Source: a virus
Virus record (IMG/VR): IMGVR_UViG_3300030493_000012
Length of the DNA stretch: 64,000 nt
Direction: 5' to 3' (one strand)
Part shown: positions 1 through 64,000 of the stretch, in pieces
Numbering within the stretch: position 1 is the stretch's first letter
Layout of the letters: every line of letters begins with the position of its first letter
Position numbers and translations under genes: made by a program
The notes under the pieces: model-generated
What the model was told of the DNA's origin: nothing
Databases searched by the model: none
The model's input: only the letters and a program-made list of their open reading frames with translations

Positions 1-207
1 TTTTACGGCAATCTTCTGAACAAAATAGCCGATACCTATCTTTATATCCCGCAATAAACTCCTTTTTACAAGATTTGCAAATTTTAACAGATTCAACCCA
101 AATCTTTTTTCTTAATTCGGTTCTTTCTTTAGACAGTCCTTGAAGAAGCCTTCTTTTGTCGCCTTGGTTTTTACCACTGCATTTTCGGCAAAGACATCTG
201 TTTTCAT
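1..207 (-). CDS. Hypothetical Cys-rich (Zn-finger-like) protein, partial (runs off window start)
   Basis: ATG at 207; MKTDVFAEN...CKSC...FCSEDC, open to position 1. Confidence 0.55.
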
Positions 208-333
208 TATTTTTAAGTGTCTTTCGGTGATTGGAAACCGACCTAAAATAATGCTCTCCGCAAACATCACATTTAATTTCTATCTCTTCCTGAACCGTTT
301 TAGGTAAAACTTCTGAAACTATCATAATTAAAT

Positions 334-477
334 CTAATTCATCTCCTTAAACTTAACCCCGGCAATTTGACGTGCCAAAAGATAAATAATCGCAAAAATT
401 GTCAAGCCAGCCATCGCTACAATAAAGACTGGCGACACAAGAATCACGCCAATTGACAAAAGAATGTCTTTTAACAT
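334..477 (-). CDS. Small membrane protein
   Basis: Hydrophobic stretch LLSIGVILVSPVFIVAMAGLTIFAIIYLL; start refined to ATG at 477. Confidence 0.55.
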   Translation of the reverse strand: MLKDILLSIGVILVSPVFIVAMAGLTIFAIIYLLARQIAGVKFKEMN

Positions 478-481
478 AAAT

Positions 482-862
482 TTATGCCTGAGAATCGCCT
501 TTTCCAATCCTAAAACTGCCGTCTTCAAAGTGTTGTGTGCTAAATTCAATAAATTCCGAGTCTTCAAGTGCTATAAACTGATGTGGCGCAAAAGGCGGAA
601 TGTGAATAATTGAACCTTGTTCTAAAATTACCTTCAACTCTTCGCCTGTAAATAAATTGAAATGAATTAGCTCGATTTTACCTTTAATTAGATATAGATG
701 CTCTCGCTTGCCGTGCATATGAGCCGAACATTTTTTGCCTTTCTCAAAGACTAAAATCTTTCCACAATAATCAGGAGAATTGCATATCCAAACTTCTTTT
801 CCCCAGCCTTTTTTATGAATTTCGGGCTTTGTGAACTCAATATTTTGAGGTTTATATTCCAT
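482..862 (-). CDS. Cupin-domain protein
   Basis: KGWGKEVW...CSAHMH...EHLY...PPFAPHQF cupin motifs; start refined to ATG 862, 6 nt after a TATAAT box. Confidence 0.8.
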   Translation of the reverse strand: MEYKPQNIEFTKPEIHKKGWGKEVWICNSPDYCGKILVFEKGKKCSAHMHGKREHLYLIKGKIELIHFNLFTGEELKVILEQGSIIHIPPFAPHQFIALEDSEFIEFSTQHFEDGSFRIGKGDSQA

Positions 863-868
863 TTGAAT

Positions 869-897
869 ATTATAGCCAAAGAAACTCAAAAAGTCAA
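869..897 (-). promoter_or_regulatory. Sigma70-type promoter, leaderless
   Basis: TTGACT-N17-TATAAT-N6-ATG(862). Confidence 0.85.
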
Positions 898-1009
898 GTT
901 TTAGGTTGGCTATATTCGACTGGAACAATGTTTGGCTCGTTAGGAAGTCTAGTTTGGCAGCTTGAAAAACCAAGAATCGTTACTAATAAACAAACATAAA
1001 CTATCTTTT

Positions 1010-1465
1010 TCATAGTCTAAAGAAAAATATACTCTCAATTTCGTCCTTTGTCAACTCAACAATCTTGGAATTTTGAGGCTCAAAAAATCCCATTGTCAAA
1101 TTTCCACCTTCATTATAATAAAAGAAAACATTAATTGCATGACCTTGCATATCAATATCTCTGGTATAATAAATTTCTCCGAAGGCTAAATCAGCCAAAA
1201 TATCGCTGGTGGCTTTGTCTTTTTGGTGTAATTCTTTAATCCAAAAATTAGCGCCCAAGGCAAAATTATCACAGTCTCTCTTGCCTACAATATACTTGCC
1301 AATTTTATTATTGAATTTATATTTTTCCCACGATTTAGCAAATTTTACCTTTATCCAGTCAAGCGAAGGACATAAATACTCGTCATCTCCAAAATAAACA
1401 TGCCTAAAATCTATTTCTTTAGATTTAAGCAGTTCAACTATTTCGTCGGAAGTCGTTATGTGCAT
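1010..1465 (-). CDS. Papain-like / agglutinin C-terminal-type putative cysteine protease
   Basis: DCDNFA...GHAIN...FFEPQ (Cys-His-Glu pattern recalled for the MOA lectin C-terminal-like family). Confidence 0.6.
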   Translation of the reverse strand: MHITTSDEIVELLKSKEIDFRHVYFGDDEYLCPSLDWIKVKFAKSWEKYKFNNKIGKYIVGKRDCDNFALGANFWIKELHQKDKATSDILADLAFGEIYYTRDIDMQGHAINVFFYYNEGGNLTMGFFEPQNSKIVELTKDEIESIFFFRL

Positions 1466-1674
1466 TAGAATTCTTTACCGCAAGCAAAACACTTCTTTTC
1501 TTTGCCTTCAACTAAAACTAAACTGTCTTTTTTGCATGAAGGACAGGTTTGGCGGTCTAAACTATAACTTTTCCAGCAAATTTCGGAGTAGTTGTCTCGA
1601 AAAGATTTGGAAAAGCAATTTCGTGGCTTAGAGCCTTTGCCATTAGACGATTTGCTCTTGTCCATTAGCTTCAA
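1465..1674 (-). CDS. Small phage protein with C-terminal Zn ribbon
   Basis: NGKGSKPR motif; CPSC...CFAC. Confidence 0.6.
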   Translation of the reverse strand: MKLMDKSKSSNGKGSKPRNCFSKSFRDNYSEICWKSYSLDRQTCPSCKKDSLVLVEGKEKKCFACGKEF

Positions 1675-1948
1675 TTACTGGAGTTGGTGCAATTTCGGCA
1701 GGAGGATTTTTTAGAGCGGCCTTTTCGGCTCGACGCTTATCGCGCTCTTCAATTTGATACTTTTTAGCGTAATTAATGTAGCGGTCGCGGTTTTTAACAT
1801 AATGGTCTTTGTCATGCTTTTGAGTGCAAGCCTTGCATTGATACTTGAAACCATGTTTTGCGCCTTTTTGACGATAAAAATGCTCCTTGGTTAAAGGCTT
1901 TTCTTCGGTGCATTTGCTACAGATTCGAGTTAAATTTCGGTCAATCAT
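1643..1948 (-). CDS. Zn-finger protein (CxxC...CxxC of the type found on HNH endonucleases, no nuclease domain seen)
   Basis: RICSKCTEEKPLTKEHF...QCKAC; preceded by GTGTAA-N8-ATG. Confidence 0.65.
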   Translation of the reverse strand: MIDRNLTRICSKCTEEKPLTKEHFYRQKGAKHGFKYQCKACTQKHDKDHYVKNRDRYINYAKKYQIEERDKRRAEKAALKNPPAEIAPTPVIEANGQEQIV

Positions 1949-2200
1949 ACTTTGTATTACACTAATTTTCGGAATGTGACGAAAACTAATTTTCGAACTG
2001 ACATTTGCATTGAATTTGTGTATCTGGCTGGACTACAGCATTTAAAAGTCAACAATATCTTTTGTTTTGCTGAATATTTTGCAGCATAGAGGTTTTTGAT
2101 TCTCAAATATGAGAAATTCATTGTCATCTGACCGAACTGAGATAAATCGTTGTTTCATACTGTTAATTACAGTACAAAAGTGACGAAAATGTTACAAAAA

Positions 2201-3502
2201 TTAAACAGACTCGTTCCAGCCAAGCGAAGCATAAAAAGTCTCGGCCTGCGAGCTAAATCTTTGAATACCAAGAACTATTGTATCTGGATTTCCTGTAATT
2301 CCAACACCTAAAGACACTTTATTTTTAATCTCAGAATTGATTGTGCCTTCAAATTGAGCCTGACCATAGCCTTCTGTCATAACAAGACCGCTAACAATTT
2401 TGGTTGAATTGTCTGTCCCAATTGCCGCTCTAACAGCAGAATAAGGTACTCCTGTATAAGACAAAGCGGTTCCTGTTAAAGTTGGATTATAATATAAGAC
2501 CCACCTAAAAGCCGCCGTTGTCGTGCAAATCATGCTTAAAGATTTAATATCAATTTCAGCATCATAACATCCAGACCTAAGTTGCACAGCAATAATAGGA
2601 TAGACATCAGAATCATTTAATGTAACAAAAGGATTCGCGCCTCTGCTTGTTGAAATATCAAAACCATTTTGCTCTCTTCCGCCTTCTGATGCTACAGAGG
2701 CACAAATACATACCAAAGATGCCGCGCCACCACTTCCGCCGTTGCTAATTTCATACCTTAGAGGTAAATTAGGCGTGGCCATATAGACTTTATCAACTAA
2801 ATTGGCGTGATGAAAGGCATGGCAATAAACAAAAATACCATCAATTACAAAACCCATTCTGACAGAACCAGTTCCGAGCCATTCATAATCAATTAAAAAG
2901 ATTTGAGCCTTGGAAGTGTCTATTGTTTTACCAGAAGGCCCGGTTCCATCCAAAGAATCAATATTCCAGTCTGCTTGCTCGACTGTTTCATACTCAATCG
3001 AACCATTGGTTTTGTTTCTAATTCTAAACCTTAAAGCCGCGCCTGCTAATTCAAAAAGAATACCATTATTATCATCAAATAAACCAATCCTGCGCGTGAC
3101 GCCTGTAACCGCCGCTCCTAAAACGCCAGTCATTAGAACTAGTTGCGAACGACCGGGTTGATAATTAAATCTCCTTTTAGTTTGTCTGACTCTAGTTCCT
3201 GCTGTAGAAGCACTTACAGCTATAGTTGTTGAGGCTTGGCCCAAATTGTACGTTGACGTAGTGCCGGTTCCAGAGGTTTGCTGGTCGTCCCAATATAATG
3301 GCCGATTATCAATTAATTGTTTGGAATCAAAAATAACATGAGGCTGCGATATTCTTAAGCGTCCGAAGGCGTCTAAAGTGGCGGCGTCCAATGAGCCAGT
3401 AATACCCGGTTGCATCTTATCTAGCAAGGGGTTATAATACATTGGCGTGATGAACTTGTTAGTTCCGCCATCACCGTAGTCAATTATTGGTCTGTTGGGC
3501 AC
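2201..3502 (-). CDS. Conserved phage protein, probable virion structural protein
   Basis: 433 aa, Gly/Ser/Thr-rich, beta-rich; DAFGRLRISQP..FD motif recurrent in large phages; GTG start; upstream GTGTAA motif. Confidence 0.55.
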   Translation of the reverse strand: MPNRPIIDYGDGGTNKFITPMYYNPLLDKMQPGITGSLDAATLDAFGRLRISQPHVIFDSKQLIDNRPLYWDDQQTSGTGTTSTYNLGQASTTIAVSASTAGTRVRQTKRRFNYQPGRSQLVLMTGVLGAAVTGVTRRIGLFDDNNGILFELAGAALRFRIRNKTNGSIEYETVEQADWNIDSLDGTGPSGKTIDTSKAQIFLIDYEWLGTGSVRMGFVIDGIFVYCHAFHHANLVDKVYMATPNLPLRYEISNGGSGGAASLVCICASVASEGGREQNGFDISTSRGANPFVTLNDSDVYPIIAVQLRSGCYDAEIDIKSLSMICTTTAAFRWVLYYNPTLTGTALSYTGVPYSAVRAAIGTDNSTKIVSGLVMTEGYGQAQFEGTINSEIKNKVSLGVGITGNPDTIVLGIQRFSSQAETFYASLGWNESV

Positions 3503-3540
3503 AAAACTTTAGTATTCTTGATTATTATTACACTTTTATG

Positions 3541-3569
3541 TTGACTTTTTGGCGCAATTTGGCTATCAT
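3541..3569 (+). promoter_or_regulatory. Sigma70-type promoter, leaderless
   Basis: TTGACT-N17-TATCAT-N6-ATG(3576). Confidence 0.85.
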
Positions 3570-3575
3570 TGAAAT

Positions 3576-3968
3576 ATGCGAGAATTAAAATTTAGAGTTT
3601 GGACAGGTAATAAAATGGAATATAACGTAATGGTTGGTTTTTTGGGCGCATTTTACGTCCAAGGAATTAATCCGCATGATTCTGCTTGTCTTAGTAGTTT
3701 TAATACAATTTATTCTAAAGAAACACCAGTAATGCAATTTACAGGATTGAAAGATTCGACCGGAAAAGATATTTACGAAGGAGATATTATTTTTGACGGA
3801 GAAAGTTCTACTAAAATAATGAAAAAATTTTTTATTGAATATAATAAAGACTATGGCCGTTTTACAGCAATAGGAGTAGGTCGAGAAAGCTGGACTTGGG
3901 TTCTTGATATTCGCTCAACCGGAAAAGTTGTCGGTAATATTTTCGAAAATCTCGAACTACTTAAATAA
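3576..3968 (+). CDS. YopX family protein (copy 1)
   Basis: MRELKFRVW...MQFTGLKD..GKDIYEGDI...VVGNIFEN. Confidence 0.9.
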   Translation: MRELKFRVWTGNKMEYNVMVGFLGAFYVQGINPHDSACLSSFNTIYSKETPVMQFTGLKDSTGKDIYEGDIIFDGESSTKIMKKFFIEYNKDYGRFTAIGVGRESWTWVLDIRSTGKVVGNIFENLELLK

Positions 3969-3970
3969 TC

Positions 3971-4354
3971 ATGAGAGAATTAAAATTTAGAATTTGGCAA
4001 AAAAATCAAAATACTTGGTGCGACGAGTCTTTTTATATTAGTCCAAATGGAAAATGGATCATGCAAGAAGGTAATTATGAAAATATTCATCATTTAAACA
4101 ATGGAAAGTTCATAGTCCAGCAATTTACCGGAGTAAAAGACTCGGATGAGAAAGAAATTTTTGAAGGAGACATTGTAAATGTCAAATTCAGAAAATGCGG
4201 CGAACAAATTTGTGAAATTAAATATGACACAATGGGATTTGAATGCTTCTTGATAACAAAAGAAGAGCCTAGTTTTCCGATGTGTATTAAAGATATAATA
4301 ATTAAAATTAAAGTTATTGGCAATATCTTTGAAAATCCAGAATTATTGAAATGA
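3971..4354 (+). CDS. YopX family protein (copy 2)
   Basis: KFRIW...QQFTGVKD...EIFEGDIV...IGNIFENPELL. Confidence 0.9.
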   Translation: MRELKFRIWQKNQNTWCDESFYISPNGKWIMQEGNYENIHHLNNGKFIVQQFTGVKDSDEKEIFEGDIVNVKFRKCGEQICEIKYDTMGFECFLITKEEPSFPMCIKDIIIKIKVIGNIFENPELLK

Positions 4355-4845
4355 ATAATAGAATATTGAAATTTAGAGTTTATGACAACAAAAACAAACG
4401 CTTTTTGCTTCCTTATCCATTTTTAGACGTTAGAGCAGTTAATTCTTTCGAAGGAGAAAAGCACATTGACTCATTTTTATTGTGCGGAAATGGTGAATTA
4501 GCATTTAATCTAAAATTTTATTGCGCGGCTAATAAAGAAGAAAATCAAATTAGATATTCAATTTTGCAATTTACAGGTTTATTGGATGCAAATAACAAAG
4601 AAATATTTGAAGGGGACATAGTTAAAACCGACCCAAAACACATGGCTTCGGCTTTAGGTTTAGTTCCTAATTACACAAAAGGCTATATTGACTGGGTTAA
4701 TGAATCATGGAAAGTATGCCAATCAAAAATCGGAGCCACACATTTAGGAGATTTTGCGACTTGCCATTGTTGTAATTGTGGGCTGGAAATTATTGGAAAT
4801 ATATTTGAAAACCCTGAAATTTTAGAACAAAACAATGAACAATAA
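4351..4845 (+). CDS. YopX family protein (copy 3)
   Basis: KFRVY...QFTGLLD...EIFEGDIV...IGNIFENPEIL; ATGA overlap with copy 2. Confidence 0.9.
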   Translation: MNNRILKFRVYDNKNKRFLLPYPFLDVRAVNSFEGEKHIDSFLLCGNGELAFNLKFYCAANKEENQIRYSILQFTGLLDANNKEIFEGDIVKTDPKHMASALGLVPNYTKGYIDWVNESWKVCQSKIGATHLGDFATCHCCNCGLEIIGNIFENPEILEQNNEQ

Positions 4846-5251
4846 CTTTATATTAAGAGCATGGGACAGAGAAACTAAAAAATTCGCCTCTGTGGCTAGT
4901 TTGGTCATGTTGAGATATGGTCAAGTTGACGCACCAGACCGGCACTATTCATTTTCAAATGACGACTATGATAGATTTGAGTTTTGCAGATTTACTGGGC
5001 TTTTTGATAATAACAACAAACCGATTTTCGAGAATGATATTGTAAAAACGATTTATGACGCTGATAAAATTGGAAAGGTTGTTTTTAGTTCCTCGTTAGC
5101 GTCATTTAGAGTAGCCTCGCTAACAAGAGAGCTAAGTATGCCAATCGTCACATATCGAGTAAATGAAAATTCTCCTAACGAAGGCAAGTTTTTATTGATT
5201 ATAGAAGAGGTTATCGGGAATGTGTTTGAGAATCCAGAGTTAATTTCTTGA
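4835..5251 (+). CDS. YopX family protein (copy 4)
   Basis: LRAWD...RFTGLFD...IFENDIV...IGNVFENPEL. Confidence 0.88.
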   Translation: MNNNFILRAWDRETKKFASVASLVMLRYGQVDAPDRHYSFSNDDYDRFEFCRFTGLFDNNNKPIFENDIVKTIYDADKIGKVVFSSSLASFRVASLTRELSMPIVTYRVNENSPNEGKFLLIIEEVIGNVFENPELIS

Positions 5252-5276
5252 CAAAAAGTAATGATTAGAATATCAT
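5248..5276 (+). promoter_or_regulatory. Sigma70-type promoter, leaderless; -35 box contains the TGA stop of YopX copy 4
   Basis: TTGACA-N17-TATCAT-N6-ATG(5283). Confidence 0.85.
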
Positions 5277-5282
5277 AAAAAT

Positions 5283-5495
5283 ATGAAAATCCTAAAACAC
5301 GCAGCTAAACAAAAAAGATTACGATATTATTATGGAAAATGTTCAAATTGTGGATGTGTTGTTTCTGCTAATTCTGATGAAATTATTTCGTATGGATGGA
5401 GCAGAATATGTCCACCTTATTATTATGTAAGTTGTCCAGAACGAGGCTGTAAAAATACAATAGGCTTATATTCAAAGAAAAAATCTATAAAATAA
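5283..5495 (+). CDS. Small Zn-ribbon protein
   Basis: CSNCGC...CPERGC; own promoter. Confidence 0.7.
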   Translation: MKILKHAAKQKRLRYYYGKCSNCGCVVSANSDEIISYGWSRICPPYYYVSCPERGCKNTIGLYSKKKSIK

Positions 5496-5496
5496 T

Positions 5497-5955
5497 ATGT
5501 ACAATACCTTAATTGAAAACCCGCGCAAGATAGAGTTTAGAGTTTGGGAAATTGAAGATAGAAAGATGTTCTATTTACCATCACCAATGTATAGAGCAGA
5601 GGCTTATGAAAAATTTCTAATTACCTTGGACGGAAAAATCTTTTATTATGACAAAAAGAATAGGCTAGAGTCCGAACTCTTTATAGTTCAACAGTTTACC
5701 GGCCTTTTGGATAAAGAAAAAAACAAGATTTTCGAAGGTGACATTGTTCGTTTTGGTAAAAACAATAAATTCCCAATTGACCGAAGCGCCAGAATATTAG
5801 AAGGAATTGTGGAATGGGAGCCAGCCGGGGCTATGTTTGTCGTGGTTGTCTATAATAAAGAAGAAGATAATGTTGTTGAGGAAATCCATGAATTAAGACA
5901 GGCAGACAAGATTTATACTGTGGTTGGAAATGTATTTGAAGGCATCAAAATATGA
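5497..5955 (+). CDS. YopX family protein (copy 5)
   Basis: EFRVWE...QQFTGLLD...IFEGDIV...VVGNVFE. Confidence 0.88.
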   Translation: MYNTLIENPRKIEFRVWEIEDRKMFYLPSPMYRAEAYEKFLITLDGKIFYYDKKNRLESELFIVQQFTGLLDKEKNKIFEGDIVRFGKNNKFPIDRSARILEGIVEWEPAGAMFVVVVYNKEEDNVVEEIHELRQADKIYTVVGNVFEGIKI

Positions 5956-6323
5956 AATTGTATATAGAAAAATCTCAGATAGATAAAAAACTTTGTATTC
6001 ATTGCGAACATTGCTCTGTTTATGCCGGAATTGGCGCGAAAGACAGGATAATGTGCGGTCTGTATAGAGATAAAATTGACAATTCTGAGATTTATTACGC
6101 ATGGCAAAGCAGGAGTCTTTTGGGAAAATGCGGAGGACGAAAATGGAAAGTTTCTTCTAATTTGGTAATTTGTGAGTCTAAAGAAAAAGCCGACCATCTT
6201 CGTTCGGAAGATTGGATTGAAGGATTTATGCCGTTCGCTAGAGAGGTTGTTAAGAATAATCAAAAGATTTCTATCACATGTGGCGGATTAGACTCTGCTA
6301 TTGAACGAGTTAGGAAGGAATAA
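5952..6323 (+). CDS. Hypothetical Cys-containing protein
   Basis: ATGA overlap with YopX copy 5. Confidence 0.6.
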   Translation: MKLYIEKSQIDKKLCIHCEHCSVYAGIGAKDRIMCGLYRDKIDNSEIYYAWQSRSLLGKCGGRKWKVSSNLVICESKEKADHLRSEDWIEGFMPFAREVVKNNQKISITCGGLDSAIERVRKE

Positions 6324-6327
6324 AATT

Positions 6328-6576
6328 ATGGCCAACCCAATGTCTCACCGCTATTATACCACAGAAGAACTTCTTATGATGGAGAAGCAAAAGAATATCG
6401 AAAAGTCAGAAAAGTTAGTTGCGGCTTATGAAAAGATTATTGAGTTGCAAAACAAAATAAATGAATTAGCTTTTCCCACGCCTCAAATTAAAAGCAGCAA
6501 AACTGGATTTTATGAGACTTGGAAATCAGAAATATTTAGTCCGAAATTTAAAGCCACAGTAACAGAGGTTGATTAG
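6328..6576 (+). CDS. Hypothetical coiled-coil protein
   Basis: Start refined to ATG 6328 (MANPMS). Confidence 0.6.
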   Translation: MANPMSHRYYTTEELLMMEKQKNIEKSEKLVAAYEKIIELQNKINELAFPTPQIKSSKTGFYETWKSEIFSPKFKATVTEVD

Positions 6577-6727
6577 ATTATGAGCTACGACATACTTGGT
6601 AAAGCCATAGATAAACTCCTTAAGGTTTGTGCTATATTACTTTTTATTTTTGTGCCGCTTGGACTTTGGAAAATAGTAGATATTGTAGTTTGGCTTTGGG
6701 ATAAATTTAGTATAACAATTAACTAAT

Positions 6728-7033
6728 ATGCACACAAAACACCATTCTTTATTCAAAGAGGTATTAGCAGAAAATGTCGTAAATTATCAATACAATATTA
6801 TTGAATTTGGAATATCGGAAGGCTATGATGAACGAAAGAGACCAGAATATATTTACAAATTAAAAACCTTTAATGGCGCATTTAAGAATGAAACAAAATC
6901 ATTTGAATTTAGATATTTTAGATATTTAGATAAAGATGAAATACAAAAGTTTGTTTTTAGGTCACTATCTGAGCAAGACAGTAATTTTGAGTTCAAAAAT
7001 GGCAAGTTCAATAAACGATTTATTTGTTATTAA
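6728..7033 (+). CDS. Hypothetical protein
   Basis: ORF in plus-strand gene block. Confidence 0.55.
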   Translation: MHTKHHSLFKEVLAENVVNYQYNIIEFGISEGYDERKRPEYIYKLKTFNGAFKNETKSFEFRYFRYLDKDEIQKFVFRSLSEQDSNFEFKNGKFNKRFICY

Positions 7034-7037
7034 AATT

Positions 7038-7265
7038 ATGTCCAACCCAGCCTATCCAAGAAATTTTAATGAATTAAATTATTTTGAAACTCAGGCTTGT
7101 GTTGAAAAGGCTGAGAAAGACGAATTGATTCTCAGATATAATAAAATAATTGCCGAGCTAACTGTCAAAAATGAAATTTTACAAAAAGAATTGGATGATT
7201 TAAAATTAAAACATAGAGTGGCTAAAAAATCAAAAGTTTTGGTAAAGGATATGCAACTAGACTAA
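7038..7265 (+). CDS. Hypothetical coiled-coil protein
   Basis: Start refined to ATG 7038 (MSNPAY). Confidence 0.55.
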   Translation: MSNPAYPRNFNELNYFETQACVEKAEKDELILRYNKIIAELTVKNEILQKELDDLKLKHRVAKKSKVLVKDMQLD

Positions 7266-7408
7266 TTCTGTGAACTTAATACTTATTATTATCTGTTTAG
7301 TTTTGATTAATGTTTTCAACGAAGATTAGTTTCTTGAATATTAAAACCTCGCGCTTAGAATTTCAAACATAAAATAACTCAATTAGAATTTAATTTCAAA
7401 AGAAAAAT

Positions 7409-7660
7409 ATGAAACACTGGACAACCAAAGAATTTATTCTGTTTAGCGACAAAAATTTCAGCCTCCAAATTAATCAAAAACTGGAATGCAAAATTATCAA
7501 CAATAATGATTGTATTTACGATGGTGTTGACATTGACCTTCTTATAGATAGTCTTAACGCCGAAATTAACAAAAAAATCGAACTTAGAAATAAAATCGAA
7601 AAATGTGGAAGCATTATTCGTGAAAAGTTAAGAAATAAAACTTTTGTGTTTATCGAGTGA
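7409..7660 (+). CDS. Hypothetical protein
   Basis: Last ORF of plus-strand block. Confidence 0.55.
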   Translation: MKHWTTKEFILFSDKNFSLQINQKLECKIINNNDCIYDGVDIDLLIDSLNAEINKKIELRNKIEKCGSIIREKLRNKTFVFIE

Positions 7661-8770
7661 CTCCAATTTTCTAGAATATAACGTTTAAGTATTAAAACCT
7701 GTTTATTATGTTAAAGATATAAAGCCTAATAAACTAGGTAATTGTATTGTGCAGTGGCGATTTATTATTTTCGGAACATTCGGTTTTGGAATTTTCGGCC
7801 ATTTTTATCAAGCCAATTTTGTGGCTAAGCTAAATAATCTGTTTAGTTTTCTTTTGAAAAAGGCAGCTTCGCCAGTTTTTTGATATTCATTGATATTAAT
7901 AGTTATCAAAACACAAGGCCGAACACAACAATTGATGTTGGTTGATAAATTTATTTTCGGAACTTTAATTTTCGAGCTAAATCTTCTATTTTTTAAAAAC
8001 ACACAAATAACATAGAGACTCAGAATACATAGACTGAATAAACAAAGATAGAGTATTTTCGGAACTATTTTAATTTTAATTAAGTGGCGGATTTTTTCAG
8101 ATGAACAAAATGGAGATAAAGACAAGGCATAAAAGATATATTGAAGAATAGATTAAATAAAGCATTTTCGTATGTTTAGTTAATTATGGTTAATTTTCGA
8201 TTTTTTAGAATTAAGGAATACAACGAAGACATAGAATGTTTACAAAGAAACAAGCAATATAAAAAAGCATTGGATTGATTAAATACCTGTAGATAAACAT
8301 AAAGATATAGAACATTTTCGTATGTTTTTAGGTTGGTATTTTAAATCGGAGAATTGTAGAGGCCACTGCGGCCAAAAAAATTTGGATAAGTTTTTTTTAT
8401 TCGCAAAATCATGGGGTCTAATACTTGAAAAAATATTCCGAAAATATCAAAGGCAGGTCTTACTTGGCATGATTCTAGAATCAATAAACCTTTATACTGT
8501 CATTAGCTTATCTAAATACTTCATTGTTTTTCTAACTATCTTCTATGTTTTTCAAAGTTGGCACACTTTTAAATCGTTTTTAAGGCCAGTCTAATGGTAA
8601 AAATTTTTTGTTCTCAATTGTGAGCAAATGCTTGATATATAGCAACTTACAACACAAAACCAAAATTGCCCGCTATGGTTACTCTAATGGGCTGTTTTTT
8701 GCGGCAAATTCAATCCTAGAGAGTTTTGAGAATAAGTCTCAATAGAATGACGACTTGTTTAATCGTGATT
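7661..8770. other. Long AT-rich non-coding region at the convergence of the two transcription directions
   Basis: No credible ORF; direct repeat CATTTTCGTATGTTT at 8163 and 8313; TTTCGGA at 7768, 7955, 8057. Confidence 0.6.
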
Positions 8771-8785
8771 CAATCTAACCAAAGC

Positions 8786-8813
8786 AAAAAAACCCCCGCT
8801 TGTTGAGCGGGGT
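8786..8813 (-). terminator. Rho-independent terminator
   Basis: CCCCGCT-caaca-AGCGGGGG followed by T-run. Confidence 0.8.
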
Positions 8814-8831
8814 GTTGTGTGGATTGATTGC

Positions 8832-9218
8832 CTAGGCTTGCGCTTGCGCGTCTCTTGTGGCCATTGCTTCGCCCATTGCCATGATTGGACAGTTATCAAG
8901 TAAGCTGGTATCGTTGTCAGCTTGCCCCATCTTATAGGTGAATGAATACTTGCCATTGGCCCCAACGGCAACCCGACAAGCCCGCTCGCTATCCTGCCCA
9001 AGGTAAAGCCCTTTTTGAATGCCGATAGCGTCAAGCAAATCAGAAGCTTTAATGCAAGCCGCGATGGCGGGAGCAGCATCACGGCGAATAGACGCAAGCA
9101 ATGCGTGATTGGCTTGGCAAGCTTGGTTAGACTCCAAGCGTTTAGCCCACGTTGCTCCTCTGCGATTGAAGATAGCCCGCCCGGTTTTTTGAGTAAGGAT
9201 TTTTTCGAGTTTATTCAT
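8832..9218 (-). CDS. Hypothetical Ala-rich protein
   Basis: Start refined to ATG 9218 (MNKLEK); followed by terminator. Confidence 0.65.
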   Translation of the reverse strand: MNKLEKILTQKTGRAIFNRRGATWAKRLESNQACQANHALLASIRRDAAPAIAACIKASDLLDAIGIQKGLYLGQDSERACRVAVGANGKYSFTYKMGQADNDTSLLDNCPIMAMGEAMATRDAQAQA

Positions 9219-9568
9219 TGTATTAGTTAATTTAATGTTGTGGTTTTTTGTTACGAAAATTAACCAACTAATTCCCAAACGCGGTTTGCCCTGTCTTGGG
9301 CCGCAAAATACTTATCGTTGTTTGCGCTGTCATTGCCCTCCCAAAACATGGTGGTTAGCTTGTAAAGGTTAGATGCGATTGCTTGCAATTTGCGGGCCAA
9401 TTCTAGGTTTTTGTTCATAATGTTTTTAATGTTTAATTGTTTAATTTAACAAGGTGAATCTAACACAATCCTTTAATCCGTCAATATCTTTTTTAATCTT
9501 TTTTTCGATTATAGTTTTCCTAATATTCCGAAAAGCTTTTCCTAATAATCCTAATCTGCGAAAGCAAT

Positions 9569-9595
9569 AAAAAACCTAGGTTTTACCCTAGGCTG
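9569..9595 (-). terminator. Rho-independent terminator
   Basis: CCTAGG-gtaaaa-CCTAGG followed by T-run. Confidence 0.7.
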
Positions 9596-9621
9596 TTCTG
9601 TAATTGTTTTTAATGCTTTGT

Positions 9622-10071
9622 TTAGCCAACGCTAATAATGCTTTGATCTTTTACCGTGAAACATTCGGGGGAATCTTCACTTGTGCGGAATTCGCTTGCA
9701 AGGCAAAGAGCTTGCGCGGTTTCCTTGGTGCAAGGCAATCCATCGCAGTAATATTCAACCGATGGGCGCAAATTTTCAAAGCTGGCCGGATATAATCTGA
9801 CATAATCATTCCCATTATGCCCGATAATATAGGGGTAGTTAATCCAATTACCCCAAGGCAAAGATTGAACCGGCCCACGTTCCCCGGACTCAATACCTTG
9901 TTTGACTGTCCCAAGATTGGCAAAGTTAATCCCCGCCCGAACATAGGCGCAAGTCCTTTTGACTACGCTATTTGAGACTCCTTTGCGAGTCTTAAGCGGG
10001 CGCGCCCATGTAACGGGTAAATGCTGGCCATTATGATTTTTGAGCCTATTAATTATGTCAATGGGTTGCAT
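9622..10071 (-). CDS. Conserved phage hypothetical protein
   Basis: VRAGINFANL...GERGPVQSLPWG...YPYII...YVRLYP, a recurrent phage family of unknown function. Confidence 0.7.
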   Translation of the reverse strand: MQPIDIINRLKNHNGQHLPVTWARPLKTRKGVSNSVVKRTCAYVRAGINFANLGTVKQGIESGERGPVQSLPWGNWINYPYIIGHNGNDYVRLYPASFENLRPSVEYYCDGLPCTKETAQALCLASEFRTSEDSPECFTVKDQSIISVG

Positions 10072-10393
10072 GATTTTGTTTTATTTGTTGTTTTCCGAAA
10101 ATGGTTTATTCGTGAATGCCGATAGAATACTGATTAAACGGCAAATTGCAGTTTTCCCATGCTTGGATTTGAATAAGTTTTCCAAAGCAATTGTCGTTTG
10201 AAAAGGCTAATTTTTTACCTTGCAATTGGCTGGCGCGGTTTTTGAGACTGGCAATTGATTGTTTTGCCTTATTGACTACTGAAATTTGTTTTGTACTCAT
10301 AAAATTTTGTTTCTTACTGTATTCACTTTGTATTATTTAAACCTAGAATGCAAGCTCTATTTTGGACTATTTAGGCGAAAGCAATTTTCTCAA

Positions 10394-10684
10394 TTATGAG
10401 AATAAATCAAAGGTTACATTTTCAACCTTGCAATCCCAATAATCAGACAAAATAGCTTCTGCCCGCGAAAACCACAATTCCTTATTAAAGTTAATATCAT
10501 TATCCGTCAAATCCAAATTTTGAGACTGGCCAAAAATCTCGACTTTGCCAAAATCATTCAAATTGCCCGTAACATTCACGCCAGCCATATTACAATAGGT
10601 TGAATTGCACCCAAGCAACATTGCGCTTGAATCATCTATTTGAACCAAAGGTTTTCCGCAAGCTTTACAAATTAAATTTTTCAT
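10394..10684 (-). CDS. Hypothetical protein with N-terminal CxxC
   Basis: Own promoter TTGCCA-N17-TAAGGT-N6-ATG. Confidence 0.65.
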   Translation of the reverse strand: MKNLICKACGKPLVQIDDSSAMLLGCNSTYCNMAGVNVTGNLNDFGKVEIFGQSQNLDLTDNDINFNKELWFSRAEAILSDYWDCKVENVTFDLFS

Positions 10685-10920
10685 AATTTCACCTTAAACT
10701 TTTCAAACTATCATGGCAAGGTTTATTTTAGACTATTTTTTCTCAAATTTGAGAATTAACCACAAAATCAAACTCCACTAAGTTTTTGGCCTAGTGGAGT
10801 ATCACATATATTTGACTAAATGGGCGGGCTTTTGTTTTCGTGCATATATATTTAGGCTTATTGATTTGAAAATCCGATTATTAAGGCTAGAGCAACAAAA
10901 ATCAATATCATATTTCTAGC

Positions 10921-11364
10921 CTAGGCCAAACCCGCGTTATTGTCAATCTTGTTTTGCTCAAAAATTCGGGCTTCGTTGCAAGCTGCCTTGTAAGCTTCAC
11001 AAACAAGCATAAAATCGTCAAAATTGACTTTAATCCCATAATCATCTAATGAAGCCCATGCACCGTCAAAATCATCGCCAAGCATTTTAATGCTTTCCAA
11101 GGCTAACACCCGGTTTTTGAGACTGAAATTATCATGCAAAGCTTTCCGCCATGCCGCGAATGCTGGCATCGTTGCAAGCTTTTCAGCATATTTTGCCTTG
11201 CATTTTTCAAAGTGTGCTTTCGGGTCAATTCCCGGTTTGACTTTGCCCCAAACTTTCCATCCGTGCCCGTAGTTTTTCAGGATTTTTCCATCCGCGCAGT
11301 AGCAAACTTTGTGTGTCAAACGTTCAATTTGCCCCAATTCACCATGCTTATAGATTGTTGCCAT
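10921..11364 (-). CDS. Hypothetical protein
   Basis: Own promoter TTGACA-N17-TAGTGT with A-rich leader. Confidence 0.7.
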   Translation of the reverse strand: MATIYKHGELGQIERLTHKVCYCADGKILKNYGHGWKVWGKVKPGIDPKAHFEKCKAKYAEKLATMPAFAAWRKALHDNFSLKNRVLALESIKMLGDDFDGAWASLDDYGIKVNFDDFMLVCEAYKAACNEARIFEQNKIDNNAGLA

Positions 11365-11439
11365 AATTTTTTATTTAATTTATTGTTTGCCTAACATCTA
11401 CACACTAAACTTTTGTGCTTGGTTTGTCAATATCCAAAA

Positions 11440-11724
11440 TCAGGAAAAATAAGCAACAATTTCCCAACGTCCACTGGACATTTTATACCAAACAAATTCA
11501 AGATATACCTTGCCAAGCAAAGTTTGAATTTCCCAATTTTTCCGCCCCTCATTGCCAACAAAACCAAACAAGGTTAAAGAATCATCATTCAAGGGAATAT
11601 GGTTATCAGCCAAAACTTGAACAATACCATTAAAAGACTGCCCCAAAGTCTCAAAGTAATTGTTTGTTGTGGTAAAAGGAGCAATTTCCTTATTGAGTTT
11701 TTTAACTAAAGCGTTTTTGGTCAT
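11440..11724 (-). CDS. Hypothetical protein
   Basis: Start refined to MTKNALV; C-terminal GRWEIVAYFS. Confidence 0.65.
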   Translation of the reverse strand: MTKNALVKKLNKEIAPFTTTNNYFETLGQSFNGIVQVLADNHIPLNDDSLTLFGFVGNEGRKNWEIQTLLGKVYLEFVWYKMSSGRWEIVAYFS

Positions 11725-11780
11725 AATTTTTTGTTTTTTTTCTGTCAACCTATTCGCCTTAAATTTTTTTAACTAAGCTG

Positions 11781-12134
11781 TCAATGGCAAAGATTAAAAT
11801 TTTTGAACCAAGCAAACTGTAATTTCCTCGCCTCAATTTCATGTGGCCGATTGACATAAGGCATTAAACATTCTTTACCATACCAAAACTCTTTTCCTTT
11901 ATGTATTTGCAACTTGCCCTTTAAAATTTGCAAACAATGAATATATTCATGGGCTAAGCCTATTATTTGGCTGTCTAATACTCTGCATATATTTACCCTA
12001 ATGCTTTTAGGCTGGCCGTTTTGCAAAACTAATTCTGCCACTGTACTATTTAAACTCCAATCTTTGAAAAACTCTATGGCTAAAGGCTTAATGCCAGCTT
12101 TTCGCGCAAAGTATTTGTTTGCCCTTGCCAGCAT
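11781..12134 (-). CDS. HExxH-motif metallopeptidase-like phage protein
   Basis: LAHEYIHCLQ...PYVNRPHEIEA. Confidence 0.65.
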   Translation of the reverse strand: MLARANKYFARKAGIKPLAIEFFKDWSLNSTVAELVLQNGQPKSIRVNICRVLDSQIIGLAHEYIHCLQILKGKLQIHKGKEFWYGKECLMPYVNRPHEIEARKLQFAWFKNFNLCH

Positions 12135-12311
12135 ATTAAAACAAGGCTAATGCCAAAAACAAAACAGCGACAACAAAACAGCCAATTACATCCAAAGTTA
12201 TTTCAAAGTTATGTTTCATTTATTGACAATAAACTTATTTAGCCTAAAAGTAAAGAATTATTTGAATTTATTTAGCGAGAGCAATTCTCAATTTTGAGAA
12301 TTATAGACAAC

Positions 12312-12340
12312 AAAAAGCCCAGCTTATTAGGCCGGGCTGA
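12312..12340 (-). terminator. Rho-independent terminator
   Basis: AGCCCGGC-ctaataa-GCTGGGCT followed by TTTTTG. Confidence 0.75.
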
Positions 12341-12609
12341 TTTTTTGGTTTATTTAGCTAACATTGCAAGCGGCATAAAACCGCGCAAAGTCGAATCGCG
12401 GATTAGCCTTTTTACAGGTTTCCGCCGTCAATTCTGCCTGTTTTCGGCGCTCTGCCTTATCGGCAATCTTGCTAATGTTTTCCGCAAAGAGTTTGAAGTG
12501 TTTTTTTGTCATTTTTTTATTATTGTTAAAGGTTTCTTATTACTTTTTTACTCTAAATTATTTATGCTTGGTTGTAAAGCTTTTATTTGGATTATTTCAG
12601 CGAGAGCAA

Positions 12610-13188
12610 TTAATCCATCCGGCTATCAGTATAAGCATTAATCCCGTATTTTGAAAGCACGGCGCAAAAGGCATTACAATATTTCTCTTTGCGGTCTAAG
12701 CTTTGGTTAAAATCATGGCAGGGAAAGGCCCAACCGCCATAATAGTTTTTATAACCCATTTTGTTGGCTTTCAACCATTTAGCAAAGCCAGAATTTCCCG
12801 GCTTGATAACAGCATTCGCGAATCCGCAACATCCTTCATTGACAACCCAACTTTGGACAACCGGGCTTGAATCATCCAAGGGATTGGCATGACCTTGAAC
12901 AACCATTGGGACTGGCTTGGACGCATTGCCAGCGGCTAGGCCAGCGGCATGGGCCTCATTGAATACCTTTTGATAATCAAGTTTAACGGTCAAAGTTTTG
13001 CCATTTGACTTGTCAATCCCGCCAAGCGCAATCAATTCATTTTTGACCGTAACCGGGTCATTTTGAGCGCGGGTTATAAAACCGCTGGCTTGGCCCTTGG
13101 TTAGCGTCAATTTTCTGACATCCGTTTTTGTGGCCAAATAAAGAGCAAAACTTTGGCGTGGCGTCATGTTTTCGATTGTATCAATCAT
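12610..13188 (-). CDS. Conserved phage hypothetical protein
   Basis: CGFA...FAKWLK...GG...FNQSLDRKEKY..AF..VL...GI.AYTDSRMD, a widespread phage family of unknown function. Confidence 0.75.
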   Translation of the reverse strand: MIDTIENMTPRQSFALYLATKTDVRKLTLTKGQASGFITRAQNDPVTVKNELIALGGIDKSNGKTLTVKLDYQKVFNEAHAAGLAAGNASKPVPMVVQGHANPLDDSSPVVQSWVVNEGCCGFANAVIKPGNSGFAKWLKANKMGYKNYYGGWAFPCHDFNQSLDRKEKYCNAFCAVLSKYGINAYTDSRMD

Positions 13189-13453
13189 TTTTTTGTTTTG
13201 TTAATTGTTTGCCTAACGATTTAACCTTAGTTTTTTGCGCCTAATCTGTCAATTCTAATTTTCAAGATTTTTCAGCAAGTTTTTGATGTCAATCCCAAGA
13301 CAATACAAAGAGACTTTAGCCCGCTCTTTGTTGTCGCTATTGACGCAAGATTTTAAAGTTTCAAACTCAATTCTGGCATTTTCCAGAATTTGCATAAAAA
13401 TAAGGTTATCTTTCATAATTTAAACTCTATTCTTTTTAACCTTGTTTGTCAAT

Positions 13454-13798
13454 CTAAACTTTGGAATATTTGCTTTCGTCCAAAGTAAGATGATTGTCAG
13501 TTTTGTCATTCAACCACAAAGTTTTGACAATTGCGCGATTGCCATCAGGAATCAAAGCCAGTGAAATATCTTTAGTCTCATTGTAAGACTGGCGGATAAC
13601 AACTTTCGCAACACTTTGCCCCAAAATTTCACATTCAACCACATTTTGCGCTGTTATGTCAATTTCCAGAGGGGGCTTAACTTTGCCGTATCTGTCATTC
13701 AGACAAGCTTGCAAACTATGCATGGTAAACTTGCAAACATAATGGCCCAAAGCTTTATTGACCGTGACTGGCAAACCGATTTGTTTATGATATAACAT
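13454..13798 (-). CDS. Conserved phage hypothetical protein
   Basis: HS...DRYG...VKTLWLND...H.TLD..KY; own promoter. Confidence 0.65.
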   Translation of the reverse strand: MLYHKQIGLPVTVNKALGHYVCKFTMHSLQACLNDRYGKVKPPLEIDITAQNVVECEILGQSVAKVVIRQSYNETKDISLALIPDGNRAIVKTLWLNDKTDNHLTLDESKYSKV

Positions 13799-14087
13799 AA
13801 TTTGTTTTTTTGTTATATCTAAACTTAGGCTAATTTGTTTTAATTGTCAACTTTTTATTCAAACTATTTTTGATGATTAGTTAGCGCCAACAATAAAGCC
13901 ATTGTTATAAAGATTATTAGCATAATTTATAGGCCGGAAAAGTAGTGGCGGCAGCAAAAACAAAAGTTTTACCTTGGCTAGGAACATTAGGAACCGCCGA
14001 TTGCCAGTCAAAACAATCTTTTATTTACGGGCTAATATTTGTAACCAAGGCATGGTTTTCTCATTTCTGAGAATATACCATTTGAAA

Positions 14088-14306
14088 TTATTTAATTGCT
14101 CTCGCTGTATTATTCTCAATAAACCAGTCTGGCACATTGCTAGTTTGGAATTCCAAGTGTGTATTTTTGTAGATTAGCCCAAAGCTTGCATGATTTTTGT
14201 TGGCAAACCAAATTTCTGGCTTGTTATCTTCATTAAGCAAAATGTGTTGCCCGTTGCCAATGTAACAATTGTATTTGTAGCCAGCCTGTTTTAATGTTTG
14301 CTTCAT
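14088..14306 (-). CDS. Hypothetical protein
   Basis: Own promoter TTGACA-N17-TAGGCT-N6-ATG. Confidence 0.7.
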   Translation of the reverse strand: MKQTLKQAGYKYNCYIGNGQHILLNEDNKPEIWFANKNHASFGLIYKNTHLEFQTSNVPDWFIENNTARAIK

Positions 14307-14551
14307 AGTTTTAGCCTAACTTTTCAGAACAAAAATGTCAACCTAGTTTTTGGGTAAACTTTCCAAATACTTCATTGCCCCGTTGTAAGTGTTTTGCGCC
14401 TGTTTTTCCTCGCCATTAAAACAAGGATAATAGTCACAATAACCGGCCTTGCGAGCTTTGTCAATTTGCTCGTTTTGCTCTTTTGTCAGTGATTCAAAGT
14501 TTGTTTCCATATTTTTAGTTTGTATTTTTTAGCACGGTTTGTCAAATAAAA

Positions 14552-14683
14552 TTAGTCTAAATCTTTTTTCCAATTATTTCGGTCTAATTTGGAACCTTTA
14601 CCCCTTTTAGGCTTAACCATTCTGGTTTTAAATTCTTGCATGTTGCGCCGGATTTTCCGAAAATTTTCTTTGTAATTGTGCAT
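14552..14683 (-). CDS. Small basic protein with KRGKGS motif (ArfA-like?)
   Basis: Manual translation: MHNYKENFRKIRRNMQEFKTRMVKPKRGKGSKLDRNNWKKDLD. Confidence 0.55.
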   Translation of the reverse strand: MHNYKENFRKIRRNMQEFKTRMVKPKRGKGSKLDRNNWKKDLD

Positions 14684-14721
14684 AATTTTAGTTTTAATTA
14701 TTTATACACAAAAAGCAATCT

Positions 14722-14955
14722 CTATTTGAAACAATTAGGGCAGCGATAATCTAAACGGCCATTAACAGCCCAACCAATTGGCGGTTGAATGAATTTATTC
14801 TTTAAACACTTTTCAATTTCGCCATTAAAATCATCAAGCGTCATTTTGCCAGTATTAGTGCAAATTGTGGTTGAACTATAAGCTTGAGCGCCACACTTTT
14901 TGCAAGTAACCACTGGGCAAACCTTTATTTCGGCGCTAATTAATGTTTGAATCAT
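14722..14955 (-). CDS. Small Zn-binding protein
   Basis: CKKC...CPNC. Confidence 0.6.
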   Translation of the reverse strand: MIQTLISAEIKVCPVVTCKKCGAQAYSSTTICTNTGKMTLDDFNGEIEKCLKNKFIQPPIGWAVNGRLDYRCPNCFK

Positions 14956-15363
14956 ATTTTTAGTTTTAATTTTTGCGCCTCAAATGTCAAACTTTATTAT
15001 AAGTAATTCGCCCTGTATATTCAAGCAAATTAACCATTAGCTTGCAAATCAAAATCCCAAGCAACACCCCATCACCAAAATTCAAATCCGAAATCACAAA
15101 CCAAGCTTTCCAGCCAAGGTAAAGAGAAACATAAAAATGCCAATATGCAAAAATTACTCTGTCAAGTGTGTCCATAATTCTATATTTGGTTATTTAGTCC
15201 GAAAATACAAGTTCTAATTTGGTTTATTTTAGCGAGAGCAATTAGCGACAGCCAAAAATTAAAAACAGAGTTTTGTTTTAGCTTTGTATCTCTGTTAATG
15301 CTTAACGATAACCCGGACTTTGTAAGTCTTATTACCGTCCAATTTAGGTTTGCAGCCTAAAAA

Positions 15364-15552
15364 TTAATTATCAATTGGTTGAAAAACCGTCCCGGCTGGC
15401 AACCTACTAATGTGCCTTAATCCATCATGCTCTCGGCGTTTGTTATAATACCATAACGCCTCATCTTCTTTTGTTTCCATTGGTTTATCAGAAACAATTT
15501 CTGAACATGACGACATCCAATCGGTGAGAGGAAAAATTACTTTGTATTTCAT
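15364..15552 (-). CDS. Hypothetical protein
   Basis: Own promoter TTGACA-N17-TAAATT-N6-ATG. Confidence 0.65.
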   Translation of the reverse strand: MKYKVIFPLTDWMSSCSEIVSDKPMETKEDEALWYYNKRREHDGLRHISRLPAGTVFQPIDN

Positions 15553-15590
15553 GTTTTAAATTTAAACTATTTTATTTACTTTGTCAATCT

Positions 15591-15764
15591 TTATTCCAAA
15601 ATTTTCTCTTGAATTTTAAAATTTGGAACATAGGAGGAAATTTTTCGGATTGATTTTATTTCATTGGCGACAAAATCATCTGCCTTTTTTTGGCTGTCAA
15701 AAATCCTAATCAAATACCATTCTTCATTATCGCCAGCAATGTTAAAAACGCAATAAACTTTCAT
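15591..15764 (-). CDS. Hypothetical protein
   Basis: Start refined to MKVYCV after TTGACA-N17-AATAAT-N6. Confidence 0.6.
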   Translation of the reverse strand: MKVYCVFNIAGDNEEWYLIRIFDSQKKADDFVANEIKSIRKISSYVPNFKIQEKILE

Positions 15765-15852
15765 ATTTTGATTATTGATTATTTGGCCTATGATGTCAAC
15801 AAAAAAACTGGCTAAGTTTTTATGCCTAGCCAACTTTGCGAATCTTTTACCG

Positions 15853-16545
15853 TTAAACCAGAGCCAAAGACTCTGCCCCAACCGCTTCCCAGACATTGCG
15901 AGTGTCAAGATTAGTCAAACCCTGCCACGCTCGCGCCTTGGCATTCGCGCCAGCCCCAAACTCACTACTGGCCAACTGCTTAAGCCGATTTTCCCCGCCG
16001 CTTGACTCATGACTATAAAAATCAGTCACAGCCGAAAAACAATCAAGCATAGTTTCCCCGCGATTACCAGCCCCGCGCACAAACAATTCCCCAAGCCGTT
16101 CGACAGTGTTAGTTGCACGGGTGGACAGCTTGCGCTTTTCGCCACCGGTCATAAACCCGGCAAAGATATTCTTGGCGCGGCCAGCATCGCAGGTTTCCCC
16201 GGCCAAAGTTTCCATCTTGGCTTGGAAGATTTCGCGGCCAGATTGCATTTCGATAATGGCCTTTTCAACTTCGTCCAATCGGCTGTCAATATTGGCGGTG
16301 TGCTTCAAGTAAAAATTAATGTTGTGATTTTCGGCCAGCGAAATATTCAAAGTATTCTGGCACACAACACAGGTGTTGCAATCAAACAATGACAGCCCCA
16401 TTGACCCGTCATGACTCCAAGCCGCCACCATTCGATTATTGAATTCGCGATTTGCAATGTCAAACTTATCCTTAACGCCTTCAATTTTGACCGTAACGGC
16501 ATACTTGCTACGCCCGCCACCAGTCAATATCTTTCCAGCCAACAA
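15853..16545 (-). CDS. DUF932 (TIGR03299-like) protein, apparently N-terminally truncated or frameshifted
   Basis: AWSHDGS...VVCQNTL...LKHT motifs; in-frame TAA just upstream; the promoter-linked ATG (16606) is in another frame. Confidence 0.65.
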   Translation of the reverse strand: MLAGKILTGGGRSKYAVTVKIEGVKDKFDIANREFNNRMVAAWSHDGSMGLSLFDCNTCVVCQNTLNISLAENHNINFYLKHTANIDSRLDEVEKAIIEMQSGREIFQAKMETLAGETCDAGRAKNIFAGFMTGGEKRKLSTRATNTVERLGELFVRGAGNRGETMLDCFSAVTDFYSHESSGGENRLKQLASSEFGAGANAKARAWQGLTNLDTRNVWEAVGAESLALV

Positions 16546-16881
16546 AATTAAATGGCCTAACGCCGCTTGTTACTTCAATGACGAAAAAAGTGTTTTTGGT
16601 TTCCATGTTTCTATATTTACCTATTTGAGCGGCCAAGTCAACTAAAAATCAATCTATTTTTAATCGGCGGCAGCCAAGTATTTCTTCAAAACCTCTGCTC
16701 TTTTCTTATACAAACCATCCAAAACAATCTCTTGCCTTGCCATTTCAGCCTCTAAATTGATTATTTCAACACTCAAATTCTCATGTTCATCAGCCAAGAT
16801 GTTTTTTTTGTTAAAAGTATATGTTTTGTCCATACTTTTATAATTAACTAAAAAAACACGAAAATCAAGAAAAAACTTAGT

Positions 16882-17274
16882 TTATTTTGCTTTTTTAAGC
16901 TCTTTTTGAACTTTTAGCCAGTAATTTTGTGTTAAATGCTTCTTTTTTGCAAAATTTGGGCCTGAATTCCAACATCGGGCCATGCTTTCAAAGTCCTGTA
17001 TTTTAACAGATTGTGGACAATACCTATTAAGATAAGCCTCCATTACTTTTACAGAGTAGGCTAAGTTAGTACATTGAATATAAGAGCCGCTAATTTTAGA
17101 ATCAATCCAACAATTTTTGCTAATCATCAGTGGGCCTAATGACATTTTTGAATCCCCATATATTAGCCCAACTTTACCAGAACTTTCAACTTGATGAATA
17201 GCTTGGACAAACTTTGCTGGCAAAGCCGCGTTTGTATTTAAAGCCAAAATAATGGGGATTAGGTATTTAAGCAT
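16882..17274 (-). CDS. Lysozyme-like / transglycosylase with N-terminal signal or anchor sequence
   Basis: AIHQVESSG...GD...LGPLMIS...ARCWNSGP...YWLKV; start refined to ATG 17274. Confidence 0.65.
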   Translation of the reverse strand: MLKYLIPIILALNTNAALPAKFVQAIHQVESSGKVGLIYGDSKMSLGPLMISKNCWIDSKISGSYIQCTNLAYSVKVMEAYLNRYCPQSVKIQDFESMARCWNSGPNFAKKKHLTQNYWLKVQKELKKAK

Positions 17275-17359
17275 AATTTTGTAAGAATTGGCGACAGCCC
17301 AAACCAAGCTATCAGCGTTTTTAGAGGCTTTAGACTCTTTGCAACCTTTTTATTAAAAA

Positions 17360-17628
17360 TAAGAATAAAGAAAAGTGTCGCACATTCATCCTACTTTCTT
17401 TTATTTCCTTCTGGAACACCAAGGTTAACTCGCTTTGTGCAAGTCGGCTTGGTAAGAAAGCTCCAGCGACCTATCATTATTGACGGCTAGACAGCTAATC
17501 CAGCTAGTAATTTAATTCAGGTTTTCTTCCCTAGGTTATTTTGCCAGTGTGCTACACTGAATTGTTTAACCTTTCACTTTTTCTCTATTCTTGCGGTTGC
17601 AAGCCGCTTTACTTTGATTGCTCTCGCT
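17360..17628 (-). ncRNA. Candidate structured non-coding RNA
   Basis: Starts at +1 of TTGACT-N17-TAGTAT (promoter about 17635-17663); no ORF; nested helices. Confidence 0.45.
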
Positions 17629-17675
17629 AACTAAATACTAAATTAAACAAACACCAAAGTCAAATTTTATTTCTA

Positions 17676-17776
17676 AAAAAGGTCTGACGGTCTCAGGTCG
17701 CTCAGCTTGAATAGCAAGGATTCAAACGCTGCCCTCAATGAACCGCCAGATTGTTAAGAGCCGGGAAGGCTCGCAA
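17676..17776 (-). ncRNA. Candidate small structured RNA with intrinsic terminator
   Basis: Promoter TTGACT-N17-TAATCT; stems GAGCC/GGCTC, TCTGGCGGT/ACCGTCAGA and GTTTGAAT/ATTCAAGC; T-run. Confidence 0.45.
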
Positions 17777-17795
17777 CATCCTAAGATTAAGTTTT

Positions 17796-18137
17796 TTAAC
17801 TGAAAAAGTCAACAATTTTCTTTGCCAAACTGAAAAAGTCAAAACTAGCCTTTTCTTCCATCCTGCCCAAAGCTATTTTCACTCCAGTCTTATAGCAGAA
17901 ATTGTCCATTTTGGAGCAAACAGCAGACCCGACAAACCTACCTTGCGGGCCATCCAATTCAATGATTGTCAAGCCGCCCTTTGGATGTCGGCGCTTGCCA
18001 TCCAAATCCTTAATAGGCTCAACTTTTTGCCTCTTGACAATCGGAACGCCGAAATTGGCATAACGATAGTGCTTTACGCGAACCTTATAACCTTTTTGGC
18101 GCAGGCTCTGGATTGATTCACTTGATAGGTTGGGCAT
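17796..18137 (-). CDS. Conserved phage hypothetical protein
   Basis: PKGGLT...AVCSKMDNFCYKTG..IALGR; own leaderless promoter. Confidence 0.7.
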   Translation of the reverse strand: MPNLSSESIQSLRQKGYKVRVKHYRYANFGVPIVKRQKVEPIKDLDGKRRHPKGGLTIIELDGPQGRFVGSAVCSKMDNFCYKTGVKIALGRMEEKASFDFFSLAKKIVDFFS

Positions 18138-18154
18138 ATTCTTATATTAGGTTT

Positions 18155-18403
18155 TTATTTATTGTTTGTCAAATTAAAAAGCTCAAAATCAAAATAAACT
18201 CTGCATTTGCCATCTCCTATCATTTCTTCATACAATTCGCCTATTTTTTGACGCAAATTATTTAGATATAAATTTTCTTCTTGTGGTTCGCCGTCAAATA
18301 CTGATAAATCTATGCTTGTGGACAATTCAAAATGAGAAGAGAAAAGACCCACTGATGGGTCATTGGGAAATTCAATATAGATTTTTTCAATTGTGCGTGT
18401 CAT
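18155..18403 (-). CDS. Hypothetical protein
   Basis: Own promoter; C-terminus LTNNK encoded by the next promoter. Confidence 0.65.
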   Translation of the reverse strand: MTRTIEKIYIEFPNDPSVGLFSSHFELSTSIDLSVFDGEPQEENLYLNNLRQKIGELYEEMIGDGKCRVYFDFELFNLTNNK

Positions 18404-18434
18404 GTTTCTATATTTGATTATTTAACCAGAATTG

Positions 18435-18662
18435 TCAAGCAGAATATAAAACAACCAATCTCTTTACAATCTCCTTATTAATAGCATAATTACCGGCGCG
18501 GGTAAAATTCAGATTAACTTTTTTGGCTTTTCCATCTTCCAAAATAAACACACTTCCAGTTTGGCCGCTTAACCAGTTATTTATTTCGGCCTCAGCTTTC
18601 AAAAGAGGAAAATCTTTTAAGGCAAAATCAGATTGAAAATTTATTACTGGCGTTCGCGGCAT
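18435..18662 (-). CDS. Hypothetical protein
   Basis: Own promoter; TGA stop inside the next -35 box. Confidence 0.65.
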   Translation of the reverse strand: MPRTPVINFQSDFALKDFPLLKAEAEINNWLSGQTGSVFILEDGKAKKVNLNFTRAGNYAINKEIVKRLVVLYSA

Positions 18663-18693
18663 AATCCTATATTAAGCCAATTAAACGAAAGAA

Positions 18694-18897
18694 TCAAGTT
18701 TTAAAATACAAACTTTGGTATTTTGTGGTTTCATTCAGGCCATCATAATAACCTTGCCAATAAGCTCTAATTAAAGGATTAATATCATCAAGCCCAAATT
18801 GCATTTTGCGCCGGTTAGCAAAACAGAGCATATCAGAATCATCATGCACATAACCACTGGCAAACCCGGCTCTATATTCTTTCTGTATCTTTGTCAT
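18694..18897 (-). CDS. Hypothetical protein
   Basis: Own promoter TTGACT-N17-TAGGTT-N6-ATG. Confidence 0.65.
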   Translation of the reverse strand: MTKIQKEYRAGFASGYVHDDSDMLCFANRRKMQFGLDDINPLIRAYWQGYYDGLNETTKYQSLYFKT

Positions 18898-18928
18898 GCT
18901 TTAAACCTAATCTTTTCGGAAAACAAAG

Positions 18929-19177
18929 TCAATTATAAGTATTAATTGTTTGCATAGCCGCAACGCCTCTTTCCATCTTTTGTTCAATGCCATTGGTATC
19001 AAAGACTTTGATAAAACGCGGATAAGCTGAACCTTGTGATTTAAGATTTTGCGTCAATTGAAACCACAGGCTAAAAATAGCTTTACGCGAGCCAAAAACT
19101 TCAAAATGATTCTCGCTTTCAAACATTGACTCAGTTGTATCTGATGCTTCTGTATATTGGAGCTTGAAAATATTCAT
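18929..19177 (-). CDS. Hypothetical protein
   Basis: Own promoter with 19-nt leader. Confidence 0.65.
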   Translation of the reverse strand: MNIFKLQYTEASDTTESMFESENHFEVFGSRKAIFSLWFQLTQNLKSQGSAYPRFIKVFDTNGIEQKMERGVAAMQTINTYN

Positions 19178-19227
19178 AATTGCTATTTCTAATTAAAGAT
19201 TAGACTATTTTTACAAGCTTGTCAAAT

Positions 19228-19260
19228 AAAAAAATACCAAGTTTGCTGTCCTTGGTATCG
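19228..19260 (-). terminator. Rho-independent terminator
   Basis: ATACCAAG-gacagcaaa-CTTGGTAT followed by T-run. Confidence 0.7.
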
Positions 19261-19274
19261 CATCCAACAACAAA

Positions 19275-19550
19275 TTAGCTAACCTTAATCCATTCGCCGC
19301 CCCACGGCTGGCCATTCAAATACCATTGATAATTCTTTTGGTAAATTGAAACTCCAAATATAGCATTAAGCCGCTCTTTGGTGGTATTGCTAAACCAGCC
19401 AGCGTTGGTTATCCAAATATCTTTGTTACACCATTTGGCGATTTTATTGCCATGCAAATAAAGAGCTTGGCCATCACTTACTGTATTTCCCAAAGACTTG
19501 GCTTGACGGCTATTAAAAGCTCCCACTATCTTGTCTGTAATTTTGCGCAT
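19275..19550 (-). CDS. Conserved phage hypothetical protein
   Basis: YLHGNKIA...ITNAGW...TTKERLNA, a recurrent phage family. Confidence 0.7.
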   Translation of the reverse strand: MRKITDKIVGAFNSRQAKSLGNTVSDGQALYLHGNKIAKWCNKDIWITNAGWFSNTTKERLNAIFGVSIYQKNYQWYLNGQPWGGEWIKVS

Positions 19551-19865
19551 TTTTGTGCTTTGTTTTTATTTAAGGTTTATTAACTACTTATTCAGAATAG
19601 ATTTTTTCGTAACCAAAAGCAACTAAATTTTCTTAATATTCCGAATTGTCACATTTTCAACGGCTTGATAAAGTTTTTGAGCATATTCAAGAACCGCTTT
19701 TGCACTTACATCATAGAATACAGTGGACTTTACAACAATTCCGCGCTTTAGTTGCTCGTTTTTGTCGTTGACAACTCTAACCAAATCCCCATCTTTAATT
19801 GTGTCGGTCTGCATAAGCAATAGTAATGGCCATTATTAAAAACAAAACTAGCATTTTTGGCGGGG

Positions 19866-20054
19866 CTAAACCAGAGACACAACTTCAATCTTGGTTTGTT
19901 CCCCAGCCTTTGGCTTCCCCTTGCCTCGCTTAACCCATTCGCCATTTCGCATGACAAAAGTAATGTTCTTGGTGGTATAGATACGCTTGCGGCCACGGCG
20001 CTTTGGCGTTACTGGCACAACCGGCGTTTCGACTGTATTTTGTGTTTCATTCAT
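19866..20054 (-). CDS. Small basic protein, possibly nucleic-acid binding
   Basis: PKRRGRKR and KRGKGKP basic motifs; own promoter. Confidence 0.6.
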   Translation of the reverse strand: MNETQNTVETPVVPVTPKRRGRKRIYTTKNITFVMRNGEWVKRGKGKPKAGEQTKIEVVSLV

Positions 20055-20099
20055 AGTTTTATTATTAAGTTTAGTCTAATGTTCTGAAAATGTCAATCT

Positions 20100-20366
20100 T
20101 TATTCTTCAATTTCTGCCACCATTTTGACAGACTTGACTTCTTGAAACCGATAGTCGCTAGTAAAATCACTAACAAAATGAATCAAGACCTTGCCACAAG
20201 GCGAGTATGTAACAATTTTTCCATTGTAAACAAAAGCAATTGCATTATTATACAAATCATCATTTGGCCTAGATGTAACCAAATAAGGAACGCCCTGGGC
20301 AATTTCGGTTGCAGACAAGGTTGTGTTTGCTCGCTTTGTCTTTTTGATTTCAAGTTCAATTTTCAT
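20100..20366 (-). CDS. Hypothetical protein
   Basis: Own promoter; TAA beside the next -35 box. Confidence 0.6.
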   Translation of the reverse strand: MKIELEIKKTKRANTTLSATEIAQGVPYLVTSRPNDDLYNNAIAFVYNGKIVTYSPCGKVLIHFVSDFTSDYRFQEVKSVKMVAEIEE

Positions 20367-20412
20367 AGTTTTTGCTTTATTTAATGTTAAATTTTTGGTT
20401 ACGAAAAGTCAA

Positions 20413-20643
20413 TCATTTAATTTCGATTGTGGCGTCACTCTTGAAAAACATCAAGCCGCCATCAATAGCGTCAACAATAGAAGTTTTTGCAGAATTCCAA
20501 ATACGACCGTCGCTCAATCGAACAGCCAGATAACGACCATCTGGATTCGAAAGCACATAAACATTACCATCTGGGTCTCGAAACAAATCGCCAGCTTTGA
20601 AATCGGTTTTTCGGATAATATCTTTGGTTATGATTTTGTTCAT
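20413..20643 (-). CDS. Hypothetical protein
   Basis: TTGACT-N17-TAAACT-N6-ATG. Confidence 0.65.
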   Translation of the reverse strand: MNKIITKDIIRKTDFKAGDLFRDPDGNVYVLSNPDGRYLAVRLSDGRIWNSAKTSIVDAIDGGLMFFKSDATIEIK

Positions 20644-20680
20644 AGTTTGAGTTTAGGTTAAAAATTTAAAAGAGTCAAGA

Positions 20681-20971
20681 TTATTCAGCAGCCAGCCAAG
20701 TAAACAATTCCTTAGAAGTTTCAAAAACAAAAACTTCAAAATTGGCATTAATTAGATTCTTAAGAAGCCCCGCTAAAGTAGGCTCATCGTAAATACAATA
20801 ACCATTTCCTTTGGTAAGCTGGTTTGTTGACAGTAGTTTATAAAATCCCATCTCGTATTTTTCTCTGGTTACGAAAGCTTTTTCGCCGCAACGCTTTACT
20901 CCAATAAAATGTTTTGGCGTAACGTCTTGCACTTTAATTTCGGTTGTATTATCAATAATAACTTTAATCAT
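20681..20971 (-). CDS. Hypothetical protein
   Basis: TTGACT-N17-TAAACT-N6-ATG. Confidence 0.65.
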   Translation of the reverse strand: MIKVIIDNTTEIKVQDVTPKHFIGVKRCGEKAFVTREKYEMGFYKLLSTNQLTKGNGYCIYDEPTLAGLLKNLINANFEVFVFETSKELFTWLAAE

Positions 20972-21014
20972 AGTTTTAGTTTAGTTTAAAAGTTCCGAAA
21001 AGTCAATCTTTTAT

Positions 21015-21305
21015 TTAAATAAACCGCCCGTCCTTGTCAGTATATTTCTTTTTAACTGGCGAGGCTGGATAATCTTTGCTAATAGCTTCATGCTTTGTCA
21101 TGCTGTTGTTGCCAGAATTACCAGTCCCCTGATTCTTGAAAACAGTCATTTGCATATTGCGCTTGACATTCTGCGAAATAACCTGAGTGCCAGCCTTTTT
21201 GGCCGCAAAATTAAAGGTTTGTGAACCAACAGTCACACTGGTTTGTCCAGTCTTGCGGAAGGTTTTAAGGGCGGAATTGAATCGGGCTTTGGTGTTTTTA
21301 TTCAT
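21015..21305 (-). CDS. Hypothetical basic protein
   Basis: Lys/Asn-rich ORF downstream of a TTGCAT-N17-TATTAT promoter. Confidence 0.6.
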   Translation of the reverse strand: MNKNTKARFNSALKTFRKTGQTSVTVGSQTFNFAAKKAGTQVISQNVKRNMQMTVFKNQGTGNSGNNSMTKHEAISKDYPASPVKKKYTDKDGRFI

Positions 21306-21603
21306 TGTTTTGGCGTTCGCGGTTTGTTCTATATTTCAATAATAGGTTATTTAGTCCGAAAATGCAAGTGTTATTTCCAACTAATATTCAAATCAGTAAG
21401 AATCTTTCGCGCCAAATAAATTTCACCATCAGCGCATCCTGTATAATAGGCATTATCATAATTACCACCACAAGATGTATCAAAATCAGAATCATCAGAA
21501 AGCATTTTTTGCTTGGCTGTGGTTTTTAGTTCTTCAATCAATTTTTCCATAATTTAGATTATTGTTTATTCGGCCTAAAATGTCAAGTTTTATTTTCTGA
21601 AAA

Positions 21604-21683
21604 TGGTGGGCCTTATGGCTTGAGTTGACCATAATGACAGCTTATGAGGCTGCTGTTATTTACCTCGTTTTAACTAAAGGCCC
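21604..21683 (-). tRNA. tRNA with CAU anticodon (Ile2 or Met), non-canonical T-loop
   Basis: Acceptor GGGCCTT/AAGGCCC-ACCA; D-stem GTTA/TAAC; anticodon arm GCAGC-CTCATAA-GCTGT. Confidence 0.75.
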
Positions 21684-21702
21684 GTAAGTTGCTGATTATC
21701 AA

Positions 21703-22116
21703 TCAATTATCAAGAACAATCGGCCAATTACTTTCAACATACCTACTTGCCTCTTCAAAATTCCTAGGCTTGTCATTGTAAAGTTTAAAAACACAACCAT
21801 CAAGCCCGCCAAAGACAATTTTGCCATTATAAGTTTCCATCGGCACAACAAAAGTTAGTTTGTCAGAATACTTTTTTCCAAGTTCCATCTTAAAAACTGG
21901 CTTAAAATTTTTGGCAAGAAAAGACTCAAAATCTTGCTTGTTTTGGATAAGAGAACCATCAGGAACATCAGAACTACTAAAAGTCTTATTGTCCAAATTC
22001 AAAGTGAGATAATTATCGCTAAGTACATGATTGTCGCGCTTAAATCCATACTTTTCAGCTAGTTCAACACAAGAGAGGCTGTTTATAACAACAATGTTGG
22101 AGATTTCAATTTTCAT
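21703..22116 (-). CDS. Hypothetical protein (C-terminal module shared with 25860..26327)
   Basis: KKYSDK..FVVP...GG..GC.F.LYN. Confidence 0.7.
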   Translation of the reverse strand: MKIEISNIVVINSLSCVELAEKYGFKRDNHVLSDNYLTLNLDNKTFSSSDVPDGSLIQNKQDFESFLAKNFKPVFKMELGKKYSDKLTFVVPMETYNGKIVFGGLDGCVFKLYNDKPRNFEEASRYVESNWPIVLDN

Positions 22117-22182
22117 AATTTAAGTTTAGAGTTTTGTGTTTAAAGAGTCAAGTTTATTGTTTGATTAAACCAGCGAGAGCAA

Positions 22183-22812
22183 TTAATGATAACGATAAGC
22201 CACATTTTTAACTTTGGTTGACCAGCAAAGCCGACAATCCAAACATTTATTGTTTTGTTTTGGTGCGCGGCAAGTCCAGCCATTCCTAACAACCGTTGAT
22301 GTTGTAACACCAAGGCTTTGCGCCAAAGTTGTAAAGGCCGGGCCATCAATCATGTAACTTGAAAGCCTAATATTCAGGTTTTTCGGAACCTTGTTACCCT
22401 TTTTAATATAAGAACTGACAATCGAAATCTCTTTAGTTGGCAACCAAAATTTAATCCGGCCACACAAAGAGGCAATTTCGCAAATTTGAGCCAGCATTTT
22501 TTCAGATTGCAAATCTCCCGAATCAAACCAACGAAAGTAACCGCTTGATTCTGTGGCATTTATAACGGTTGCCATTGCCAGCACAAAATTAGGATGATTA
22601 AAAGCATTTAGCCGAAAATCATGGGCATTTTTAACATTATCATAAAGATAATTACCACGGCGAGCATAGCATTTATTGCAAACGCTTCCCTCAATTTCAT
22701 ATAATTTGCCGCCAGTAATGCATTTTAGTGCCGAAATTGAATAACCATAACAAGGCATTTTGCTTGGTTCGCTCAAATTACCAATAATGGCCTTTGCTTC
22801 GTTTAATGTCAT
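22183..22812 (-). CDS. GP88-family protein (Cys-rich, radical-SAM-like)
   Basis: LSEPSKMPC...CITG...GSVCNKCYA...FRWFDSGD...C.DCRLCW. Confidence 0.85.
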   Translation of the reverse strand: MTLNEAKAIIGNLSEPSKMPCYGYSISALKCITGGKLYEIEGSVCNKCYARRGNYLYDNVKNAHDFRLNAFNHPNFVLAMATVINATESSGYFRWFDSGDLQSEKMLAQICEIASLCGRIKFWLPTKEISIVSSYIKKGNKVPKNLNIRLSSYMIDGPAFTTLAQSLGVTTSTVVRNGWTCRAPKQNNKCLDCRLCWSTKVKNVAYRYH

Positions 22813-22888
22813 ACTTAAAGACTAATCTTTATTTACGTTTATGTCAACTTATTTTGTAAGGATTCACGCTTCTGGTGTAACCTAATAT

Positions 22889-23779
22889 ATGAAAACATTT
22901 ATTTATGCTCTTTTCTGCCCAATAGACAATACGCCAAGATATGTCGGGAAATCTAACGAAATGAGATTTCCATACCGATTAAAAGAACACGTAAGGCCTT
23001 CAACACTAAAAACAAACACACATAAAAACAACTGGATAAAATGGCTTTTAAAACAAGGTAAAAAACCGATTATTAAAATAATTGATATTGGTGACGAAAA
23101 CACATACGCATTAAAAGAAAAATATTGGGTAAAATGCTATAAAAAGCTTGGATTTGATTTAACAAACGCAACTGAAGGAGGCGAAGGTATGGCGAGATTA
23201 AAAGACAAAAGAGTTATTAAAGAAGAACAAAAAATCAATATAAGTAACACATTAAAAAAGCTTTACAAAGAACATCCCGAAATAATTACAAAAGCAATTC
23301 CTAAAATAGTGGCGACCAGAGCAACACAAAACACAAACAAAAATTCAAAATTCAAAAAAGGGATTTCATTATGCCATCTTGGCTATAGAACATACGCTTC
23401 TAAACATCATAACCGAATAGAGATAGCCATAACTAAAACTCTGGAAGAGGCGGTTTTTATAAAAGATGTTGTCTATTTACTTTTATATCCAAACGCTTAT
23501 GTTCCAATTAACGACATCAAAACATACGAAAATTTAGATAAATTAGAGTTTATTAAAAAAATCTTAAGAAAATCTTATTCAAGTAGGTTTTATGGCGTAA
23601 ACAAATACGGAAAAAAATGGGCGGTAAGAGATAAAAATGACAATAGAGTTGGTGTTTTTGAAACCGAGGAAGCGGCAGCGCAACAATCCGCAATAATAAG
23701 AAATTCTAATATTGAAAGTATCACCAGAAAAGATAAATTTGATATTTTTATGGAAATGCTCAGTGACAAAACTTATTAA
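22889..23779 (+). CDS. Free-standing GIY-YIG homing endonuclease with AP2-like C-terminal domain
   Basis: IYAL...YVGKS...R..EH...EKYWV...LTNATEGGEG; FYGV...KKW...GVFETEEAAA. Confidence 0.85.
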   Translation: MKTFIYALFCPIDNTPRYVGKSNEMRFPYRLKEHVRPSTLKTNTHKNNWIKWLLKQGKKPIIKIIDIGDENTYALKEKYWVKCYKKLGFDLTNATEGGEGMARLKDKRVIKEEQKINISNTLKKLYKEHPEIITKAIPKIVATRATQNTNKNSKFKKGISLCHLGYRTYASKHHNRIEIAITKTLEEAVFIKDVVYLLLYPNAYVPINDIKTYENLDKLEFIKKILRKSYSSRFYGVNKYGKKWAVRDKNDNRVGVFETEEAAAQQSAIIRNSNIESITRKDKFDIFMEMLSDKTY

Positions 23780-23780
23780 T

Positions 23781-23876
23781 TCACTTTTTGTCACAAGTAA
23801 AGCCAACTGGCAGATTAAAAATTGCAATGTATTTAGGCAATTTGGCGTTACCGAAACTGAATTTGAGTTTTTCCAT
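23781..23876 (-). pseudogene. N-terminal fragment of a second GP88-like gene truncated at the endonuclease
   Basis: MEKLKFSFGNAKLPKYIAIFNLPVGFTC; own leaderless promoter TTGACA-N17-CAATAT-N6-ATG. Confidence 0.5.
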
Positions 23877-23911
23877 GATTTAATATTGTATTTAATTTCC
23901 GAAAATGTCAA

Positions 23912-24151
23912 CTAAAACATTGAAGCAAAATCGGCGCGGCCATCGCTCCATCCATAACTATAACCATTGGCAAAATTCCTAGCTTCTTTTTCTTCTTTAA
24001 TATAGAAAGTTTTGACTAAGGTTTTTTGTTTGGTTTCGCCGTTTTCAACATAAACAGCAATGCCTTTACCCCACAATCCGACACAAACCATTGATTGTGA
24101 ATTACCTAGTTGAGCCGCAAAAAGCATTTCTTTAATGTCGTTAATAATCAT
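23912..24151 (-). CDS. Hypothetical protein
   Basis: Own promoter with upstream -61 box. Confidence 0.6.
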   Translation of the reverse strand: MIINDIKEMLFAAQLGNSQSMVCVGLWGKGIAVYVENGETKQKTLVKTFYIKEEKEARNFANGYSYGWSDGRADFASMF

Positions 24152-24419
24152 ATTTTTAGGTTAAGCTAAATTCCAAACAAAGTCAACTTTTTATTTTATT
24201 TAAATAAGCGAGAGCAACTAGTCAAGCGCACAATTAATATTTTCTGTATCAATTTTAAAACTATCACTAACAAAAGTCCCCTCTGGTAATTCAGCGTTAT
24301 CTGCCTTATTGATAGCCTCTTCCAGACAAGATGCCTCAATTTCCATGTCGCCGCACATTGTCCAAGTAACAGGAATAGTAAATCTCATGTCTATATTTAA
24401 GGCTTAATTAACGAAAATG

Positions 24420-24698
24420 TCAAGTTTGTTCTGGCGCAAATCCGTCAATAGAAATAATATTGTAAATCTCGGTTTTCTCAATTTTGAGAATTTCAATTTT
24501 GTCTCTCAAAGTTTGATTATGCATTCGCTCTAAAAACTCTATATACTCAATAGCCGCCGCTTCGTTTAGAAAAATACTATTAACATCAATATTGGCAAGA
24601 AATCTTTCTAACGGGTTTAAGTGTGCCGTGTATTCAAACTCAAAATACTTTTCAGTATTTTTAAGGCGCAAAACATAATAAGTGGAGATTTTCGTCAT
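24420..24698 (-). CDS. Hypothetical protein
   Basis: TGA stop inside the next -35 box. Confidence 0.6.
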   Translation of the reverse strand: MTKISTYYVLRLKNTEKYFEFEYTAHLNPLERFLANIDVNSIFLNEAAAIEYIEFLERMHNQTLRDKIEILKIEKTEIYNIISIDGFAPEQT

Positions 24699-24733
24699 GT
24701 TCTAATGATGAATTAAAAAGATTAAGAAGTCAA

Positions 24734-24928
24734 CTATTTAATACCTAATTCCGGCAAAGAACCAACAATATTTTTCAAAACATTTCTAATTGGTTTTAAA
24801 TCAACCATTACCGCCCGAACAGCGACGTTTGGATGAACAGTAGATTTAATTACATTTTCAAGTGCTTGAACGAAAATTTTCTTTTCCGATTCTAACTGTT
24901 GAATCCGAGCTATCAAATTAGTATCCAT
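24734..24928 (-). CDS. Hypothetical protein
   Basis: Start refined to MDTNLI after TTGACT-N17-TATTCT-N6. Confidence 0.65.
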   Translation of the reverse strand: MDTNLIARIQQLESEKKIFVQALENVIKSTVHPNVAVRAVMVDLKPIRNVLKNIVGSLPELGIK

Positions 24929-25118
24929 ATTTAAAGAATAGATTTTCGTAACAAAGAAGTCAATTATAAAAAGAAATAAGAGCAAGAAAAATCAAAGCTT
25001 CCAAATCTGATACGATGGGAAAGCAACAATAAATCTCACCCTCGACTATTTTACACTTTTTAGTTATTAAAATCAATTATTTTGTTATGTTTTTCCAAGT
25101 TTTGAGTGTAAGATATTA

Positions 25119-25760
25119 TGATACGATGGTAATAACCCAAAATATCCTCAGTTATGAGTCTGCTTGCCACTATGGCCTAAAAAGAGCAGAGAATAATGAC
25201 ATTAGAATAAGACAGGTAATTGATAGCGTGATTACTGTTAAGACAACCAAAGCCCGTAAAAAGGGTCTCCACAAACTTGCTAACATCAAGGAGGTATTTC
25301 GGGAGAACGCGCCTTCACAGTGGATGCAATCGAATAATAAATCAAATAAGATTGTTCTAAATGCTGATACCTTAAACCGACAGGGCGAAGGAACACAGTT
25401 AGAAACACAAGAACATAGGCATTGCCAGAACTTATTCTTTCAAACTAATCAGGTGAGTCTCAGAGCAAAGAGCAGAACTGAAGATACGCTACCGCGAGCC
25501 TAAAAGATACCGCGCTTGATTATTGGTTTATTTGGTAATTAGAAAAATTACTAAATGGGTTTCCTTTGCTTGTTTCCTTAACCTCCAAGGCTATAGGCGA
25601 AGAAAGCACTAAATCGAAGGCGTTAGCCGAAGATTTATTAGCGGAGCTAATTAATAAATATAAATAAATCATTTGATTAGTCCGAAAACAGAGTGTATAA
25701 TCTATTGAGCCTTACTAGCAACTTCGGCTGGTTTAAAAGGCTTATTTTTTTAATTAAAAT
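25119..25760 (+). ncRNA. Candidate large non-coding RNA region
   Basis: Gene-free gap of higher complexity; GTGTAA at 25106; several hairpins. Confidence 0.35.
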
Positions 25761-25859
25761 TAATTCGCGCCAGCCAAATCTAATTCATGATAAGTCCAAA
25801 TACTCTCAATCATGTTGCTCTCGCTGATTGAATTAAAATTAATCTAAGAATTAGCCGCG

Positions 25860-26327
25860 TTAGCCAACATCAGCCAGTTTATAACTTCCAAGCCTCTCAA
25901 TTGTCTCAGCCTCAGACATTTGCTCTCCATTATTATAAAGATTAAAATCACAACCTTTACAGCCACCAAGAACATATTTGTTTGAGCCTTCAACTGAAAT
26001 AGGAACAATAAAACTTTTTTTGTTTGAATAATAATACCTCTTACCAACCTCAATTTTTGGTTTGTTCAGTTTTTCCAAGATAGAATCAATGTTGGAAAGT
26101 TCCGAAAATTCAACTAAATGGAAATCTTCTGGGGCATTGAAGGTTGCATTTATATAAGTAGGATAATAATAAACAATTGGATAAGCATTAATACATACGT
26201 TTTTAATTGTATCTTCCAAGATGATTTCCGAAATTTTACAGCCAATTTTAGAGGCCAAAAAATAAAGCGCGGCCAGTTTTTCAGCCTGATTGTTTGTCTT
26301 AATAGCGATATTCTTAATAGTAATCAT
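25860..26327 (-). CDS. Hypothetical protein, tandem paralog A
   Basis: NNQAEKLAALYFLA.K.GCKIS shared with the next gene. Confidence 0.7.
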   Translation of the reverse strand: MITIKNIAIKTNNQAEKLAALYFLASKIGCKISEIILEDTIKNVCINAYPIVYYYPTYINATFNAPEDFHLVEFSELSNIDSILEKLNKPKIEVGKRYYYSNKKSFIVPISVEGSNKYVLGGCKGCDFNLYNNGEQMSEAETIERLGSYKLADVG

Positions 26328-26385
26328 AGTTTTGTGGTTTAATCTATAGTCAAATAATACATTTTCGTGCTAATGAAGTCAAGGT

Positions 26386-26790
26386 TTAATTAGCGTCAAG
26401 CGAAAGTTTAGCCTTATACAATTCCTCAAGCACAGAGATAGGAAAACTTTGGCATCCTACAACCACCTTATCTTTGTAAACTTTAGCTGTATGTTCTTTG
26501 TTGAGAACAACTTCCACAAACTTTAACGCTAAATAAGAATCAAAGTTTTTGAGGTCAGAAAACTTCACAATTGTTATATCGTGGCCAACGTCAGAACAGG
26601 TAGCGGTAACAATTTCGCCACTAATATAAACATAAGGATGTTGCATTACCAGACTATTATTGGCAAGAGTATTTTTCAGAACAATATCTGAAATCTTACA
26701 GCCCGACTTTGCTGCCAAAAAGTACAAAGCCGCCAGTTTTTCAGCTTGGTTATTTATTTTAATGCGAATATTGCTGTATTTATTGTTCAT
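26386..26790 (-). CDS. Hypothetical protein, tandem paralog B
   Basis: Same N-module; C-module V.LN...AKV....VVGCQ.F. Confidence 0.7.
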   Translation of the reverse strand: MNNKYSNIRIKINNQAEKLAALYFLAAKSGCKISDIVLKNTLANNSLVMQHPYVYISGEIVTATCSDVGHDITIVKFSDLKNFDSYLALKFVEVVLNKEHTAKVYKDKVVVGCQSFPISVLEELYKAKLSLDAN

Positions 26791-27030
26791 ATTTTTGGTG
26801 TTCACGATTTGTTACTATTAAGAGTATTGATTAAAAAGGATTAATTGTCAATCTTTATCTACATTAAATTCAACAATTTCAGAAAGCCCAACAACACAAG
26901 AGTCGCCATTTTCCAACCAAAAGTTCATATAACCTTGGCTCCATTCTAAATTAATAATTTTAAATTGCTCGCTGGTTTTGTCTGTATAGTAAATAGTTAG
27001 TGTCATAATCAAATTATTGATTTTCGGAAC

Positions 27031-27441
27031 TTAATTGTCAATCTTTTTAACCAATTTCACGCCATCACAAAACACTGTTTTCCAAGGGCAATTAACAACA
27101 ATATTAGATTGATTAGTAAGAATAGTCTCGTTATTCCAAAATTCTATGATTATGCTTAAACGACTATTGTTACTCATTTTTCTCCCAATAACAGGATTCA
27201 AAACTTCGCACTCATAAATCCTAAGTTTTTCCATATTTCCGCAATAAGACATTGCCTCTGAAAAATCCGCAAAAACAAATAGTTTGGATTTTTTTAGCTT
27301 GGGGTAAACAAATTCATTTAATTTATATTCTACAACCAGAGAACTATCGGCAGTCCAAGAAGACCATAAACAATTATCAGAAGACTCAAAGACAACTTTG
27401 TAGTATTTTGTATTGCTCTCGCTAGTTGTGTTGTTTTCCAT
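27031..27441 (-). CDS. YK-x-LFVF-x-ECE-x-FC family protein
   Basis: KYYKVV...EYKLNEFVYP...KLFVF...IYECEV...VFCDGVKLVKK; start refined by promoter. Confidence 0.75.
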   Translation of the reverse strand: MENNTTSESNTKYYKVVFESSDNCLWSSWTADSSLVVEYKLNEFVYPKLKKSKLFVFADFSEAMSYCGNMEKLRIYECEVLNPVIGRKMSNNSRLSIIIEFWNNETILTNQSNIVVNCPWKTVFCDGVKLVKKIDN

Positions 27442-27891
27442 AATCAAAGAATAGACTTTAAAAGCGGCCAAATCAAGTATTATTTATTGTAAACTTTTAT
27501 AAACAAACCAAAACTATTATTTAGTTCCGAAAAGTTCTGGCCGTCGCTGTTTTGCATCACAGCCACAATCAAAGCCATTAGCAAAAGCTTTGGCTAGTTG
27601 CTCGGCATTGTGTTCGCCATAATAATCAAAACCATAAGACTCAAGTTTAATATCGTTAATATAAACAGCGTAGCAATATGTTTCGCGTTTGATTTTTGTC
27701 ATAATTAAAAGATAGAGTAAATGAACAATGATGTCAATTCTTTTTAGCTCGCTTCTTGGCCTTCTTTTTAAGCTTAGATTCTTTCATTAAGTGTTGATAA
27801 TAAGCATCTAACATCCAAGAGTATGATTGATTTTTTGTCATGGTTTTAGATTAAGTTAAATATACACAGGAGTCAACATAAATTTTGAATC

Positions 27892-28005
27892 ACGACCTAT
27901 TAAGTCGTTATTTGATTATTTCGGAATGACGACTAATTTAGTGTGTGTTTGAGTTTGGAATGACGACCAATCAAGTCGTTATTAAACCACGACCATTTTA
28001 GTCGT
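27892..28005. repeat. Array of four ACGAC-N7-GTCGT palindromes
   Basis: Copies start at 27892, 27929 (imperfect right arm), 27963 and 27989. Confidence 0.8.
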
Positions 28006-28451
28006 ATTTCGGCGGAAAAGAGCGAGTTTCGACAGCCTCAATCAAATAACCTAAATAACCAATTTCAATCATTCTTTATATGTATGTTATGGCTAATCTT
28101 AACTCAATCTGTGAATCTGAAAGTCTCTCTTTATTTGTAAGTCTCTCAAAACCAAATATTTATATTTATTTTTAACCAATCTTAAAATTGTATTTTAGCC
28201 TATGTATTATCCTTATAACCGGCTCAATTTCTTATGCTACGAAAATCAAAACCAAATTAGCACGAAAATCAATTTTGTCAAAAATAAGAAACACTCTCTG
28301 TCTTATATTTAATGTCTTCAATTAGCTAGACTATAATCTTACTTAGCCCCGGCAAGGCTGTTTGTAATGCTCAATAGTCCGAAAATGATTAGTCCGAAAA
28401 GCCTCGGCCAGCTAGTTTTTACTAGTACGAAAAGAGAAAAAAAGAATTATA

Positions 28452-29210
28452 TTAATTTGTTTTCAGTCTATTAATTATAATCTCATAATACTTTTGTTCC
28501 TTCTCAATTCCAATAAAATTTCGATTAAGATTTTTAGCCGCAACCAATGTTGAGCCAGAACCGGCGCAGTTATCCAAAACTAAGTCGCCTTCATTTGAAT
28601 AGGTCTTAATTAGATATTCTAATAAATCCACAGGTTTTTGCGAAGGATGCAATGTTCCTAATCTGTTTGGAATACTGGCAAACTTCTTAATTGAAGTAGG
28701 ATTCCTTAATAAAGATATTTGTTTTAATGAGTCTTGTTTTTCAAGCCCGGTTGTAGATTCTCCATGATTGCGATAAGAACCAAAATTTTTACCAGTGGCA
28801 AATCTAGCCTTCGATTTCTCTGTGAAGCCTTCTCTTTCTTCTTGTATTGCATTAAACGCACCATGATAAAAGACAGAAACGATTTCATGATTTCTCATTG
28901 GCTGCTTTTTTGATAAAGCAATTCCACTTGGTTTAGACTTATGCCAAATCCAGTCGTATCGGAAATTCTTAATATTGCTCATTCTCAAATACGAAGAAAA
29001 TGGCTCGCTCCCGAAAAGTGCAATAACACAAGAATCTTTTCTTATTCTAATATATTCTGGCCATAATTTTTCAAAAGGAATTATAATATCCCAAGAATTT
29101 GAAGTTGAGCCATAAGGAAGGTCGCAGATAATTAAATCAATTGATTTATCATCAATTTCTTTCATCTTTTCAAGGCAGTCAGCACAGTAAACTTGATTAA
29201 TTTCTAACAT
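28452..29210 (-). CDS. DNA adenine/cytosine-N4 methyltransferase, beta class
   Basis: ICDLPYG (motif IV variant), HPSQKP, VLDNCAGSGST...FIGIE. Confidence 0.92.
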   Translation of the reverse strand: MLEINQVYCADCLEKMKEIDDKSIDLIICDLPYGSTSNSWDIIIPFEKLWPEYIRIRKDSCVIALFGSEPFSSYLRMSNIKNFRYDWIWHKSKPSGIALSKKQPMRNHEIVSVFYHGAFNAIQEEREGFTEKSKARFATGKNFGSYRNHGESTTGLEKQDSLKQISLLRNPTSIKKFASIPNRLGTLHPSQKPVDLLEYLIKTYSNEGDLVLDNCAGSGSTLVAAKNLNRNFIGIEKEQKYYEIIINRLKTN

Positions 29211-29457
29211 ATTTTATTTCAAAATACTTTCTTAAATGGTAAGCATAAGCTATTCTTTTTATTCTTAGTCTATAACTTTTCTCCCATTCTTCTGGTGCTT
29301 GCAAGATTGAATGAATTTTAGAGGCAAAATCCGCCGCTCTATCATAATAACAAAAAGGAATAAACCTACCATGATTAGCCTCAGAAAGAGCAATTTCCCA
29401 GTATTCAGAGAAAGTTAGCTTTTCTGGACTATAAATAAACAATTCTTTTTTATCCAT
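29197..29457 (-). CDS. Hypothetical protein
   Basis: Overlaps the methyltransferase start. Confidence 0.6.
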   Translation of the reverse strand: MDKKELFIYSPEKLTFSEYWEIALSEANHGRFIPFCYYDRAADFASKIHSILQAPEEWEKSYRLRIKRIAYAYHLRKYFEIKYVRN

Positions 29458-29643
29458 ATTAATCCTCTAATCCTAATGCTAGACTAAAACCTTCATTCAA
29501 GATTTCTTGAACTACGGACTCAGGAATATTGTGTTTGGCGGCTAACTCTTTGACCTTTTCGGCAATTTGTTCGGTTAAGTTCATGATTTAATTATTCGCT
29601 TTATTGCGTTTAATGTCAAGATTTAGTTACGAAAAGCCGCTCG

Positions 29644-29817
29644 TTAGTCAGTTAAAGCCATAAAAACATAATACGGCCACGCCAAAACTCGCTTCAAAAA
29701 GTATTTTCGGAAAGTCCAAAACTGATTAAATTTAATTAGCCCGAAAACAAAAGGCAATATTCCGAAAAGCCCACCAATGCCAAAATAAATAATTGGAATA
29801 AGAATTAAATCATCCAT
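29644..29817 (-). CDS. Small membrane protein
   Basis: Manual translation MDDLILIPIIYFGIGGLFGILPFVFGL...AWPYYVF. Confidence 0.55.
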   Translation of the reverse strand: MDDLILIPIIYFGIGGLFGILPFVFGLIKFNQFWTFRKYFLKRVLAWPYYVFMALTD

Positions 29818-29833
29818 AAATCAGTAGTTTGTT

Positions 29834-30052
29834 TTAACTCATCCGATAGATAGTCCAACCAAAACCATTTTTATTCCATCGTTTTTTGTGCCAATCAATA
29901 TGCACAATTTCGAGCAAAACTTCTAGTCCCAAGATATTTAGACCGAAAATAATATTGTAATAATCCCAATGGCAAGTAGCACTAAACCACTCTGAATTAT
30001 TGTAATGTCCGGTCAAGGCCCAAGGCCACTTTGGATTGTGAAAGATTGTCAT
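29834..30052 (-). CDS. Hypothetical Trp-rich protein
   Basis: TTGACA-N17-TAGACT-N6-ATG. Confidence 0.6.
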   Translation of the reverse strand: MTIFHNPKWPWALTGHYNNSEWFSATCHWDYYNIIFGLNILGLEVLLEIVHIDWHKKRWNKNGFGWTIYRMS

Positions 30053-30095
30053 GTTTTTAGTCTATGTTAAACAAACAACGATGTCAATCATAATT

Positions 30096-30305
30096 TTATT
30101 CAACCAGCCTCAAATATTCCACGTTGGCCAAAATACAAGAGACATAAATAGTCTCATTTTGATTCCAAAACCCCTCGTCTAGTCTCACAACAACTGGCTT
30201 AATCGCAGTATCGCTCAACTCAATTGGCGAGCTAATAATAGTTCCAACTGTGTTTTGTGCAATATTAATTCTTACCTTGTCGCCAATTTTCAAATTTACC
30301 TTCAT
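30096..30305 (-). CDS. Small SH3/KOW-like protein
   Basis: KIGDKV...G.I...IYVS; paralog of 34766..34978. Confidence 0.6.
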   Translation of the reverse strand: MKVNLKIGDKVRINIAQNTVGTIISSPIELSDTAIKPVVVRLDEGFWNQNETIYVSCILANVEYLRLVE

Positions 30306-30344
30306 GCTTTAATAATTAACTTTTCGTCACTAAATGTCAAACGT

Positions 30345-30581
30345 TTATTCTGGCTTAATCAACCATTCTTTAATCTGCTCATGGCTAACACCATAAAGAC
30401 CGTCATGCTGTGTCAACATATACTTGATAGTGCCAATCAGCATATCAGGCTCGCAAAAATCATCTGGATATTCCAAGTCGCCCAAAATATCAGAATAAAA
30501 CTCAAAGGTTTCTTTTTTAGACCAGTTCTTTTCAATAGCCTTGGCTGCAACTGTTTTAGAAATGTCAAAATGTTGGCTCAT
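30345..30581 (-). CDS. Hypothetical protein
   Basis: ORF in dense minus-strand array. Confidence 0.6.
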   Translation of the reverse strand: MSQHFDISKTVAAKAIEKNWSKKETFEFYSDILGDLEYPDDFCEPDMLIGTIKYMLTQHDGLYGVSHEQIKEWLIKPE

Positions 30582-30791
30582 AAGTTTTGTTTATTCTATA
30601 ACCTCGCCTTCGTGAATAAAAGACTTAAGGTGTTTGTCTATATCTACTTTGTCTGAATAATTCTTTTTAAGATAAGCTAATTCACCGTCCAAAAGATAAT
30701 TAGTTGCCAATTCTTTGGTTTTAAAAATTTTGTCAACCACCGCGCAGTTGTAACCGTCAGTTGTATAAGTAAAGTAAACTTTCATAGTTTA

Positions 30792-31034
30792 TCACTCAAG
30801 CCTGTTTTTAATAGCATCCTCAATCTTATTCCATTCTTTTGAACAAAAATCGCCAAAAAACTCAGGATGGTTACGATGAATTTCTAAAAATACCTCTCTC
30901 AATTCTGGACAAGTACCATAGATATGGCCGGTAATTATTGCCGTATTCAAAACGGCCAAAAATTCCTTAGCCAGTTGGCCTGAAAAACGAACGTCAAATT
31001 CTACTTCCATTGTTTTTTTAATGTTTTTAACCAT
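30792..31034 (-). CDS. Hypothetical protein
   Basis: ORF in dense minus-strand array. Confidence 0.55.
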   Translation of the reverse strand: MVKNIKKTMEVEFDVRFSGQLAKEFLAVLNTAIITGHIYGTCPELREVFLEIHRNHPEFFGDFCSKEWNKIEDAIKNRLE

Positions 31035-31507
31035 AATTTTAGAATAGTCTTAAAGACCGCCAAAGTCAAGTTTTCCTTTATTGTCCATTATGATTTTTAG
31101 CTCTGTGACATGACAACCCTGTTTGTGGCCACAGATATAAGATTTAGCCTCTCTTTCCGACAAGGCACAATAATATTCAATGCCATCAATCAAAACCATG
31201 AAGAAATTATTATCTTGTTTTATTTCGTATTTCATTTTAATCAAAGAAACCGCCTTTTTGCTTGTGCCTGCAAACATAGCACAGCAAACTAATTAGCGCG
31301 AATAATCCAATGACCAAAAGAAAATTCATCTTATTTATTCTTAGAATCAAAACTCAACACAACACACTTCAAATTCGTCATATCAAGCCACCAACCCGGC
31401 TCAACCATATTTTCATTACCAACCGTAATTTTGTCAATTTCGGCAATTCTGGTAATAATTTCGGCCTTTAGTTCTTCAAATTTCTGGTGTGGAATTTCGT
31501 TCATAAA

Positions 31508-31720
31508 TTAAGATTCACTAAAATTTCTGGACTCTACCAAATAAATATTGCGAAAAGAACCTTTGTTTTTTGCGCTCTTTCTCATTAGTTCATAATGAAA
31601 CGAAAAAGCCTCTCCAAAATCCAAAAATCCTCGGCAATTTCTTTCTCGCCAATAATCGCCATCTTCACTTCCGATAGTCGGCCATTCATATTCATCGTAA
31701 ATAACAAAGTATTTATACAT
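31508..31720 (-). CDS. Hypothetical protein
   Basis: TTGACA-N17-TAATCT-N6-ATG. Confidence 0.65.
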   Translation of the reverse strand: MYKYFVIYDEYEWPTIGSEDGDYWRERNCRGFLDFGEAFSFHYELMRKSAKNKGSFRNIYLVESRNFSES

Positions 31721-31755
31721 AATTAAAGATTAGGCTTAAGTTACGAAAATGTCAA

Positions 31756-31977
31756 CTAAATTAAATTTAAATACGAATCCAAAGTTTTCTGAATTTCAAA
31801 AACATTACCAGTTCCAAAACTATCAGCCGGAAAAATCTGTTTTTCGTTCATAATAATCAAAATACCTTTCAATTTGCGGCCACATAAATAACTTGCAATA
31901 TTGCTAGTTTTTGCAAAGTGTTTAAGCGTCATGTCGTTTTTGTTAATAACAAAGAAAGGAAAGGTTTTGCTGTTCAT
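31756..31977 (-). CDS. Hypothetical protein
   Basis: TTGACA-N17-AATCTT-N7-ATG. Confidence 0.6.
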   Translation of the reverse strand: MNSKTFPFFVINKNDMTLKHFAKTSNIASYLCGRKLKGILIIMNEKQIFPADSFGTGNVFEIQKTLDSYLNLI

Positions 31978-32009
31978 AATTTTTAAGATTCGCTAAATTT
32001 CCGAAAATG

Positions 32010-32207
32010 TCAATGCTTTATTGAGCCATCCTTATGCTTGAAAAACTTAACTGGAAACCTGCAAGTTGACATCATCTGCCGCCTATTCCATTCTTTCCTT
32101 GAAATTGGTTTATTAAAGCTTTGGCCATCAACACGCCAGCCATCGCGGTCATAAATAATAATTCCAGTAATTTTCTCCCAAGTTGAAGGTTTGTGCTTTT
32201 TGGTCAT
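32010..32207 (-). CDS. Hypothetical protein
   Basis: Own promoter; TGA inside the next -35 box. Confidence 0.6.
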   Translation of the reverse strand: MTKKHKPSTWEKITGIIIYDRDGWRVDGQSFNKPISRKEWNRRQMMSTCRFPVKFFKHKDGSIKH

Positions 32208-32490
32208 AATTGATTGTTGGTTTTTCCGAAAAGAATGTCAATAACTATTCCTGATTAAACTATCAAAATCCAAGTCTAAACACAAAATCGCGCAAGTATG
32301 ATTTAGTCCGAAAACATCCAAATGCTTGGCTTTGTCCTGCCACTCTCTAATGTCTTTTGTTAAAATTGTTGATGGGCAAAATAGAGCCAGATATTCTGCG
32401 CTATCTTCTGATAGATTGATTTCTTTTGAGCCGCGAGAGATAATATAGAAATTCTTCATAATTAGAGTATTGGTTTTAACAACAGACAAG

Positions 32491-32784
32491 TCAACCATTT
32501 TTCAATTCTCTAAAAACAGCCCAAAAATTACTAAAATCCTTTTTATCTGATTTTCGCGCTAAAGCCTTATATTCACTTATCTTATCCCCATGAATATTAA
32601 ATGCCTCATTCCGAATTTCAAGATTATCTTGCTCGCCAGCCAATTCAATTGCTTGGCGATAAATGGGCTCTTGCTCGGCTGGAAAATTTGTTAGAATTTC
32701 TTGTGGCAAGTGAATACCGCGCTCAATATCAAATGTTAGGTTTTCTAAACTCTTTTGTTTATTTATTGGCCAATTAAATCTCAT
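32491..32784 (-). CDS. Hypothetical protein
   Basis: TTGATT-N17-AATACT-N6-ATG. Confidence 0.65.
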   Translation of the reverse strand: MRFNWPINKQKSLENLTFDIERGIHLPQEILTNFPAEQEPIYRQAIELAGEQDNLEIRNEAFNIHGDKISEYKALARKSDKKDFSNFWAVFRELKNG

Positions 32785-32815
32785 AATTTAAGTATTGATT
32801 TTCGTAACCATCAAA

Positions 32816-33115
32816 TCAAGCAATTTCTCCAGTTTCAGCAAATTTAGTCAAGAACGGCAGCAATTTCTTAACTTGGCTCTGTGTCAAATGCATTCTATCA
32901 TAGACCAAAACCTCTTTAACCCCAAGTTTTTGGCTCAATTCTTTGAAAGTTACTTCTTGCCAAGGCATACCAATCATTATATGATTTTCTTCAACGCCAA
33001 GCCACAAAAGCCGCTCATCTTCAATAGCAGAAGAAATTTGCATATTGCATTTACGGCCATTTGCATCTTTAAATTCACGATAATCAAAGCCTCTGGCTGT
33101 TTGTTTTAGTTTCAT
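32816..33115 (-). CDS. Conserved phage hypothetical protein
   Basis: RGF...F.D..G..C..Q.SS...LWLG...RMHL...V..LLP.L..F.ETG; start refined by promoter. Confidence 0.75.
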   Translation of the reverse strand: MKLKQTARGFDYREFKDANGRKCNMQISSAIEDERLLWLGVEENHIMIGMPWQEVTFKELSQKLGVKEVLVYDRMHLTQSQVKKLLPFLTKFAETGEIA

Positions 33116-33375
33116 ATTTATATTCTGTATTTTTACCACCAAAGAGTCAAACCTTTTTCTTCAAATGCCAACAATTACAAACGCTACACAAATAAGCTGT
33201 CAACCTGTGAAATTCACTAGGCGGAACAACCTTTTTGATATGCTCGACATAACTATAAGCATCTTTCTTTGATAAAAACCTTTGTTTGGACAAACAAACT
33301 TGCCTGCTGCTTGGCGGCACTAAAGATTTTTGTTTAAGCCTTTGATAGTGAGATATTTGCATCTTTAATTACAAG

Positions 33376-33675
33376 CTACCAATTAGCCGTCACATTCACT
33401 GGCACGGTTTTGTAAAGTTCCAAGACTGCATTTTCCCCGTCTGCATCAATAATATTAATATTATTACCTAAAACCAAGGCGTCAGACAAACCTTGTTCGG
33501 TAATTTCGATGAGTTTTCTTAATCCAGAATTACTTTCATAAACAATCTCTAAAACAATATTGTTTGGGTTGCCGTTAATTTCATTGTCTCCAATTTGACA
33601 ATTAAAGTCCCCATCCACGACAACGGTATTAAGGCTAATTTGTTTGGCTAGACTAAGGATTTTGTTTTCGTTCAT
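33376..33675 (-). CDS. Hypothetical protein
   Basis: Downstream of TTGACT-N17-TAATCT. Confidence 0.6.
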   Translation of the reverse strand: MNENKILSLAKQISLNTVVVDGDFNCQIGDNEINGNPNNIVLEIVYESNSGLRKLIEITEQGLSDALVLGNNINIIDADGENAVLELYKTVPVNVTANW

Positions 33676-34071
33676 AATTGTTTTCGCTAAATTGTTACCA
33701 CCAACAAGAGATTAAACTTTCGGAACATTAAAGTCAACCATTAAAAATTATTTCTACACCATTCCAAAAGCCATTCATCGGACTGTTGGCAGGCAAAATC
33801 ATATTCGGCGCACCAACAAAAATCTTTATCTGAATAATCGGGCAAACTATCAGAGGCATAAGCACGACAAACCTCTTCTCTGGTCATGTTATCGAAAAAG
33901 AAATCCATATTTTTAGCTTAAACTTTTTATTCCAAAATGTCAAGTTCTATTTTAGAAGCATACAAATTTACTTCACAAACCACCGGAACGCCTCTTTGCC
34001 AGCTTCCCATGTCTGAACTGTAGCTATAATCATCATAGCTCTTATGCAGAGGATATTTTTCGCTCTCAGCA

Positions 34072-34482
34072 TCAATTACTAATTCTCTTTTTTCTGGCTG
34101 ATAAGGCTCCGGGTTTTTTAATTTCAGGCTGAAAATTATAATGCGCCTTAAAGAATTGCACAAAAATCGGATACTTCCAAGTAACCACAACCTCTTGATT
34201 GTCAGTAACTTTTGTTTCTAAGACTGGCTCGCCGCTGAAAATTTCAAAATACCCACTTGGTTTTTCGCCCCAACCGCCGTTTTTAAACGCATAATAAGAA
34301 GTAATATTGCAATCTTCAAATCCTTTTGGTACATAACAAAGACGGCGAGGATTGGGAAGTGTCGCAGAAGTTTTAATTCCAGACAAAAACTTAATAGCCG
34401 CTTCTGGCGTCTTAAATAGCTTTTCTTCGTAATCGTCAATTACGGAATAAGAATTGTTGGTTTTCCAAACGGTAAGTTTCAT
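34072..34482 (-). CDS. Hypothetical protein
   Basis: TTGACA-N17-TAGCAT-N6-ATG. Confidence 0.65.
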   Translation of the reverse strand: MKLTVWKTNNSYSVIDDYEEKLFKTPEAAIKFLSGIKTSATLPNPRRLCYVPKGFEDCNITSYYAFKNGGWGEKPSGYFEIFSGEPVLETKVTDNQEVVVTWKYPIFVQFFKAHYNFQPEIKKPGALSARKKRISN

Positions 34483-34503
34483 GTTTTTATGCTAAACTAA
34501 ATA

Positions 34504-34773
34504 CTAAGACCTGTCAACCAAATTGTGCCATTTGTAGTTTTTAAAAACAAATCCTTGACCATTACAACTGCTACAAATTCTTTGTGTATAAGAGTTTATA
34601 TAAGAACCAGCCCCGGCACATTCTGGACAACGCCGCTTGTTTTTCCAGAACGGTGAATACCAGAAATACCAAGTTTGGAGCCTATTCTTAAACTCATAAT
34701 AAAAATGAAAAGCCCAGTCAGGCCAAGTGCTTGGCAGGAATCTCCAATAATGATTTTTGAGCCATTTAATCAT
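34504..34773 (-). CDS. Small protein with DnaJ-type CxxCxGxG zinc finger
   Basis: CPECAGAG...CSSCNGQG. Confidence 0.65.
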   Translation of the reverse strand: MIKWLKNHYWRFLPSTWPDWAFHFYYEFKNRLQTWYFWYSPFWKNKRRCPECAGAGSYINSYTQRICSSCNGQGFVFKNYKWHNLVDRS

Positions 34774-34978
34774 TCTCTACCTTAGAAAGATTTGAAAGCG
34801 CACAACAAACAGTCGAAACATAAATTCTCTTATCTCTAATCCAGCCGCCAGTATTATCGCCATAACCAAGAAAAACCAACGCAAAAGGATTTGGGCCTTT
34901 AATTATATGCGTAATTTCTCCTTTAATATCGTCATATCCGAAAATATGGACTTTATCGCCAATTTTGAATTTTTTCAT
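34766..34978 (-). CDS. Small SH3/KOW-like protein
   Basis: KIGDKV...IYVS; own promoter. Confidence 0.6.
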   Translation of the reverse strand: MKKFKIGDKVHIFGYDDIKGEITHIIKGPNPFALVFLGYGDNTGGWIRDKRIYVSTVCCALSNLSKVEND

Positions 34979-35009
34979 AATTAAAGATTAAACTTTCCAA
35001 ACATCCAAA

Positions 35010-35861
35010 TCAACAAAAAACCGTCTTTTCTGTCAACTGATTAACATCTGTAATTTTAACCTTGGCATCCTTGGGCGGCTCAACAATCAAAGTATTGTAT
35101 TTACCACCATACAAAGTCATGAATTGCAAACTTTTGTTTGTATTGTTTTCGTCAATTAAAGTTAAAGTATTAGCTTCTGTGTTCCAAAGCCATTTTCGGT
35201 CATCAATAATAACTTCCGAATTGTCCTTAATTGTTGATAGATAAGCAGTTCGGCCTATATAATCTTGGTTAGTAATTGGCTTCAAATCTGGATTAGCCGC
35301 CAAAACCTTCTTATACATTTCATAGTCAAAACCAACCAAGTCTTGAAGAAAAAGCGGGACTACTTCTTTTTGATAGCTGGTAATTTCACCACCCATTAAG
35401 GCATAAGGTCGCGCTTTGATTATTTTTGTAATGTTTTCGACTGTCCAAGCGGAAACCGGCAAGAAGGGAACGCCAGAGATAAAAAACGCACTATTTGAAA
35501 CGAACGGCAAGCCTATTTGTTCCATGTCAACATGAGCATAGTCTAGCAGGATATAGTCGCCAATTTTGGCCATTTTAATAGTCGGAGCCTTTAGTTTATC
35601 CAGAATATCCTTATATTGCTCTTTGTTCTTATTAATCCAGCCAGAAAACTTGTTCGATAGGCGAGACGGGCCATGCTCAACACTGTATTTTCCATAAGTA
35701 CATGACGCGCAAAGGCAGTTCAGCCGCCGACATTGGCCAGCCTTGAACAAATCGCACTCTTTGGTTTTATCGCACCAAACTGTTTGAAGCTGCGCCGGTT
35801 CTCTTTTAGGCTGCTTGAAAAGAGCGTTGGCCGGGTTGTAAATGTGTGCGTTAATGAGCAT
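35010..35861 (-). CDS. Conserved phage hypothetical protein with Cys-rich N-terminus
   Basis: 283 aa; TTGATA-N17-TAATCT-N6-ATG. Confidence 0.75.
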   Translation of the reverse strand: MLINAHIYNPANALFKQPKREPAQLQTVWCDKTKECDLFKAGQCRRLNCLCASCTYGKYSVEHGPSRLSNKFSGWINKNKEQYKDILDKLKAPTIKMAKIGDYILLDYAHVDMEQIGLPFVSNSAFFISGVPFLPVSAWTVENITKIIKARPYALMGGEITSYQKEVVPLFLQDLVGFDYEMYKKVLAANPDLKPITNQDYIGRTAYLSTIKDNSEVIIDDRKWLWNTEANTLTLIDENNTNKSLQFMTLYGGKYNTLIVEPPKDAKVKITDVNQLTEKTVFC

Positions 35862-36261
35862 AGTTAAAGATTAATCTTTATTTTCCACAATATCAATCTC
35901 CAAAACATTGGCATTGTCAATAAACTTGGTTTCGCCGTTTTCTGGAATGATGGCGTAATAATCTTTGGTCACAGAAAAGGACTTGGCCTTAAGATGTTGG
36001 ATGTTGCCACTGGTATAGAGGATTTTAATTATCATATTTTAAGTTTAAGTTTTCGGAGCTAATTAGTCAAGTTAAATTGTCGCTGAAAATGATACCAAGA
36101 TTGAATAATTTCGTGCATTTCTTCAAGGCTCAAAGTTTTGACACTCAAAGTAAGTTTAGTCTCGCCGGTTAAATCAGCCATTGTACCTAAATGAATTTTG
36201 TCTCTGGCTATGGACAAAACATTCTTTTGAGGATGAAAATTGAATTTTAACATAATATATT

Positions 36262-36771
36262 CTAAATTTCTGGACTTACCGCCTGATTTTCGCCGCCAAA
36301 CTTCTTTTTCAAACTCTCGAACACCGCTTTTTCTGCTTTAAGTTTTTTAGCCTTTTCCTCTTTAGCCTTGGCATCGTATTTGGCCAAAATATCATTAATA
36401 TAATTGGCAATTTCTACATCTAGTTCAAGGCCAGTAAGTTGGAAGAAATTTACAGGAAAATGAATTTCATGATATTCAGTCTCGCCGTCACGATATTCAT
36501 AATTAAAAGCAAATGATATTTTATCACTGGACGGCTCAATACTAATCCTATCAGAATATTGAATCTTGTGATAGCTCCACTCTGCACTCTCTAGCTGCTG
36601 GCCATACAACATTTTGCAATAAGGATTTTTGTCAAACTTGGTTTCTAAGATAGTCCAAATTTTAGCGGAGATAGACTTTGCTTGTCGGATAAATTCATCA
36701 GCTTGGTGGTCATAATTCACCTGAGCAGTACAAAGTTCTTCTTTAAGTTGTTTAAGATTGTTAATGTTCAT
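36262..36771 (-). CDS. Hypothetical protein
   Basis: TTGACA-N17-CATCCT-N6-ATG. Confidence 0.7.
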   Translation of the reverse strand: MNINNLKQLKEELCTAQVNYDHQADEFIRQAKSISAKIWTILETKFDKNPYCKMLYGQQLESAEWSYHKIQYSDRISIEPSSDKISFAFNYEYRDGETEYHEIHFPVNFFQLTGLELDVEIANYINDILAKYDAKAKEEKAKKLKAEKAVFESLKKKFGGENQAVSPEI

Positions 36772-37000
36772 AGTTTAAGGATGGGTTTTACAAACAATAA
36801 TGTCAACACTTTTCAAACTTCCAAGCGGCCAAATCACCTTTATCAGTAAAAATAACCTGTAAATTAAAATTCCGAAATTCGCAGTAAAGAGTTTCAGCCA
36901 TTTTTTCAATCAAATAGTGCGGAACACCTTGAGATTGAAGCATTTCTCTGATTTCAGAGGCGTCTTGGTTGTCAGAGATTTGGTAGGTGATTGTCATATT

Positions 37001-37222
37001 TTATCCAGCCAAAACAATTTTCTTGTTAATCCAAATACCTTTTCGTCTAATTTGTTTTTCGTATTCTGCAATTATTTGATTAGCCTTGGTTTTGTTTACT
37101 TTTTGCGATTCAAAACTCCAAAATTCTGGTTTATTAGTGCGACATTCCACGCTACCAATTAAATTGCCATCTAAAAATACATGATTAGTGGCGAATCCTA
37201 AAGTTGCAAATACAATGTTCAT
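37001..37222 (-). CDS. Hypothetical protein
   Basis: TTGACG-N17-TATTCT-N7-ATG. Confidence 0.6.
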   Translation of the reverse strand: MNIVFATLGFATNHVFLDGNLIGSVECRTNKPEFWSFESQKVNKTKANQIIAEYEKQIRRKGIWINKKIVLAG

Positions 37223-37258
37223 AATTCAAAGAATAAACTTTCAGAACAAATACGTCAA

Positions 37259-37447
37259 TCAGAATATTTCGGTATCAAGAAAATCTTTGATTCTTTGATT
37301 CATGTTGCGCTTCGCATTTTCATAACCTGCATTATGTCCATTGGCCCAACATTGACCAAATTTAAGAAACAAACCAGAGTCTTTTATTTTCTTTTGGTCT
37401 TCTGACGACAGGCTTTCAAAAAACGTGCTGAACATTTTAATTTCCAT
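37259..37447 (-). CDS. Hypothetical protein
   Basis: TTGACA-N17-TATTCT-N6-ATG. Confidence 0.6.
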   Translation of the reverse strand: MEIKMFSTFFESLSSEDQKKIKDSGLFLKFGQCWANGHNAGYENAKRNMNQRIKDFLDTEIF

Positions 37448-37524
37448 ATTTCAAGAATAGAGTTTTGTGGTTAGGTTGTCAAGAAAGAATCGAACGTGCA
37501 ACGATTTTAAGTGTAATATTAGAT

Positions 37525-38442
37525 ATGAAACAGGTTCAAATAGACGAAAATAAATTAATTGAATATCATTCGCAAGGTCTTGATTGCGATAAAATTGCCT
37601 CTATCTTTAACTGCGCCCGTTGGACAATATCTAAAAGGTTGAAACTATTAGGTTTAACTATTAATAAAGCCAAAAGAAATCCGCTTACCAAAGAAACAAA
37701 ACTGGTAATGTCGGAAAAGAGAAAAGAATGGATTCGCAATAACCCAGATAAACATCCGTGGCGAAATCATAATAAATTTAAATCAGTTCCTTGCGAGAAG
37801 GTTAAAGAGTGGCTGGTAAATAATAAAATTCAATTTATTTCCGAAATGGAGATTGAGTGCGCTGATAACCACACTTATTCTATAGACATAGCATTTCCAG
37901 AAAGAAAAATTGGATTAGAAATTAATGGAAACCAACATTATAACCGCGACGGAACGCTAAAACCTTATTATCAACAAAGAGAAAATTTGATTAAAGAGCT
38001 AGGCTGGCAACTGGTTCAAATACATTATTCATTGTGTTTTAATTTAGCTAAAATACAAAATATTGTTGAAAATGTTTTAGCCGGTAAAAATGAGGAATTT
38101 TTTAATTATAAAGAGTATTTTGAGGAAAAAGCCAAGAGAGAGCAAGAAAAGAAAACACCTAAAAAATGTTGCGATTGCGGCTCTGAAATTCATAAATATG
38201 CAATAAGATGTCGGAGTTGTGCGTCTTCGGCTATAAACAAAACAAGAACAAAAAGATGTGACAAAGAACAATTATTGGAATTAGTAAATAAATTTCCAAT
38301 GACAGCAATAGCTAAAAAATTCGGAGTTTCCGGTGGTTCTATTAAAAAATGGTGTAACTTTTACAATATAACAATTCCAGATAGAAGAGGATATTGGGCC
38401 AAGTTACAATATGGCAAAACAGAGCCTCAAATAATTATTTAA
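37525..38442 (+). CDS. Free-standing PD-(D/E)XK (Vsr/DUF559-like) endonuclease with HTH and Zn-ribbon domains
   Basis: YSIDIAFPERKIGLEINGNQH; CCDCG...CRSC; terminal HTH-like segments; start refined to ATG 37525. Confidence 0.8.
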   Translation: MKQVQIDENKLIEYHSQGLDCDKIASIFNCARWTISKRLKLLGLTINKAKRNPLTKETKLVMSEKRKEWIRNNPDKHPWRNHNKFKSVPCEKVKEWLVNNKIQFISEMEIECADNHTYSIDIAFPERKIGLEINGNQHYNRDGTLKPYYQQRENLIKELGWQLVQIHYSLCFNLAKIQNIVENVLAGKNEEFFNYKEYFEEKAKREQEKKTPKKCCDCGSEIHKYAIRCRSCASSAINKTRTKRCDKEQLLELVNKFPMTAIAKKFGVSGGSIKKWCNFYNITIPDRRGYWAKLQYGKTEPQIII

Positions 38443-38444
38443 AT

Positions 38445-38522
38445 TGGTGGTGTTGGCGGAAATCGAATCCGCATTATCCAATTATGCACATTCTGTTTAG
38501 AAGACAGAGCCATTACAACACC
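38445..38522 (-). tRNA. tRNA-Arg(UCU)-like RNA lacking a D-arm in the normal position
   Basis: GGTGTTG/CAACACC-ACCA; TCTGT-CTTCTAA-ACAGA; GCGGA-TTCGATT-TCCGC. Confidence 0.7.
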
Positions 38523-38583
38523 ATTAAAATCAACGACTTACAAAAGTTTTCGGAATCATTTTCAGAACTACTCATTAGCTCAA

Positions 38584-38766
38584 CTAACTCTTCTGGCTAT
38601 TGAAATAATCCAAAGTCTCAAACAATTTATACAGCGGCCTACTAACTTCTTGCCTAGTAAATTTCTTAGTTAGTTTTGCGGCGTAATCATATTGCAAATT
38701 ACCAATTACCTTGGTCAAAATTTCAATTTCCTTCTCTGTAAGACTGATGTTTATGATAGCGTCCAT
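38584..38766 (-). CDS. Hypothetical protein
   Basis: TTGACT-N17-AATAAT-N7-ATG. Confidence 0.6.
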   Translation of the reverse strand: MDAIINISLTEKEIEILTKVIGNLQYDYAAKLTKKFTRQEVSRPLYKLFETLDYFNSQKS

Positions 38767-38802
38767 AGTTTTGATTATTGTCTTTTATAACTACAAAGTC
38801 AA

Positions 38803-39024
38803 CTAATTTCCATCATGTCGCCCCGACTCAATAACTTGATTGCAAAATTTGTCAATCGCCCACTCTATGTCTTTTCGTTCTAAAGTATCCAAAAACTTCA
38901 ATTGTTCAGGCGTCCAGCCATATTTGTCGGTTTTCATTGCCATTTTGAAGGCTTCTTTGTAATTAATCTCTTCTAAGATAGCGGCCAAAATCAAAGATTC
39001 TCTTTCTGTTAATTCTATATTCAT
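38803..39024 (-). CDS. Hypothetical protein
   Basis: ATGA overlap with upstream ORF. Confidence 0.6.
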   Translation of the reverse strand: MNIELTERESLILAAILEEINYKEAFKMAMKTDKYGWTPEQLKFLDTLERKDIEWAIDKFCNQVIESGRHDGN

Positions 39025-39254
39025 AAATTATCCCCAAGCCAGCCATGCTCGCAAATCAAAAATTGAGCCGCTTTAACATGCTTAACTCCTGCTTTTTCTA
39101 GCTTTTCAATTTCTGAATCTTCAAGTTCGCTGGTTGGCGCACAAAAGATGTTCTCTGTGTCGTTCCAATACCTTTCGCCAAAAATTTCAAAAATCAAATC
39201 ACTGGATTCTTTACCTTTCAAAACTAAACAGTTTGTTTCAAATGCTTCAATCAT
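39021..39254 (-). CDS. Hypothetical acidic protein
   Basis: TTGACA-N17-TAATCT-N6-ATG. Confidence 0.65.
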   Translation of the reverse strand: MIEAFETNCLVLKGKESSDLIFEIFGERYWNDTENIFCAPTSELEDSEIEKLEKAGVKHVKAAQFLICEHGWLGDNL

Positions 39255-39499
39255 AGTTTTAGATTATACTTTCCGGCTCAAAATGTCAATCAATTTTATT
39301 AACCATTCTCTTAATATTCTGAATCTTACCTCTAAGCACAAGACATTCTTTATTTTTATATTCAAAAACGTCCTTAATAACCTTTAGGTAGTCACTCAAT
39401 TGGCCATCGTATAAGTCCATACAGTTGGTTAAAGCCCACAAATCAAGTACGGATTGTCTATATTGTGGAGGCAGCATTTTGACCGCATCTTTGATTGTT

Positions 39500-39883
39500 T
39501 TAGCCATAAACTTTCTTAATTAACCGCAAACTCTTGCAAAACATCGTGCCTTTGTACTCAGTTTCGTCGGCTCTCAAGCCGTTACAAGTTTCAAAATGCG
39601 GACTATTGGCTTTGACCTTCCAAATTTCAAAGGTTTCATTACCGCCTACAGAGTTTTTAACAAGGTCTAAAGCATTTTCAAAGGTGTCGAAAACAAACAA
39701 AAACTTATTTCTTAAATTTTTAGCATCAATTAGTTCATTTTCAAAATAGCGCAAAGAAGTTTCGGTATGAGCCGGGACTAAATGATATTCCGAATCCAGT
39801 ATCCAAGAATGGTTATAACTAACCAATTCATTGGTAATGGTAATTCGGCTTAATACTTTATATGCTATTTTGGATTTACTCAT
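39500..39883 (-). CDS. YK-x-LFVF-x-ECE-x-FC family protein (divergent)
   Basis: IAYKV...FLFVFD...GTMFCKSLRLIKK. Confidence 0.7.
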   Translation of the reverse strand: MSKSKIAYKVLSRITITNELVSYNHSWILDSEYHLVPAHTETSLRYFENELIDAKNLRNKFLFVFDTFENALDLVKNSVGGNETFEIWKVKANSPHFETCNGLRADETEYKGTMFCKSLRLIKKVYG

Positions 39884-39905
39884 AATTGCTTTTACTGATT
39901 AAAGA

Positions 39906-40127
39906 TTAAACTTTCGGCACAAGTTTGTCAACATCAAATCCTCGCATTTCCAAATAACCTTTAACGCCAAGCATTTTTTGGTAAATTGGAAACCAAGCTA
40001 TGTGGTATTCGCTGCCCATCATCCTTAATTTATCCTGCAAATCAAAGAAAAACCTATATAAATCTTTGCACTCTTGGTCTGTAAGGCTGTTGCCAATTTC
40101 GAATTTGTGGATTAGTCCTTTCATCAT
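39906..40127 (-). CDS. Hypothetical protein
   Basis: C-terminus VDKLVPKV encoded by the next promoter. Confidence 0.6.
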   Translation of the reverse strand: MMKGLIHKFEIGNSLTDQECKDLYRFFFDLQDKLRMMGSEYHIAWFPIYQKMLGVKGYLEMRGFDVDKLVPKV

Positions 40128-40315
40128 GTTTTTAGCCTTCGTTTCTCAATTCCCAATTCAAATCTTCCGGCTCGCCAAATTCACCCAAAATCAAATCGGC
40201 CTTGGTTTGAGCCTCCGACTCGGTTTTGGCATAAAGAGTATAAATGCCCAAAACTTCATCTTCCAAATCTGTAATCTTAAGGATAAACTTCATAGTTTTG
40301 AGAATAAACTTTTTA

Positions 40316-40543
40316 TTAACTAAAGTCAACCTCTAATTTCTCGTAAATTTCAAATCCACTCCAGTTAATTTTATTAAAAGCAACAAACTCATCTGATTCA
40401 ACACCTTCGCCGCCACAGTCAGAAATTGCCACTTTAATTCCGTTCTTACTAACATCAAAAACAGTTTCCCCAAAATACCAAACAAGATATTTATCAGAGG
40501 CTACAAATTCAGATAATTTATTTAGTTTTTCAAAATTTCGCAT
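40316..40543 (-). CDS. Hypothetical protein
   Basis: TTGAAT-N17-TAATAT-N6-ATG. Confidence 0.6.
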   Translation of the reverse strand: MRNFEKLNKLSEFVASDKYLVWYFGETVFDVSKNGIKVAISDCGGEGVESDEFVAFNKINWSGFEIYEKLEVDFS

Positions 40544-40574
40544 ATTTAAATATTAGCCTTTTGTGTCAACAAAT

Positions 40575-42656
40575 TCAAGCATTATCTTTGATATACTTTT
40601 GCAACTCTTTAATAACATTTTCTGTAGTATCAACATACTGACAAAGAGCATGAGAATAGAAATCAAACAAAGGATATTTCAGCCGCAACTTAACTATTTC
40701 AGCCGCGAAATCAACATTTGGCTCTGGCAACGTAACCGTCTTGCCGGTAATTCGTTGCAAATCACCCAATATAGAAATCAAATTGTCAAGGTTATTAATT
40801 ACCGTGGTTTTATTGGCTTCCGCAACCAAATCATCAATCTGGCTATCAAGACCAACAAAATCTTTTAGATGATTAATAAACTTGGACTCATTATTTGAAA
40901 GATCACTCCACTTTTTGTAATTGACAATTTTCTGAATTTCTGGACTATTTTTAACAAAGTTTTCCAATTCCGTATGCAGATAAGAAAACAAGCTTTCCAT
41001 ATTGGGGTTTTTGGCCAACTTTTTGACCGCAGGCTTAGTATAAATCCCAAATATATCATTAGGAAGGCTGATTCCCAAACACTTAAGTTTGTCTTTTAGT
41101 TCCGAAAATTGATAATCAGAAATACTCTCGCCATCACTAATCATGCCATAATGATGCTTTTTGTAGCTTTGCAATACAATGTAATAGCCCGAATCATTCA
41201 GAATATCTAACTCACAAGGTTGCATTGCATTATAATAATTCCTTGCGCCGTCATACTTATAACACTTAATAGTTTCAGTTCTATTATAAGACAATTTTTC
41301 GTCCTGCAAACTTGAGATTAAAATATAAGGATAAGAATCAAAGCCAGAATCTTTGGCCCAAGCATCAAACTTTGCCTTGTCAGTATATTCAATCAAACGT
41401 ACCGGACTGCCTGAATTGATTGTGGAGCGCAACCGATTGGTCATTTTTTGCGGCTCAATATCTTTGACTACATATTTTATGCTAGGCCCAAAATCTAAAT
41501 AACTATTGACATGAGCTTTGAGCTTAGTTTTGCCTTTGAAATAAATTTCTGAAACAGTAATTCCTGGCGCAACATCCAGATGCCAAACATGAATTGTCTT
41601 GTTATGCCAAGTAATTTGACCGCCAGAACAGAATGACTCCATTAGGTACTTAAAATTCGTACTTTTAATTTCGTTATAAAGACAGTGAACCTCATAAACA
41701 GTAGAACACTTTTCAAACTTATCCAAAATATGTTTTTCTACTTCTTGGGCAATAGAGTTGAGTTTTAAAGCAATATTTTTTGTAGTCCTTTCGTCATAGG
41801 AAAGACCTTCCCGGCCAGCATTAACATCCAAATCGCCAATTTTAAAAATAATCTGAATATCAGTGTCCAGCAATTTGGAACCAGCATCGGTCAAATCAGA
41901 AGAATGCCTAACTACGGATTTATCAACAGGATAAGAATAACACCCCATGATGGCAGTAACAGTTTTCGAGCTATAATAGTCAGACTTAAAAACTTTCCAG
42001 TCCGCGCCTTCCAAAATTACAGGTTTGTCAACAATATTAATTCGTGCGCCGGTAATTTTAGGACGAGGATTAAAATATTGATAGATTTCAGCGGCTTTTT
42101 GTTGAAATTGACTATGGAATTGTACTGGGATTGAAATTTTTACTTCAAACCCTTGCGGTTCTTGGCTTTCTGATTCGCCAAGGAACATGATTTGAGGAAT
42201 TCCATTGCTACCTTTAAATACTTGGTATGAACGCTTTTTGTTATCAAGAAAACAAGTGCAAACAAAGTTATCGGCAAATACCAACGATACCAATCGGCCC
42301 GCCCCGATGCTCCCAGCCACTTCATTACTTTTGTTTTTAGTCGAATAAAAAGCCTGAGTATAATTATTCATCATAAACTCGTGGCTCATACTTATTCCGT
42401 AATCTCTCACTTTTAGAAATGATTCAAAAGAATTCGGAACGTGGCATTCGATTGGAACATCACGCTTTCCAGCTTCAATATGTGAATCAAGCGCATTAGC
42501 ACTCAATTCTCGAATAATAGCAGTAACCTTGTCTGAATAAATATTTGAAATTAGAATATTAAAACTCTTGGCGTTAGCTTTAATTGTAAACTCGCCTTCA
42601 ATAAGGTTGCCCGTGCCAATCTTCTCAATCTCAATTTCTGGTTGGTATGTAATCAT
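40575..42656 (-). CDS. rIIA: rIIA-like protein with N-terminal GHKL (Hsp90-like) ATPase domain
   Basis: IIRELSANALDSH...VRDYG...STK..SN...GSIGAG; 693 aa; own leaderless promoter. Confidence 0.85.
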   Translation of the reverse strand: MITYQPEIEIEKIGTGNLIEGEFTIKANAKSFNILISNIYSDKVTAIIRELSANALDSHIEAGKRDVPIECHVPNSFESFLKVRDYGISMSHEFMMNNYTQAFYSTKNKSNEVAGSIGAGRLVSLVFADNFVCTCFLDNKKRSYQVFKGSNGIPQIMFLGESESQEPQGFEVKISIPVQFHSQFQQKAAEIYQYFNPRPKITGARINIVDKPVILEGADWKVFKSDYYSSKTVTAIMGCYSYPVDKSVVRHSSDLTDAGSKLLDTDIQIIFKIGDLDVNAGREGLSYDERTTKNIALKLNSIAQEVEKHILDKFEKCSTVYEVHCLYNEIKSTNFKYLMESFCSGGQITWHNKTIHVWHLDVAPGITVSEIYFKGKTKLKAHVNSYLDFGPSIKYVVKDIEPQKMTNRLRSTINSGSPVRLIEYTDKAKFDAWAKDSGFDSYPYILISSLQDEKLSYNRTETIKCYKYDGARNYYNAMQPCELDILNDSGYYIVLQSYKKHHYGMISDGESISDYQFSELKDKLKCLGISLPNDIFGIYTKPAVKKLAKNPNMESLFSYLHTELENFVKNSPEIQKIVNYKKWSDLSNNESKFINHLKDFVGLDSQIDDLVAEANKTTVINNLDNLISILGDLQRITGKTVTLPEPNVDFAAEIVKLRLKYPLFDFYSHALCQYVDTTENVIKELQKYIKDNA

Positions 42657-42712
42657 GTTTTAAGTATTTATTTTATTGCAGAAGTTGTCAAGTATTCTAT
42701 GATACTTTATAT

Positions 42713-42782
42713 TGGCGAGCGCGGTAGGATTTGTCCTACATTTCTTTGGCCATTTTTGCGTCCTTACTTAGACGACACGCTC
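42713..42782 (-). pseudogene. Degenerate tRNA
   Basis: GAGCGTG/CGCGCTC-GCCA acceptor; GTAGG/CCTAC T-stem; anticodon arm unpaired. Confidence 0.5.
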
Positions 42783-42915
42783 ATTAAAAAGAAGCGTTAA
42801 AGGAATTGAACCTTTTCTACCATAAATTTTTGTTCCAAAGGGGACACCGGAATTTATTCCGGTGGTGAATTTGGATGTTGTTTGCTTTTTCAAGTTTTTA
42901 GTGTAATATAGATTG

Positions 42916-43326
42916 ATGGATGATAAATTAAACAAAATAACCAGAAAGCACGGTAAGCATACGGCTTACAATCTCAATTATTATATCGTTTTCTGTCCGA
43001 AATACCGGAAAAGTGTTCTCGTCGGTGATATAGCGATTCATACTGAAGAAATCATACGGCATATTGCGGATAAAGTCAACGTAAAAATCGAAAATTTAAC
43101 GGTTGCGCCTGACCATGTTCGTGTTTTTCTGTCTGCGCCACCTAGATTATCACCGCAATCTATCGTCAAACGTCTTAAAGGAGCTACCGCCAACATCTTA
43201 CGCCAAAAATATCCTCAACTTTTACGGTTGCCAACTTTATGGTCTAGCTCGTATTATGTGTGTACGGTTGGCTCTGTATCTGATTCGGTAGTAAGTCTTT
43301 ATATCGAAAACCAGCGTGGCAAATGA
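42916..43326 (+). CDS. tnpA: IS200-type Y1 transposase; HUH motif altered (DHVRV)
   Basis: YYIVFCPKYRK...PDHVRVF...LWSSSYY...YIENQ. Confidence 0.9.
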   Translation: MDDKLNKITRKHGKHTAYNLNYYIVFCPKYRKSVLVGDIAIHTEEIIRHIADKVNVKIENLTVAPDHVRVFLSAPPRLSPQSIVKRLKGATANILRQKYPQLLRLPTLWSSSYYVCTVGSVSDSVVSLYIENQRGK

Positions 43327-44447
43327 TAACCTACAAGTTTCGCATCTTTCCAACCAGAAAACAAATGGCGATTCTCGCCAAGATGGAAGACGCGCATCTT
43401 AATCTTTACAATACCGCACTCGCCGAAAAGAACGACCAATACGAGAAAACCAAAAAATCTGATTCCGTATTTACGCAAATTAAACGATTTGTTCCGGCAG
43501 TTAAACAAACCGAAAACGGCAAGCTTTGCAATTATAGCTCGCTCCAGCAAACCATCAGACGCCTTCACAAGAGTTTTAATGCTATCTATAACCGCAGAGG
43601 CGGTAAACCGCGTTTTAAAAAGACCGTTCCTCTCGAATACAGTACTTATGGAGATGGCTGGAAAATAGTTAACGATAGTCTGCGTATTCAGAATGTTGGT
43701 TTTATTTCTCTCAAAACACACCGGCCAATTGACGGTAAAATTAAGAGTTTAGTAGTCAAGAAAAACGGAGACAAATTTTATGCTTGCGTTGCTTGCAAAC
43801 GTATTTCCGCTCCGTTAAAACAGACAAACAAGGCTGTCGGCATAGATTTCGGTCTCAAAACGTTTTTAACAATGTCAGACGGTGAAAAAGTCGAGCACTC
43901 TTTACCGTTAAAGCGTTCGTTAAAGAATATCGCCAAAATTCACCGCCAAATCAAGAAAGCAGTCGAGTCTAAATCGGCTCGCAAAGAGAAACTAAAACGC
44001 AAAGCTTTACGTTTAACTTACGAAAAAACCAAGAATCGTCGGCTCGATTTCGCGCATAAACTAAGCCGTAAAATCGTCAACGAAAACTCTTTTATAGCGG
44101 TTGAAGACCTCAATCTGCGAGGCTTGACGACCGGAATAAAGAACATCAACCGCAAATATTCCGATGTCGCAGTCGGCATGTTCTATGATTTACTCGCCTA
44201 CAAGGCTGAAAGTGCTGGTAGGCAATTCGTTCGCGTTAATCCAAAGAATACGTCTCAGGCGTGTTGCAAATGCGGAAAATTAGCCGGTCTAACTCTTAAA
44301 GACCGAGAAATTGTCTGTGATTGCGGACATTCCGAAGACCGTGATATTAACGCCGCCAAGAATATCTTGGCTTTAGGATTAAAAACCGTAGGACTATACG
44401 GTTCGTTAGAACTGAGTGCAAACTTGGTTCAAACCAGAAGCTCCTGA
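43323..44447 (+). CDS. tnpB: TnpB RNA-guided nuclease
   Basis: RuvC D (GIDFG), E (AVEDL), D (DRDINAA); Zn finger CCKCG...CDCG. Confidence 0.92.
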   Translation: MITYKFRIFPTRKQMAILAKMEDAHLNLYNTALAEKNDQYEKTKKSDSVFTQIKRFVPAVKQTENGKLCNYSSLQQTIRRLHKSFNAIYNRRGGKPRFKKTVPLEYSTYGDGWKIVNDSLRIQNVGFISLKTHRPIDGKIKSLVVKKNGDKFYACVACKRISAPLKQTNKAVGIDFGLKTFLTMSDGEKVEHSLPLKRSLKNIAKIHRQIKKAVESKSARKEKLKRKALRLTYEKTKNRRLDFAHKLSRKIVNENSFIAVEDLNLRGLTTGIKNINRKYSDVAVGMFYDLLAYKAESAGRQFVRVNPKNTSQACCKCGKLAGLTLKDREIVCDCGHSEDRDINAAKNILALGLKTVGLYGSLELSANLVQTRSS

Positions 44448-44544
44448 ATTTATTCAGGAGAGTAGTCACTACACTAAACGCTTCGCAAAACTGCTGGTTT
44501 TAATATTTAACATTGTCAAGGCCAGCACCTATTTTCAGACAGGC

Positions 44545-45495
44545 TCAAGCATCAACCTTTATAATGCTCAAAATTTTATCCCACTTAAAAGACCTTACTC
44601 CATGCCCAAAAGCGTAACAATTAACCTTATTTTCGTCACGGTCAATCGCTCCTGAGACTGTGTACATTTCATTATATCCATCCTTTTGATACAGGATTTC
44701 GTACCTTTCAACATCACCTAACGCCAGTTTTAAAGCTTGATTGTCAATTTTCATATTTTGATTATTACTCTTTTCCCCATAATTGTCAACATTAAAATCA
44801 AAAACTTTCTTCTTCAAAATCACAGAGTCGGCAAATACTGTTCCTTTAAATGGTTTCTTTCCAAACACATAAGCATAAGGATGTTGAGACTCAATAATCT
44901 CACATTCGAAAATTAAAATTCCATCCTTGGCATTTTCTGTTTTTGCGTCTTCATAATCATAATTTACATAATTAACCGCTGATTCCAAAGAGTCAAAACA
45001 AAATAATGGTTTCAAAACATCGTCAGTAAGAGTTTCCTTCCCAACAAAATATTCCTTGTGTCCGGATTTATCCGAGCAACAGGAGAAAAATTGGCCTGAA
45101 TTATAGCTCATTAATTGTCCATTATAAGAGCGAACAATCTTAAACGCCTTCTTTGTCTTTCCGGCTTCTCGAATTAGCTTGACTCTTGAGGCCAAAACAG
45201 TTCCAATCTTCTCTTGGGCTAAATTATGATGCACTGGCTCTACATATCCTAAATATGGCGTATATTCACATTCGTAAATTGGATAATGAATACTATCGGC
45301 CCAATGACATTCGTTTTTAAGAAACATCGCGGCATGTTCTAAGGTGTCGAATACAAAAATAGGACTATTTTCTGATACTGTCCACTTTTTGGTGCTGTAT
45401 TTCAGATAATTCTCTCCGTCTAAATCACTAATATTAGAAGTTGTAAACGAGCACAACACATTACCAATTTTTCGGACTATTTTATAGGCTTTCAT
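44545..45495 (-). CDS. Two tandem YK-x-LFVF-x-ECE domains fused in frame to a promoter-bearing downstream gene (MKIDNQ at 44754)
   Basis: Domain duplicated; internal TTGACA-N17-AATAAT-N6-ATG at 44789-44752. Confidence 0.75.
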   Translation of the reverse strand: MKAYKIVRKIGNVLCSFTTSNISDLDGENYLKYSTKKWTVSENSPIFVFDTLEHAAMFLKNECHWADSIHYPIYECEYTPYLGYVEPVHHNLAQEKIGTVLASRVKLIREAGKTKKAFKIVRSYNGQLMSYNSGQFFSCCSDKSGHKEYFVGKETLTDDVLKPLFCFDSLESAVNYVNYDYEDAKTENAKDGILIFECEIIESQHPYAYVFGKKPFKGTVFADSVILKKKVFDFNVDNYGEKSNNQNMKIDNQALKLALGDVERYEILYQKDGYNEMYTVSGAIDRDENKVNCYAFGHGVRSFKWDKILSIIKVDA

Positions 45496-45695
45496 ATTTT
45501 ATAAGTTTTTTCAAGTTTTCCGCTTAATTCCATATTATGTTCACGGCAATAATTTTCGGCACATTGCCAGTTTTGTTCATAAATCGTTATGCTAAAAGTT
45601 CTGCCGCGAAATTTATAATAAGCAATAAACATCAGCAAAGAACTTGGCTCTTCTTGTCCGTCATTACCAAGAATCTGATTAAGTCTATTCATTGT

Positions 45696-46082
45696 CTAGA
45701 GTTTTAACTTTTCCAGCTTTTTTGTCAATGTAATTTCGGAACAAAAATTTGATATATCAACAATATGGCGAACTCTATTAAATATACAGCGCGAAATTTG
45801 GTCAACCCTATCTACTTGACATTCAAAAGCTTCTAATGGTTTATTAGGTCTGGAATAGACGGAAGCATCATAAATTGCTTGCTCAGCATTCTCATAAATA
45901 AATAAATCTTTATTATCATCTGGCGCGTCATTTGAGGCGCAAGTTTTTTGTCCGATTTTATATTCAACAAAATACCAAGGTTTTAGTCCTGTATTTACAT
46001 AAATTAGATAGTCATTAAAATACATCTGAGAAGAAAAATATCTTCCGGCGTAAACAGAAACAACTTTGTAGGCGGTCTTCAT
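45696..46082 (-). CDS. YK-x-LFVF-x-ECE family protein (divergent)
   Basis: AYKVV...EYKIG...LFIY...FECQV...FCSEITLTKK. Confidence 0.7.
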   Translation of the reverse strand: MKTAYKVVSVYAGRYFSSQMYFNDYLIYVNTGLKPWYFVEYKIGQKTCASNDAPDDNKDLFIYENAEQAIYDASVYSRPNKPLEAFECQVDRVDQISRCIFNRVRHIVDISNFCSEITLTKKLEKLKL

Positions 46083-46113
46083 TTTTTAATTCTAAACTTT
46101 CGGAACATTAAAG

Positions 46114-46473
46114 TCAATACTCAATTTCTTTAAACACAACGGCCTTAAAAACCTCTGCGACTAGCTGTTTATAAACACTTTGAGCCTTTTTAAGAGGCAT
46201 TTGTTTGGAATTTCCAACTTTGTAATAATTGTCGCCCGATTGAAGGTGAAAACGATTATATACACAATCGTTATAATAAAAACGTGGCCTAAATTTATCT
46301 TCCAAATGCAATCTTAATGCGTGTTTTGCTTTATCAATACTGTAGAATAACGACTTTCTAGAATTGAGTTTAATAGGTTTTCCGTTTAGCAAAATAATTA
46401 CTAACTTAGTTCCTTTTAACTCTTTGTCTTTAAGAGTCGCAAAGGCTTGTTTTTTAAGGTTTGTAATATCCAT
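46114..46473 (-). CDS. Hypothetical protein
   Basis: TTGACT-N17-TATCCT-N6-ATG; TGA inside the next -35 box. Confidence 0.65.
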   Translation of the reverse strand: MDITNLKKQAFATLKDKELKGTKLVIILLNGKPIKLNSRKSLFYSIDKAKHALRLHLEDKFRPRFYYNDCVYNRFHLQSGDNYYKVGNSKQMPLKKAQSVYKQLVAEVFKAVVFKEIEY

Positions 46474-46504
46474 AATTTTAGGATAATCTTTATAAACAAC
46501 AAAG

Positions 46505-46738
46505 TCAACTAGAAATTCTCCTAAATTTCAATCTCCACAATAAATCTTCAATAGCATCAGCGGCGTTTTTGATTTTCTTTTCTTTCTTGTTCGGGAATAA
46601 AAGATGTAATGATTCGTGAATTGCGGTATTAAGCATCCTCTTTGCTGGCAAGCCCGACTCGACAATAATCATGTCATTTTTGCCGTGGTTAATAAGAGCC
46701 ACGCCATAAGCCTTGCTAAGTTTTATTTTCTTTATCAT
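46505..46738 (-). CDS. Small HExxH-motif protein
   Basis: LNTAIHESLHLLFP. Confidence 0.6.
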   Translation of the reverse strand: MIKKIKLSKAYGVALINHGKNDMIIVESGLPAKRMLNTAIHESLHLLFPNKKEKKIKNAADAIEDLLWRLKFRRISS

Positions 46739-47036
46739 CTTTATTTAGAAATTCAGCAATTATATCGCCGTGACACTTTCCCGGCTTACAAAAACAACCT
46801 AGAACTTTATCTTTCAAGGCTAAAATTCTTTGTTTGTATTGTTTATCATTTTCTATTCTTGAATAAAAGTCAACCTTAAAAGCGGCAATTGCCTCTGCTC
46901 TGGTATGAATTTTCTTACAGATGGGGCAATATCTATCTACAGGATGCTTGTTTCCAAAATAACCATCTTTGCCATGACCGGGTCGGCCAATATAAACATC
47001 GTATTTTTCAAAATTAAGATTTACAACCTTGGTCAT
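46716..47036 (-). CDS. DUF4326-family protein
   Basis: YDVYIGRPG...GN...LGCFCKP..CHGDII; start refined to MTKVVN. Confidence 0.85.
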   Translation of the reverse strand: MTKVVNLNFEKYDVYIGRPGHGKDGYFGNKHPVDRYCPICKKIHTRAEAIAAFKVDFYSRIENDKQYKQRILALKDKVLGCFCKPGKCHGDIIAEFLNKDDKENKT

Positions 47037-47313
47037 TTTTAGCCTCTGTAATTGGTTGAGCAGGAGCATCTTCAATGATAATTAGCTTTTCTTCCTTTGG
47101 TTTAGCCCACACATTAGTTTTTGGGTCTAAAACAACCAAAGATACACTTACCTTCTGGTCGCCAGTTAGGTTTTGGCCATAGAATAGGAAGTCTTCTGGC
47201 TTGTGTTTAATGCTTTCAAATACGTTTTTTTCGTTTTCTAAGCAATCTTCTGGAATCTCATATTCCCGAACGATATTGTATTGATAACGGATTTTAACAG
47301 TTTTAGTTTTCAT
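47014..47313 (-). CDS. Hypothetical protein
   Basis: TTGACT-N17-TATTCT-N6-ATG. Confidence 0.65.
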   Translation of the reverse strand: MKTKTVKIRYQYNIVREYEIPEDCLENEKNVFESIKHKPEDFLFYGQNLTGDQKVSVSLVVLDPKTNVWAKPKEEKLIIIEDAPAQPITEAKNDQGCKS

Positions 47314-47400
47314 TATCTAAGAATAGTGCTTTTCGTAACGAAAGTCAAGAAATTTGCAAAAAAATACAGTAAGTTGCCAACATGCAGTGTAATATACAGT

Positions 47401-48426
47401 ATGAAAAAATGTTATAAGTGCAAACAGGAAAAGGAATTAAATGAATTTTATAATTGCAAGAGCCAGCCAGACGGAAAGCAACAAAAATGCAAAGAGTGCT
47501 TTAAGATATTCGGAAAAATACAAAATGAGAGAAAACATCAATTAGGTATTTTTAAATATTATAATCATATTTTATCTAAAGAAGAAAAGTCGCAAATAGT
47601 TAAAGAGTACGCAGAAAATCATCTTTCAACGAAGTTAATTGCTGAGAAATTCAAAACGAATACCACGACTGTATTAAGGCTATTGAAAAAAAATAATATA
47701 AAAATTGATAGATTAAATTGTCAACGCAAATATAAAATAATTAATATAAACTATTTTGACAACATAGATACTGAGGATAGGGCATATTTCTTGGGGCTAT
47801 TGTGGGCTGATGGCTGTAATTATAAAGTAGATGGCAAAGCGCATCAAATTGTTATTCATTTGCAAAACAGAGACAGACATATTCTTGAAGAATTTGCTAC
47901 CAAGATTTATGGAGATACAAAAATTTTGTCAATTAGAAAGAAAAAAGACGAAAGATGCCAATTAATGTGTTGCTTTAGAATACCTAATAAATATATCTCT
48001 GATGTATTATTTGAGCACGGGATGGTTCCAAGAAAAAGTTTGATAGTTGATTGGCCTAAAAACCTGCCGGAAAACATGATTAAGCATTTTATTCGTGGTG
48101 AATATGATGGCGATGGCGGAATAAGTTATAATTCTAATTCAAAAAATTATGAGGTTATGTTTATAGGAAGCGTTCTTTTTATCAGTAAGCTTCAAAACTA
48201 TCTAAATAAAGAACTTAATGATAATTTTAGCCTGAAAATAGAAAAGAAAAAATTCTCAGTTCCAATGGCTTATTTAAGAATACATGGCAATCTTAAATGT
48301 AAAAAATTCCTAGACTGGCTTTATGATGGCGCGAAAACAAAACTAGACCGAAAATACCAGAGGTATCTCAGTCTATGTGAGTTAGTTCAAAAACTACATC
48401 CAGAATTAGGCGCAAAACCTGCCTAG
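47401..48426 (+). CDS. Free-standing LAGLIDADG homing endonuclease with N-terminal Zn finger/HTH
   Basis: AYFLGLLWADG and FIRGEYDGDG; start refined to ATG 47401. Confidence 0.9.
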   Translation: MKKCYKCKQEKELNEFYNCKSQPDGKQQKCKECFKIFGKIQNERKHQLGIFKYYNHILSKEEKSQIVKEYAENHLSTKLIAEKFKTNTTTVLRLLKKNNIKIDRLNCQRKYKIININYFDNIDTEDRAYFLGLLWADGCNYKVDGKAHQIVIHLQNRDRHILEEFATKIYGDTKILSIRKKKDERCQLMCCFRIPNKYISDVLFEHGMVPRKSLIVDWPKNLPENMIKHFIRGEYDGDGGISYNSNSKNYEVMFIGSVLFISKLQNYLNKELNDNFSLKIEKKKFSVPMAYLRIHGNLKCKKFLDWLYDGAKTKLDRKYQRYLSLCELVQKLHPELGAKPA

Positions 48427-49242
48427 TGAATCACGCTTATTGTGATAATGAATTTGCTTTACCGTTTCCTCTGGCAGACTAGCTTGATTTGCCGCTGAAT
48501 TACTGGTAAAACACCATCCGTTGTTTCGCACTTCTTGTACCGTTCCAATATGAGAAATTACCTCATATTCGCAACAGCGCAGCTTTTGATAACTATGGTC
48601 GGCAGGACAACTGCAAACGTTTTTCGGGTCTATTTTTACTAAAACCACCATAGAATCATTGTCGCCATATTGCATGATATAAATTTGACTTCCCGCATGA
48701 AATCCGACGTGACAGCCAACATTACTATCATCGCTTACTTCTGTACGTGGCATTTTAGCAACCGCGCCAATATCATGCTTGAAAGTTTTGCCGGTGAATT
48801 TATCCCACAAATCAGGATTAACAGCCTTCATCGCCAAAAAACAACCATCGTCAGTTACAGGGAACTTGTATCGCTCAATATAGCTCCAAAGTTGCTCGCG
48901 ACTCTTAAAAGAAGGATTCTCCATCAAATTATCCAAAAACCGACACAGCGGTTGAATATCAAAACCCTCGCGCTTAAACTCAATAATCTTGTCACACACA
49001 GCATTATTAATAGCCTTTCCTTTATACAAAACCTCTCCATCAACAATCTGAACATTAGTTCCTTGCATCTTGGTATTCAAGGATTTAGCTACGTTGACCA
49101 AATCATCAATAAGATGATAAGCCTTATCCTTAATGGCCTGTTTAATAGCCTTAAAATTAGGATGTGAATCATCCACGGTGAAAGGCTGGCTGTTAAAATA
49201 TCCAGCAATCCAGTTTTTACCAATTGTAAACGCATTATTCAT
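48406..49242 (-). CDS. rIIB: rIIB-like protein
   Basis: FLDNLMENPS...QLW...DGCFLAMKAV...MPR.EV.DD...C..G.HAG...KLRCCEYEV. Confidence 0.88.
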   Translation of the reverse strand: MNNAFTIGKNWIAGYFNSQPFTVDDSHPNFKAIKQAIKDKAYHLIDDLVNVAKSLNTKMQGTNVQIVDGEVLYKGKAINNAVCDKIIEFKREGFDIQPLCRFLDNLMENPSFKSREQLWSYIERYKFPVTDDGCFLAMKAVNPDLWDKFTGKTFKHDIGAVAKMPRTEVSDDSNVGCHVGFHAGSQIYIMQYGDNDSMVVLVKIDPKNVCSCPADHSYQKLRCCEYEVISHIGTVQEVRNNGWCFTSNSAANQASLPEETVKQIHYHNKRDSLGRFCA

Positions 49243-49512
49243 ATTTTTGTTTTTGTTGTTGTTTAACTATGTTTATTATTGACTAAATCTTGCTCGAAGT
49301 CAACTTCTTTTTGCAGAAATTTGAGACTTCTTTGGACAAATCACCATATTTGGCAATTAAAATCATTAGCTCGGAACTTGGGCACTTAGGACAAGTGTTA
49401 AGACCGCCTTCAAGAAAGTCCCAGCCATCCAAAAATGCTTCTTTTGTACTATTATAAGTGCCTGAAAATCCGCACATTGCACAATTTAAACTAAAATTTT
49501 TATCCATAAACA

Positions 49513-49977
49513 TTAAGAATACAAACCATAACCAAACTGCACATTCAATTCTTTGTTCCAATAACCATTAATAACAGGAATATCATCTTTAACAACTTTT
49601 AGTCTAATAGCCGGATTGGCAATTTGAACAAACCAAATCCACAATTTAATAAAGTCTTTTTCACCAATATAATTATCTTCGTTATTCTTGTTCCATCCAT
49701 GTTGCTTAAGGATTTCTAATGCTTTCATTGGAATTAGGCAATCCTCATATTCAGTACAAATATTAAAATCTTTGCTATCTTGGTAATCGCGTTTAATTCC
49801 TGTAAAATTCTCGTCACCGCCGTCATGATTAAAAGAAACACCTGTCATTTTGCAGCTATCCTTATATGCTTTCTGGACAACATCAACAGGCAAATTTGAT
49901 TCTAAAAGAATTTTGTCAGATTTACCATGACCGTCATTTGACCAGTCACCAAGAACTAGATACATTTTGTATTTCAT
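49513..49977 (-). CDS. Conserved phage hypothetical protein
   Basis: LGDWSNDGHG...C.EYED...FGYGLY. Confidence 0.7.
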   Translation of the reverse strand: MKYKMYLVLGDWSNDGHGKSDKILLESNLPVDVVQKAYKDSCKMTGVSFNHDGGDENFTGIKRDYQDSKDFNICTEYEDCLIPMKALEILKQHGWNKNNEDNYIGEKDFIKLWIWFVQIANPAIRLKVVKDDIPVINGYWNKELNVQFGYGLYS

Positions 49978-50258
49978 AATTTTGTAACTTCGCTAAATTT
50001 AGACTTTGCCTGCTCAAGTGTCAAGTACGAAAATCCAAAATCTCCCCAAGTCGAGGAACTAGGCATACACTCGGCGGCTTCAATTTTTGTTCCAGCTATC
50101 ATGTAATCTCCATGTTCCTGAACCTTAATTACTTCAAAACTTGTGTGCGAATCTTTGGTTTTGGAATAAATAGCCCAGCCATTTTTTCGGACTAATTGTT
50201 TGAAAGAATAACCTTTTTGGTCAGCGCGGCCATCAAAGTTTGTCTGTAGTATTTTCAT
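49974..50258 (-). CDS. Conserved phage hypothetical protein
   Basis: FEVIKV...E.MPSSSTWG..GFSY. Confidence 0.7.
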   Translation of the reverse strand: MKILQTNFDGRADQKGYSFKQLVRKNGWAIYSKTKDSHTSFEVIKVQEHGDYMIAGTKIEAAECMPSSSTWGDFGFSYLTLEQAKSKFSEVTKL

Positions 50259-50445
50259 TTCTGTTAATTACGATTTAGGCAGCGGAAAAAGCTGGCATTT
50301 ATATTTTTGTTCTTTGTCGTAAAAGTGAATCCGAAAAGTATCATTGTCAGGCAAAGTAACATCCACTAGTCTGCATCCCTCTTCTAGGTGCTTAAAAGCC
50401 AAGTCAATCAAGAATTTAGGACGTTTGGTGTATTTTTCAGCCATA

Positions 50446-50811
50446 CTATTCTACTTTCTTGATAAGTTTGACGGCATCACAAAAGATAGTCCCGCTAACT
50501 GCTTTATCTGCATAGCCTTTAACTGATTCTTTTCTATTTTTAGCGGCCCAAAAATCTTCAATGCAAGATACAAATGTGGCCATATATTTTGCTTTAGAAG
50601 GATTAACAACTTCGCACTCAAATATTTTGTCCCAATCTTTATAAGCGAAATCCTTGGCGGATTCAAGGTTATCGAAAACAAACAACTTCGAGTTTTTTAG
50701 TGTCGGATAGACAAATTCGCCAATTTTATACTTAATTGAAAATCCGTCCCATTCTGACGCTCTTGCAGAGTCCAGAAACTTATTAACTACTTTATAATAT
50801 TTTTCAGCCAT
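50446..50811 (-). CDS. YK-x-LFVF-x-ECE-x-FC family protein
   Basis: KYYKVV...SKLFVFDNLE...IFECEV...GTIFCDAVKL. Confidence 0.8.
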   Translation of the reverse strand: MAEKYYKVVNKFLDSARASEWDGFSIKYKIGEFVYPTLKNSKLFVFDNLESAKDFAYKDWDKIFECEVVNPSKAKYMATFVSCIEDFWAAKNRKESVKGYADKAVSGTIFCDAVKLIKKVE

Positions 50812-50812
50812 A

Positions 50813-51181
50813 CTAAATAATTTCTCTTGTTAGCTTGACTGCATCACAAAAAATAGTGCCTTCAATTGCTTGTTCCGCGACTCTCTTTAAAGACTTTTTC
50901 TTACTTTTCAAATCCCAAAATCTTTCTACATTTGTAAAAAATCCAGATATATACTTTGCCTTGACCGGATTAATAACTTCACACTCAAATATCTTTTCTG
51001 AATAATTGGCAAAACTTCGTGCTGCTTCCAGATTGTCAAAAACAAACAGTTTTGAATTTCTTTGTGTCGGATAAGCAAATTTGCCAATCTCATACTTGAC
51101 TGAAAAATAAAACTTTTCGGGCCAAAGTGACGCCCTTGCTGAGCATCGGCTTTGATTAGTAACTTTATAGTATTTTTGCAT
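50813..51181 (-). CDS. YK-x-LFVF-x-ECE-x-FC family protein (tandem duplicate)
   Basis: Highly similar to the adjacent copy; start refined to MQKYY. Confidence 0.8.
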   Translation of the reverse strand: MQKYYKVTNQSRCSARASLWPEKFYFSVKYEIGKFAYPTQRNSKLFVFDNLEAARSFANYSEKIFECEVINPVKAKYISGFFTNVERFWDLKSKKKSLKRVAEQAIEGTIFCDAVKLTREII

Positions 51182-51185
51182 ATAA

Positions 51186-51503
51186 TTAAACAATATTTAC
51201 ATTTTGAATCTGCCTTTTTCGTTGTCCCGTGACGCCATTAATAACTTCATCACTAGGCTTATTATGACCTTTTTGGTGCGCCAATGCAAGCGAAGATTGA
51301 TAAAAATATTTTTCTAGCATTTTAGGTGTTGTCCAGCAATAACATACAATTGGAAAGCCGCCAACATCTCGCGCCCAAGAGCAACCTTGATTTGTAGCTC
51401 CGAAGTTAAAAAACGAATAACTCTGATAAACCAACCTTTCAAAATTATCACCGCCAGCACCTAGTACGATTTTCTTGCCGATTTGTTGTTTTATTAGTTT
51501 CAT
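51186..51503 (-). CDS. Hypothetical protein
   Basis: ORF in dense array. Confidence 0.55.
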   Translation of the reverse strand: MKLIKQQIGKKIVLGAGGDNFERLVYQSYSFFNFGATNQGCSWARDVGGFPIVCYCWTTPKMLEKYFYQSSLALAHQKGHNKPSDEVINGVTGQRKRQIQNVNIV

Positions 51504-51515
51504 ATTTTATAAGAC

Positions 51516-51794
51516 CTATTCCGAATACTTTTCTGTGATTTCATGGCCCAAATGCTTGGTTATTGCTTGAATATCAGGAAATTGAAAAATAACCTCTTTT
51601 TTATTAGCGTCTCTAATAACCTTCAAAGACTCATGCAGAAACATTTCGCGCTCACCAGTTCCAAAAGAGGCATATTGTTTGCACCACTTAATCATACACA
51701 AATGACCATTTTCAAGCTCGCCCTTCCAGCTATGAACCGGGCCAAATTCAGGATGGTTTATTTCTTCTATCTTTGTAAGGCAAGTAATTTTCAT
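51516..51794 (-). CDS. Hypothetical protein
   Basis: ATGA overlap with upstream ORF. Confidence 0.6.
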   Translation of the reverse strand: MKITCLTKIEEINHPEFGPVHSWKGELENGHLCMIKWCKQYASFGTGEREMFLHESLKVIRDANKKEVIFQFPDIQAITKHLGHEITEKYSE

Positions 51795-51988
51795 GAATTA
51801 ACAGTAAAAGAAATAGCTCCAGACTCTTCATTATTCTTAACTTCTGGCTCTGCAACCGCTTGGCTATCAAACAGAACGCCATATTTTAGGCTAACCTCTA
51901 TAAGAGCATCTTCTTTGAACAAACTATTAAGGTCAGAAAGTTTGACCAGAACAGTTTTTGGTTTGTTTTTACTTCCGGCGATTCTCAT
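51791..51988 (-). CDS. Small hypothetical protein
   Basis: GSKNKP..V.VKL..LN. Confidence 0.55.
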   Translation of the reverse strand: MRIAGSKNKPKTVLVKLSDLNSLFKEDALIEVSLKYGVLFDSQAVAEPEVKNNEESGAISFTVNS

Positions 51989-52142
51989 ATTTTTTAAGCA
52001 ACACTAAACATTATAATTAACAATAAACAGCCAGCCAAACACAATGTCCACAAAGGCCAAGCCGCATATAGAAGAGCAATAGCTATTAGAAAAGCCATAA
52101 ATAACAAAGTTCCTGCGGCAAATTTTAGATATTCTTTTGTTT

Positions 52143-52334
52143 TCATTTGACAATACAGCCTTCAAAGCGGCGATATTTTCTGATTCTGAATTTGGAACCG
52201 GGATTCATTCCTTCGGCTGTCAATAAGAGATATTCGGCGTAGCGAATTGTTCTGGCGAACTCTCCCTGAGAATAATTCGGAAGTTTCCATCTTTTTTGAT
52301 TTTTATTGTATTCTTGTATAATATAAAATACCAT
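52143..52334 (-). CDS. Hypothetical protein
   Basis: TTGACT-N17-TAAACT-N6-ATG. Confidence 0.65.
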   Translation of the reverse strand: MVFYIIQEYNKNQKRWKLPNYSQGEFARTIRYAEYLLLTAEGMNPGSKFRIRKYRRFEGCIVK

Positions 52335-52343
52335 AGTTTTAGT

Positions 52344-53297
52344 TTAGACTTTCGGAACTAATGAGTCAATCAATTTCTGACCAAAATTCGTAATTTCCCG
52401 GCGACCGTCAATTTTGATAAGATTTTCTGACAATAAAAATTGCTCAATATCTTTTCGGACAGTAGAAACATCCAATCTAAGTTTTGCGCCAATGGCTGTA
52501 AGTGTTTGTGGCCCACGATTTTTGAGAAAACTTAAAAGTTCGATTTCATTACTTGTCAAACCTAAAGGCTTGATATTGAGAATACTTTTTAAATCAGACC
52601 ATTCTTTAGCTCCAAAACTATCTTTCTTATTTTGAGCGCAATACTGCTGAATATCCTTTGAGATTTTGACAATTTCTCGCGGAGATTGGCGGCTGATAGG
52701 AATAATTTCCTCAATAACATTATCCTGCAAATTAATAGTTTTAAGATGTTTAAGTAGAATATCGCCAAGGTCAGAAAATGAATAAGGTTCTAATTCAATT
52801 CTTTTAAGCCTAGACAACAAAGGTTTTGATAACTCTTCTGGGTTTGTGCTAACCATTATCAGTGAAAATTGCGTGAAATTAAATTCGAAAACCTCGCCGC
52901 CATGTGCGGCTGTAGTAGTATTATTTTCATTAGGCTGCAAAACAGAAAGCATCCAATCTTTAACTTCGGACTCACTTGAATGACACTCATCCCAAACCAA
53001 CGTAACCTGTTTACCATTAGCCACGTGCGGAATAATTATGTTATCTACTAAACCTTTAACCTTCTTAACTGACGCTCCATTAATTTCAATCCAAGGTTTT
53101 GTTTGTTTGGTGGTTGGGTCAATTAGATTTTTGGCAATAATTCGCGCCATCTCAGTTTTACCAGAGCCTCTTTGTGAAGTCAAAAGCAAAGGCGGCAAAA
53201 TACCATTTGTTCGCTGGCCTTCAATATAAAAATTTACGCCGCGACGAGTATTTGACTGGCCAATAAAACCTTGACCTAGATAGTCTGTTTGTGTCAT
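52344..53297 (-). CDS. RuvB-like AAA+ ATPase
   Basis: Walker A SQRGSGKT, Walker B WDE, sensor STN, LLSRL Arg finger, C-terminal winged helix. Confidence 0.8.
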   Translation of the reverse strand: MTQTDYLGQGFIGQSNTRRGVNFYIEGQRTNGILPPLLLTSQRGSGKTEMARIIAKNLIDPTTKQTKPWIEINGASVKKVKGLVDNIIIPHVANGKQVTLVWDECHSSESEVKDWMLSVLQPNENNTTTAAHGGEVFEFNFTQFSLIMVSTNPEELSKPLLSRLKRIELEPYSFSDLGDILLKHLKTINLQDNVIEEIIPISRQSPREIVKISKDIQQYCAQNKKDSFGAKEWSDLKSILNIKPLGLTSNEIELLSFLKNRGPQTLTAIGAKLRLDVSTVRKDIEQFLLSENLIKIDGRREITNFGQKLIDSLVPKV

Positions 53298-53332
53298 GTT
53301 TTAAGTCTAACTTTTCGGAACATACTTGTCAA

Positions 53333-53548
53333 CTAAAAACCAAAAATACCTAGGTCAACTTTAAAAATAAGACTAAAAAGAACTGAAAACAAACAATATG
53401 CCACAAAAAGAAACAGTGCCTGAGAAAAACACCAAAAGAAACATTTAGTTACACAACCAATATCCTCTTCAATAATTTGTCCAGATGTGCCGACCATCGC
53501 AAAAGCGACGGCCAAAATAAGTAGTACGAAAATAATAATAAAAGCCAT
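53333..53548 (-). CDS. Small two-TM membrane protein
   Basis: Two hydrophobic segments. Confidence 0.6.
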   Translation of the reverse strand: MAFIIIFVLLILAVAFAMVGTSGQIIEEDIGCVTKCFFWCFSQALFLFVAYCLFSVLFSLIFKVDLGIFGF

Positions 53549-53552
53549 AAAT

Positions 53553-54014
53553 TTAACTCCAATAACTACTCAAATACCAACTTGGGCCAGATTCAAATTT
53601 TAGATTATATTGAGCGCAAAAGTCAAGGAGTTTTTGCTTGTCTGACTCTTTAACGTTCAAAGATTCTGGCTCAATTTCTAAAGGATAACCTCGGCTGCAT
53701 GAAATAAACGTGCTTTTTACCGCCAAAATATACATAGGACAATCGCCGCTACAATAGTTTACAAGTTCAAAAATAAGGGGATTCTTTTCCTTCCACTCTC
53801 TTTTTTGCTGGCAGTACCATTTGAAAGTTTCTTCATCGGGTCTAATTCCATTAATATATTCGCCGTTTTCGTCATAAATTTCAGCAATCGGAATGAATGG
53901 CTTAATCTCCTTATAGTACCATTCTTCAACGCCATCAAATCTTCCCCAAGGAAATTCGTAACCATCTTCAAACACAACACCGTAACAAATTTGACCATCA
54001 GTTGAGACGCTCAT
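53553..54014 (-). CDS. Conserved phage hypothetical protein
   Basis: STDGQICYGV...W.LSSYW. Confidence 0.7.
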   Translation of the reverse strand: MSVSTDGQICYGVVFEDGYEFPWGRFDGVEEWYYKEIKPFIPIAEIYDENGEYINGIRPDEETFKWYCQQKREWKEKNPLIFELVNYCSGDCPMYILAVKSTFISCSRGYPLEIEPESLNVKESDKQKLLDFCAQYNLKFESGPSWYLSSYWS

Positions 54015-54207
54015 AATTTTAGTTTTTTATTAGATTATTTAATTCAAATTTCAAAGCCTCAAAGTCTTCTTTTTCAAAATCGTTATATGTAAATTCGCCG
54101 CCAACATGTTTAATTTCTAGTTCTTTTTTGTTTTTGTAATGAATAAGTCCGCAAATCTTGTCAACAAACCAAATGTCGCCATAAATAGTTAGAGTTTTCA
54201 TCTTTTG

Positions 54208-54474
54208 TTAATCTAGGTCGCCGTTGGCTTCGATTTTGCCATTTTCGTAACTTTCTGCCTTGCGCCTATAAAATTCCAATTTAACATTTTCAAGGATTCC
54301 AACTATATCATTGATTGTCTGGTAATTTTTGTCTATCCTAAAAAGCTCCCAAAGCATGGACGAAATCAAATAATTTAATTCGCCAGCAGTTGGCCGTTTG
54401 GTCTTAAGAACTTCTTGAAATTCATCAAGCGTTTTTTCGTACAAAACTCGGCTTTTAGAATCAATGTAAGGCAT
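54208..54474 (-). CDS. DUF6899-like phage protein
   Basis: MPYI...GELNY...Y..IN...G.LE.VKLEFYRR...YE..KI..NGD. Confidence 0.8.
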   Translation of the reverse strand: MPYIDSKSRVLYEKTLDEFQEVLKTKRPTAGELNYLISSMLWELFRIDKNYQTINDIVGILENVKLEFYRRKAESYENGKIEANGDLD

Positions 54475-54484
54475 ATTGTTGTAT

Positions 54485-54745
54485 TTAAAGGTTTGAGACA
54501 GAACCGCTTACTTCATTTTTTGGTCTCAGAATTTCCATAATTTTATCAAAAGGAACAGTTACGCGCACAGCTTTAACTGATTCAAATTCGCCGCACTTAT
54601 TGTATTCTTCTAGTTGTTTTTCTAGCCATTCAGGATTGTCATCAAAGCCAAATTCATCATAGGCATCTAAAGTTTCAGGTGCATATTCACCATCATATTT
54701 TTCTTTGCGTTGAGCGATGATTGCAATTATGGTATAAGTGTTCAT
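54485..54745 (-). CDS. Conserved phage hypothetical protein
   Basis: QRKE.Y.GEYAPE.L...DE. Confidence 0.65.
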   Translation of the reverse strand: MNTYTIIAIIAQRKEKYDGEYAPETLDAYDEFGFDDNPEWLEKQLEEYNKCGEFESVKAVRVTVPFDKIMEILRPKNEVSGSVSNL

Positions 54746-54750
54746 TGTTT

Positions 54751-54966
54751 TTACTTGATTTGAATAGCTTTTTTGTTCAAAACTTCTAAATTAGAATCTT
54801 TGTCCGAAAAGGGAATGTAATTAGTTTCTACCTTGGTAACAACTGCTTTTGTCACCGCTGGAAAACCTACCATATTCGCGGCCAAAGATATAGCGTCTCT
54901 AGGCCCAAACTGTGTTTCTATGTCAACTTCAATAAAGAGTCTTGTTTTGTAGAATGGTTTGTTCAT
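54751..54966 (-). CDS. Hypothetical protein
   Basis: TTGACT-N17-TATCCT-N6-ATG. Confidence 0.65.
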   Translation of the reverse strand: MNKPFYKTRLFIEVDIETQFGPRDAISLAANMVGFPAVTKAVVTKVETNYIPFSDKDSNLEVLNKKAIQIK

Positions 54967-55237
54967 AATTTAAGGATAAACTTTCGGAACTCGAAAGTCA
55001 AGGCTTTCTTCTGGTCGCTGGTGATTTTGATTTAACCATATTGTTTTTCCGGTTTTCAAGGAATGTTTTGGTGACGCTATGACTTCGTGTTTTGGATTTA
55101 CTATTAATAATCTCTAAACCAACAGATTTTGCTGAGTCAGAGAGTTTAGAGACCAATTTTTTTTGATTGACAGCGGTTTCTTGCGACATCAATCCTAAAA
55201 TAGCCGCATCCTTTGGTGTTATCCAAGCGGTTTCCAT

Positions 55238-56293
55238 TTATTGTTTATAATTCTGATTAATAACTTTAACCGACCATTCTTTCTGTAATTTATCTGAATA
55301 AAAAGGCTCGACGCTTCTGATAACAATTCCTTCGCCTGCCGCGCCATTTGGATATTTTACATTATTCGCAATTTGTTGGAAATACTCAACATTATGAATT
55401 TCTGGATTAAAATCCTCAATACCAATAACATCAACCATTTTTAGGCCAATCTTATTACAGAATTCAACCATAGCATCCAAACCTAAATACTTTCGAGTAT
55501 CAATATTGAAAATATTAAAAATATGAAATTCCGTGTCTGTTAGTCCAAGCCTGTTACCGTTGAACTTGACACCCGTAGTTTCACCTTGAATAATCCAGTT
55601 GCCGCCATAATTAGTCATTTTGTTTTTAATATCAAACTTATCAGATACCAACCAAGGATAGCCATTACCTTCCTTCATTGACAGAGAGCGAGAGCAAGCC
55701 TGAAAATCTCCATTATTGTAAACAAAACTTGTGCTACTCCCGTCCCGCTTAATACTTAGATAGATTTTTTTACCAATTAGCTCGTCCAAAACACCTTTTC
55801 GGCAAGATAGTAAGTTAGTTTCATCGGTTTTTCGGAAGCCAATAGCCGTTGGCAAACCGCCCCGCGCTTCACCTTGTAGTTTAATATCTAATGGCTTTTC
55901 ATAATAAGCGGTTTTGGTAATTTCAGTTATATCGTCACCAATATTAAAACTCTCTGGATTTTGACCATAAAACTCTAAAACAGAGGTAGGCACAACCAAA
56001 CCTTGACTATAAACACCGCGCAATCTTGCTGTCCAAACTTTGAATTTGCGTGGCTCTAAAAATGCAAAAGCCGGGTTTTCCTTGTCAACAATACTATCAA
56101 TGCAAATATAGACAACCTTCTCGTCTATCTTAAATTCATCTTTTTTAACAACACATTTCCAAGAATTTTCATTTAATGAAGCCAAAACTATTTTGTCGGC
56201 ATCAGGTATTGGCTCTAAGCCTTTGATAGTACAAATGGTGGCCAAATTTTTAGGCCAAGGTTCTGTTTTAATGCTTATATCGGTAATATTCAT
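55238..56293 (-). CDS. RNA ligase, DRB0094 family
   Basis: OB-like N-terminus PIPDADKI...RLRGVYSQGL; KRDGSS (motif I), CSR, QGE, FNIF, EGIV, KVI. Confidence 0.88.
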   Translation of the reverse strand: MNITDISIKTEPWPKNLATICTIKGLEPIPDADKIVLASLNENSWKCVVKKDEFKIDEKVVYICIDSIVDKENPAFAFLEPRKFKVWTARLRGVYSQGLVVPTSVLEFYGQNPESFNIGDDITEITKTAYYEKPLDIKLQGEARGGLPTAIGFRKTDETNLLSCRKGVLDELIGKKIYLSIKRDGSSTSFVYNNGDFQACSRSLSMKEGNGYPWLVSDKFDIKNKMTNYGGNWIIQGETTGVKFNGNRLGLTDTEFHIFNIFNIDTRKYLGLDAMVEFCNKIGLKMVDVIGIEDFNPEIHNVEYFQQIANNVKYPNGAAGEGIVIRSVEPFYSDKLQKEWSVKVINQNYKQ

Positions 56294-56324
56294 GGTTCAA
56301 GAATAGGTTTTTATGCTCAAAATG

Positions 56325-56852
56325 TCAATACTCAATTAGCCTACCATTACAATCATATTCTTGTAATATTTGTTTGGCTTTTTGAATCTCTTTTTGCTTC
56401 TTTTTCTCTCTTTTTTCTTGTTCGATTTTGTTTAGCTGCCTTTTCCGAATATCAATTTGTTTTTGTAAAGCCTCTGGTACTTGACAGGATACCATCAGCC
56501 GATTATTGCGTTTCTCATTTCCGACAATTTCATCAATAATAGAAATCTTTACCTTTCCTTCTTTAACGTCAGCAATAGAAATCGGAACGCATTGAGTATA
56601 AACATTGAAATAATAATAGGTATCAGCCACAACAACCTCTTCTGTCTTTTGTGGAATCTCGGATTTGAGAATAAAGCCCCAGTGTTCAGCTATTTTCTTA
56701 AAAATCTTGTTGTCTCGGAGCTTACCAATAAATTCATGAGCTACAGATTCAATCTGACTTTCTGACATTTTTTCGTCAATATCAAAAACATCAATTTTTA
56801 CCTCACCGTCTTCGTAATTACTTCCGTCACAATATGCATCAATAATTTTCAT
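56325..56852 (-). CDS. Hypothetical protein with coiled-coil C-terminus
   Basis: TGA inside the next -35 box. Confidence 0.65.
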   Translation of the reverse strand: MKIIDAYCDGSNYEDGEVKIDVFDIDEKMSESQIESVAHEFIGKLRDNKIFKKIAEHWGFILKSEIPQKTEEVVVADTYYYFNVYTQCVPISIADVKEGKVKISIIDEIVGNEKRNNRLMVSCQVPEALQKQIDIRKRQLNKIEQEKREKKKQKEIQKAKQILQEYDCNGRLIEY

Positions 56853-57068
56853 AATTAATAAATATCTTCAATAAAATTCCATTCAATTAACTGCAAATGA
56901 CCAATCTTGCCAATCAAAACTCCTTTTTCTACAATTTCCTGAACAGGATGTTCTTGCCTTATGTCTCGTCCTAATTTTTGTGCTAATGTACTATTTTGAG
57001 AATTAAAACAAATAACGACTCTTAAATTTGAATGAGGATAACCAAGTTGTTCTGCTTTGTTGATTAGT

Positions 57069-57392
57069 TTATTCATTATAACCATTTTCGTTATAATCCC
57101 ACTCAACACAAGGAAATTTTCGGCCTAAACCATCTGTAACTTCAATCCAATTTTCAGGCTTTTCTGCCTCTGGACTATTTCTATCAATTCCGTCTTTTAG
57201 CTCTTCGTTACAAGAACAACCGCGAGGCACACAATCATCGCAACAAAATCTATCTGATTCTTCCATTCCAGATGGCACAAAACACCAAATTGCCATTTTG
57301 CCACATTTGCAAAGCTTGTTCATTTTCTTAATATTCAAACTTAGAGCACCGAATATATAGAGGAATAAAGCCAAGCAAGAACCAACCTTCAT
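57069..57392 (-). CDS. Cys-rich hypothetical protein (true start probably MNKLCK)
   Basis: CKCGK...CDDCVPRGCSC...GRKFPCVEW. Confidence 0.65.
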   Translation of the reverse strand: MKVGSCLALFLYIFGALSLNIKKMNKLCKCGKMAIWCFVPSGMEESDRFCCDDCVPRGCSCNEELKDGIDRNSPEAEKPENWIEVTDGLGRKFPCVEWDYNENGYNE

Positions 57393-57886
57393 AGATTCTT
57401 GTTTCTTCTACCCTATCGCAACGGCGATTAAGTTTTTCGACCTTCCAGATTTTCTTAATTATCATAGTTTATCCTGAATTGATTTTAGACCAATCGCTCA
57501 AATCAAACAAGCTTTTTCCTTCAAAATCGGTTGTGGCTCTGACACTTTTGTTAGCCCAAAGAGTCAAGGCTTTATTTGCGGCATTAATTTGTTTTTTGTT
57601 CTCCAAAGAAAAATTGTAACTAATATTAGCCGCCAAATTTTCCAAACAAACTTCATGTTTGACAAAATCAACTGCTTTAAGACAAATCTGGTCTTTCTTG
57701 AAAAAGTCCAGCCATGCAATTAGAGTCCAAATTTCTTCAATATTCTTCATTATTAAATCCCTCTCTTCGCCGCCGTTTATCAACTTTTCTGTCTAAATTT
57801 CTTTTAGTTGTGCGGCTGATTTTGTTCTGCATGTGCCTGCCCCAGCCACCTTTAATAAAAGCATCTTTCTTATGTCCTGCCATATT

Positions 57887-58351
57887 TTATTGATTAATAA
57901 ACTCCAAAAGATACACAAAATCTTCTTTGGTCAACGATTGCAACGCACACAACATAAACAGATTTTCATTTGTTGGTGATTCATTGTAGATTTTATCAAT
58001 ATCTCGCATAATATTGTAATACTGTTTTTCTGGTTGTCCTTTGTTTATTGCGTCGGCAACCTTTCTCACAAAAGAATACCAAATATTGACGCCAAAATCA
58101 ATATTAATCATTTTCCAAAGCATCGTGGCAAGAGGCGAGTCCATTCCTTTTCTAAAAAAAGTATGGATTCCTTGTGAAATTTCGCACTCTTTCTCTGTAA
58201 GGTTTTCCTGTTTTGTCAAGGAATTAAGATATTCCTGCAAATCACTGACCGCGCCAGAAACTTTTGATTTCACACTATGCTCCTGTGAGGAAGCTATCGC
58301 ATATCCAAGTTTTTCAATCGCAGAACCAATATTAAGTTGTTTTTCGTCCAT
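57887..58351 (-). CDS. Hypothetical protein
   Basis: TTGACT-N17-TAATCT-N6-ATG. Confidence 0.7.
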   Translation of the reverse strand: MDEKQLNIGSAIEKLGYAIASSQEHSVKSKVSGAVSDLQEYLNSLTKQENLTEKECEISQGIHTFFRKGMDSPLATMLWKMINIDFGVNIWYSFVRKVADAINKGQPEKQYYNIMRDIDKIYNESPTNENLFMLCALQSLTKEDFVYLLEFINQ

Positions 58352-58787
58352 ATTCTAAGATTAGTCTTTCTCGCCGCCCAAGTCAACAGCATTTTGACAA
58401 AAATATCCAATTCCAGCAAAACTTTCCTCTTTATTCTGTAAAGTCCGAAACCAGACTTCTTTACCATTAACAAAGGTGACTTGGACAATCAGCCACAAAC
58501 ATCCAATGTATAATTTATATTGCCGACCTATTGCTGGTGTATCAATCATAATTTTATTCAATATTTTTGCACTGGCGCACAACCAACATAAAAAGTAACT
58601 GGCTTATCGCCTTTAATCTTAAAATATTTATAAGACTTTGGTTTAGAAGAGCATACGGCTGTAAGTTTTCCAAAAGGCCTATCTATAGATAAAACCTGAG
58701 TGCTAAATAAACTGTTTCGATTTTTGTTGTTGAAACAATAGATTCTGTCGCCTGTTTTTAGATTATTAAACTGTTGTTTGGTCATAA

Positions 58788-59237
58788 TTAAATAAAATTC
58801 AAAATCCAAAGTTGACTGCGGAACATTGCGTCTTTGAGCTTTTCTTTCTTAAACCACCTATAAAGCGTTATCTCAGGCAATCCAACATCTTCCGAAAATG
58901 TCGAGCATTTCAAGTTTGTTGTTAGATTGGCAATGCATGAATCTGGTAATTCTAATAAATAAACATAGACTATCTTTTCATATCTCTTTTTCTTAACGCT
59001 ATATTTGCAAAGCAATTTCTCACAATGTCGGCGGCTAATTACTTTTTTCTTCAACAAGTCGTCAATATTGATAAAACTTTCTTCAAAAAGCTCCCTCTTA
59101 GCTGTTTCAATTAAAGACTCTCCTTTATGCTGACCACCCTTAAAAATTGACCAAAATATGCTATGGAACGGTCTTCCTAAAAGGAAATAATCATTGTTTT
59201 TTACTAAATAACCGGCTGATATTTTCAAATTCTTCAC
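58788..59237 (-). CDS. NUDIX hydrolase
   Basis: G-GQHKG-E-SLIETAK-RELFEES Nudix box. Confidence 0.85.
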   Translation of the reverse strand: MKNLKISAGYLVKNNDYFLLGRPFHSIFWSIFKGGQHKGESLIETAKRELFEESFINIDDLLKKKVISRRHCEKLLCKYSVKKKRYEKIVYVYLLELPDSCIANLTTNLKCSTFSEDVGLPEITLYRWFKKEKLKDAMFRSQLWILNFI

Positions 59238-59836
59238 AATTTAACCTTAATCCAGTTGCTCTCGCTATGCCAAACCAAGCATTTCCAGCTAACAACATAT
59301 CTGTTAGGCTCAGCCACATAAAGATATTGGCGACCATTAATTTCAAAATCAACAATTTGCTCAGGAACAGCTTTTCTGGAGTAATTTTCGTACAAATATG
59401 AGGCTATTTTGTGAGTTAGTATTCTTTGGCATTTATATTTTAGTCCAGAAACAAATTCGTGCTTTTGGCTGGCTTGATAATGAGCTTGCCCTAATTCAAA
59501 ATTGAGTTTAGTTTCAGGCTCTTTAACCCAATCAAAACTTATACCATCCATTTTCTGTCCATAATACTCGCTATTGCTAACCTTATATAGCCAAAAATTC
59601 TTGTCTTCGTGAACAAAAAACTTGTGTGTAGGCTGGCAATGTGCTTTTCGCTCTTTTGTTCCGGCAATAGCCTTAAAAGTTTCCTGCCATTTTTGAGTAT
59701 AAGGCTCGACTTTTAAACATAAATGATGATAGATAAACTCAATCTCTGAAATTGACCGGCTCTTTTTTATAGCATGGCCAGCAACTCTCTCTACAGAATT
59801 CAACCAATCCATTCTTTTTTGTGAATAATCTGTCAT
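59234..59836 (-). CDS. Hypothetical protein
   Basis: 200 aa; ATGA overlap with the NUDIX gene. Confidence 0.65.
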   Translation of the reverse strand: MTDYSQKRMDWLNSVERVAGHAIKKSRSISEIEFIYHHLCLKVEPYTQKWQETFKAIAGTKERKAHCQPTHKFFVHEDKNFWLYKVSNSEYYGQKMDGISFDWVKEPETKLNFELGQAHYQASQKHEFVSGLKYKCQRILTHKIASYLYENYSRKAVPEQIVDFEINGRQYLYVAEPNRYVVSWKCLVWHSESNWIKVKL

Positions 59837-59992
59837 ATCAATGATTGCCTTTATTTTTAAACCAATCTTTTATGAAATCATAAACTAAGTAAAATCCAAT
59901 AAATCCAGTTAAGGAAAATATCAAAAATGTTGTCAATAAAACAATAATTAGTGTTTTCAATAATCTAAGTATATGGTTTTAGAACGAAAATG

Positions 59993-60409
59993 TCAACAAT
60001 ATTGTTCAATTTGGCCATTCCAATTGCTGTAATAAACACTTTTAAATGGAAAATAAGCAATCAAATTACGACAAAAATTACAAGGCCGCGCAAATGAAAC
60101 CTCATTATTTCTATTTATTCTAACATTAAAAAGAACACAGTCTTTGGTTCTAATATTAGTTAAATTTCTAAGTTTATTTATCGCAGAAAGCTCGCTACAG
60201 ACGCCCTTCCAATCAAGAATATCTTTGTTTTTGCCTCTGTTGAAATTAAGCAAATTAATAGGTGAAGTCTTGATGCTATTCTTACCAATCGAAACAACTC
60301 GGCTTTTTGACATTATAATCGAAAAATGCTGGCAACGCATTGTCGAATAAGGGTCATAAAGAGCCTTAGCAATTTCGATGCTTTTGTTAAAATTATCAAT
60401 AATAGCCAT
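59993..60409 (-). CDS. Cytidine/dCMP deaminase-like protein (CSE in place of HAE)
   Basis: H..II...VSIGKN...VCSE.SAI...RPCNFC; start refined to MAIIDN. Confidence 0.7.
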   Translation of the reverse strand: MAIIDNFNKSIEIAKALYDPYSTMRCQHFSIIMSKSRVVSIGKNSIKTSPINLLNFNRGKNKDILDWKGVCSELSAINKLRNLTNIRTKDCVLFNVRINRNNEVSFARPCNFCRNLIAYFPFKSVYYSNWNGQIEQYC

Positions 60410-60654
60410 TTTACACGATTTTCCAAATTGTTTTTGAAACGGTTTGCGGCTCAACTAGATACGCATGAAACCTATTTCCAACATCATAAAAGCAGTCTCC
60501 GAAAGCTTCTATCTTCCAAAATTTTCCAGTTTTAATTTCTTTATAGACAGCGAATCCATAATAACCATTAACCAAAAAAGTTTCATCAGCAATTTCAGTT
60601 TCTTTGGCCAGCCATTCTTTTAATTCTTTGATTGAATCAAATGTTTTGTTCATA

Positions 60655-60978
60655 TCAATAAATAGGCTCGCCGTCAGGAAAAACCCAACTTTCGGTAATA
60701 ACAACAATTTTATTTACTTTTCGTACTGTGAATTTGTTTTTATTGCCAAAATCGTGCGAATATTTTGAACCATTGTAACTATTATGCGTTTCTACCATCC
60801 AAAAAAGTCCTTCTGATTCAAAAATGTCATATCCATTTTCGTTACCGTCTTTATCGCAATGAAAATTGTAGTCAACTAATGTAGCGGTTTTAGTCCAATC
60901 AAGAAGTTCTTGTTCCGAGTAAAATATTTTATTCATGTATCCTAGAATAAACTTTCTTAACAGGCTTGTCAATACCAA
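60655..60978 (-). CDS. Hypothetical protein
   Basis: FESEGLFW...VRKV...W; start uncertain. Confidence 0.55.
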   Translation of the reverse strand: MVLTSLLRKFILGYMNKIFYSEQELLDWTKTATLVDYNFHCDKDGNENGYDIFESEGLFWMVETHNSYNGSKYSHDFGNKNKFTVRKVNKIVVITESWVFPDGEPIY

Positions 60979-61122
60979 CTCCCGCTTCTTTCAAAATTTC
61001 CCGCGCCTTAATTAACAAAATTTGTTTTTCTTTGTTTGAAAGATGGTGCTTTCGCACTTCTAATTCATCAGCAACTTGCCTAAATCTGTCCATTACTGTA
61101 TTGTATTCTTTGTTTTTCATCT

Positions 61123-61419
61123 TTAATGAGTTTTGTTGTTTCTCAAATTTGCGATTTCTTGATTTTTGGCTTTTAGCTCGGCTTGGAGGCTAATCAATTC
61201 TTTATATCGCTTATCCGAAACAATCCAAGTTTGAATTGTATTTTGTGCTTGGTCTAGTTTTTGTGTTAGTCTATTAATTTCAAAACCAGCGTCCGTTAAA
61301 TCTTGCTTTAAATCGTCAAACTTATCAGCCGCATCCATTAAATTTTTATATGTATCACTCAAATAACCAAAATTTTTCTTGGCTATTTCTCTCAAAATTC
61401 CACTAAAGTTTCTTTCCAT
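61123..61419 (-). CDS. Hypothetical coiled-coil protein
   Basis: TTGACT-N17-TATTAT-N6-ATG. Confidence 0.65.
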   Translation of the reverse strand: MERNFSGILREIAKKNFGYLSDTYKNLMDAADKFDDLKQDLTDAGFEINRLTQKLDQAQNTIQTWIVSDKRYKELISLQAELKAKNQEIANLRNNKTH

Positions 61420-61455
61420 AGTCTAATAATACATTTTCGGAACCTAAAAGTCAAC

Positions 61456-61485
61456 AAAAAAAAGAGGCATATTCCAGCCTCTCCT
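61456..61485 (-). terminator. Rho-independent terminator after hsp20
   Basis: AGAGGC-tggaatat-GCCTCT followed by T-run. Confidence 0.8.
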
Positions 61486-61506
61486 TGTCTGTTGCGGCTT
61501 AACAAT

Positions 61507-61896
61507 TTAGTTAATTAGCAACTTTTTCTTTTGAGGCTTAACGGCTAATTTTGGCACTTCGACTGTCAAAATGCCATCTTGGCATACTGCCTTTGCCTTA
61601 TCTGGCACAATATTTAGCCCAACCAAAGAGCTTTTATAGTTGTACTGATAATTCTCATTAGCCGCATTAACTACAATTTGGTTTTCGTTGACCTCAACCT
61701 CAACTTTATCCTTTGAAACGCCAGCTACATTAAATGTAAAAAGATAAGAATCAACGGTTTCCGTCATTTTTCTTACGTCCTCAAATGCTTTTCTTAGATA
61801 GTCAATGTAAGGTTTATTTGCTATTTCAAACGACTCAAGCAAAGAAATGCCGAGATTAGGATTCCAGTCTGTTCTGCCTACTAACCAGTTATTCAT
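61507..61896 (-). CDS. Small heat-shock protein (Hsp20/alpha-crystallin)
   Basis: VAGVSKDKVEVEV...AKAVCQDGILTVEVPK. Confidence 0.88.
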   Translation of the reverse strand: MNNWLVGRTDWNPNLGISLLESFEIANKPYIDYLRKAFEDVRKMTETVDSYLFTFNVAGVSKDKVEVEVNENQIVVNAANENYQYNYKSSLVGLNIVPDKAKAVCQDGILTVEVPKLAVKPQKKKLLIN

Positions 61897-61972
61897 ATTT
61901 TTTTATTCAAAACCTGCGAGTTTTGGCTTTTTGTACCACCGTGGCACAAATATCTAGCCTAGACTAGCATTG

Positions 61973-62335
61973 TTAATCTTTATTAGCAGCCGGTGTGCCA
62001 ACTAAATCGCTGTTTGGATAAGTATTTACAAAATAGGCGAGCCAATCTTGGTCTGTCATCACATCTTTATTCCAGTCTTTTTTCAAAACTAAACAATTAT
62101 AGATTTTTTCTAATATTTCCGTGCTGCCTTCGCCAAAATCAAGTTGTCCTACAGTATCGTGAAACCTATGCCCTGCAACATAGGCGGCTCTGGTATTTCC
62201 GTCATCTTCATAAGAAGCTGCAATACCGTTTAATTCGTAAGTCGTTGCGCCAAAAGCACTTTTAGCTTGATTTGTTAATTTCCCTGCTTTGGTTACAAAT
62301 CCGAAAATTTCTTCAAATAGTTCAATATGTGTCAT
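61973..62335 (-). CDS. Hypothetical protein
   Basis: ORF in dense array. Confidence 0.6.
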   Translation of the reverse strand: MTHIELFEEIFGFVTKAGKLTNQAKSAFGATTYELNGIAASYEDDGNTRAAYVAGHRFHDTVGQLDFGEGSTEILEKIYNCLVLKKDWNKDVMTDQDWLAYFVNTYPNSDLVGTPAANKD

Positions 62336-62336
62336 A

Positions 62337-62627
62337 TTATTTTTTCTTTAATTCTTCAAAATATTCAAACCAACTTAACTTAGAAAGTCTAACATATTCT
62401 CGCGCCGATTTCAAGATTTCTTTTTGGTTATTTCCAGAGGCCACAGTATGTTCTTCAACAAAATCAAAATCAATTCTTTTATTTCCATCGCTCCAATAAG
62501 AGGTTTTGTCAGCGGCGGTATTTTTATTAAATCCAATAATTACAAACTTGCGTTTTTTAAGAGGCGCGGAAATCCTAATTGTATCGCATTTTAGGATTCT
62601 TTTAAGTTTTTTCTCAAAATTAGACAT
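62337..62627 (-). CDS. Hypothetical protein
   Basis: ORF in dense array. Confidence 0.6.
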   Translation of the reverse strand: MSNFEKKLKRILKCDTIRISAPLKKRKFVIIGFNKNTAADKTSYWSDGNKRIDFDFVEEHTVASGNNQKEILKSAREYVRLSKLSWFEYFEELKKK

Positions 62628-62628
62628 T

Positions 62629-63102
62629 TTATTTATTCGTTATTGTCATAGTCCAAACCGGATTACTTAAAAACATCTGATTTGTTGTTACATAAATATT
62701 AGTGACGCCATTAGTATCAACAGCACCAAAATTATACAACTGAATTTTAGGATAAATATCAAAATTTTGTGCGCTGCTTGTATTTGCGCCAGATAAATAA
62801 AATTCTTGACCATATTCTAAGACCAGCGTTTGCTCTTTGCCTTTGTGTTTTAGCTTGACCACGGTATTTGTTTGAATATAGCCTTGAAAATTCTCAATCG
62901 GTGGATGATTAACTAAACACCCCATAACGGCACAATCATAATAAGTAGTCGAAACCTTGTGCCAGTTTGTTTGAATTTGAGTAGATAAAACTCCAACTAC
63001 AATGTTTGTTGGCGAGACTCTGTAATGGTTAGTGTCAACTTTTGGACTATTTTGAGCCGCCAAACTGACCGCTAAAAATGGTAGAATTAGGTATTTTAAC
63101 AT
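62629..63102 (-). CDS. Putative secreted protein
   Basis: Signal-like MLKYLILPFLAVSLAA. Confidence 0.6.
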   Translation of the reverse strand: MLKYLILPFLAVSLAAQNSPKVDTNHYRVSPTNIVVGVLSTQIQTNWHKVSTTYYDCAVMGCLVNHPPIENFQGYIQTNTVVKLKHKGKEQTLVLEYGQEFYLSGANTSSAQNFDIYPKIQLYNFGAVDTNGVTNIYVTTNQMFLSNPVWTMTITNK

Positions 63103-63105
63103 AAA

Positions 63106-63390
63106 TTAGATATATTTAATAACCTCAACCTTTTCTGCAAAAACTTCGATAAAAACAGGCTCATCGTATTCATAAGCCCGCTGTTCTTGACATTCCGTTG
63201 AGCCGACTGAATAATAGCTCTCAAAAAATTTGCCATCAGCAACACGCTTGACAACTATTCTTTTGACTGTTGACCACCTTGTTTGGTCGGAAAGCTCTGT
63301 TAAGACTTCCTCAAAATTCGGATTGTCATTATAAGCAATATTTCGCGCTTGGTCTTTAGTGAATGTTATTTTTTCGCGTTGTTTTTCCAT
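63106..63390 (-). CDS. Conserved phage hypothetical protein
   Basis: RWST...DGKFF...Y..GSTE.QE; start at MEKQ approximate. Confidence 0.65.
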   Translation of the reverse strand: MEKQREKITFTKDQARNIAYNDNPNFEEVLTELSDQTRWSTVKRIVVKRVADGKFFESYYSVGSTECQEQRAYEYDEPVFIEVFAEKVEVIKYI

Positions 63391-63394
63391 ATTA

Positions 63395-63607
63395 TTAAAA
63401 TCCTTCTTTTTCTGCAAATTCAAGCGCATCTTTTATTTGATTTTTATTTTTAAGAGCAAGCACCAATTGTTCTATAAGTAATTCATAGTCATCAATCTTC
63501 AAAATAGCCTCGTCAACAACTTCTTGTGCCTTTTTGTCATTATTTTCGCGCAAATAAGCCGATAGGTTATGGAGTTCCGAAAATAGCTCTGAATTTTCTT
63601 CATTCAT
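63395..63607 (-). CDS. Hypothetical protein
   Basis: ATGA overlap with upstream ORF. Confidence 0.6.
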   Translation of the reverse strand: MNEENSELFSELHNLSAYLRENNDKKAQEVVDEAILKIDDYELLIEQLVLALKNKNQIKDALEFAEKEGF

Positions 63608-63792
63608 TTTGATTTTGCCTCAATTATGCCGACCGCCGTACAAACTAACAAAACAACCATAAGAATAACTCCATTTGAACCAAATTTACTATGAATAAAC
63701 ATAAAACCCTGAGAAACAAGAATGGCCAAAAAATAAATACAAATTATGATAGCCAATCCAATAGAAAAACCTTTTATAAATTTCTTAATCAT
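63604..63792 (-). CDS. Small two-TM membrane protein
   Basis: Two hydrophobic segments. Confidence 0.6.
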   Translation of the reverse strand: MIKKFIKGFSIGLAIIICIYFLAILVSQGFMFIHSKFGSNGVILMVVLLVCTAVGIIEAKSK

Positions 63793-64000
63793 AGATTTTT
63801 AACAAAAACCACAATATCAGGTATATTCTTAAATTCCTTAAAAATACTGTGCCGCGCACTTTCTAATACTAAAACATAATCATCTTTGTATTTTAAAACC
63901 CTCCAAAAACCACATTCAGCAGTGTGTAGCTCGCCAATTTCAAGATTATTCATTCTTTCTAAATCCAAAGAAGTTGGCGAGTAGTCTGGTTTGTTTTCGG

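Follow-up and report, generated by a model that had tools for sequence, protein, structure and literature searches.

An extensive array of promoter-like motifs placed directly against start codons in an uncultured phage genome

Layout of the locus

The window, a 64,000-nt stretch corresponding to the reverse strand of G000:100164-164163 in the 182,115-bp genome of an uncultured phage that is not T4-like, contains about 65 copies, mostly in front of very small genes, of a composite motif in which TTGAC(A/T), 17 nt and a TAnnnT-like hexamer are followed after 6 nt (sometimes 5 or 7) by ATG (Table 1). A promoter of the N5, N6 or N7 type precedes 63 of the approximately 150 predicted window genes (~42%), pattern matching adds two units to these 63 (ATG 30052 and ATG 52334), and about 14 further genes carry the same promoter type with a leader of 13-50 nt lacking a Shine-Dalgarno (SD) sequence. 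The original prediction had envisaged one promoter per gene and counted about 50 promoter-bearing genes. These genes are real and were undercounted; the one-to-one arrangement holds best in the densest block, where 52 of 81 genes have their own leaderless-type promoter, but not across the window, in which about 69 genes have none, a count made approximate by the home-made gene calls (codon log-odds and greedy tiling).

Intergenic gaps shrink to 31 nt. Genome-wide, the upstream gene ends at the TGA of TTGAC in 20 of 73 cases and at a TAA or TAG of the -10 hexamer in six of 73. Among the 31 ORFs that enter a promoter, 20 stop at the TGA of TTGAC (binomial P = 4e-4 against an expectation of 1/3), and the ORF table agrees with all six coordinates at which a stop codon had been placed in the -35 box.

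Table 1. Promoter-bearing units and a strong terminator-like hairpin in the window. The spacing column gives the distance in nt from the -10 hexamer to the start codon for leaderless types, and the leader length for leadered promoters.
Feature	Position	Strand	Start	Spacing	ORF (aa)	Remarks
leaderless unit	482..897	-	ATG 862	6	126	TTGACT-17-TATAAT
leaderless unit	3541..3968	+	ATG 3576	6	130	TTGACT-17-TATCAT; opens plus-strand paralogue block
leaderless unit	5248..5495	+	ATG 5283	6	70	TTGACA-17-TATCAT; upstream stop is TGA of TTGAC (5249-5251)
weaker leaderless unit	10394..10719	-	ATG 10684	6	96	TTGCCA/TAAGGT; score 13.0
leaderless unit	13255..13452	-	ATG 13416	7	53	
leaderless unit	14088..14341	-	ATG 14306	6	72	
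leaderless unit	14343..14545	-	ATG 14510	6	55	
leaderless unit	14722..14990	-	ATG 14955	6	77	
weak leaderless unit	14987..15210	-	ATG 15175	6	62	TTGTAT/AAATAT; score 11.2
leaderless unit	15364..15587	-	ATG 15552	6	62	
leaderless unit	15591..15799	-	ATG 15764	6	57	
leaderless unit	16660..16868	-	ATG 16833	6	57	TTGATT
leaderless unit	17796..18172	-	ATG 18137	6	113	
leaderless unit	18155..18438	-	ATG 18403	6	82	upstream stop in TTGAC (18435)
leaderless unit	18435..18697	-	ATG 18662	6	75	TTGATT
leaderless unit	18694..18932	-	ATG 18897	6	67	
leaderless unit	20413..20678	-	ATG 20643	6	76	
leaderless unit	20681..21006	-	ATG 20971	6	96	
leaderless unit	21371..21586	-	ATG 21550	7	59	
leaderless unit	21703..22151	-	ATG 22116	6	137	
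leaderless unit	22183..22847	-	ATG 22812	6	209	phrog_1392, function unknown
leaderless unit	23912..24186	-	ATG 24151	6	79	
leaderless unit	24218..24423	-	ATG 24388	6	56	
leaderless unit	24420..24733	-	ATG 24698	6	92	
leaderless unit	24734..24963	-	ATG 24928	6	64	
leaderless unit	26848..27041	-	ATG 27006	6	52	
leaderless unit	27031..27476	-	ATG 27441	6	136	TTGATT
leaderless unit	27517..27737	-	ATG 27702	6	61	
leaderless unit	27734..27876	-	ATG 27841	6	35	
leaderless unit	29459..29619	-	ATG 29584	6	41	
leaderless unit	29834..30087	-	ATG 30052	6	72	TTGACA-17-TAGACT
leaderless unit	30096..30340	-	ATG 30305	6	69	
leaderless unit	30792..31069	-	ATG 31034	6	80	
leaderless unit	31508..31755	-	ATG 31720	6	70	
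leaderless unit	31756..32013	-	ATG 31977	7	73	upstream stop in TTGAC (32010)
leaderless unit	32010..32241	-	ATG 32207	5	65	
leaderless unit	32238..32494	-	ATG 32459	6	73	
leaderless unit	32491..32819	-	ATG 32784	6	97	TTGATT
leaderless unit	32816..33150	-	ATG 33115	6	99	
leaderless unit	33741..33943	-	ATG 33908	6	55	
leaderless unit	34072..34517	-	ATG 34482	6	136	
leaderless unit	34766..35013	-	ATG 34978	6	70	TTGATT; upstream stop in -35 box (35010)
weaker leaderless unit	35010..35896	-	ATG 35861	6	283	TTGATA; score 12.6
leaderless unit	35871..36070	-	ATG 36035	6	54	
leaderless unit	36262..36806	-	ATG 36771	6	169	
leaderless unit	37001..37258	-	ATG 37222	7	73	
leaderless unit	37259..37482	-	ATG 37447	6	62	
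leaderless unit	38584..38802	-	ATG 38766	7	60	
leaderless unit	39021..39289	-	ATG 39254	6	77	
leaderless unit	40132..40329	-	ATG 40293	7	53	
leaderless unit	40316..40578	-	ATG 40543	6	75	TTGAAT
leaderless unit	40575..42691	-	ATG 42656	6	693	RIIA-like protein (phrog_612, E 2e-94)
leaderless-type promoter	44545..44789	-	ATG 44754		69	within longer ORF 44545-45495
leaderless unit	45492..45728	-	ATG 45692	7	66	
leaderless unit	45696..46117	-	ATG 46082	6	128	upstream stop in TTGAC (46114)
leaderless unit	46114..46508	-	ATG 46473	6	119	
leaderless unit	47014..47348	-	ATG 47313	6	99	
leaderless unit	52143..52369	-	ATG 52334	6	63	TTGACT-17-TAAACT
leaderless unit	52344..53332	-	ATG 53297	6	317	RuvB-like AAA ATPase
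leaderless unit	54751..55001	-	ATG 54966	6	71	
leaderless unit	55238..56328	-	ATG 56293	6	351	RNA ligase; upstream stop in TTGAC (56325)
leaderless unit	57887..58386	-	ATG 58351	6	154	
leaderless-type promoter	59838..59996	-	TTG 59960	7	40	sole non-ATG unit among matrix-listed units
leaderless unit	60655..60972	-	ATG 60936	7	93	
leaderless unit	61123..61454	-	ATG 61419	6	98	GC hairpin and T run directly upstream of -35 box
promoter with leader	12610..13252	-	ATG 13188	35		A-rich, no SD
promoter with leader	13454..13850	-	ATG 13798	23		no SD
promoter with leader	18929..19225	-	ATG 19177	19		no SD
promoter with leader	19275..19622	-	ATG 19550	43		
promoter with leader	19866..20096	-	ATG 20054	13		
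promoter with leader	20100..20412	-	ATG 20366	17		
promoter with leader	21015..21367	-	ATG 21305	33		
promoter with leader	25860..26382	-	ATG 26327	26		
promoter with leader	26386..26851	-	GTG 26805	17		
promoter with leader	33376..33737	-	ATG 33675	33		
promoter with leader	39500..39931	-	ATG 39883	19		
promoter with leader	48406..49303	-	ATG 49242	32	278	G001 orthologue leaderless-type (N5)
promoter with leader	49513..50024	-	ATG 49977	18		
promoter with leader	61973..62414	-	ATG 62335	50		
terminator-like hairpin	15804..15837	-				13 pairs and T run; ends directly at -35 box of the 15764 unit; among few strong ones

Motif geometry and its conservation

The pattern TTGACN-N17-NANNNT-N5-7-ATG matched the whole genome 76 times, and in 68 of these matches (89%) the ATG opened an ORF of 35 aa or longer, where a hand estimate from base composition puts the chance rate at about 8%; each of 30 Markov shuffles gave 0-1 such matches (about 0.2 on average). 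When a position matrix was scored on every ATG genome-wide, with scores of at least 10 taken as positive, the distribution was bimodal: 73 ATGs (N6 copies) reached this threshold, 60 of them inside the window, and the background tail stopped near 0. The TTGAC(A/T)-N17-hexamer-N6-ATG arrangement was present at all 13 starts given as examples in the original prediction. Moreover, at the 83 strict TTGACN-N17-TANNNT sites, ATG lay at exactly 6 nt in 44 and at 7 nt in six. The promoter spacer was invariably 17 nt, and ATG was the near-universal start codon, the exceptions being one GTG (16428) and one TTG (59960).

The RIIA-like gene, an early-gene marker, lies under one of the array's promoters. 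The phage encodes one sigma-like factor, and a dispersed TTCCGAAA word found at a fixed -23 in seven promoters hints at an added regulator; both would suit recognition of the motif by a polymerase or sigma factor under phage direction, or another role of the motif in the DNA (protein-binding or recombination site), rather than recognition by the host primary sigma. We consider this highly improbable, given that, compared position-wise, the motif fits the canonical promoter (-35 hexamer, 17-nt spacer, -10 hexamer), with a UP-like, A/T-rich stretch from -44 to -38. Furthermore, the structural genes bear a different motif, GTGTAAT, with purine-rich leaders, which is the better candidate for the target of the phage sigma factor.

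As judged by sequence comparison, the geometry persists in both distant and close relatives. In G001 (25-50% aa identity), 13 of the 23 strong promoters lie at N6 or N7, and the orthologue of the RuvB-like AAA ATPase has retained a promoter at 7-8 nt from the ATG; G002 has 14 promoters at N6, and the reversed pattern gives 0. Four sister loci retain the -35 box, -10 box, 17-nt spacer, N6 and ATG, with variable spacer and discriminator sequence.

Start-site context and read-through

The A of the ATG occupies position 7 after the -10 hexamer, giving a purine at +1 (A), and 51 of 57 copies have a pyrimidine just before it, at -1. SD-like tetramers were found upstream of 1.3% of promoter-fused starts, compared with 14% of other genes and 7% at random, bearing out the expected lack of an SD sequence. 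A gene set directly against a near-consensus promoter should have a message that starts at the start codon itself, and with no room for an SD sequence and this start-site context, the best reading is that early promoters of the host sigma70 type give rise to leaderless mRNAs. A -10 motif lying 6-7 bp ahead of the ORF has been described as a signature of leaderless genes, and the leaderless genes of Deinococcus have the same -10-to-start spacing as the phage array (PMC12340547). The proposal that the ATG coincides with the +1 of a leaderless mRNA is matched by the geometry; that the promoters are active, act early, initiate at precisely this base and lead to leaderless translation is our inference.

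The units had also been described as self-contained cassettes, which the terminator analysis contradicts: terminator-like sites were at shuffle level (18 observed versus 13-14 in shuffles), upstream folding energy equalled the genomic background, and stem-loops were not enriched. Since most units lack a terminator, each promoter probably reads into downstream genes as well. An A-rich, SD-free context, with A at -3 to -5 and T at -1, precedes ATG genome-wide, which makes translation of read-through transcripts probable as well; because genes without a promoter have the same A-rich context at -5 to -3, internal initiation on such transcripts could supply much protein. In addition, the rIIA-like gene and the 278-aa gene differ between G000 and G001 in being leaderless or leadered, and as orthologues swap these forms, the leaderless state is not obligatory. 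The absence of terminator enrichment, the shared start context and the interchange of forms would all be expected if the promoters were real and protein came mainly from long polycistronic read-through mRNAs by SD-independent internal initiation, with the coincidence of +1 and ATG a by-product of compaction and leaderless initiation minor. Nevertheless, this seems quite unlikely to us: the sharp N6 peak, the combination of a pyrimidine at -1 with A at +1 and the almost exclusive use of ATG would not be expected from compaction by itself; any distance between promoter and start codon would permit overlap with the upstream gene; and the N6 peak recurs in phages differing in GC content and SD usage.

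Gene shuffling and the proposed role of the array

Units joined at shared promoter sequences were a further element of the original prediction, under which the promoters would be recombination substrates in PeSL-like mobile cassettes that move promoter and gene within or between phages. Gene content is compatible with such mobility, as only about four of the roughly 100 genes in the hyperplastic block have a G001 homologue and two genes adjacent in G001 are here 5.7 kb apart, with small units and selfish genes in between; moreover, some sister-clade breakpoints lie within a promoter or coincide with the ATG that follows a conserved one (for example L142:8884 and L142:13528). However, the promoters share only consensus positions (49% mean identity, longest common run 18 nt), no stem-loop was present, and a search for paralogous units returned almost none, the units being unduplicated with diverse N-termini. 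Breakpoints compared across four sister-clade loci (82-88% identity, 117 edges) followed gene boundaries, not promoters: 64% of edges were no more than 30 nt from an ORF boundary and only 13% were no more than 45 nt from a promoter. Since about 19% of ORF starts at these loci bear a promoter, the 13% indicates no promoter enrichment. A close relative of G000 itself was searched for and not found. Gene movement by way of the promoters is thus not supported by any evidence obtained here, and we regard it as unlikely.

The array is probably best explained by early promoters, read by host sigma70/SigA, that are fused to the start codon, with transcription from the A of the ATG and leaderless translation of the first gene. 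Host housekeeping (sigma70/SigA-type) RNA polymerase would read the array as early promoters and begin transcription at this A, and ribosomes would bind the 5'-terminal AUG, the first gene being translated from a leaderless mRNA. The array would drive the hyperplastic block of about 100 mostly orphan small genes together with the RIIA-like, AAA ATPase and RNA ligase genes. Read-through from each promoter would produce nested, overlapping transcripts, whose downstream genes would still be translatable because every gene in the genome has the same A-rich, SD-free start context. Fusing promoter and start would save space, the TGA of TTGAC or a TAA/TAG of the -10 hexamer often doubling as the stop of the previous gene. 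The array is a very large case of a layout already known in other phages and bacteria.

Geometry and conservation of the promoter-ATG array

The original prediction held that about 50 genes in the window are each preceded by a TTGAC(A/T) box or a near variant, exactly 17 nt, a NANNNT hexamer and, 5-7 nt further on, the ATG. We found this geometry at all 13 of the example starts it named. Across G000, the phage genome under study, the pattern TTGACN-N17-NANNNT-N5-7-ATG occurred 76 times, with 68 copies opening an ORF of at least 35 aa, whereas 30 second-order Markov shuffles yielded 0-1 copies. A position matrix built from the 57 copies with a 6-nt gap (N6) was applied to all 5,313 ATGs of the genome; the background ended near 0, and 73 ATGs scored 10-35, 60 of them within the window. 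A regular-expression list supplied two window units beyond the 63 window genes with a leaderless-type promoter counted below. A search for strict TTGACN-N17-TANNNT sites returned 83 in the genome, with an ATG exactly 6 nt downstream in 44 and 7 nt downstream in 6. The observed geometry is real and highly non-random.

The logo of the 57 copies displayed the hallmarks of sigma70/SigA promoters, namely a TTGACA-like -35 box, a TAnnnT -10 hexamer and a spacer within 17 ± 1 nt, which in these units was exclusively 17 nt. The -10 consensus was TAnnCT, an A/T-rich UP-like tract lay at -44 to -38, and the start codon was ATG except in one GTG and one TTG unit. Many upstream genes had been predicted to end inside the -35 box, and this was confirmed: the TGA of TTGAC terminated the upstream gene in 20 of 73 units, giving a recurrent 31-nt intergenic gap. 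In 6 of the 73 the stop fell at the TAA/TAG of the -10 hexamer, and in 13 more it preceded the -35 box by about 10 nt at most. Among ORFs entering a promoter, 20 of 31 stopped at the TGA of TTGAC, where reading frame by itself would give 1/3 (P = 4e-4). We read the pattern as compaction, with coding sequence avoiding the constrained spacer and -10 hexamer and the TGA serving as the last free stop.

The same promoter type was present in two distant relatives, which surfaced together with G003 from a pattern scan of all viral contigs that otherwise gave single chance matches among those listed. G001 (166.5 kb, direct terminal repeats, 25-50% amino acid identity to G000 in core genes) contained 23 strong promoters of this type, and in 13 the gap to the ATG was N6 or N7. 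G002 (53% GC, few genes in common with G000) contained 14 copies at N6, against 0 copies of the reversed pattern used as a control. Furthermore, four sister-clade loci with 82-88% nucleotide identity retained the -35 box, the -10 hexamer, the 17-nt spacer length, N6 and the ATG, whereas the spacer and discriminator sequences varied. The AAA gene orthologue of G001 retained its promoter 7-8 nt from the ATG. The leaderless state can nevertheless switch between orthologues: the rIIA-like gene is leaderless in G000 and has a 22-nt leader in G001, and the neighbouring 278-aa gene is leadered in G000 and N5 in G001. Between the RIIA-like gene and this conserved 278-aa gene, G000 carries 5.7 kb of inserted DNA compared with G001 and G002; the genes on either side of it are adjacent in G001.

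Positions of the features discussed (window coordinates unless a genome or locus is named)
Feature	Coordinates	Strand	Remark
Densest block of units	13,200-47,400	minus	
Units from the regular-expression list	ATGs 30052, 52334		
Promoter inside the longest-ORF call	862, 15764, 24928, 27441, 32459, 33115, 40293, 44754, 60936		
Clear hairpin with T run, examples	15804-15837; upstream of 61454		
5.7-kb insertion	42657-48405		4-5 leaderless units
TnpB gene of the insertion	43323-44447	opposite	
LAGLIDADG-type gene of the insertion	47281-48426	opposite	
TTCCGAAA/TCCGAAA word, examples	46098-46105, 53313-53320, 54982-54989	minus	
TTGCTCTCGC(T) box, repeat family D8	10349-24222, e.g. 12574-12614, 15206-15246, 22147-22187, 24182-24222		
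GTGTAAT(T) sites, examples	G000 7430-7460, 12410-12440, 27620-27680		also at antisense genes in the window
Sigma-like gene	G000 166042-166710		just outside the window
DnaE polymerase gene, G001	L124:17454-19988		
DnaE polymerase gene, G000	L003:16095-19978		
Sister-clade junctions at promoters	L142:8884, L142:13528		within a promoter, or at an ATG that follows a conserved promoter

Predicted leaderless starts and their context

In E. coli, the seventh base after the -10 element is the preferred transcription start. The six intervening bases of the units place the A of the ATG at precisely this position, and position -1 was a pyrimidine in 51 of 57 copies with A at +1, the preferred start-site dinucleotide; the ATG is therefore the likely +1. 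Between the end of the -10 hexamer and the start codon lie 6-7 nt, the spacing reported for leaderless genes (PMC12340547), and SD-like words preceded only 1.3% of these AUG starts. On geometry and conservation, the leaderless-promoter reading is well supported, though still a prediction as regards the transcripts themselves.

Among the 148 promoter-less genes, A occupied each of the positions from -3 to -5 in 61-66% and T occupied position -1 in 59%, with SD-like words in 14% compared to 7% at random. Since all genes share this start context, the AAA before the ATG is not promoter-specific, and internal cistrons are probably translatable as well. G000 and G001 show almost no SD usage; their starts lie in an A-rich, Kozak-like context, with A from -3 to -5 and T at -1. 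In G002, despite the same leaderless promoter signature, SD-like words precede 55% of the genes, so that the hosts would differ in initiation style.

These observations bear on annotation, where the rule for such phages would be to take the ATG 6-7 nt after TAnnnT. At nine sites, the promoter lay inside the longest-ORF call; the true start there is probably the promoter-adjacent ATG, in which case ORF tables overextend the genes by 2-82 codons. For the ATG at 44754, the promoter may instead be internal to a 316-aa ORF.

Transcription units and gene turnover

Of the approximately 150 genes predicted in the window, nearly all lie on the minus strand; most are shorter than 100 aa, and most have no family match. 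Among the recognizable products, the RIIA-like protein has 693 aa (phrog_612, E 2e-94); the others are a RuvB-like AAA ATPase and an RNA ligase. The strand opposite to the main genes carries a TnpB/IS605 OrfB gene together with LAGLIDADG-type genes. Rfam and tRNA scans of the window returned no matches. The proposal of one promoter per gene held for 52 of the 81 genes in the densest block. Across the window, 63 genes had a leaderless-type promoter (53 N6, 9 N7, 1 N5), about 14 had the same promoter followed by an A-rich leader of 13-50 nt without an SD sequence, and about 69 had none. Nor were the units self-contained, as had been envisaged: intrinsic terminators were at shuffle level (18 versus 13-14 per 20-kb half), and the folding energy upstream of promoters matched the genomic background (-6.14 versus -6.10 kcal/mol), with a clear hairpin and T run at a few units only. 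Transcripts thus probably extend into downstream units.

We next weighed the idea that each unit is a portable cassette joined to its neighbors at shared promoter sequences, after the model of the promoter-early stem-loops (PeSLs) known from the T4-type phages RB49/phi1, T4/PST and KVP40/nt-1 (PMC2839356, PMC4122927). The parts that define a PeSL are a sigma70 promoter, a terminator stem-loop, and an SD sequence with a start codon; when close relatives are compared, junctions of indels and replacements lie in the motif, and mini-circles are formed (PMC2839356). Like PeSLs, the array consists of dozens of strong sigma70-consensus, presumably early promoters with an AT-rich upstream tract, concentrated in hyperplastic regions before small orphan genes, and the upstream gene's stop codon adjoins the promoter; only about four genes of the block have a homologue in G001. 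Unlike PeSLs, it has no stable stem-loop or terminator in or next to the promoter and no SD sequence at the 3′ end of the motif, where there is no room for one, and the start codon falls at the predicted +1 with no leader. Moreover, the promoters are not near-identical repeats, with a mean identity of 49% over -45 to -1 and a longest common run of 18 nt, and the phage is not T4-like. The N-termini of the unit proteins were diverse. Duplication as an origin of the units was rejected, as paralogues were few. A stem-loop within the spacer, which has T-rich and then A-rich halves, was likewise rejected for lack of covariation, the hairpin energy being -0.90 versus -0.96 with permuted partners.

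Because G000 has no close relative, the breakpoint comparison proposed with the original prediction was carried out on the four sister-clade loci, which provided 117 unique edges. Within 30 nt of an ORF boundary lay 75 of the 117, whereas 15 (13%) were within 45 nt of a promoter; of 167 ORF starts, 32 have a promoter. A few junctions did fall within a promoter, or at an ATG that follows a conserved one. With divergent promoters, no duplicated units and breakpoints not biased toward promoters, portable cassettes joined at promoters were not supported. In these loci, the positions of the edges indicate that turnover proceeds gene by gene and that promoters are non-favored junctions, which limits the popular reading of promoter cassette shuffling: turnover in this lineage would track gene boundaries rather than promoters.

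Temporal class, related systems and significance

Judging from the sequence, the array promoters would be early and read by the host polymerase, because they match the bacterial consensus, because the RIIA-like gene sits behind one of them, and because the structural genes carry another motif, GTGTAAT, in a phage with one sigma-like gene. GTGTAAT(T) stands 8-40 nt upstream of many structural-gene starts, ahead of purine-rich leaders resembling AAGGAAAGG, and likely represents a late-promoter class, plausibly read by the phage sigma-like protein. Two further motifs touch the promoters. The word TTCCGAAA has 90 copies in G000 on both strands, compared to 7 expected from base composition, and TCCGAAA has 144 copies, which occur in every reading frame and orientation and include 34 intergenic ones. 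This word, present at 7 copies in G001 and 3 in G002, occupies a fixed position at -23 in the spacer of 7 promoters and may serve for protein binding, nicking or modification. The box TTGCTCTCGC(T) (plus strand GCGAGAGCAA) has 11 genome copies, stands approximately 65 nt upstream of the ATG in 4 promoters, and may serve a subset of promoters as an activator or regulator site.

G000 is an IMG/VR phage record of 182,115 bp, 35.5% GC and 98% completeness (CheckV), and the window corresponds to its positions 100164-164163 read on the reverse strand. It differs from T4 in its DnaE-type polymerase and a 2145-aa tape-measure-sized ORF. The DnaE gene is a single 844-aa ORF in G001, whereas in G000 and locus L033 it forms two halves with an oppositely oriented gene between them. 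Megablast against cultured phages found no match, and single-protein scans of viral contigs and of metagenome contigs found no close relative. In the host search, terminase and RNA ligase matches were remote and mixed, a 510-aa query protein had no match, a TnpB search of genomes was empty, and the sole match to the DnaE profile was one Latescibacterota MAG at 28% identity. For the class II RNR, an Atlas look-up returned clusters that were viral for the most part; the one cyanobacterial cluster among them is no more than a lead to the host.

Actinobacteria also possess leaderless genes in which a -10 motif stands 6-7 bp ahead of the ORF. Among large phages, P23-45 is said, in work by Berdygulova et al. 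in 2011, to make most transcripts of one temporal class leaderless. In Deinococcus-Thermus leaderless genes, a TANNNT motif likewise lies 6-7 bp before the ORF, with TACACT the commonest variant in Deinococcus (PMC12340547). The G000 units share this spacing, the lack of an SD sequence and a predicted +1 on the start codon's first base, and their CT-ending variants (TAnnCT) recall TACACT. In contrast, each G000 unit additionally carries a complete consensus -35 box at a distance of 17 nt, units recur about once per 0.55 kb over 34 kb of a 35% GC phage, and the other genes lack SD sequences, so that there is no second, SD-using class. In the Thermus phage phiYS40, most middle and late mRNAs are leaderless (review PMC3594737); G000 resembles it as a large phage with one temporal class predicted to be mostly leaderless, but that class is presumed early and its -35 and -10 boxes are complete. 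In Cluster O mycobacteriophages, three SigA-like promoters per genome are predicted to be leaderless (PMC4351075), compared to about 75 in G000, and phiKZ and AR9 had no leaderless promoters of the array type.

Why the early programme would consist of about 75 leaderless single-gene units admits one explanation that we consider improbable: 5′-AUG mRNAs would be a privileged channel in an SD-independent host, the array possibly doubling as an RNA polymerase sink. The phage might, for example, remodel initiation in favor of leaderless mRNAs, as reported for phiYS40, in whose infection IF2 rises and IF3 falls (PMC3594737), and the dense consensus array might draw host RNA polymerase off host genes. 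A search of G000 for phage-encoded bS21 or IF3 as a helper of leaderless translation found no homologue.

If the start sites map to the ATGs, the array would be the largest set of leaderless units in one phage genome known to us, set in a genome of low GC content where SD sequences go almost unused. It would also offer a natural library of about 75 promoter variants of fixed geometry for start-site choice and 5′-AUG translation.

What the first reader, a model, noticed from the sequence alone, without database searches (positions are those of the whole stretch)
38445..38522. tRNA-Arg(UCU)-like RNA with the D-arm apparently relocated into the variable region
Seen: GGTGTTG-TAATGGC-TCTGT(CTTCTAA)ACAGA-ATGT-GCAT(AATTGGATA)ATGC-GGA(TTCGATT)TCCGC-CAACACC-ACCA. 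The acceptor stem, UCU anticodon arm, T-arm and CCA are intact. Only 7 nt lie between acceptor and anticodon stems, so there is no D-arm there. A D-arm-like hairpin with the GG-containing loop AATTGGATA follows the anticodon arm and shares 2 nt with the T-stem. Established: canonical bacterial tRNAs place the D-arm 5' of the anticodon. Inference: an arm-rearranged tRNA or tRNA mimic (for example a decoy for anticodon nucleases) rather than random decay, because all the stems are perfect.
Basis: partly seen in the sequence, partly recalled or inferred. Interest (0 to 1): 0.7.

Follow-up and report, generated by a model that had tools for sequence, protein, structure and literature searches.

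The report
Phage arginine tRNA with rewired D-arm
This 78-base phage gene is very probably a working arginine tRNA (anticodon UCU) whose D-stem is built from two strands lying on either side of the anticodon arm, a non-cloverleaf layout that many phages share, that tRNA finders miss and that I found in no paper.

Summary
The sequence is real, lies on the minus strand at 38445-38522, and is identical in a contig from a second, independent groundwater run. It is not a one-off. Two motif scans and a covariance model recovered 55 distinct relatives in uncultured phages. Copies also occur in Streptomyces phage Mildred21, Microbacterium phage A3Wally and Salmonella phage Felix O1, where they are unannotated or mis-annotated.

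The 5' linker (nt 10-14) pairs with the segment just after the anticodon arm (nt 34-39). The two core pairs are Watson-Crick in 55/55 sequences with all four pair types. The D-loop motif (A14, A15, G18G19, A20, A21) follows, then U48 and the T arm. U8:A14, the 15:48 pair, G18G19 and the ArgRS determinant A20 are all kept.

In tRNA arrays the rewired gene almost always carries an Arg anticodon that the canonical genes lack. This phage uses AGA for 45% of its Arg codons.

The adjacent ORF belongs to an endonuclease family found next to tRNA-Arg genes in 12 of 14 places examined, counting the window; 11 of those tRNAs carry UCU.

Expression and charging are untested. This scan has found the same class before on other DNA.

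The parts
38445..38522 (-). Whole rewired tRNA-Arg(UCU) gene, 78 nt including the encoded CCA
   Evidence: RF00005 38.5 bits. Class model R1 83.2 bits. Identical in a contig of the independent run X2.
38516..38522 (-). Acceptor stem 5' strand (nt 1-7). U8 and A9 follow at 38515-38514.
   Evidence: All 7 pairs are Watson-Crick here. All 7 columns covary in the family. U8 is kept in 54/55 sequences and A9 in 54/55.
38509..38513 (-). nt 10-14 (AUGGC). This strand takes the place of D-stem positions 22-25 plus 26 and runs straight into the anticodon stem.
   Evidence: It pairs with 38484-38489. The two core columns are Watson-Crick in 40/40 sequences (MAFFT alignment) and 55/55, with all four pair types. 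They rank first and fourth by mutual information among all column pairs.
38492..38508 (-). Anticodon arm: 5-bp stem (nt 15-19 with 27-31) and loop CUUCUAA. The anticodon UCU lies at 38499-38501.
   Evidence: Sequence. The stem columns covary. U33 and A37 are present.
38484..38491 (-). nt 32-39: a 2-nt linker (AU), then the strand that takes the place of D-stem positions 10-13 (GU-G-CAU, with G36 at 38487 bulged).
   Evidence: Pairs are A10:U39, U11:A38, G12:C37, G13:U35 and C14:G34. In the window's subgroup the G13 partner varies between U and C while the bulged G is kept.
38473..38483 (-). D-loop-like single strand AAUUGGAUA (A14 A15 U U G18 G19 A20 U A21), followed by A and U48
   Evidence: A14 partners U8 in 54/55 sequences. 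The 15:48 pair is A:U in 53 and G:C in 2, with no mismatches. GG is kept in 54/55. A20 is present in 51/51 members with an Arg anticodon.
38456..38472 (-). T arm: 5-bp stem (GCGGA/UCCGC) and loop UUCGAUU
   Evidence: The stem is 99-100% paired and all five pairs covary. The loop fits the UUCRANY consensus.
38445..38455 (-). Acceptor stem 3' strand (38449-38455), discriminator A (38448) and encoded CCA (38445-38447)
   Evidence: 33 of the 55 relatives also encode CCA.
37465..38442 (+). Endonuclease-like ORF, probable start ATG at 37525. It converges on the tRNA, and its stop codon lies 2 nt from the tRNA 3' end.
   Evidence: Weak Pfam RAP/HTH matches and PHROG homing/HNH endonuclease matches. 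It is 43% identical (E 3e-62) to L102:8101-8865, which abuts another rewired tRNA-Arg(UCU) in the same tail-to-tail arrangement while the flanking genes are unrelated. Counting the window, 12 of 14 places with this endonuclease hold a tRNA-Arg gene next to it.
38774..38802 (-). Promoter-like site (10 of 12 consensus positions) upstream of the small ORF 38584-38766 and the tRNA
   Evidence: Consensus scan only. This is not evidence of function.

Best explanation
The element is a gene for a functional arginine tRNA (anticodon UCU, reading AGA) of a phage-borne class with a rewired core.

The acceptor stem, anticodon arm, T arm and every D-arm element are present. However, the chain segment equivalent to positions 10-21 (the 5' D-stem strand plus the D-loop) lies after the anticodon arm instead of before it. 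The D-stem therefore forms between nt 10-14 and nt 34-39 and encloses the anticodon arm as one long bent helix. The D-loop motif then runs as a single strand into the T stem.

Inferred, not shown: the RNA still folds into the usual L shape. The swapped strands would occupy the same places as in a cloverleaf, and U8:A14, A15:U48, G18/G19 with the T loop, and A20 would all be kept. On that basis RNase P, a CCA-adding enzyme where needed, ArgRS (via A20, C35, U36 and A73), EF-Tu and the ribosome could use it.

The allele probably reached this phage together with the adjacent homing-type endonuclease gene, whose family sits beside tRNA-Arg genes, nearly all with anticodon UCU.
For: 1. All helices are intact and the class model scores 83 bits.

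2. 55 distinct relatives were found. The cross-anticodon-arm pairs are Watson-Crick in 55/55 with all four pair types. They are the first- and fourth-ranked covarying column pairs of the alignment.

3. Tertiary partners are kept. U8:A14 holds in 54/55, GG in 54/55, and 15:48 is A:U in 53 and G:C in 2 with no mismatch.

4. Identity elements track the anticodon. A20 is present in 51/51 Arg members and U20 in 3/4 Ile members.

5. In 20 phage loci that hold both kinds of Arg tRNA, the rewired anticodon duplicates a canonical one only once. Shuffling gives a mean of 5.9 (P about 0.002).

6. Mildred21 has only CCU as a canonical Arg tRNA, and ACG, UCG and UCU as rewired genes. Felix O1 has canonical ACG plus a rewired UCU.

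7. The phage has 35.5% GC, and AGA makes up 45% of its Arg codons.

8. A motif search returned 45 tRNA-like hits in viral contigs but only 2 in 596 Gb of prokaryote genomes.

9. The endonuclease link is described.
Against: There are no expression, processing or aminoacylation data for this gene or any member of the class. Energy-based folding does not predict the short cross-arm helix: the MFE structure is -22.6 kcal/mol against -20.0 for the rewired structure, and RNAalifold calls only the acceptor, anticodon and T stems. In the window's subgroup the helix needs a bulged G and a G:U pair. The L-shape argument is reasoning from textbook tRNA geometry, not a model. Many family members have a non-Watson-Crick 27:43 pair. 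The host is unknown. A note in this scan says that part of a similar claim on other DNA fell in a later check; I could not see which part.
Confidence: 0.8

Rival explanations
1. The D-arm has moved as an intact hairpin into the variable region, and the RNA acts as a tRNA mimic or decoy, for example for anticodon nucleases, and not as a decoder.
For: In this one sequence GCAU/AUGC can pair around AAUUGGAUA. Phages are known to carry tRNAs that counter tRNA-cleaving defences (my own knowledge).
Against: Across the family the hairpin pairs fail in 19-25 of 40 sequences and never change on both sides. Its outer two nucleotides belong to a covarying 5-bp T stem. Two members of the window's own subgroup (L099, L120) change that position together with the T-stem partner. 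In this sequence the hairpin version is less stable than the rewired one, -17.9 against -20.0 kcal/mol. The ArgRS determinant A20 is conserved and the anticodons complement the canonical sets, which argues for a decoder.
Confidence: 0.05
2. A tRNA-like element that serves the neighbouring homing endonuclease and not translation. Possible roles are a homing-site mimic, or a processing or termination signal for the convergent endonuclease transcript.
For: The endonuclease ORF ends 2 nt from the element. Homologous endonucleases abut such elements in several unrelated phages.
Against: Most rewired genes sit inside tRNA arrays with no endonuclease beside them. The same endonuclease family also sits next to ordinary tRNA-Arg genes. 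A signal of this kind would not need the anticodon loop, A20, the 15:48 pair or complementarity to the canonical anticodon sets.
Confidence: 0.07
3. A decaying or scrambled tRNA pseudogene left by recombination or endonuclease-induced repair.
For: Standard finders fail on it. It lies beside a mobile endonuclease gene.
Against: Every stem is perfect. The same layout recurs in 55 distinct sequences with compensatory changes. The sequence is identical in an independent sample.
Confidence: 0.03
4. The transcript is cut and re-ligated into a canonical cloverleaf order, as happens with permuted tRNA genes.
For: Some carrier phages encode RNA ligase and polynucleotide kinase (Mildred21 and A3Wally).
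Against: The termini are normal and paired. Two cuts and two ligations would be needed, and no bulge-helix-bulge or similar motif is visible. The linkers that exist only in the rewired order (UGAAA or AGAAA, and CAU) are conserved. The window has no detectable ligase near the gene, although I made no exhaustive search.
Confidence: 0.02

Closest known systems
Canonical class I bacterial and phage tRNA-Arg (Rfam RF00005), for example the ordinary tRNA-Arg(ACG) of Felix O1 or tRNA-Arg(CCU) of Mildred21
   Same: 7-bp acceptor stem, 5-bp anticodon stem with a 7-nt loop, 5-bp T stem with a UUCRANY loop, and a D-stem of 3-4 pairs. Also U8, A14, R15:Y48, G18G19, A20, A21, the discriminator, and often an encoded CCA.
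   Different: The chain order is different. The D-stem strand equivalent to 22-25 comes right after U8 and A9. The strand equivalent to 10-13 plus the D-loop comes after the anticodon arm. There is therefore no D hairpin and no ordinary variable loop, and the junction has three helices instead of four.
D-arm-lacking mitochondrial tRNAs (mammalian mt tRNA-Ser(AGY), nematode mt tRNAs; review PMC7609411)
   Same: There is no hairpin between the acceptor and anticodon stems, and standard finders fail.
   Different: Those tRNAs have lost the D-stem and the G18G19 loop, and they depend on adapted mitochondrial factors. Here all D-arm elements are kept and only their order is changed, and the genes are in phages of bacteria.
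Permuted and split tRNA genes of Cyanidioschyzon and Archaea (PMC3218864)
   Same: The gene order of tRNA segments differs from the mature cloverleaf order.
   Different: Those are circular permutations or separate pieces that are processed into a normal cloverleaf. Here the 5' and 3' ends are the normal, paired acceptor ends, and an internal segment is transposed.
allo-tRNAs and tRNA-Sec with 8/4 or 9/3 acceptor/T arrangements (PMC5389517)
   Same: Naturally occurring non-standard tRNA architectures found by metagenome mining, some of them in phages.
   Different: Those keep the four-arm cloverleaf order. Only the stem lengths and the variable arm differ.
Free-standing homing endonucleases in phage tRNA regions, such as T4 SegB (PMC2330249)
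   Same: An endonuclease gene sits beside tRNA genes. SegB recognises a site that includes a conserved tRNA T-arm motif and drives co-inheritance of the neighbouring tRNA genes. The window's ORF family is likewise tied to tRNA-Arg genes.
   Different: The nuclease family differs (weak PD-(D/E)XK/RAP-type matches, not GIY-YIG). No cleavage data exist. The neighbouring tRNA here is of the rewired type.

Membership tests
tRNA (Rfam RF00005) | Score at or above the curated gathering threshold | tested here: met
   38.5 bits against 29. The whole-window run with default filters missed it.
tRNA (Rfam RF00005) | Acceptor stem, anticodon arm with U33 and purine 37, and T arm with a UUCRA loop | tested here: met
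   All three helices covary in relatives.
tRNA (Rfam RF00005) | D-arm hairpin between the acceptor and anticodon stems (cloverleaf order) | tested here: not met
   Only 7 nt lie there. The model alignment deletes the D-arm and ARAGORN finds nothing.
Rewired phage tRNA-Arg/Ile class (defined here and in earlier notes of this scan) | A helix between the 5' linker and the segment just 3' of the anticodon arm | tested here: met
   A10:U39, U11:A38, G12:C37, G13:U35 and C14:G34 in the window. The family columns are paired in 55/55 with all four pair types.
Rewired phage tRNA-Arg/Ile class (defined here and in earlier notes of this scan) | The D-loop motif (A14 R15 .. G18 G19 N20 .. A21) follows that helix, then Y48 directly before the T stem | tested here: met
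   The window has AAUUGGAUA followed by AU. The 15:48 pair is A:U in 53 and G:C in 2.
Rewired phage tRNA-Arg/Ile class (defined here and in earlier notes of this scan) | A high score to the class covariance model, separated from canonical tRNAs | tested here: met
   83.2 bits. Canonical tRNAs in the same loci score about 41 bits or less, and rewired members score 50-95.
Arginine identity (bacterial ArgRS determinants: A20, C35, U/G36, A/G73; my own knowledge and review PMC9976931, which I did not read in detail) | A20, C35, U36 and a purine discriminator are present | tested here: met
   The window has A20, the UCU anticodon and A73. A20 is present in 51/51 Arg-anticodon members.
Arginine identity (bacterial ArgRS determinants: A20, C35, U/G36, A/G73; my own knowledge and review PMC9976931, which I did not read in detail) | Actual charging by ArgRS | not testable with these tools
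   This needs an aminoacylation assay.
D-arm-less mitochondrial-type tRNA | Loss of the D-stem and of the G18G19 elbow contact | tested here: not met
   The D-stem equivalent covaries and GG is kept in 54/55.
Permuted tRNA gene | The 3' half is encoded upstream of the 5' half, with the mature ends created by processing | tested here: not met
   The gene's ends are the paired acceptor strands, followed by discriminator and CCA.
Homing endonuclease (for ORF 37465-38442) | A recognisable nuclease domain | tested here: inconclusive
   Only weak matches were found: Pfam RAP at E 4e-4, and PHROG homing/HNH endonuclease families at E 5e-5 to 5e-4. The homolog L102 matches REase_MTES_1575 and RAP weakly.
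Homing endonuclease (for ORF 37465-38442) | Patchy distribution at one kind of genomic site in otherwise unrelated genomes | tested here: met
   Counting the window, 12 of 14 places with this endonuclease hold a tRNA-Arg gene beside it: 7 rewired UCU, 4 canonical UCU and 1 canonical CCU. The flanks of the window and of L102 are unrelated.

The most novel reading that the evidence does not exclude
A tRNA that works on bacterial ribosomes without a cloverleaf. The L-shaped core would be rebuilt from a transposed chain order, with D-stem strands on either side of the anticodon arm. This design would have arisen once or a few times and then been spread among unrelated phages by homing endonucleases that target tRNA-Arg loci, perhaps because the rearranged gene no longer carries their cleavage site.
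Probability: 0.3. Interest if true: 0.9.

Novelty: new variant of a known kind. Interest (0 to 1): 0.85.

Why it matters
The cloverleaf order of arms is treated as universal outside mitochondria, and gene finders, Rfam and annotation pipelines assume it.

A conserved, covarying class that keeps every tertiary partner but changes the chain connectivity would have three consequences:
- The L-shape, not the cloverleaf, would be what translation selects for.
- It would give a natural test case for which contacts ArgRS, EF-Tu, RNase P and the ribosome really need.
- Phage tRNA repertoires would be under-counted. In Mildred21, three of the four Arg isoacceptors are unannotated or mis-annotated. Felix O1's UCU gene is unannotated and overlaps the annotated start of an HNH gene.

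The class occurs in easily handled phages (Felix O1, Streptomyces and Microbacterium phages), so it can be tested directly. The tie to endonucleases that home beside tRNA-Arg genes suggests a route by which selfish elements reshape and spread tRNA genes.

Tried and rejected
- **Whole-window scans.** ARAGORN and the Rfam gathering run found nothing.
- **Exact-motif scans for near-identical copies in viral contigs.** None were found.
- **Close relatives of the phage through rIIA.** The best cultured match is 30% identical. No close IMG/VR relative exists.
- **blastn of the 401-nt region against phages.** No match.
Rejected by pair counts.
- **RNAalifold on the blind alignment.** It does not call the short cross-arm helix, so the case for that helix rests on covariation and not on energy.
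- **A stub of an overwritten canonical tRNA-Arg beside the endonuclease gene,** as earlier notes reported on other DNA. None was found at 36900-37700 or 38300-38700.
- **RNA evidence.** No RNA holder is listed for this stretch.
- **Motif scan of 596 Gb of prokaryote genomes.** It gave 66 hits, of which only 2 are tRNA-like, both on short MAG contigs.
- **Literature.** Eight full-text searches and three papers read produced no description of this layout. The library lacks most subscription journals.
- **The earlier check.** I could not find out which part of an earlier, similar claim 'fell' in a later check.

Full report
**Observation.** Rfam's tRNA model matches at 38.5 bits (gathering score 29, E 9e-7). 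It does so only by deleting the D-arm (4 nt where 15 belong) and inserting 16 nt in the variable region. ARAGORN sees no tRNA in the whole window. The record is a 182-kb, 98%-complete virus genome from groundwater with 35.5% GC, an rIIA gene and several mobile nuclease genes. A contig from a second run, of another sample and study, covers 38350-39094 without a single difference, so an assembly artefact is excluded.

**It belongs to a family.** The phage has no close relative in the collections I could search, so I searched for the architecture instead.
- A pattern requiring the UCU anticodon loop, then a D-loop-like motif, then a T loop found 42 viral loci, of which 16 are tRNA-like with the same layout.
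- A pattern that left the anticodon free found 56 loci, of which 45 are tRNA-like.
- The same pattern in 596 Gb of prokaryote genomes gave 66 hits. Only two are tRNA-like, both on short MAG contigs.
- A covariance model built from 40 unique sequences (R1) finds further copies in the same loci. It separates them (50-95 bits) from the canonical tRNAs of the surrounding arrays (about 41 bits or less).
- ARAGORN detects all nine canonical tRNAs tested and none of nine rewired genes.
- The window's gene scores 83.2 bits and is the only one in its genome.

**What the structure is.** I counted pairs first on a structure-blind MAFFT alignment (A2).
- The two central pairs between the 5' linker and the three nucleotides just before the D-loop-like motif are Watson-Crick in 40/40 sequences, with 27 and 21 double changes.
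- On the model-based alignment of 55 distinct sequences they read U:A 16, A:U 14, C:G 13, G:C 12 for one pair, and C:G 28, G:C 18, U:A 5, A:U 4 for the other. Both are paired in 55/55.
- In an all-against-all mutual-information scan they rank first and fourth among all column pairs, level with the acceptor and anticodon stems.
Its pairs are broken in 19-25 of 40 sequences and never change on both sides. The two nucleotides it borrows from the T stem belong to a T stem that is 100% paired and covaries.
- RNAalifold, which leans on energy, calls only the acceptor, anticodon and T stems. The short helix therefore rests on covariation.

In the window the helix is A10:U39, U11:A38, G12:C37, then a bulged G36, then G13:U35 and C14:G34. 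Within the window's subgroup the partner of G13 switches between U and C while the bulged G stays.

**Reading it in tRNA numbering (partly inference).**
- The strand after U8 and A9 is continuous with the 5' strand of the anticodon stem through one nucleotide, just as positions 22-25 and 26 are in a cloverleaf.
- The strand after the anticodon arm is followed by A14 A15 U U G18 G19 A20 U A21, just as positions 10-13 are.
- The outermost pair, equivalent to 13:22, is U-U in 47 of 55 sequences, matching the usual weakness of that pair.
- The conserved tertiary partners are kept. U8 with A14 holds in 54/55, GG in 54/55, and position 15 with the nucleotide just before the T stem is A:U in 53 and G:C in 2, with no mismatch.

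So the segment equivalent to 10-21 has changed places with the segment equivalent to 22-43. From textbook tRNA geometry, the D-stem stacks on the anticodon stem, and its 13:22 end lies next to U8, A14, A21 and 48. The new connections are therefore short, and the same L shape should be reachable. I could not model this step.

**Evidence that it is a working tRNA-Arg.**
- Anticodons in the 55 sequences are UCU 20, ACG 17, UCG 9, CCU 3, GCG 2, GAU 3 and UAU 1. The bias towards Arg comes partly from my search motif.
- The nucleotide after GG is A in 51/51 Arg members and U in 3 of 4 Ile members. This fits A20 being the ArgRS determinant (the determinant itself is my own knowledge).
- In 20 phage loci that hold both canonical and rewired Arg genes, the rewired anticodon repeats a canonical one only once. 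Shuffling gives a mean of 5.9 (P about 0.002). Related phages are not independent, so that P value is rough.
- Streptomyces phage Mildred21 has tRNAs annotated for all amino acids but only CCU as a canonical Arg gene. ACG, UCG and UCU are supplied by rewired genes. One is annotated 'tRNA-OTHER', one is mis-called tRNA-Phe(gaa), and one is unannotated. An unannotated rewired Ile(GAU) gene is also present.
- Microbacterium phage A3Wally has one unannotated copy.
- Felix O1 has canonical ACG and an unannotated rewired UCU gene at 25951-26032 that overlaps the annotated start of an HNH gene.
- In the window's phage AGA makes up 45% of Arg codons.

**The neighbouring endonuclease.**
- ORF 37465-38442 (probable start at 37525) converges on the tRNA and stops 2 nt from its 3' end. 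Its family matches are weak (RAP, HTH, and PHROG homing/HNH endonuclease families).
- It is 43% identical (E 3e-62) to an ORF that abuts another rewired tRNA-Arg(UCU) in the same tail-to-tail arrangement in an unrelated 207-kb phage. Nothing else in 16 kb of the window matches that locus.
- Thirteen further distinct loci encode homologs. Counting the window, a rewired tRNA-Arg(UCU) lies within about 150 nt in seven places, and a canonical tRNA-Arg lies beside or within the match in five more (UCU four times, CCU once).
- The family is therefore tied to tRNA-Arg genes, nearly all UCU, whatever their architecture. This is the behaviour expected of a homing endonuclease. T4 SegB, which recognises a tRNA T-arm motif and drags neighbouring tRNA genes along, is the precedent.
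- Other rewired genes sit next to HNH, GIY-YIG or DUF559-type genes.
- I infer that hitch-hiking with such nucleases helped spread the rewired allele.
- Whether rewiring protects the gene from cleavage is open. Five homologs coexist with canonical genes, and I found no stub of an overwritten tRNA in this window.

**Novelty.** Eight full-text searches, a 2020 review of non-canonical tRNAs, the cluster BE1 announcement and the SegB paper contain no description of this layout. The library is incomplete, so this is not proof. Notes from this scan show that other agents reached the same reading on other DNA many times, and that one related claim partly fell in a check whose content I could not see. 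I derived the structure before opening those notes. Their endonuclease and Felix O1 leads were then tested here.

**Limits.** No RNA data exist for this stretch and the host is unknown. The 3D argument is inference, and all of the functional evidence is comparative.

Noticed in passing
window 21604-21683 (-): A second odd tRNA-like gene. It has a 7-bp acceptor stem, a normal D-arm with GG, the anticodon loop CUCAUAA (CAU), discriminator A and an encoded CCA. Its T stem has only 4-5 bp, and its 10-nt loop (UCAACUCAAG) lacks the UUC motif. RF00005 scores it 24.8 bits, below threshold, and ARAGORN misses it. Together with the UCU gene it would cover AGA and AUA/AUG, a typical small phage tRNA set.
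   Followed up: partly
window 43323-44447 (+): A TnpB/IS605 OrfB-type gene (OrfB_IS605, Cas12f1-like TNB and HTH domains; PHROG 'transposase' at E 1e-86) inside the phage genome, next to rIIA.
   Followed up: no
window 47281-48426 (+): Another putative homing endonuclease, with a LAGLIDADG_3 match and PHROG endonuclease/endonuclease VII matches. The genome carries several mobile nuclease genes.
   Followed up: no
MF155946.1 (Streptomyces phage Mildred21) 91367-91445, 86379-86456, 94857-94936, 73703-73782: Four rewired tRNA genes in a cultured phage. One is annotated tRNA-Phe(gaa) but carries UCG. One is annotated tRNA-OTHER. Two are unannotated. An HNH gene ends 1 nt before the first.
   Followed up: yes
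NC_005282.1 (Felix O1) 25951-26032: An unannotated rewired tRNA-Arg(UCU) that overlaps the annotated start (26003) of HNH endonuclease ORF45, so that CDS start is probably wrong.
   Followed up: yes
L160:6288-6370 and 6376-6458; L254:2168-2250; L121:4778-4861: A further sub-type of the rewired layout (Arg UCU and UCG) with a longer, different D-loop-like segment. These score only 46-56 bits with model R1, so the class is broader than my motif scans show.
   Followed up: partly
run X2, 158-nt contig laid on window 38476-38516: A short contig from the second groundwater sample matches only the 5' two-thirds of the tRNA, with 4 differences, and continues into unlike sequence. It may be a related tRNA gene of another phage in that community.
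   Followed up: no
L263 and L264 (one 110-kb viral contig, 16294-20321 and 89332-93359): The endonuclease homolog, with a canonical tRNA-Arg(UCU) just upstream, occurs twice in the same contig in opposite orientation.
   Followed up: no
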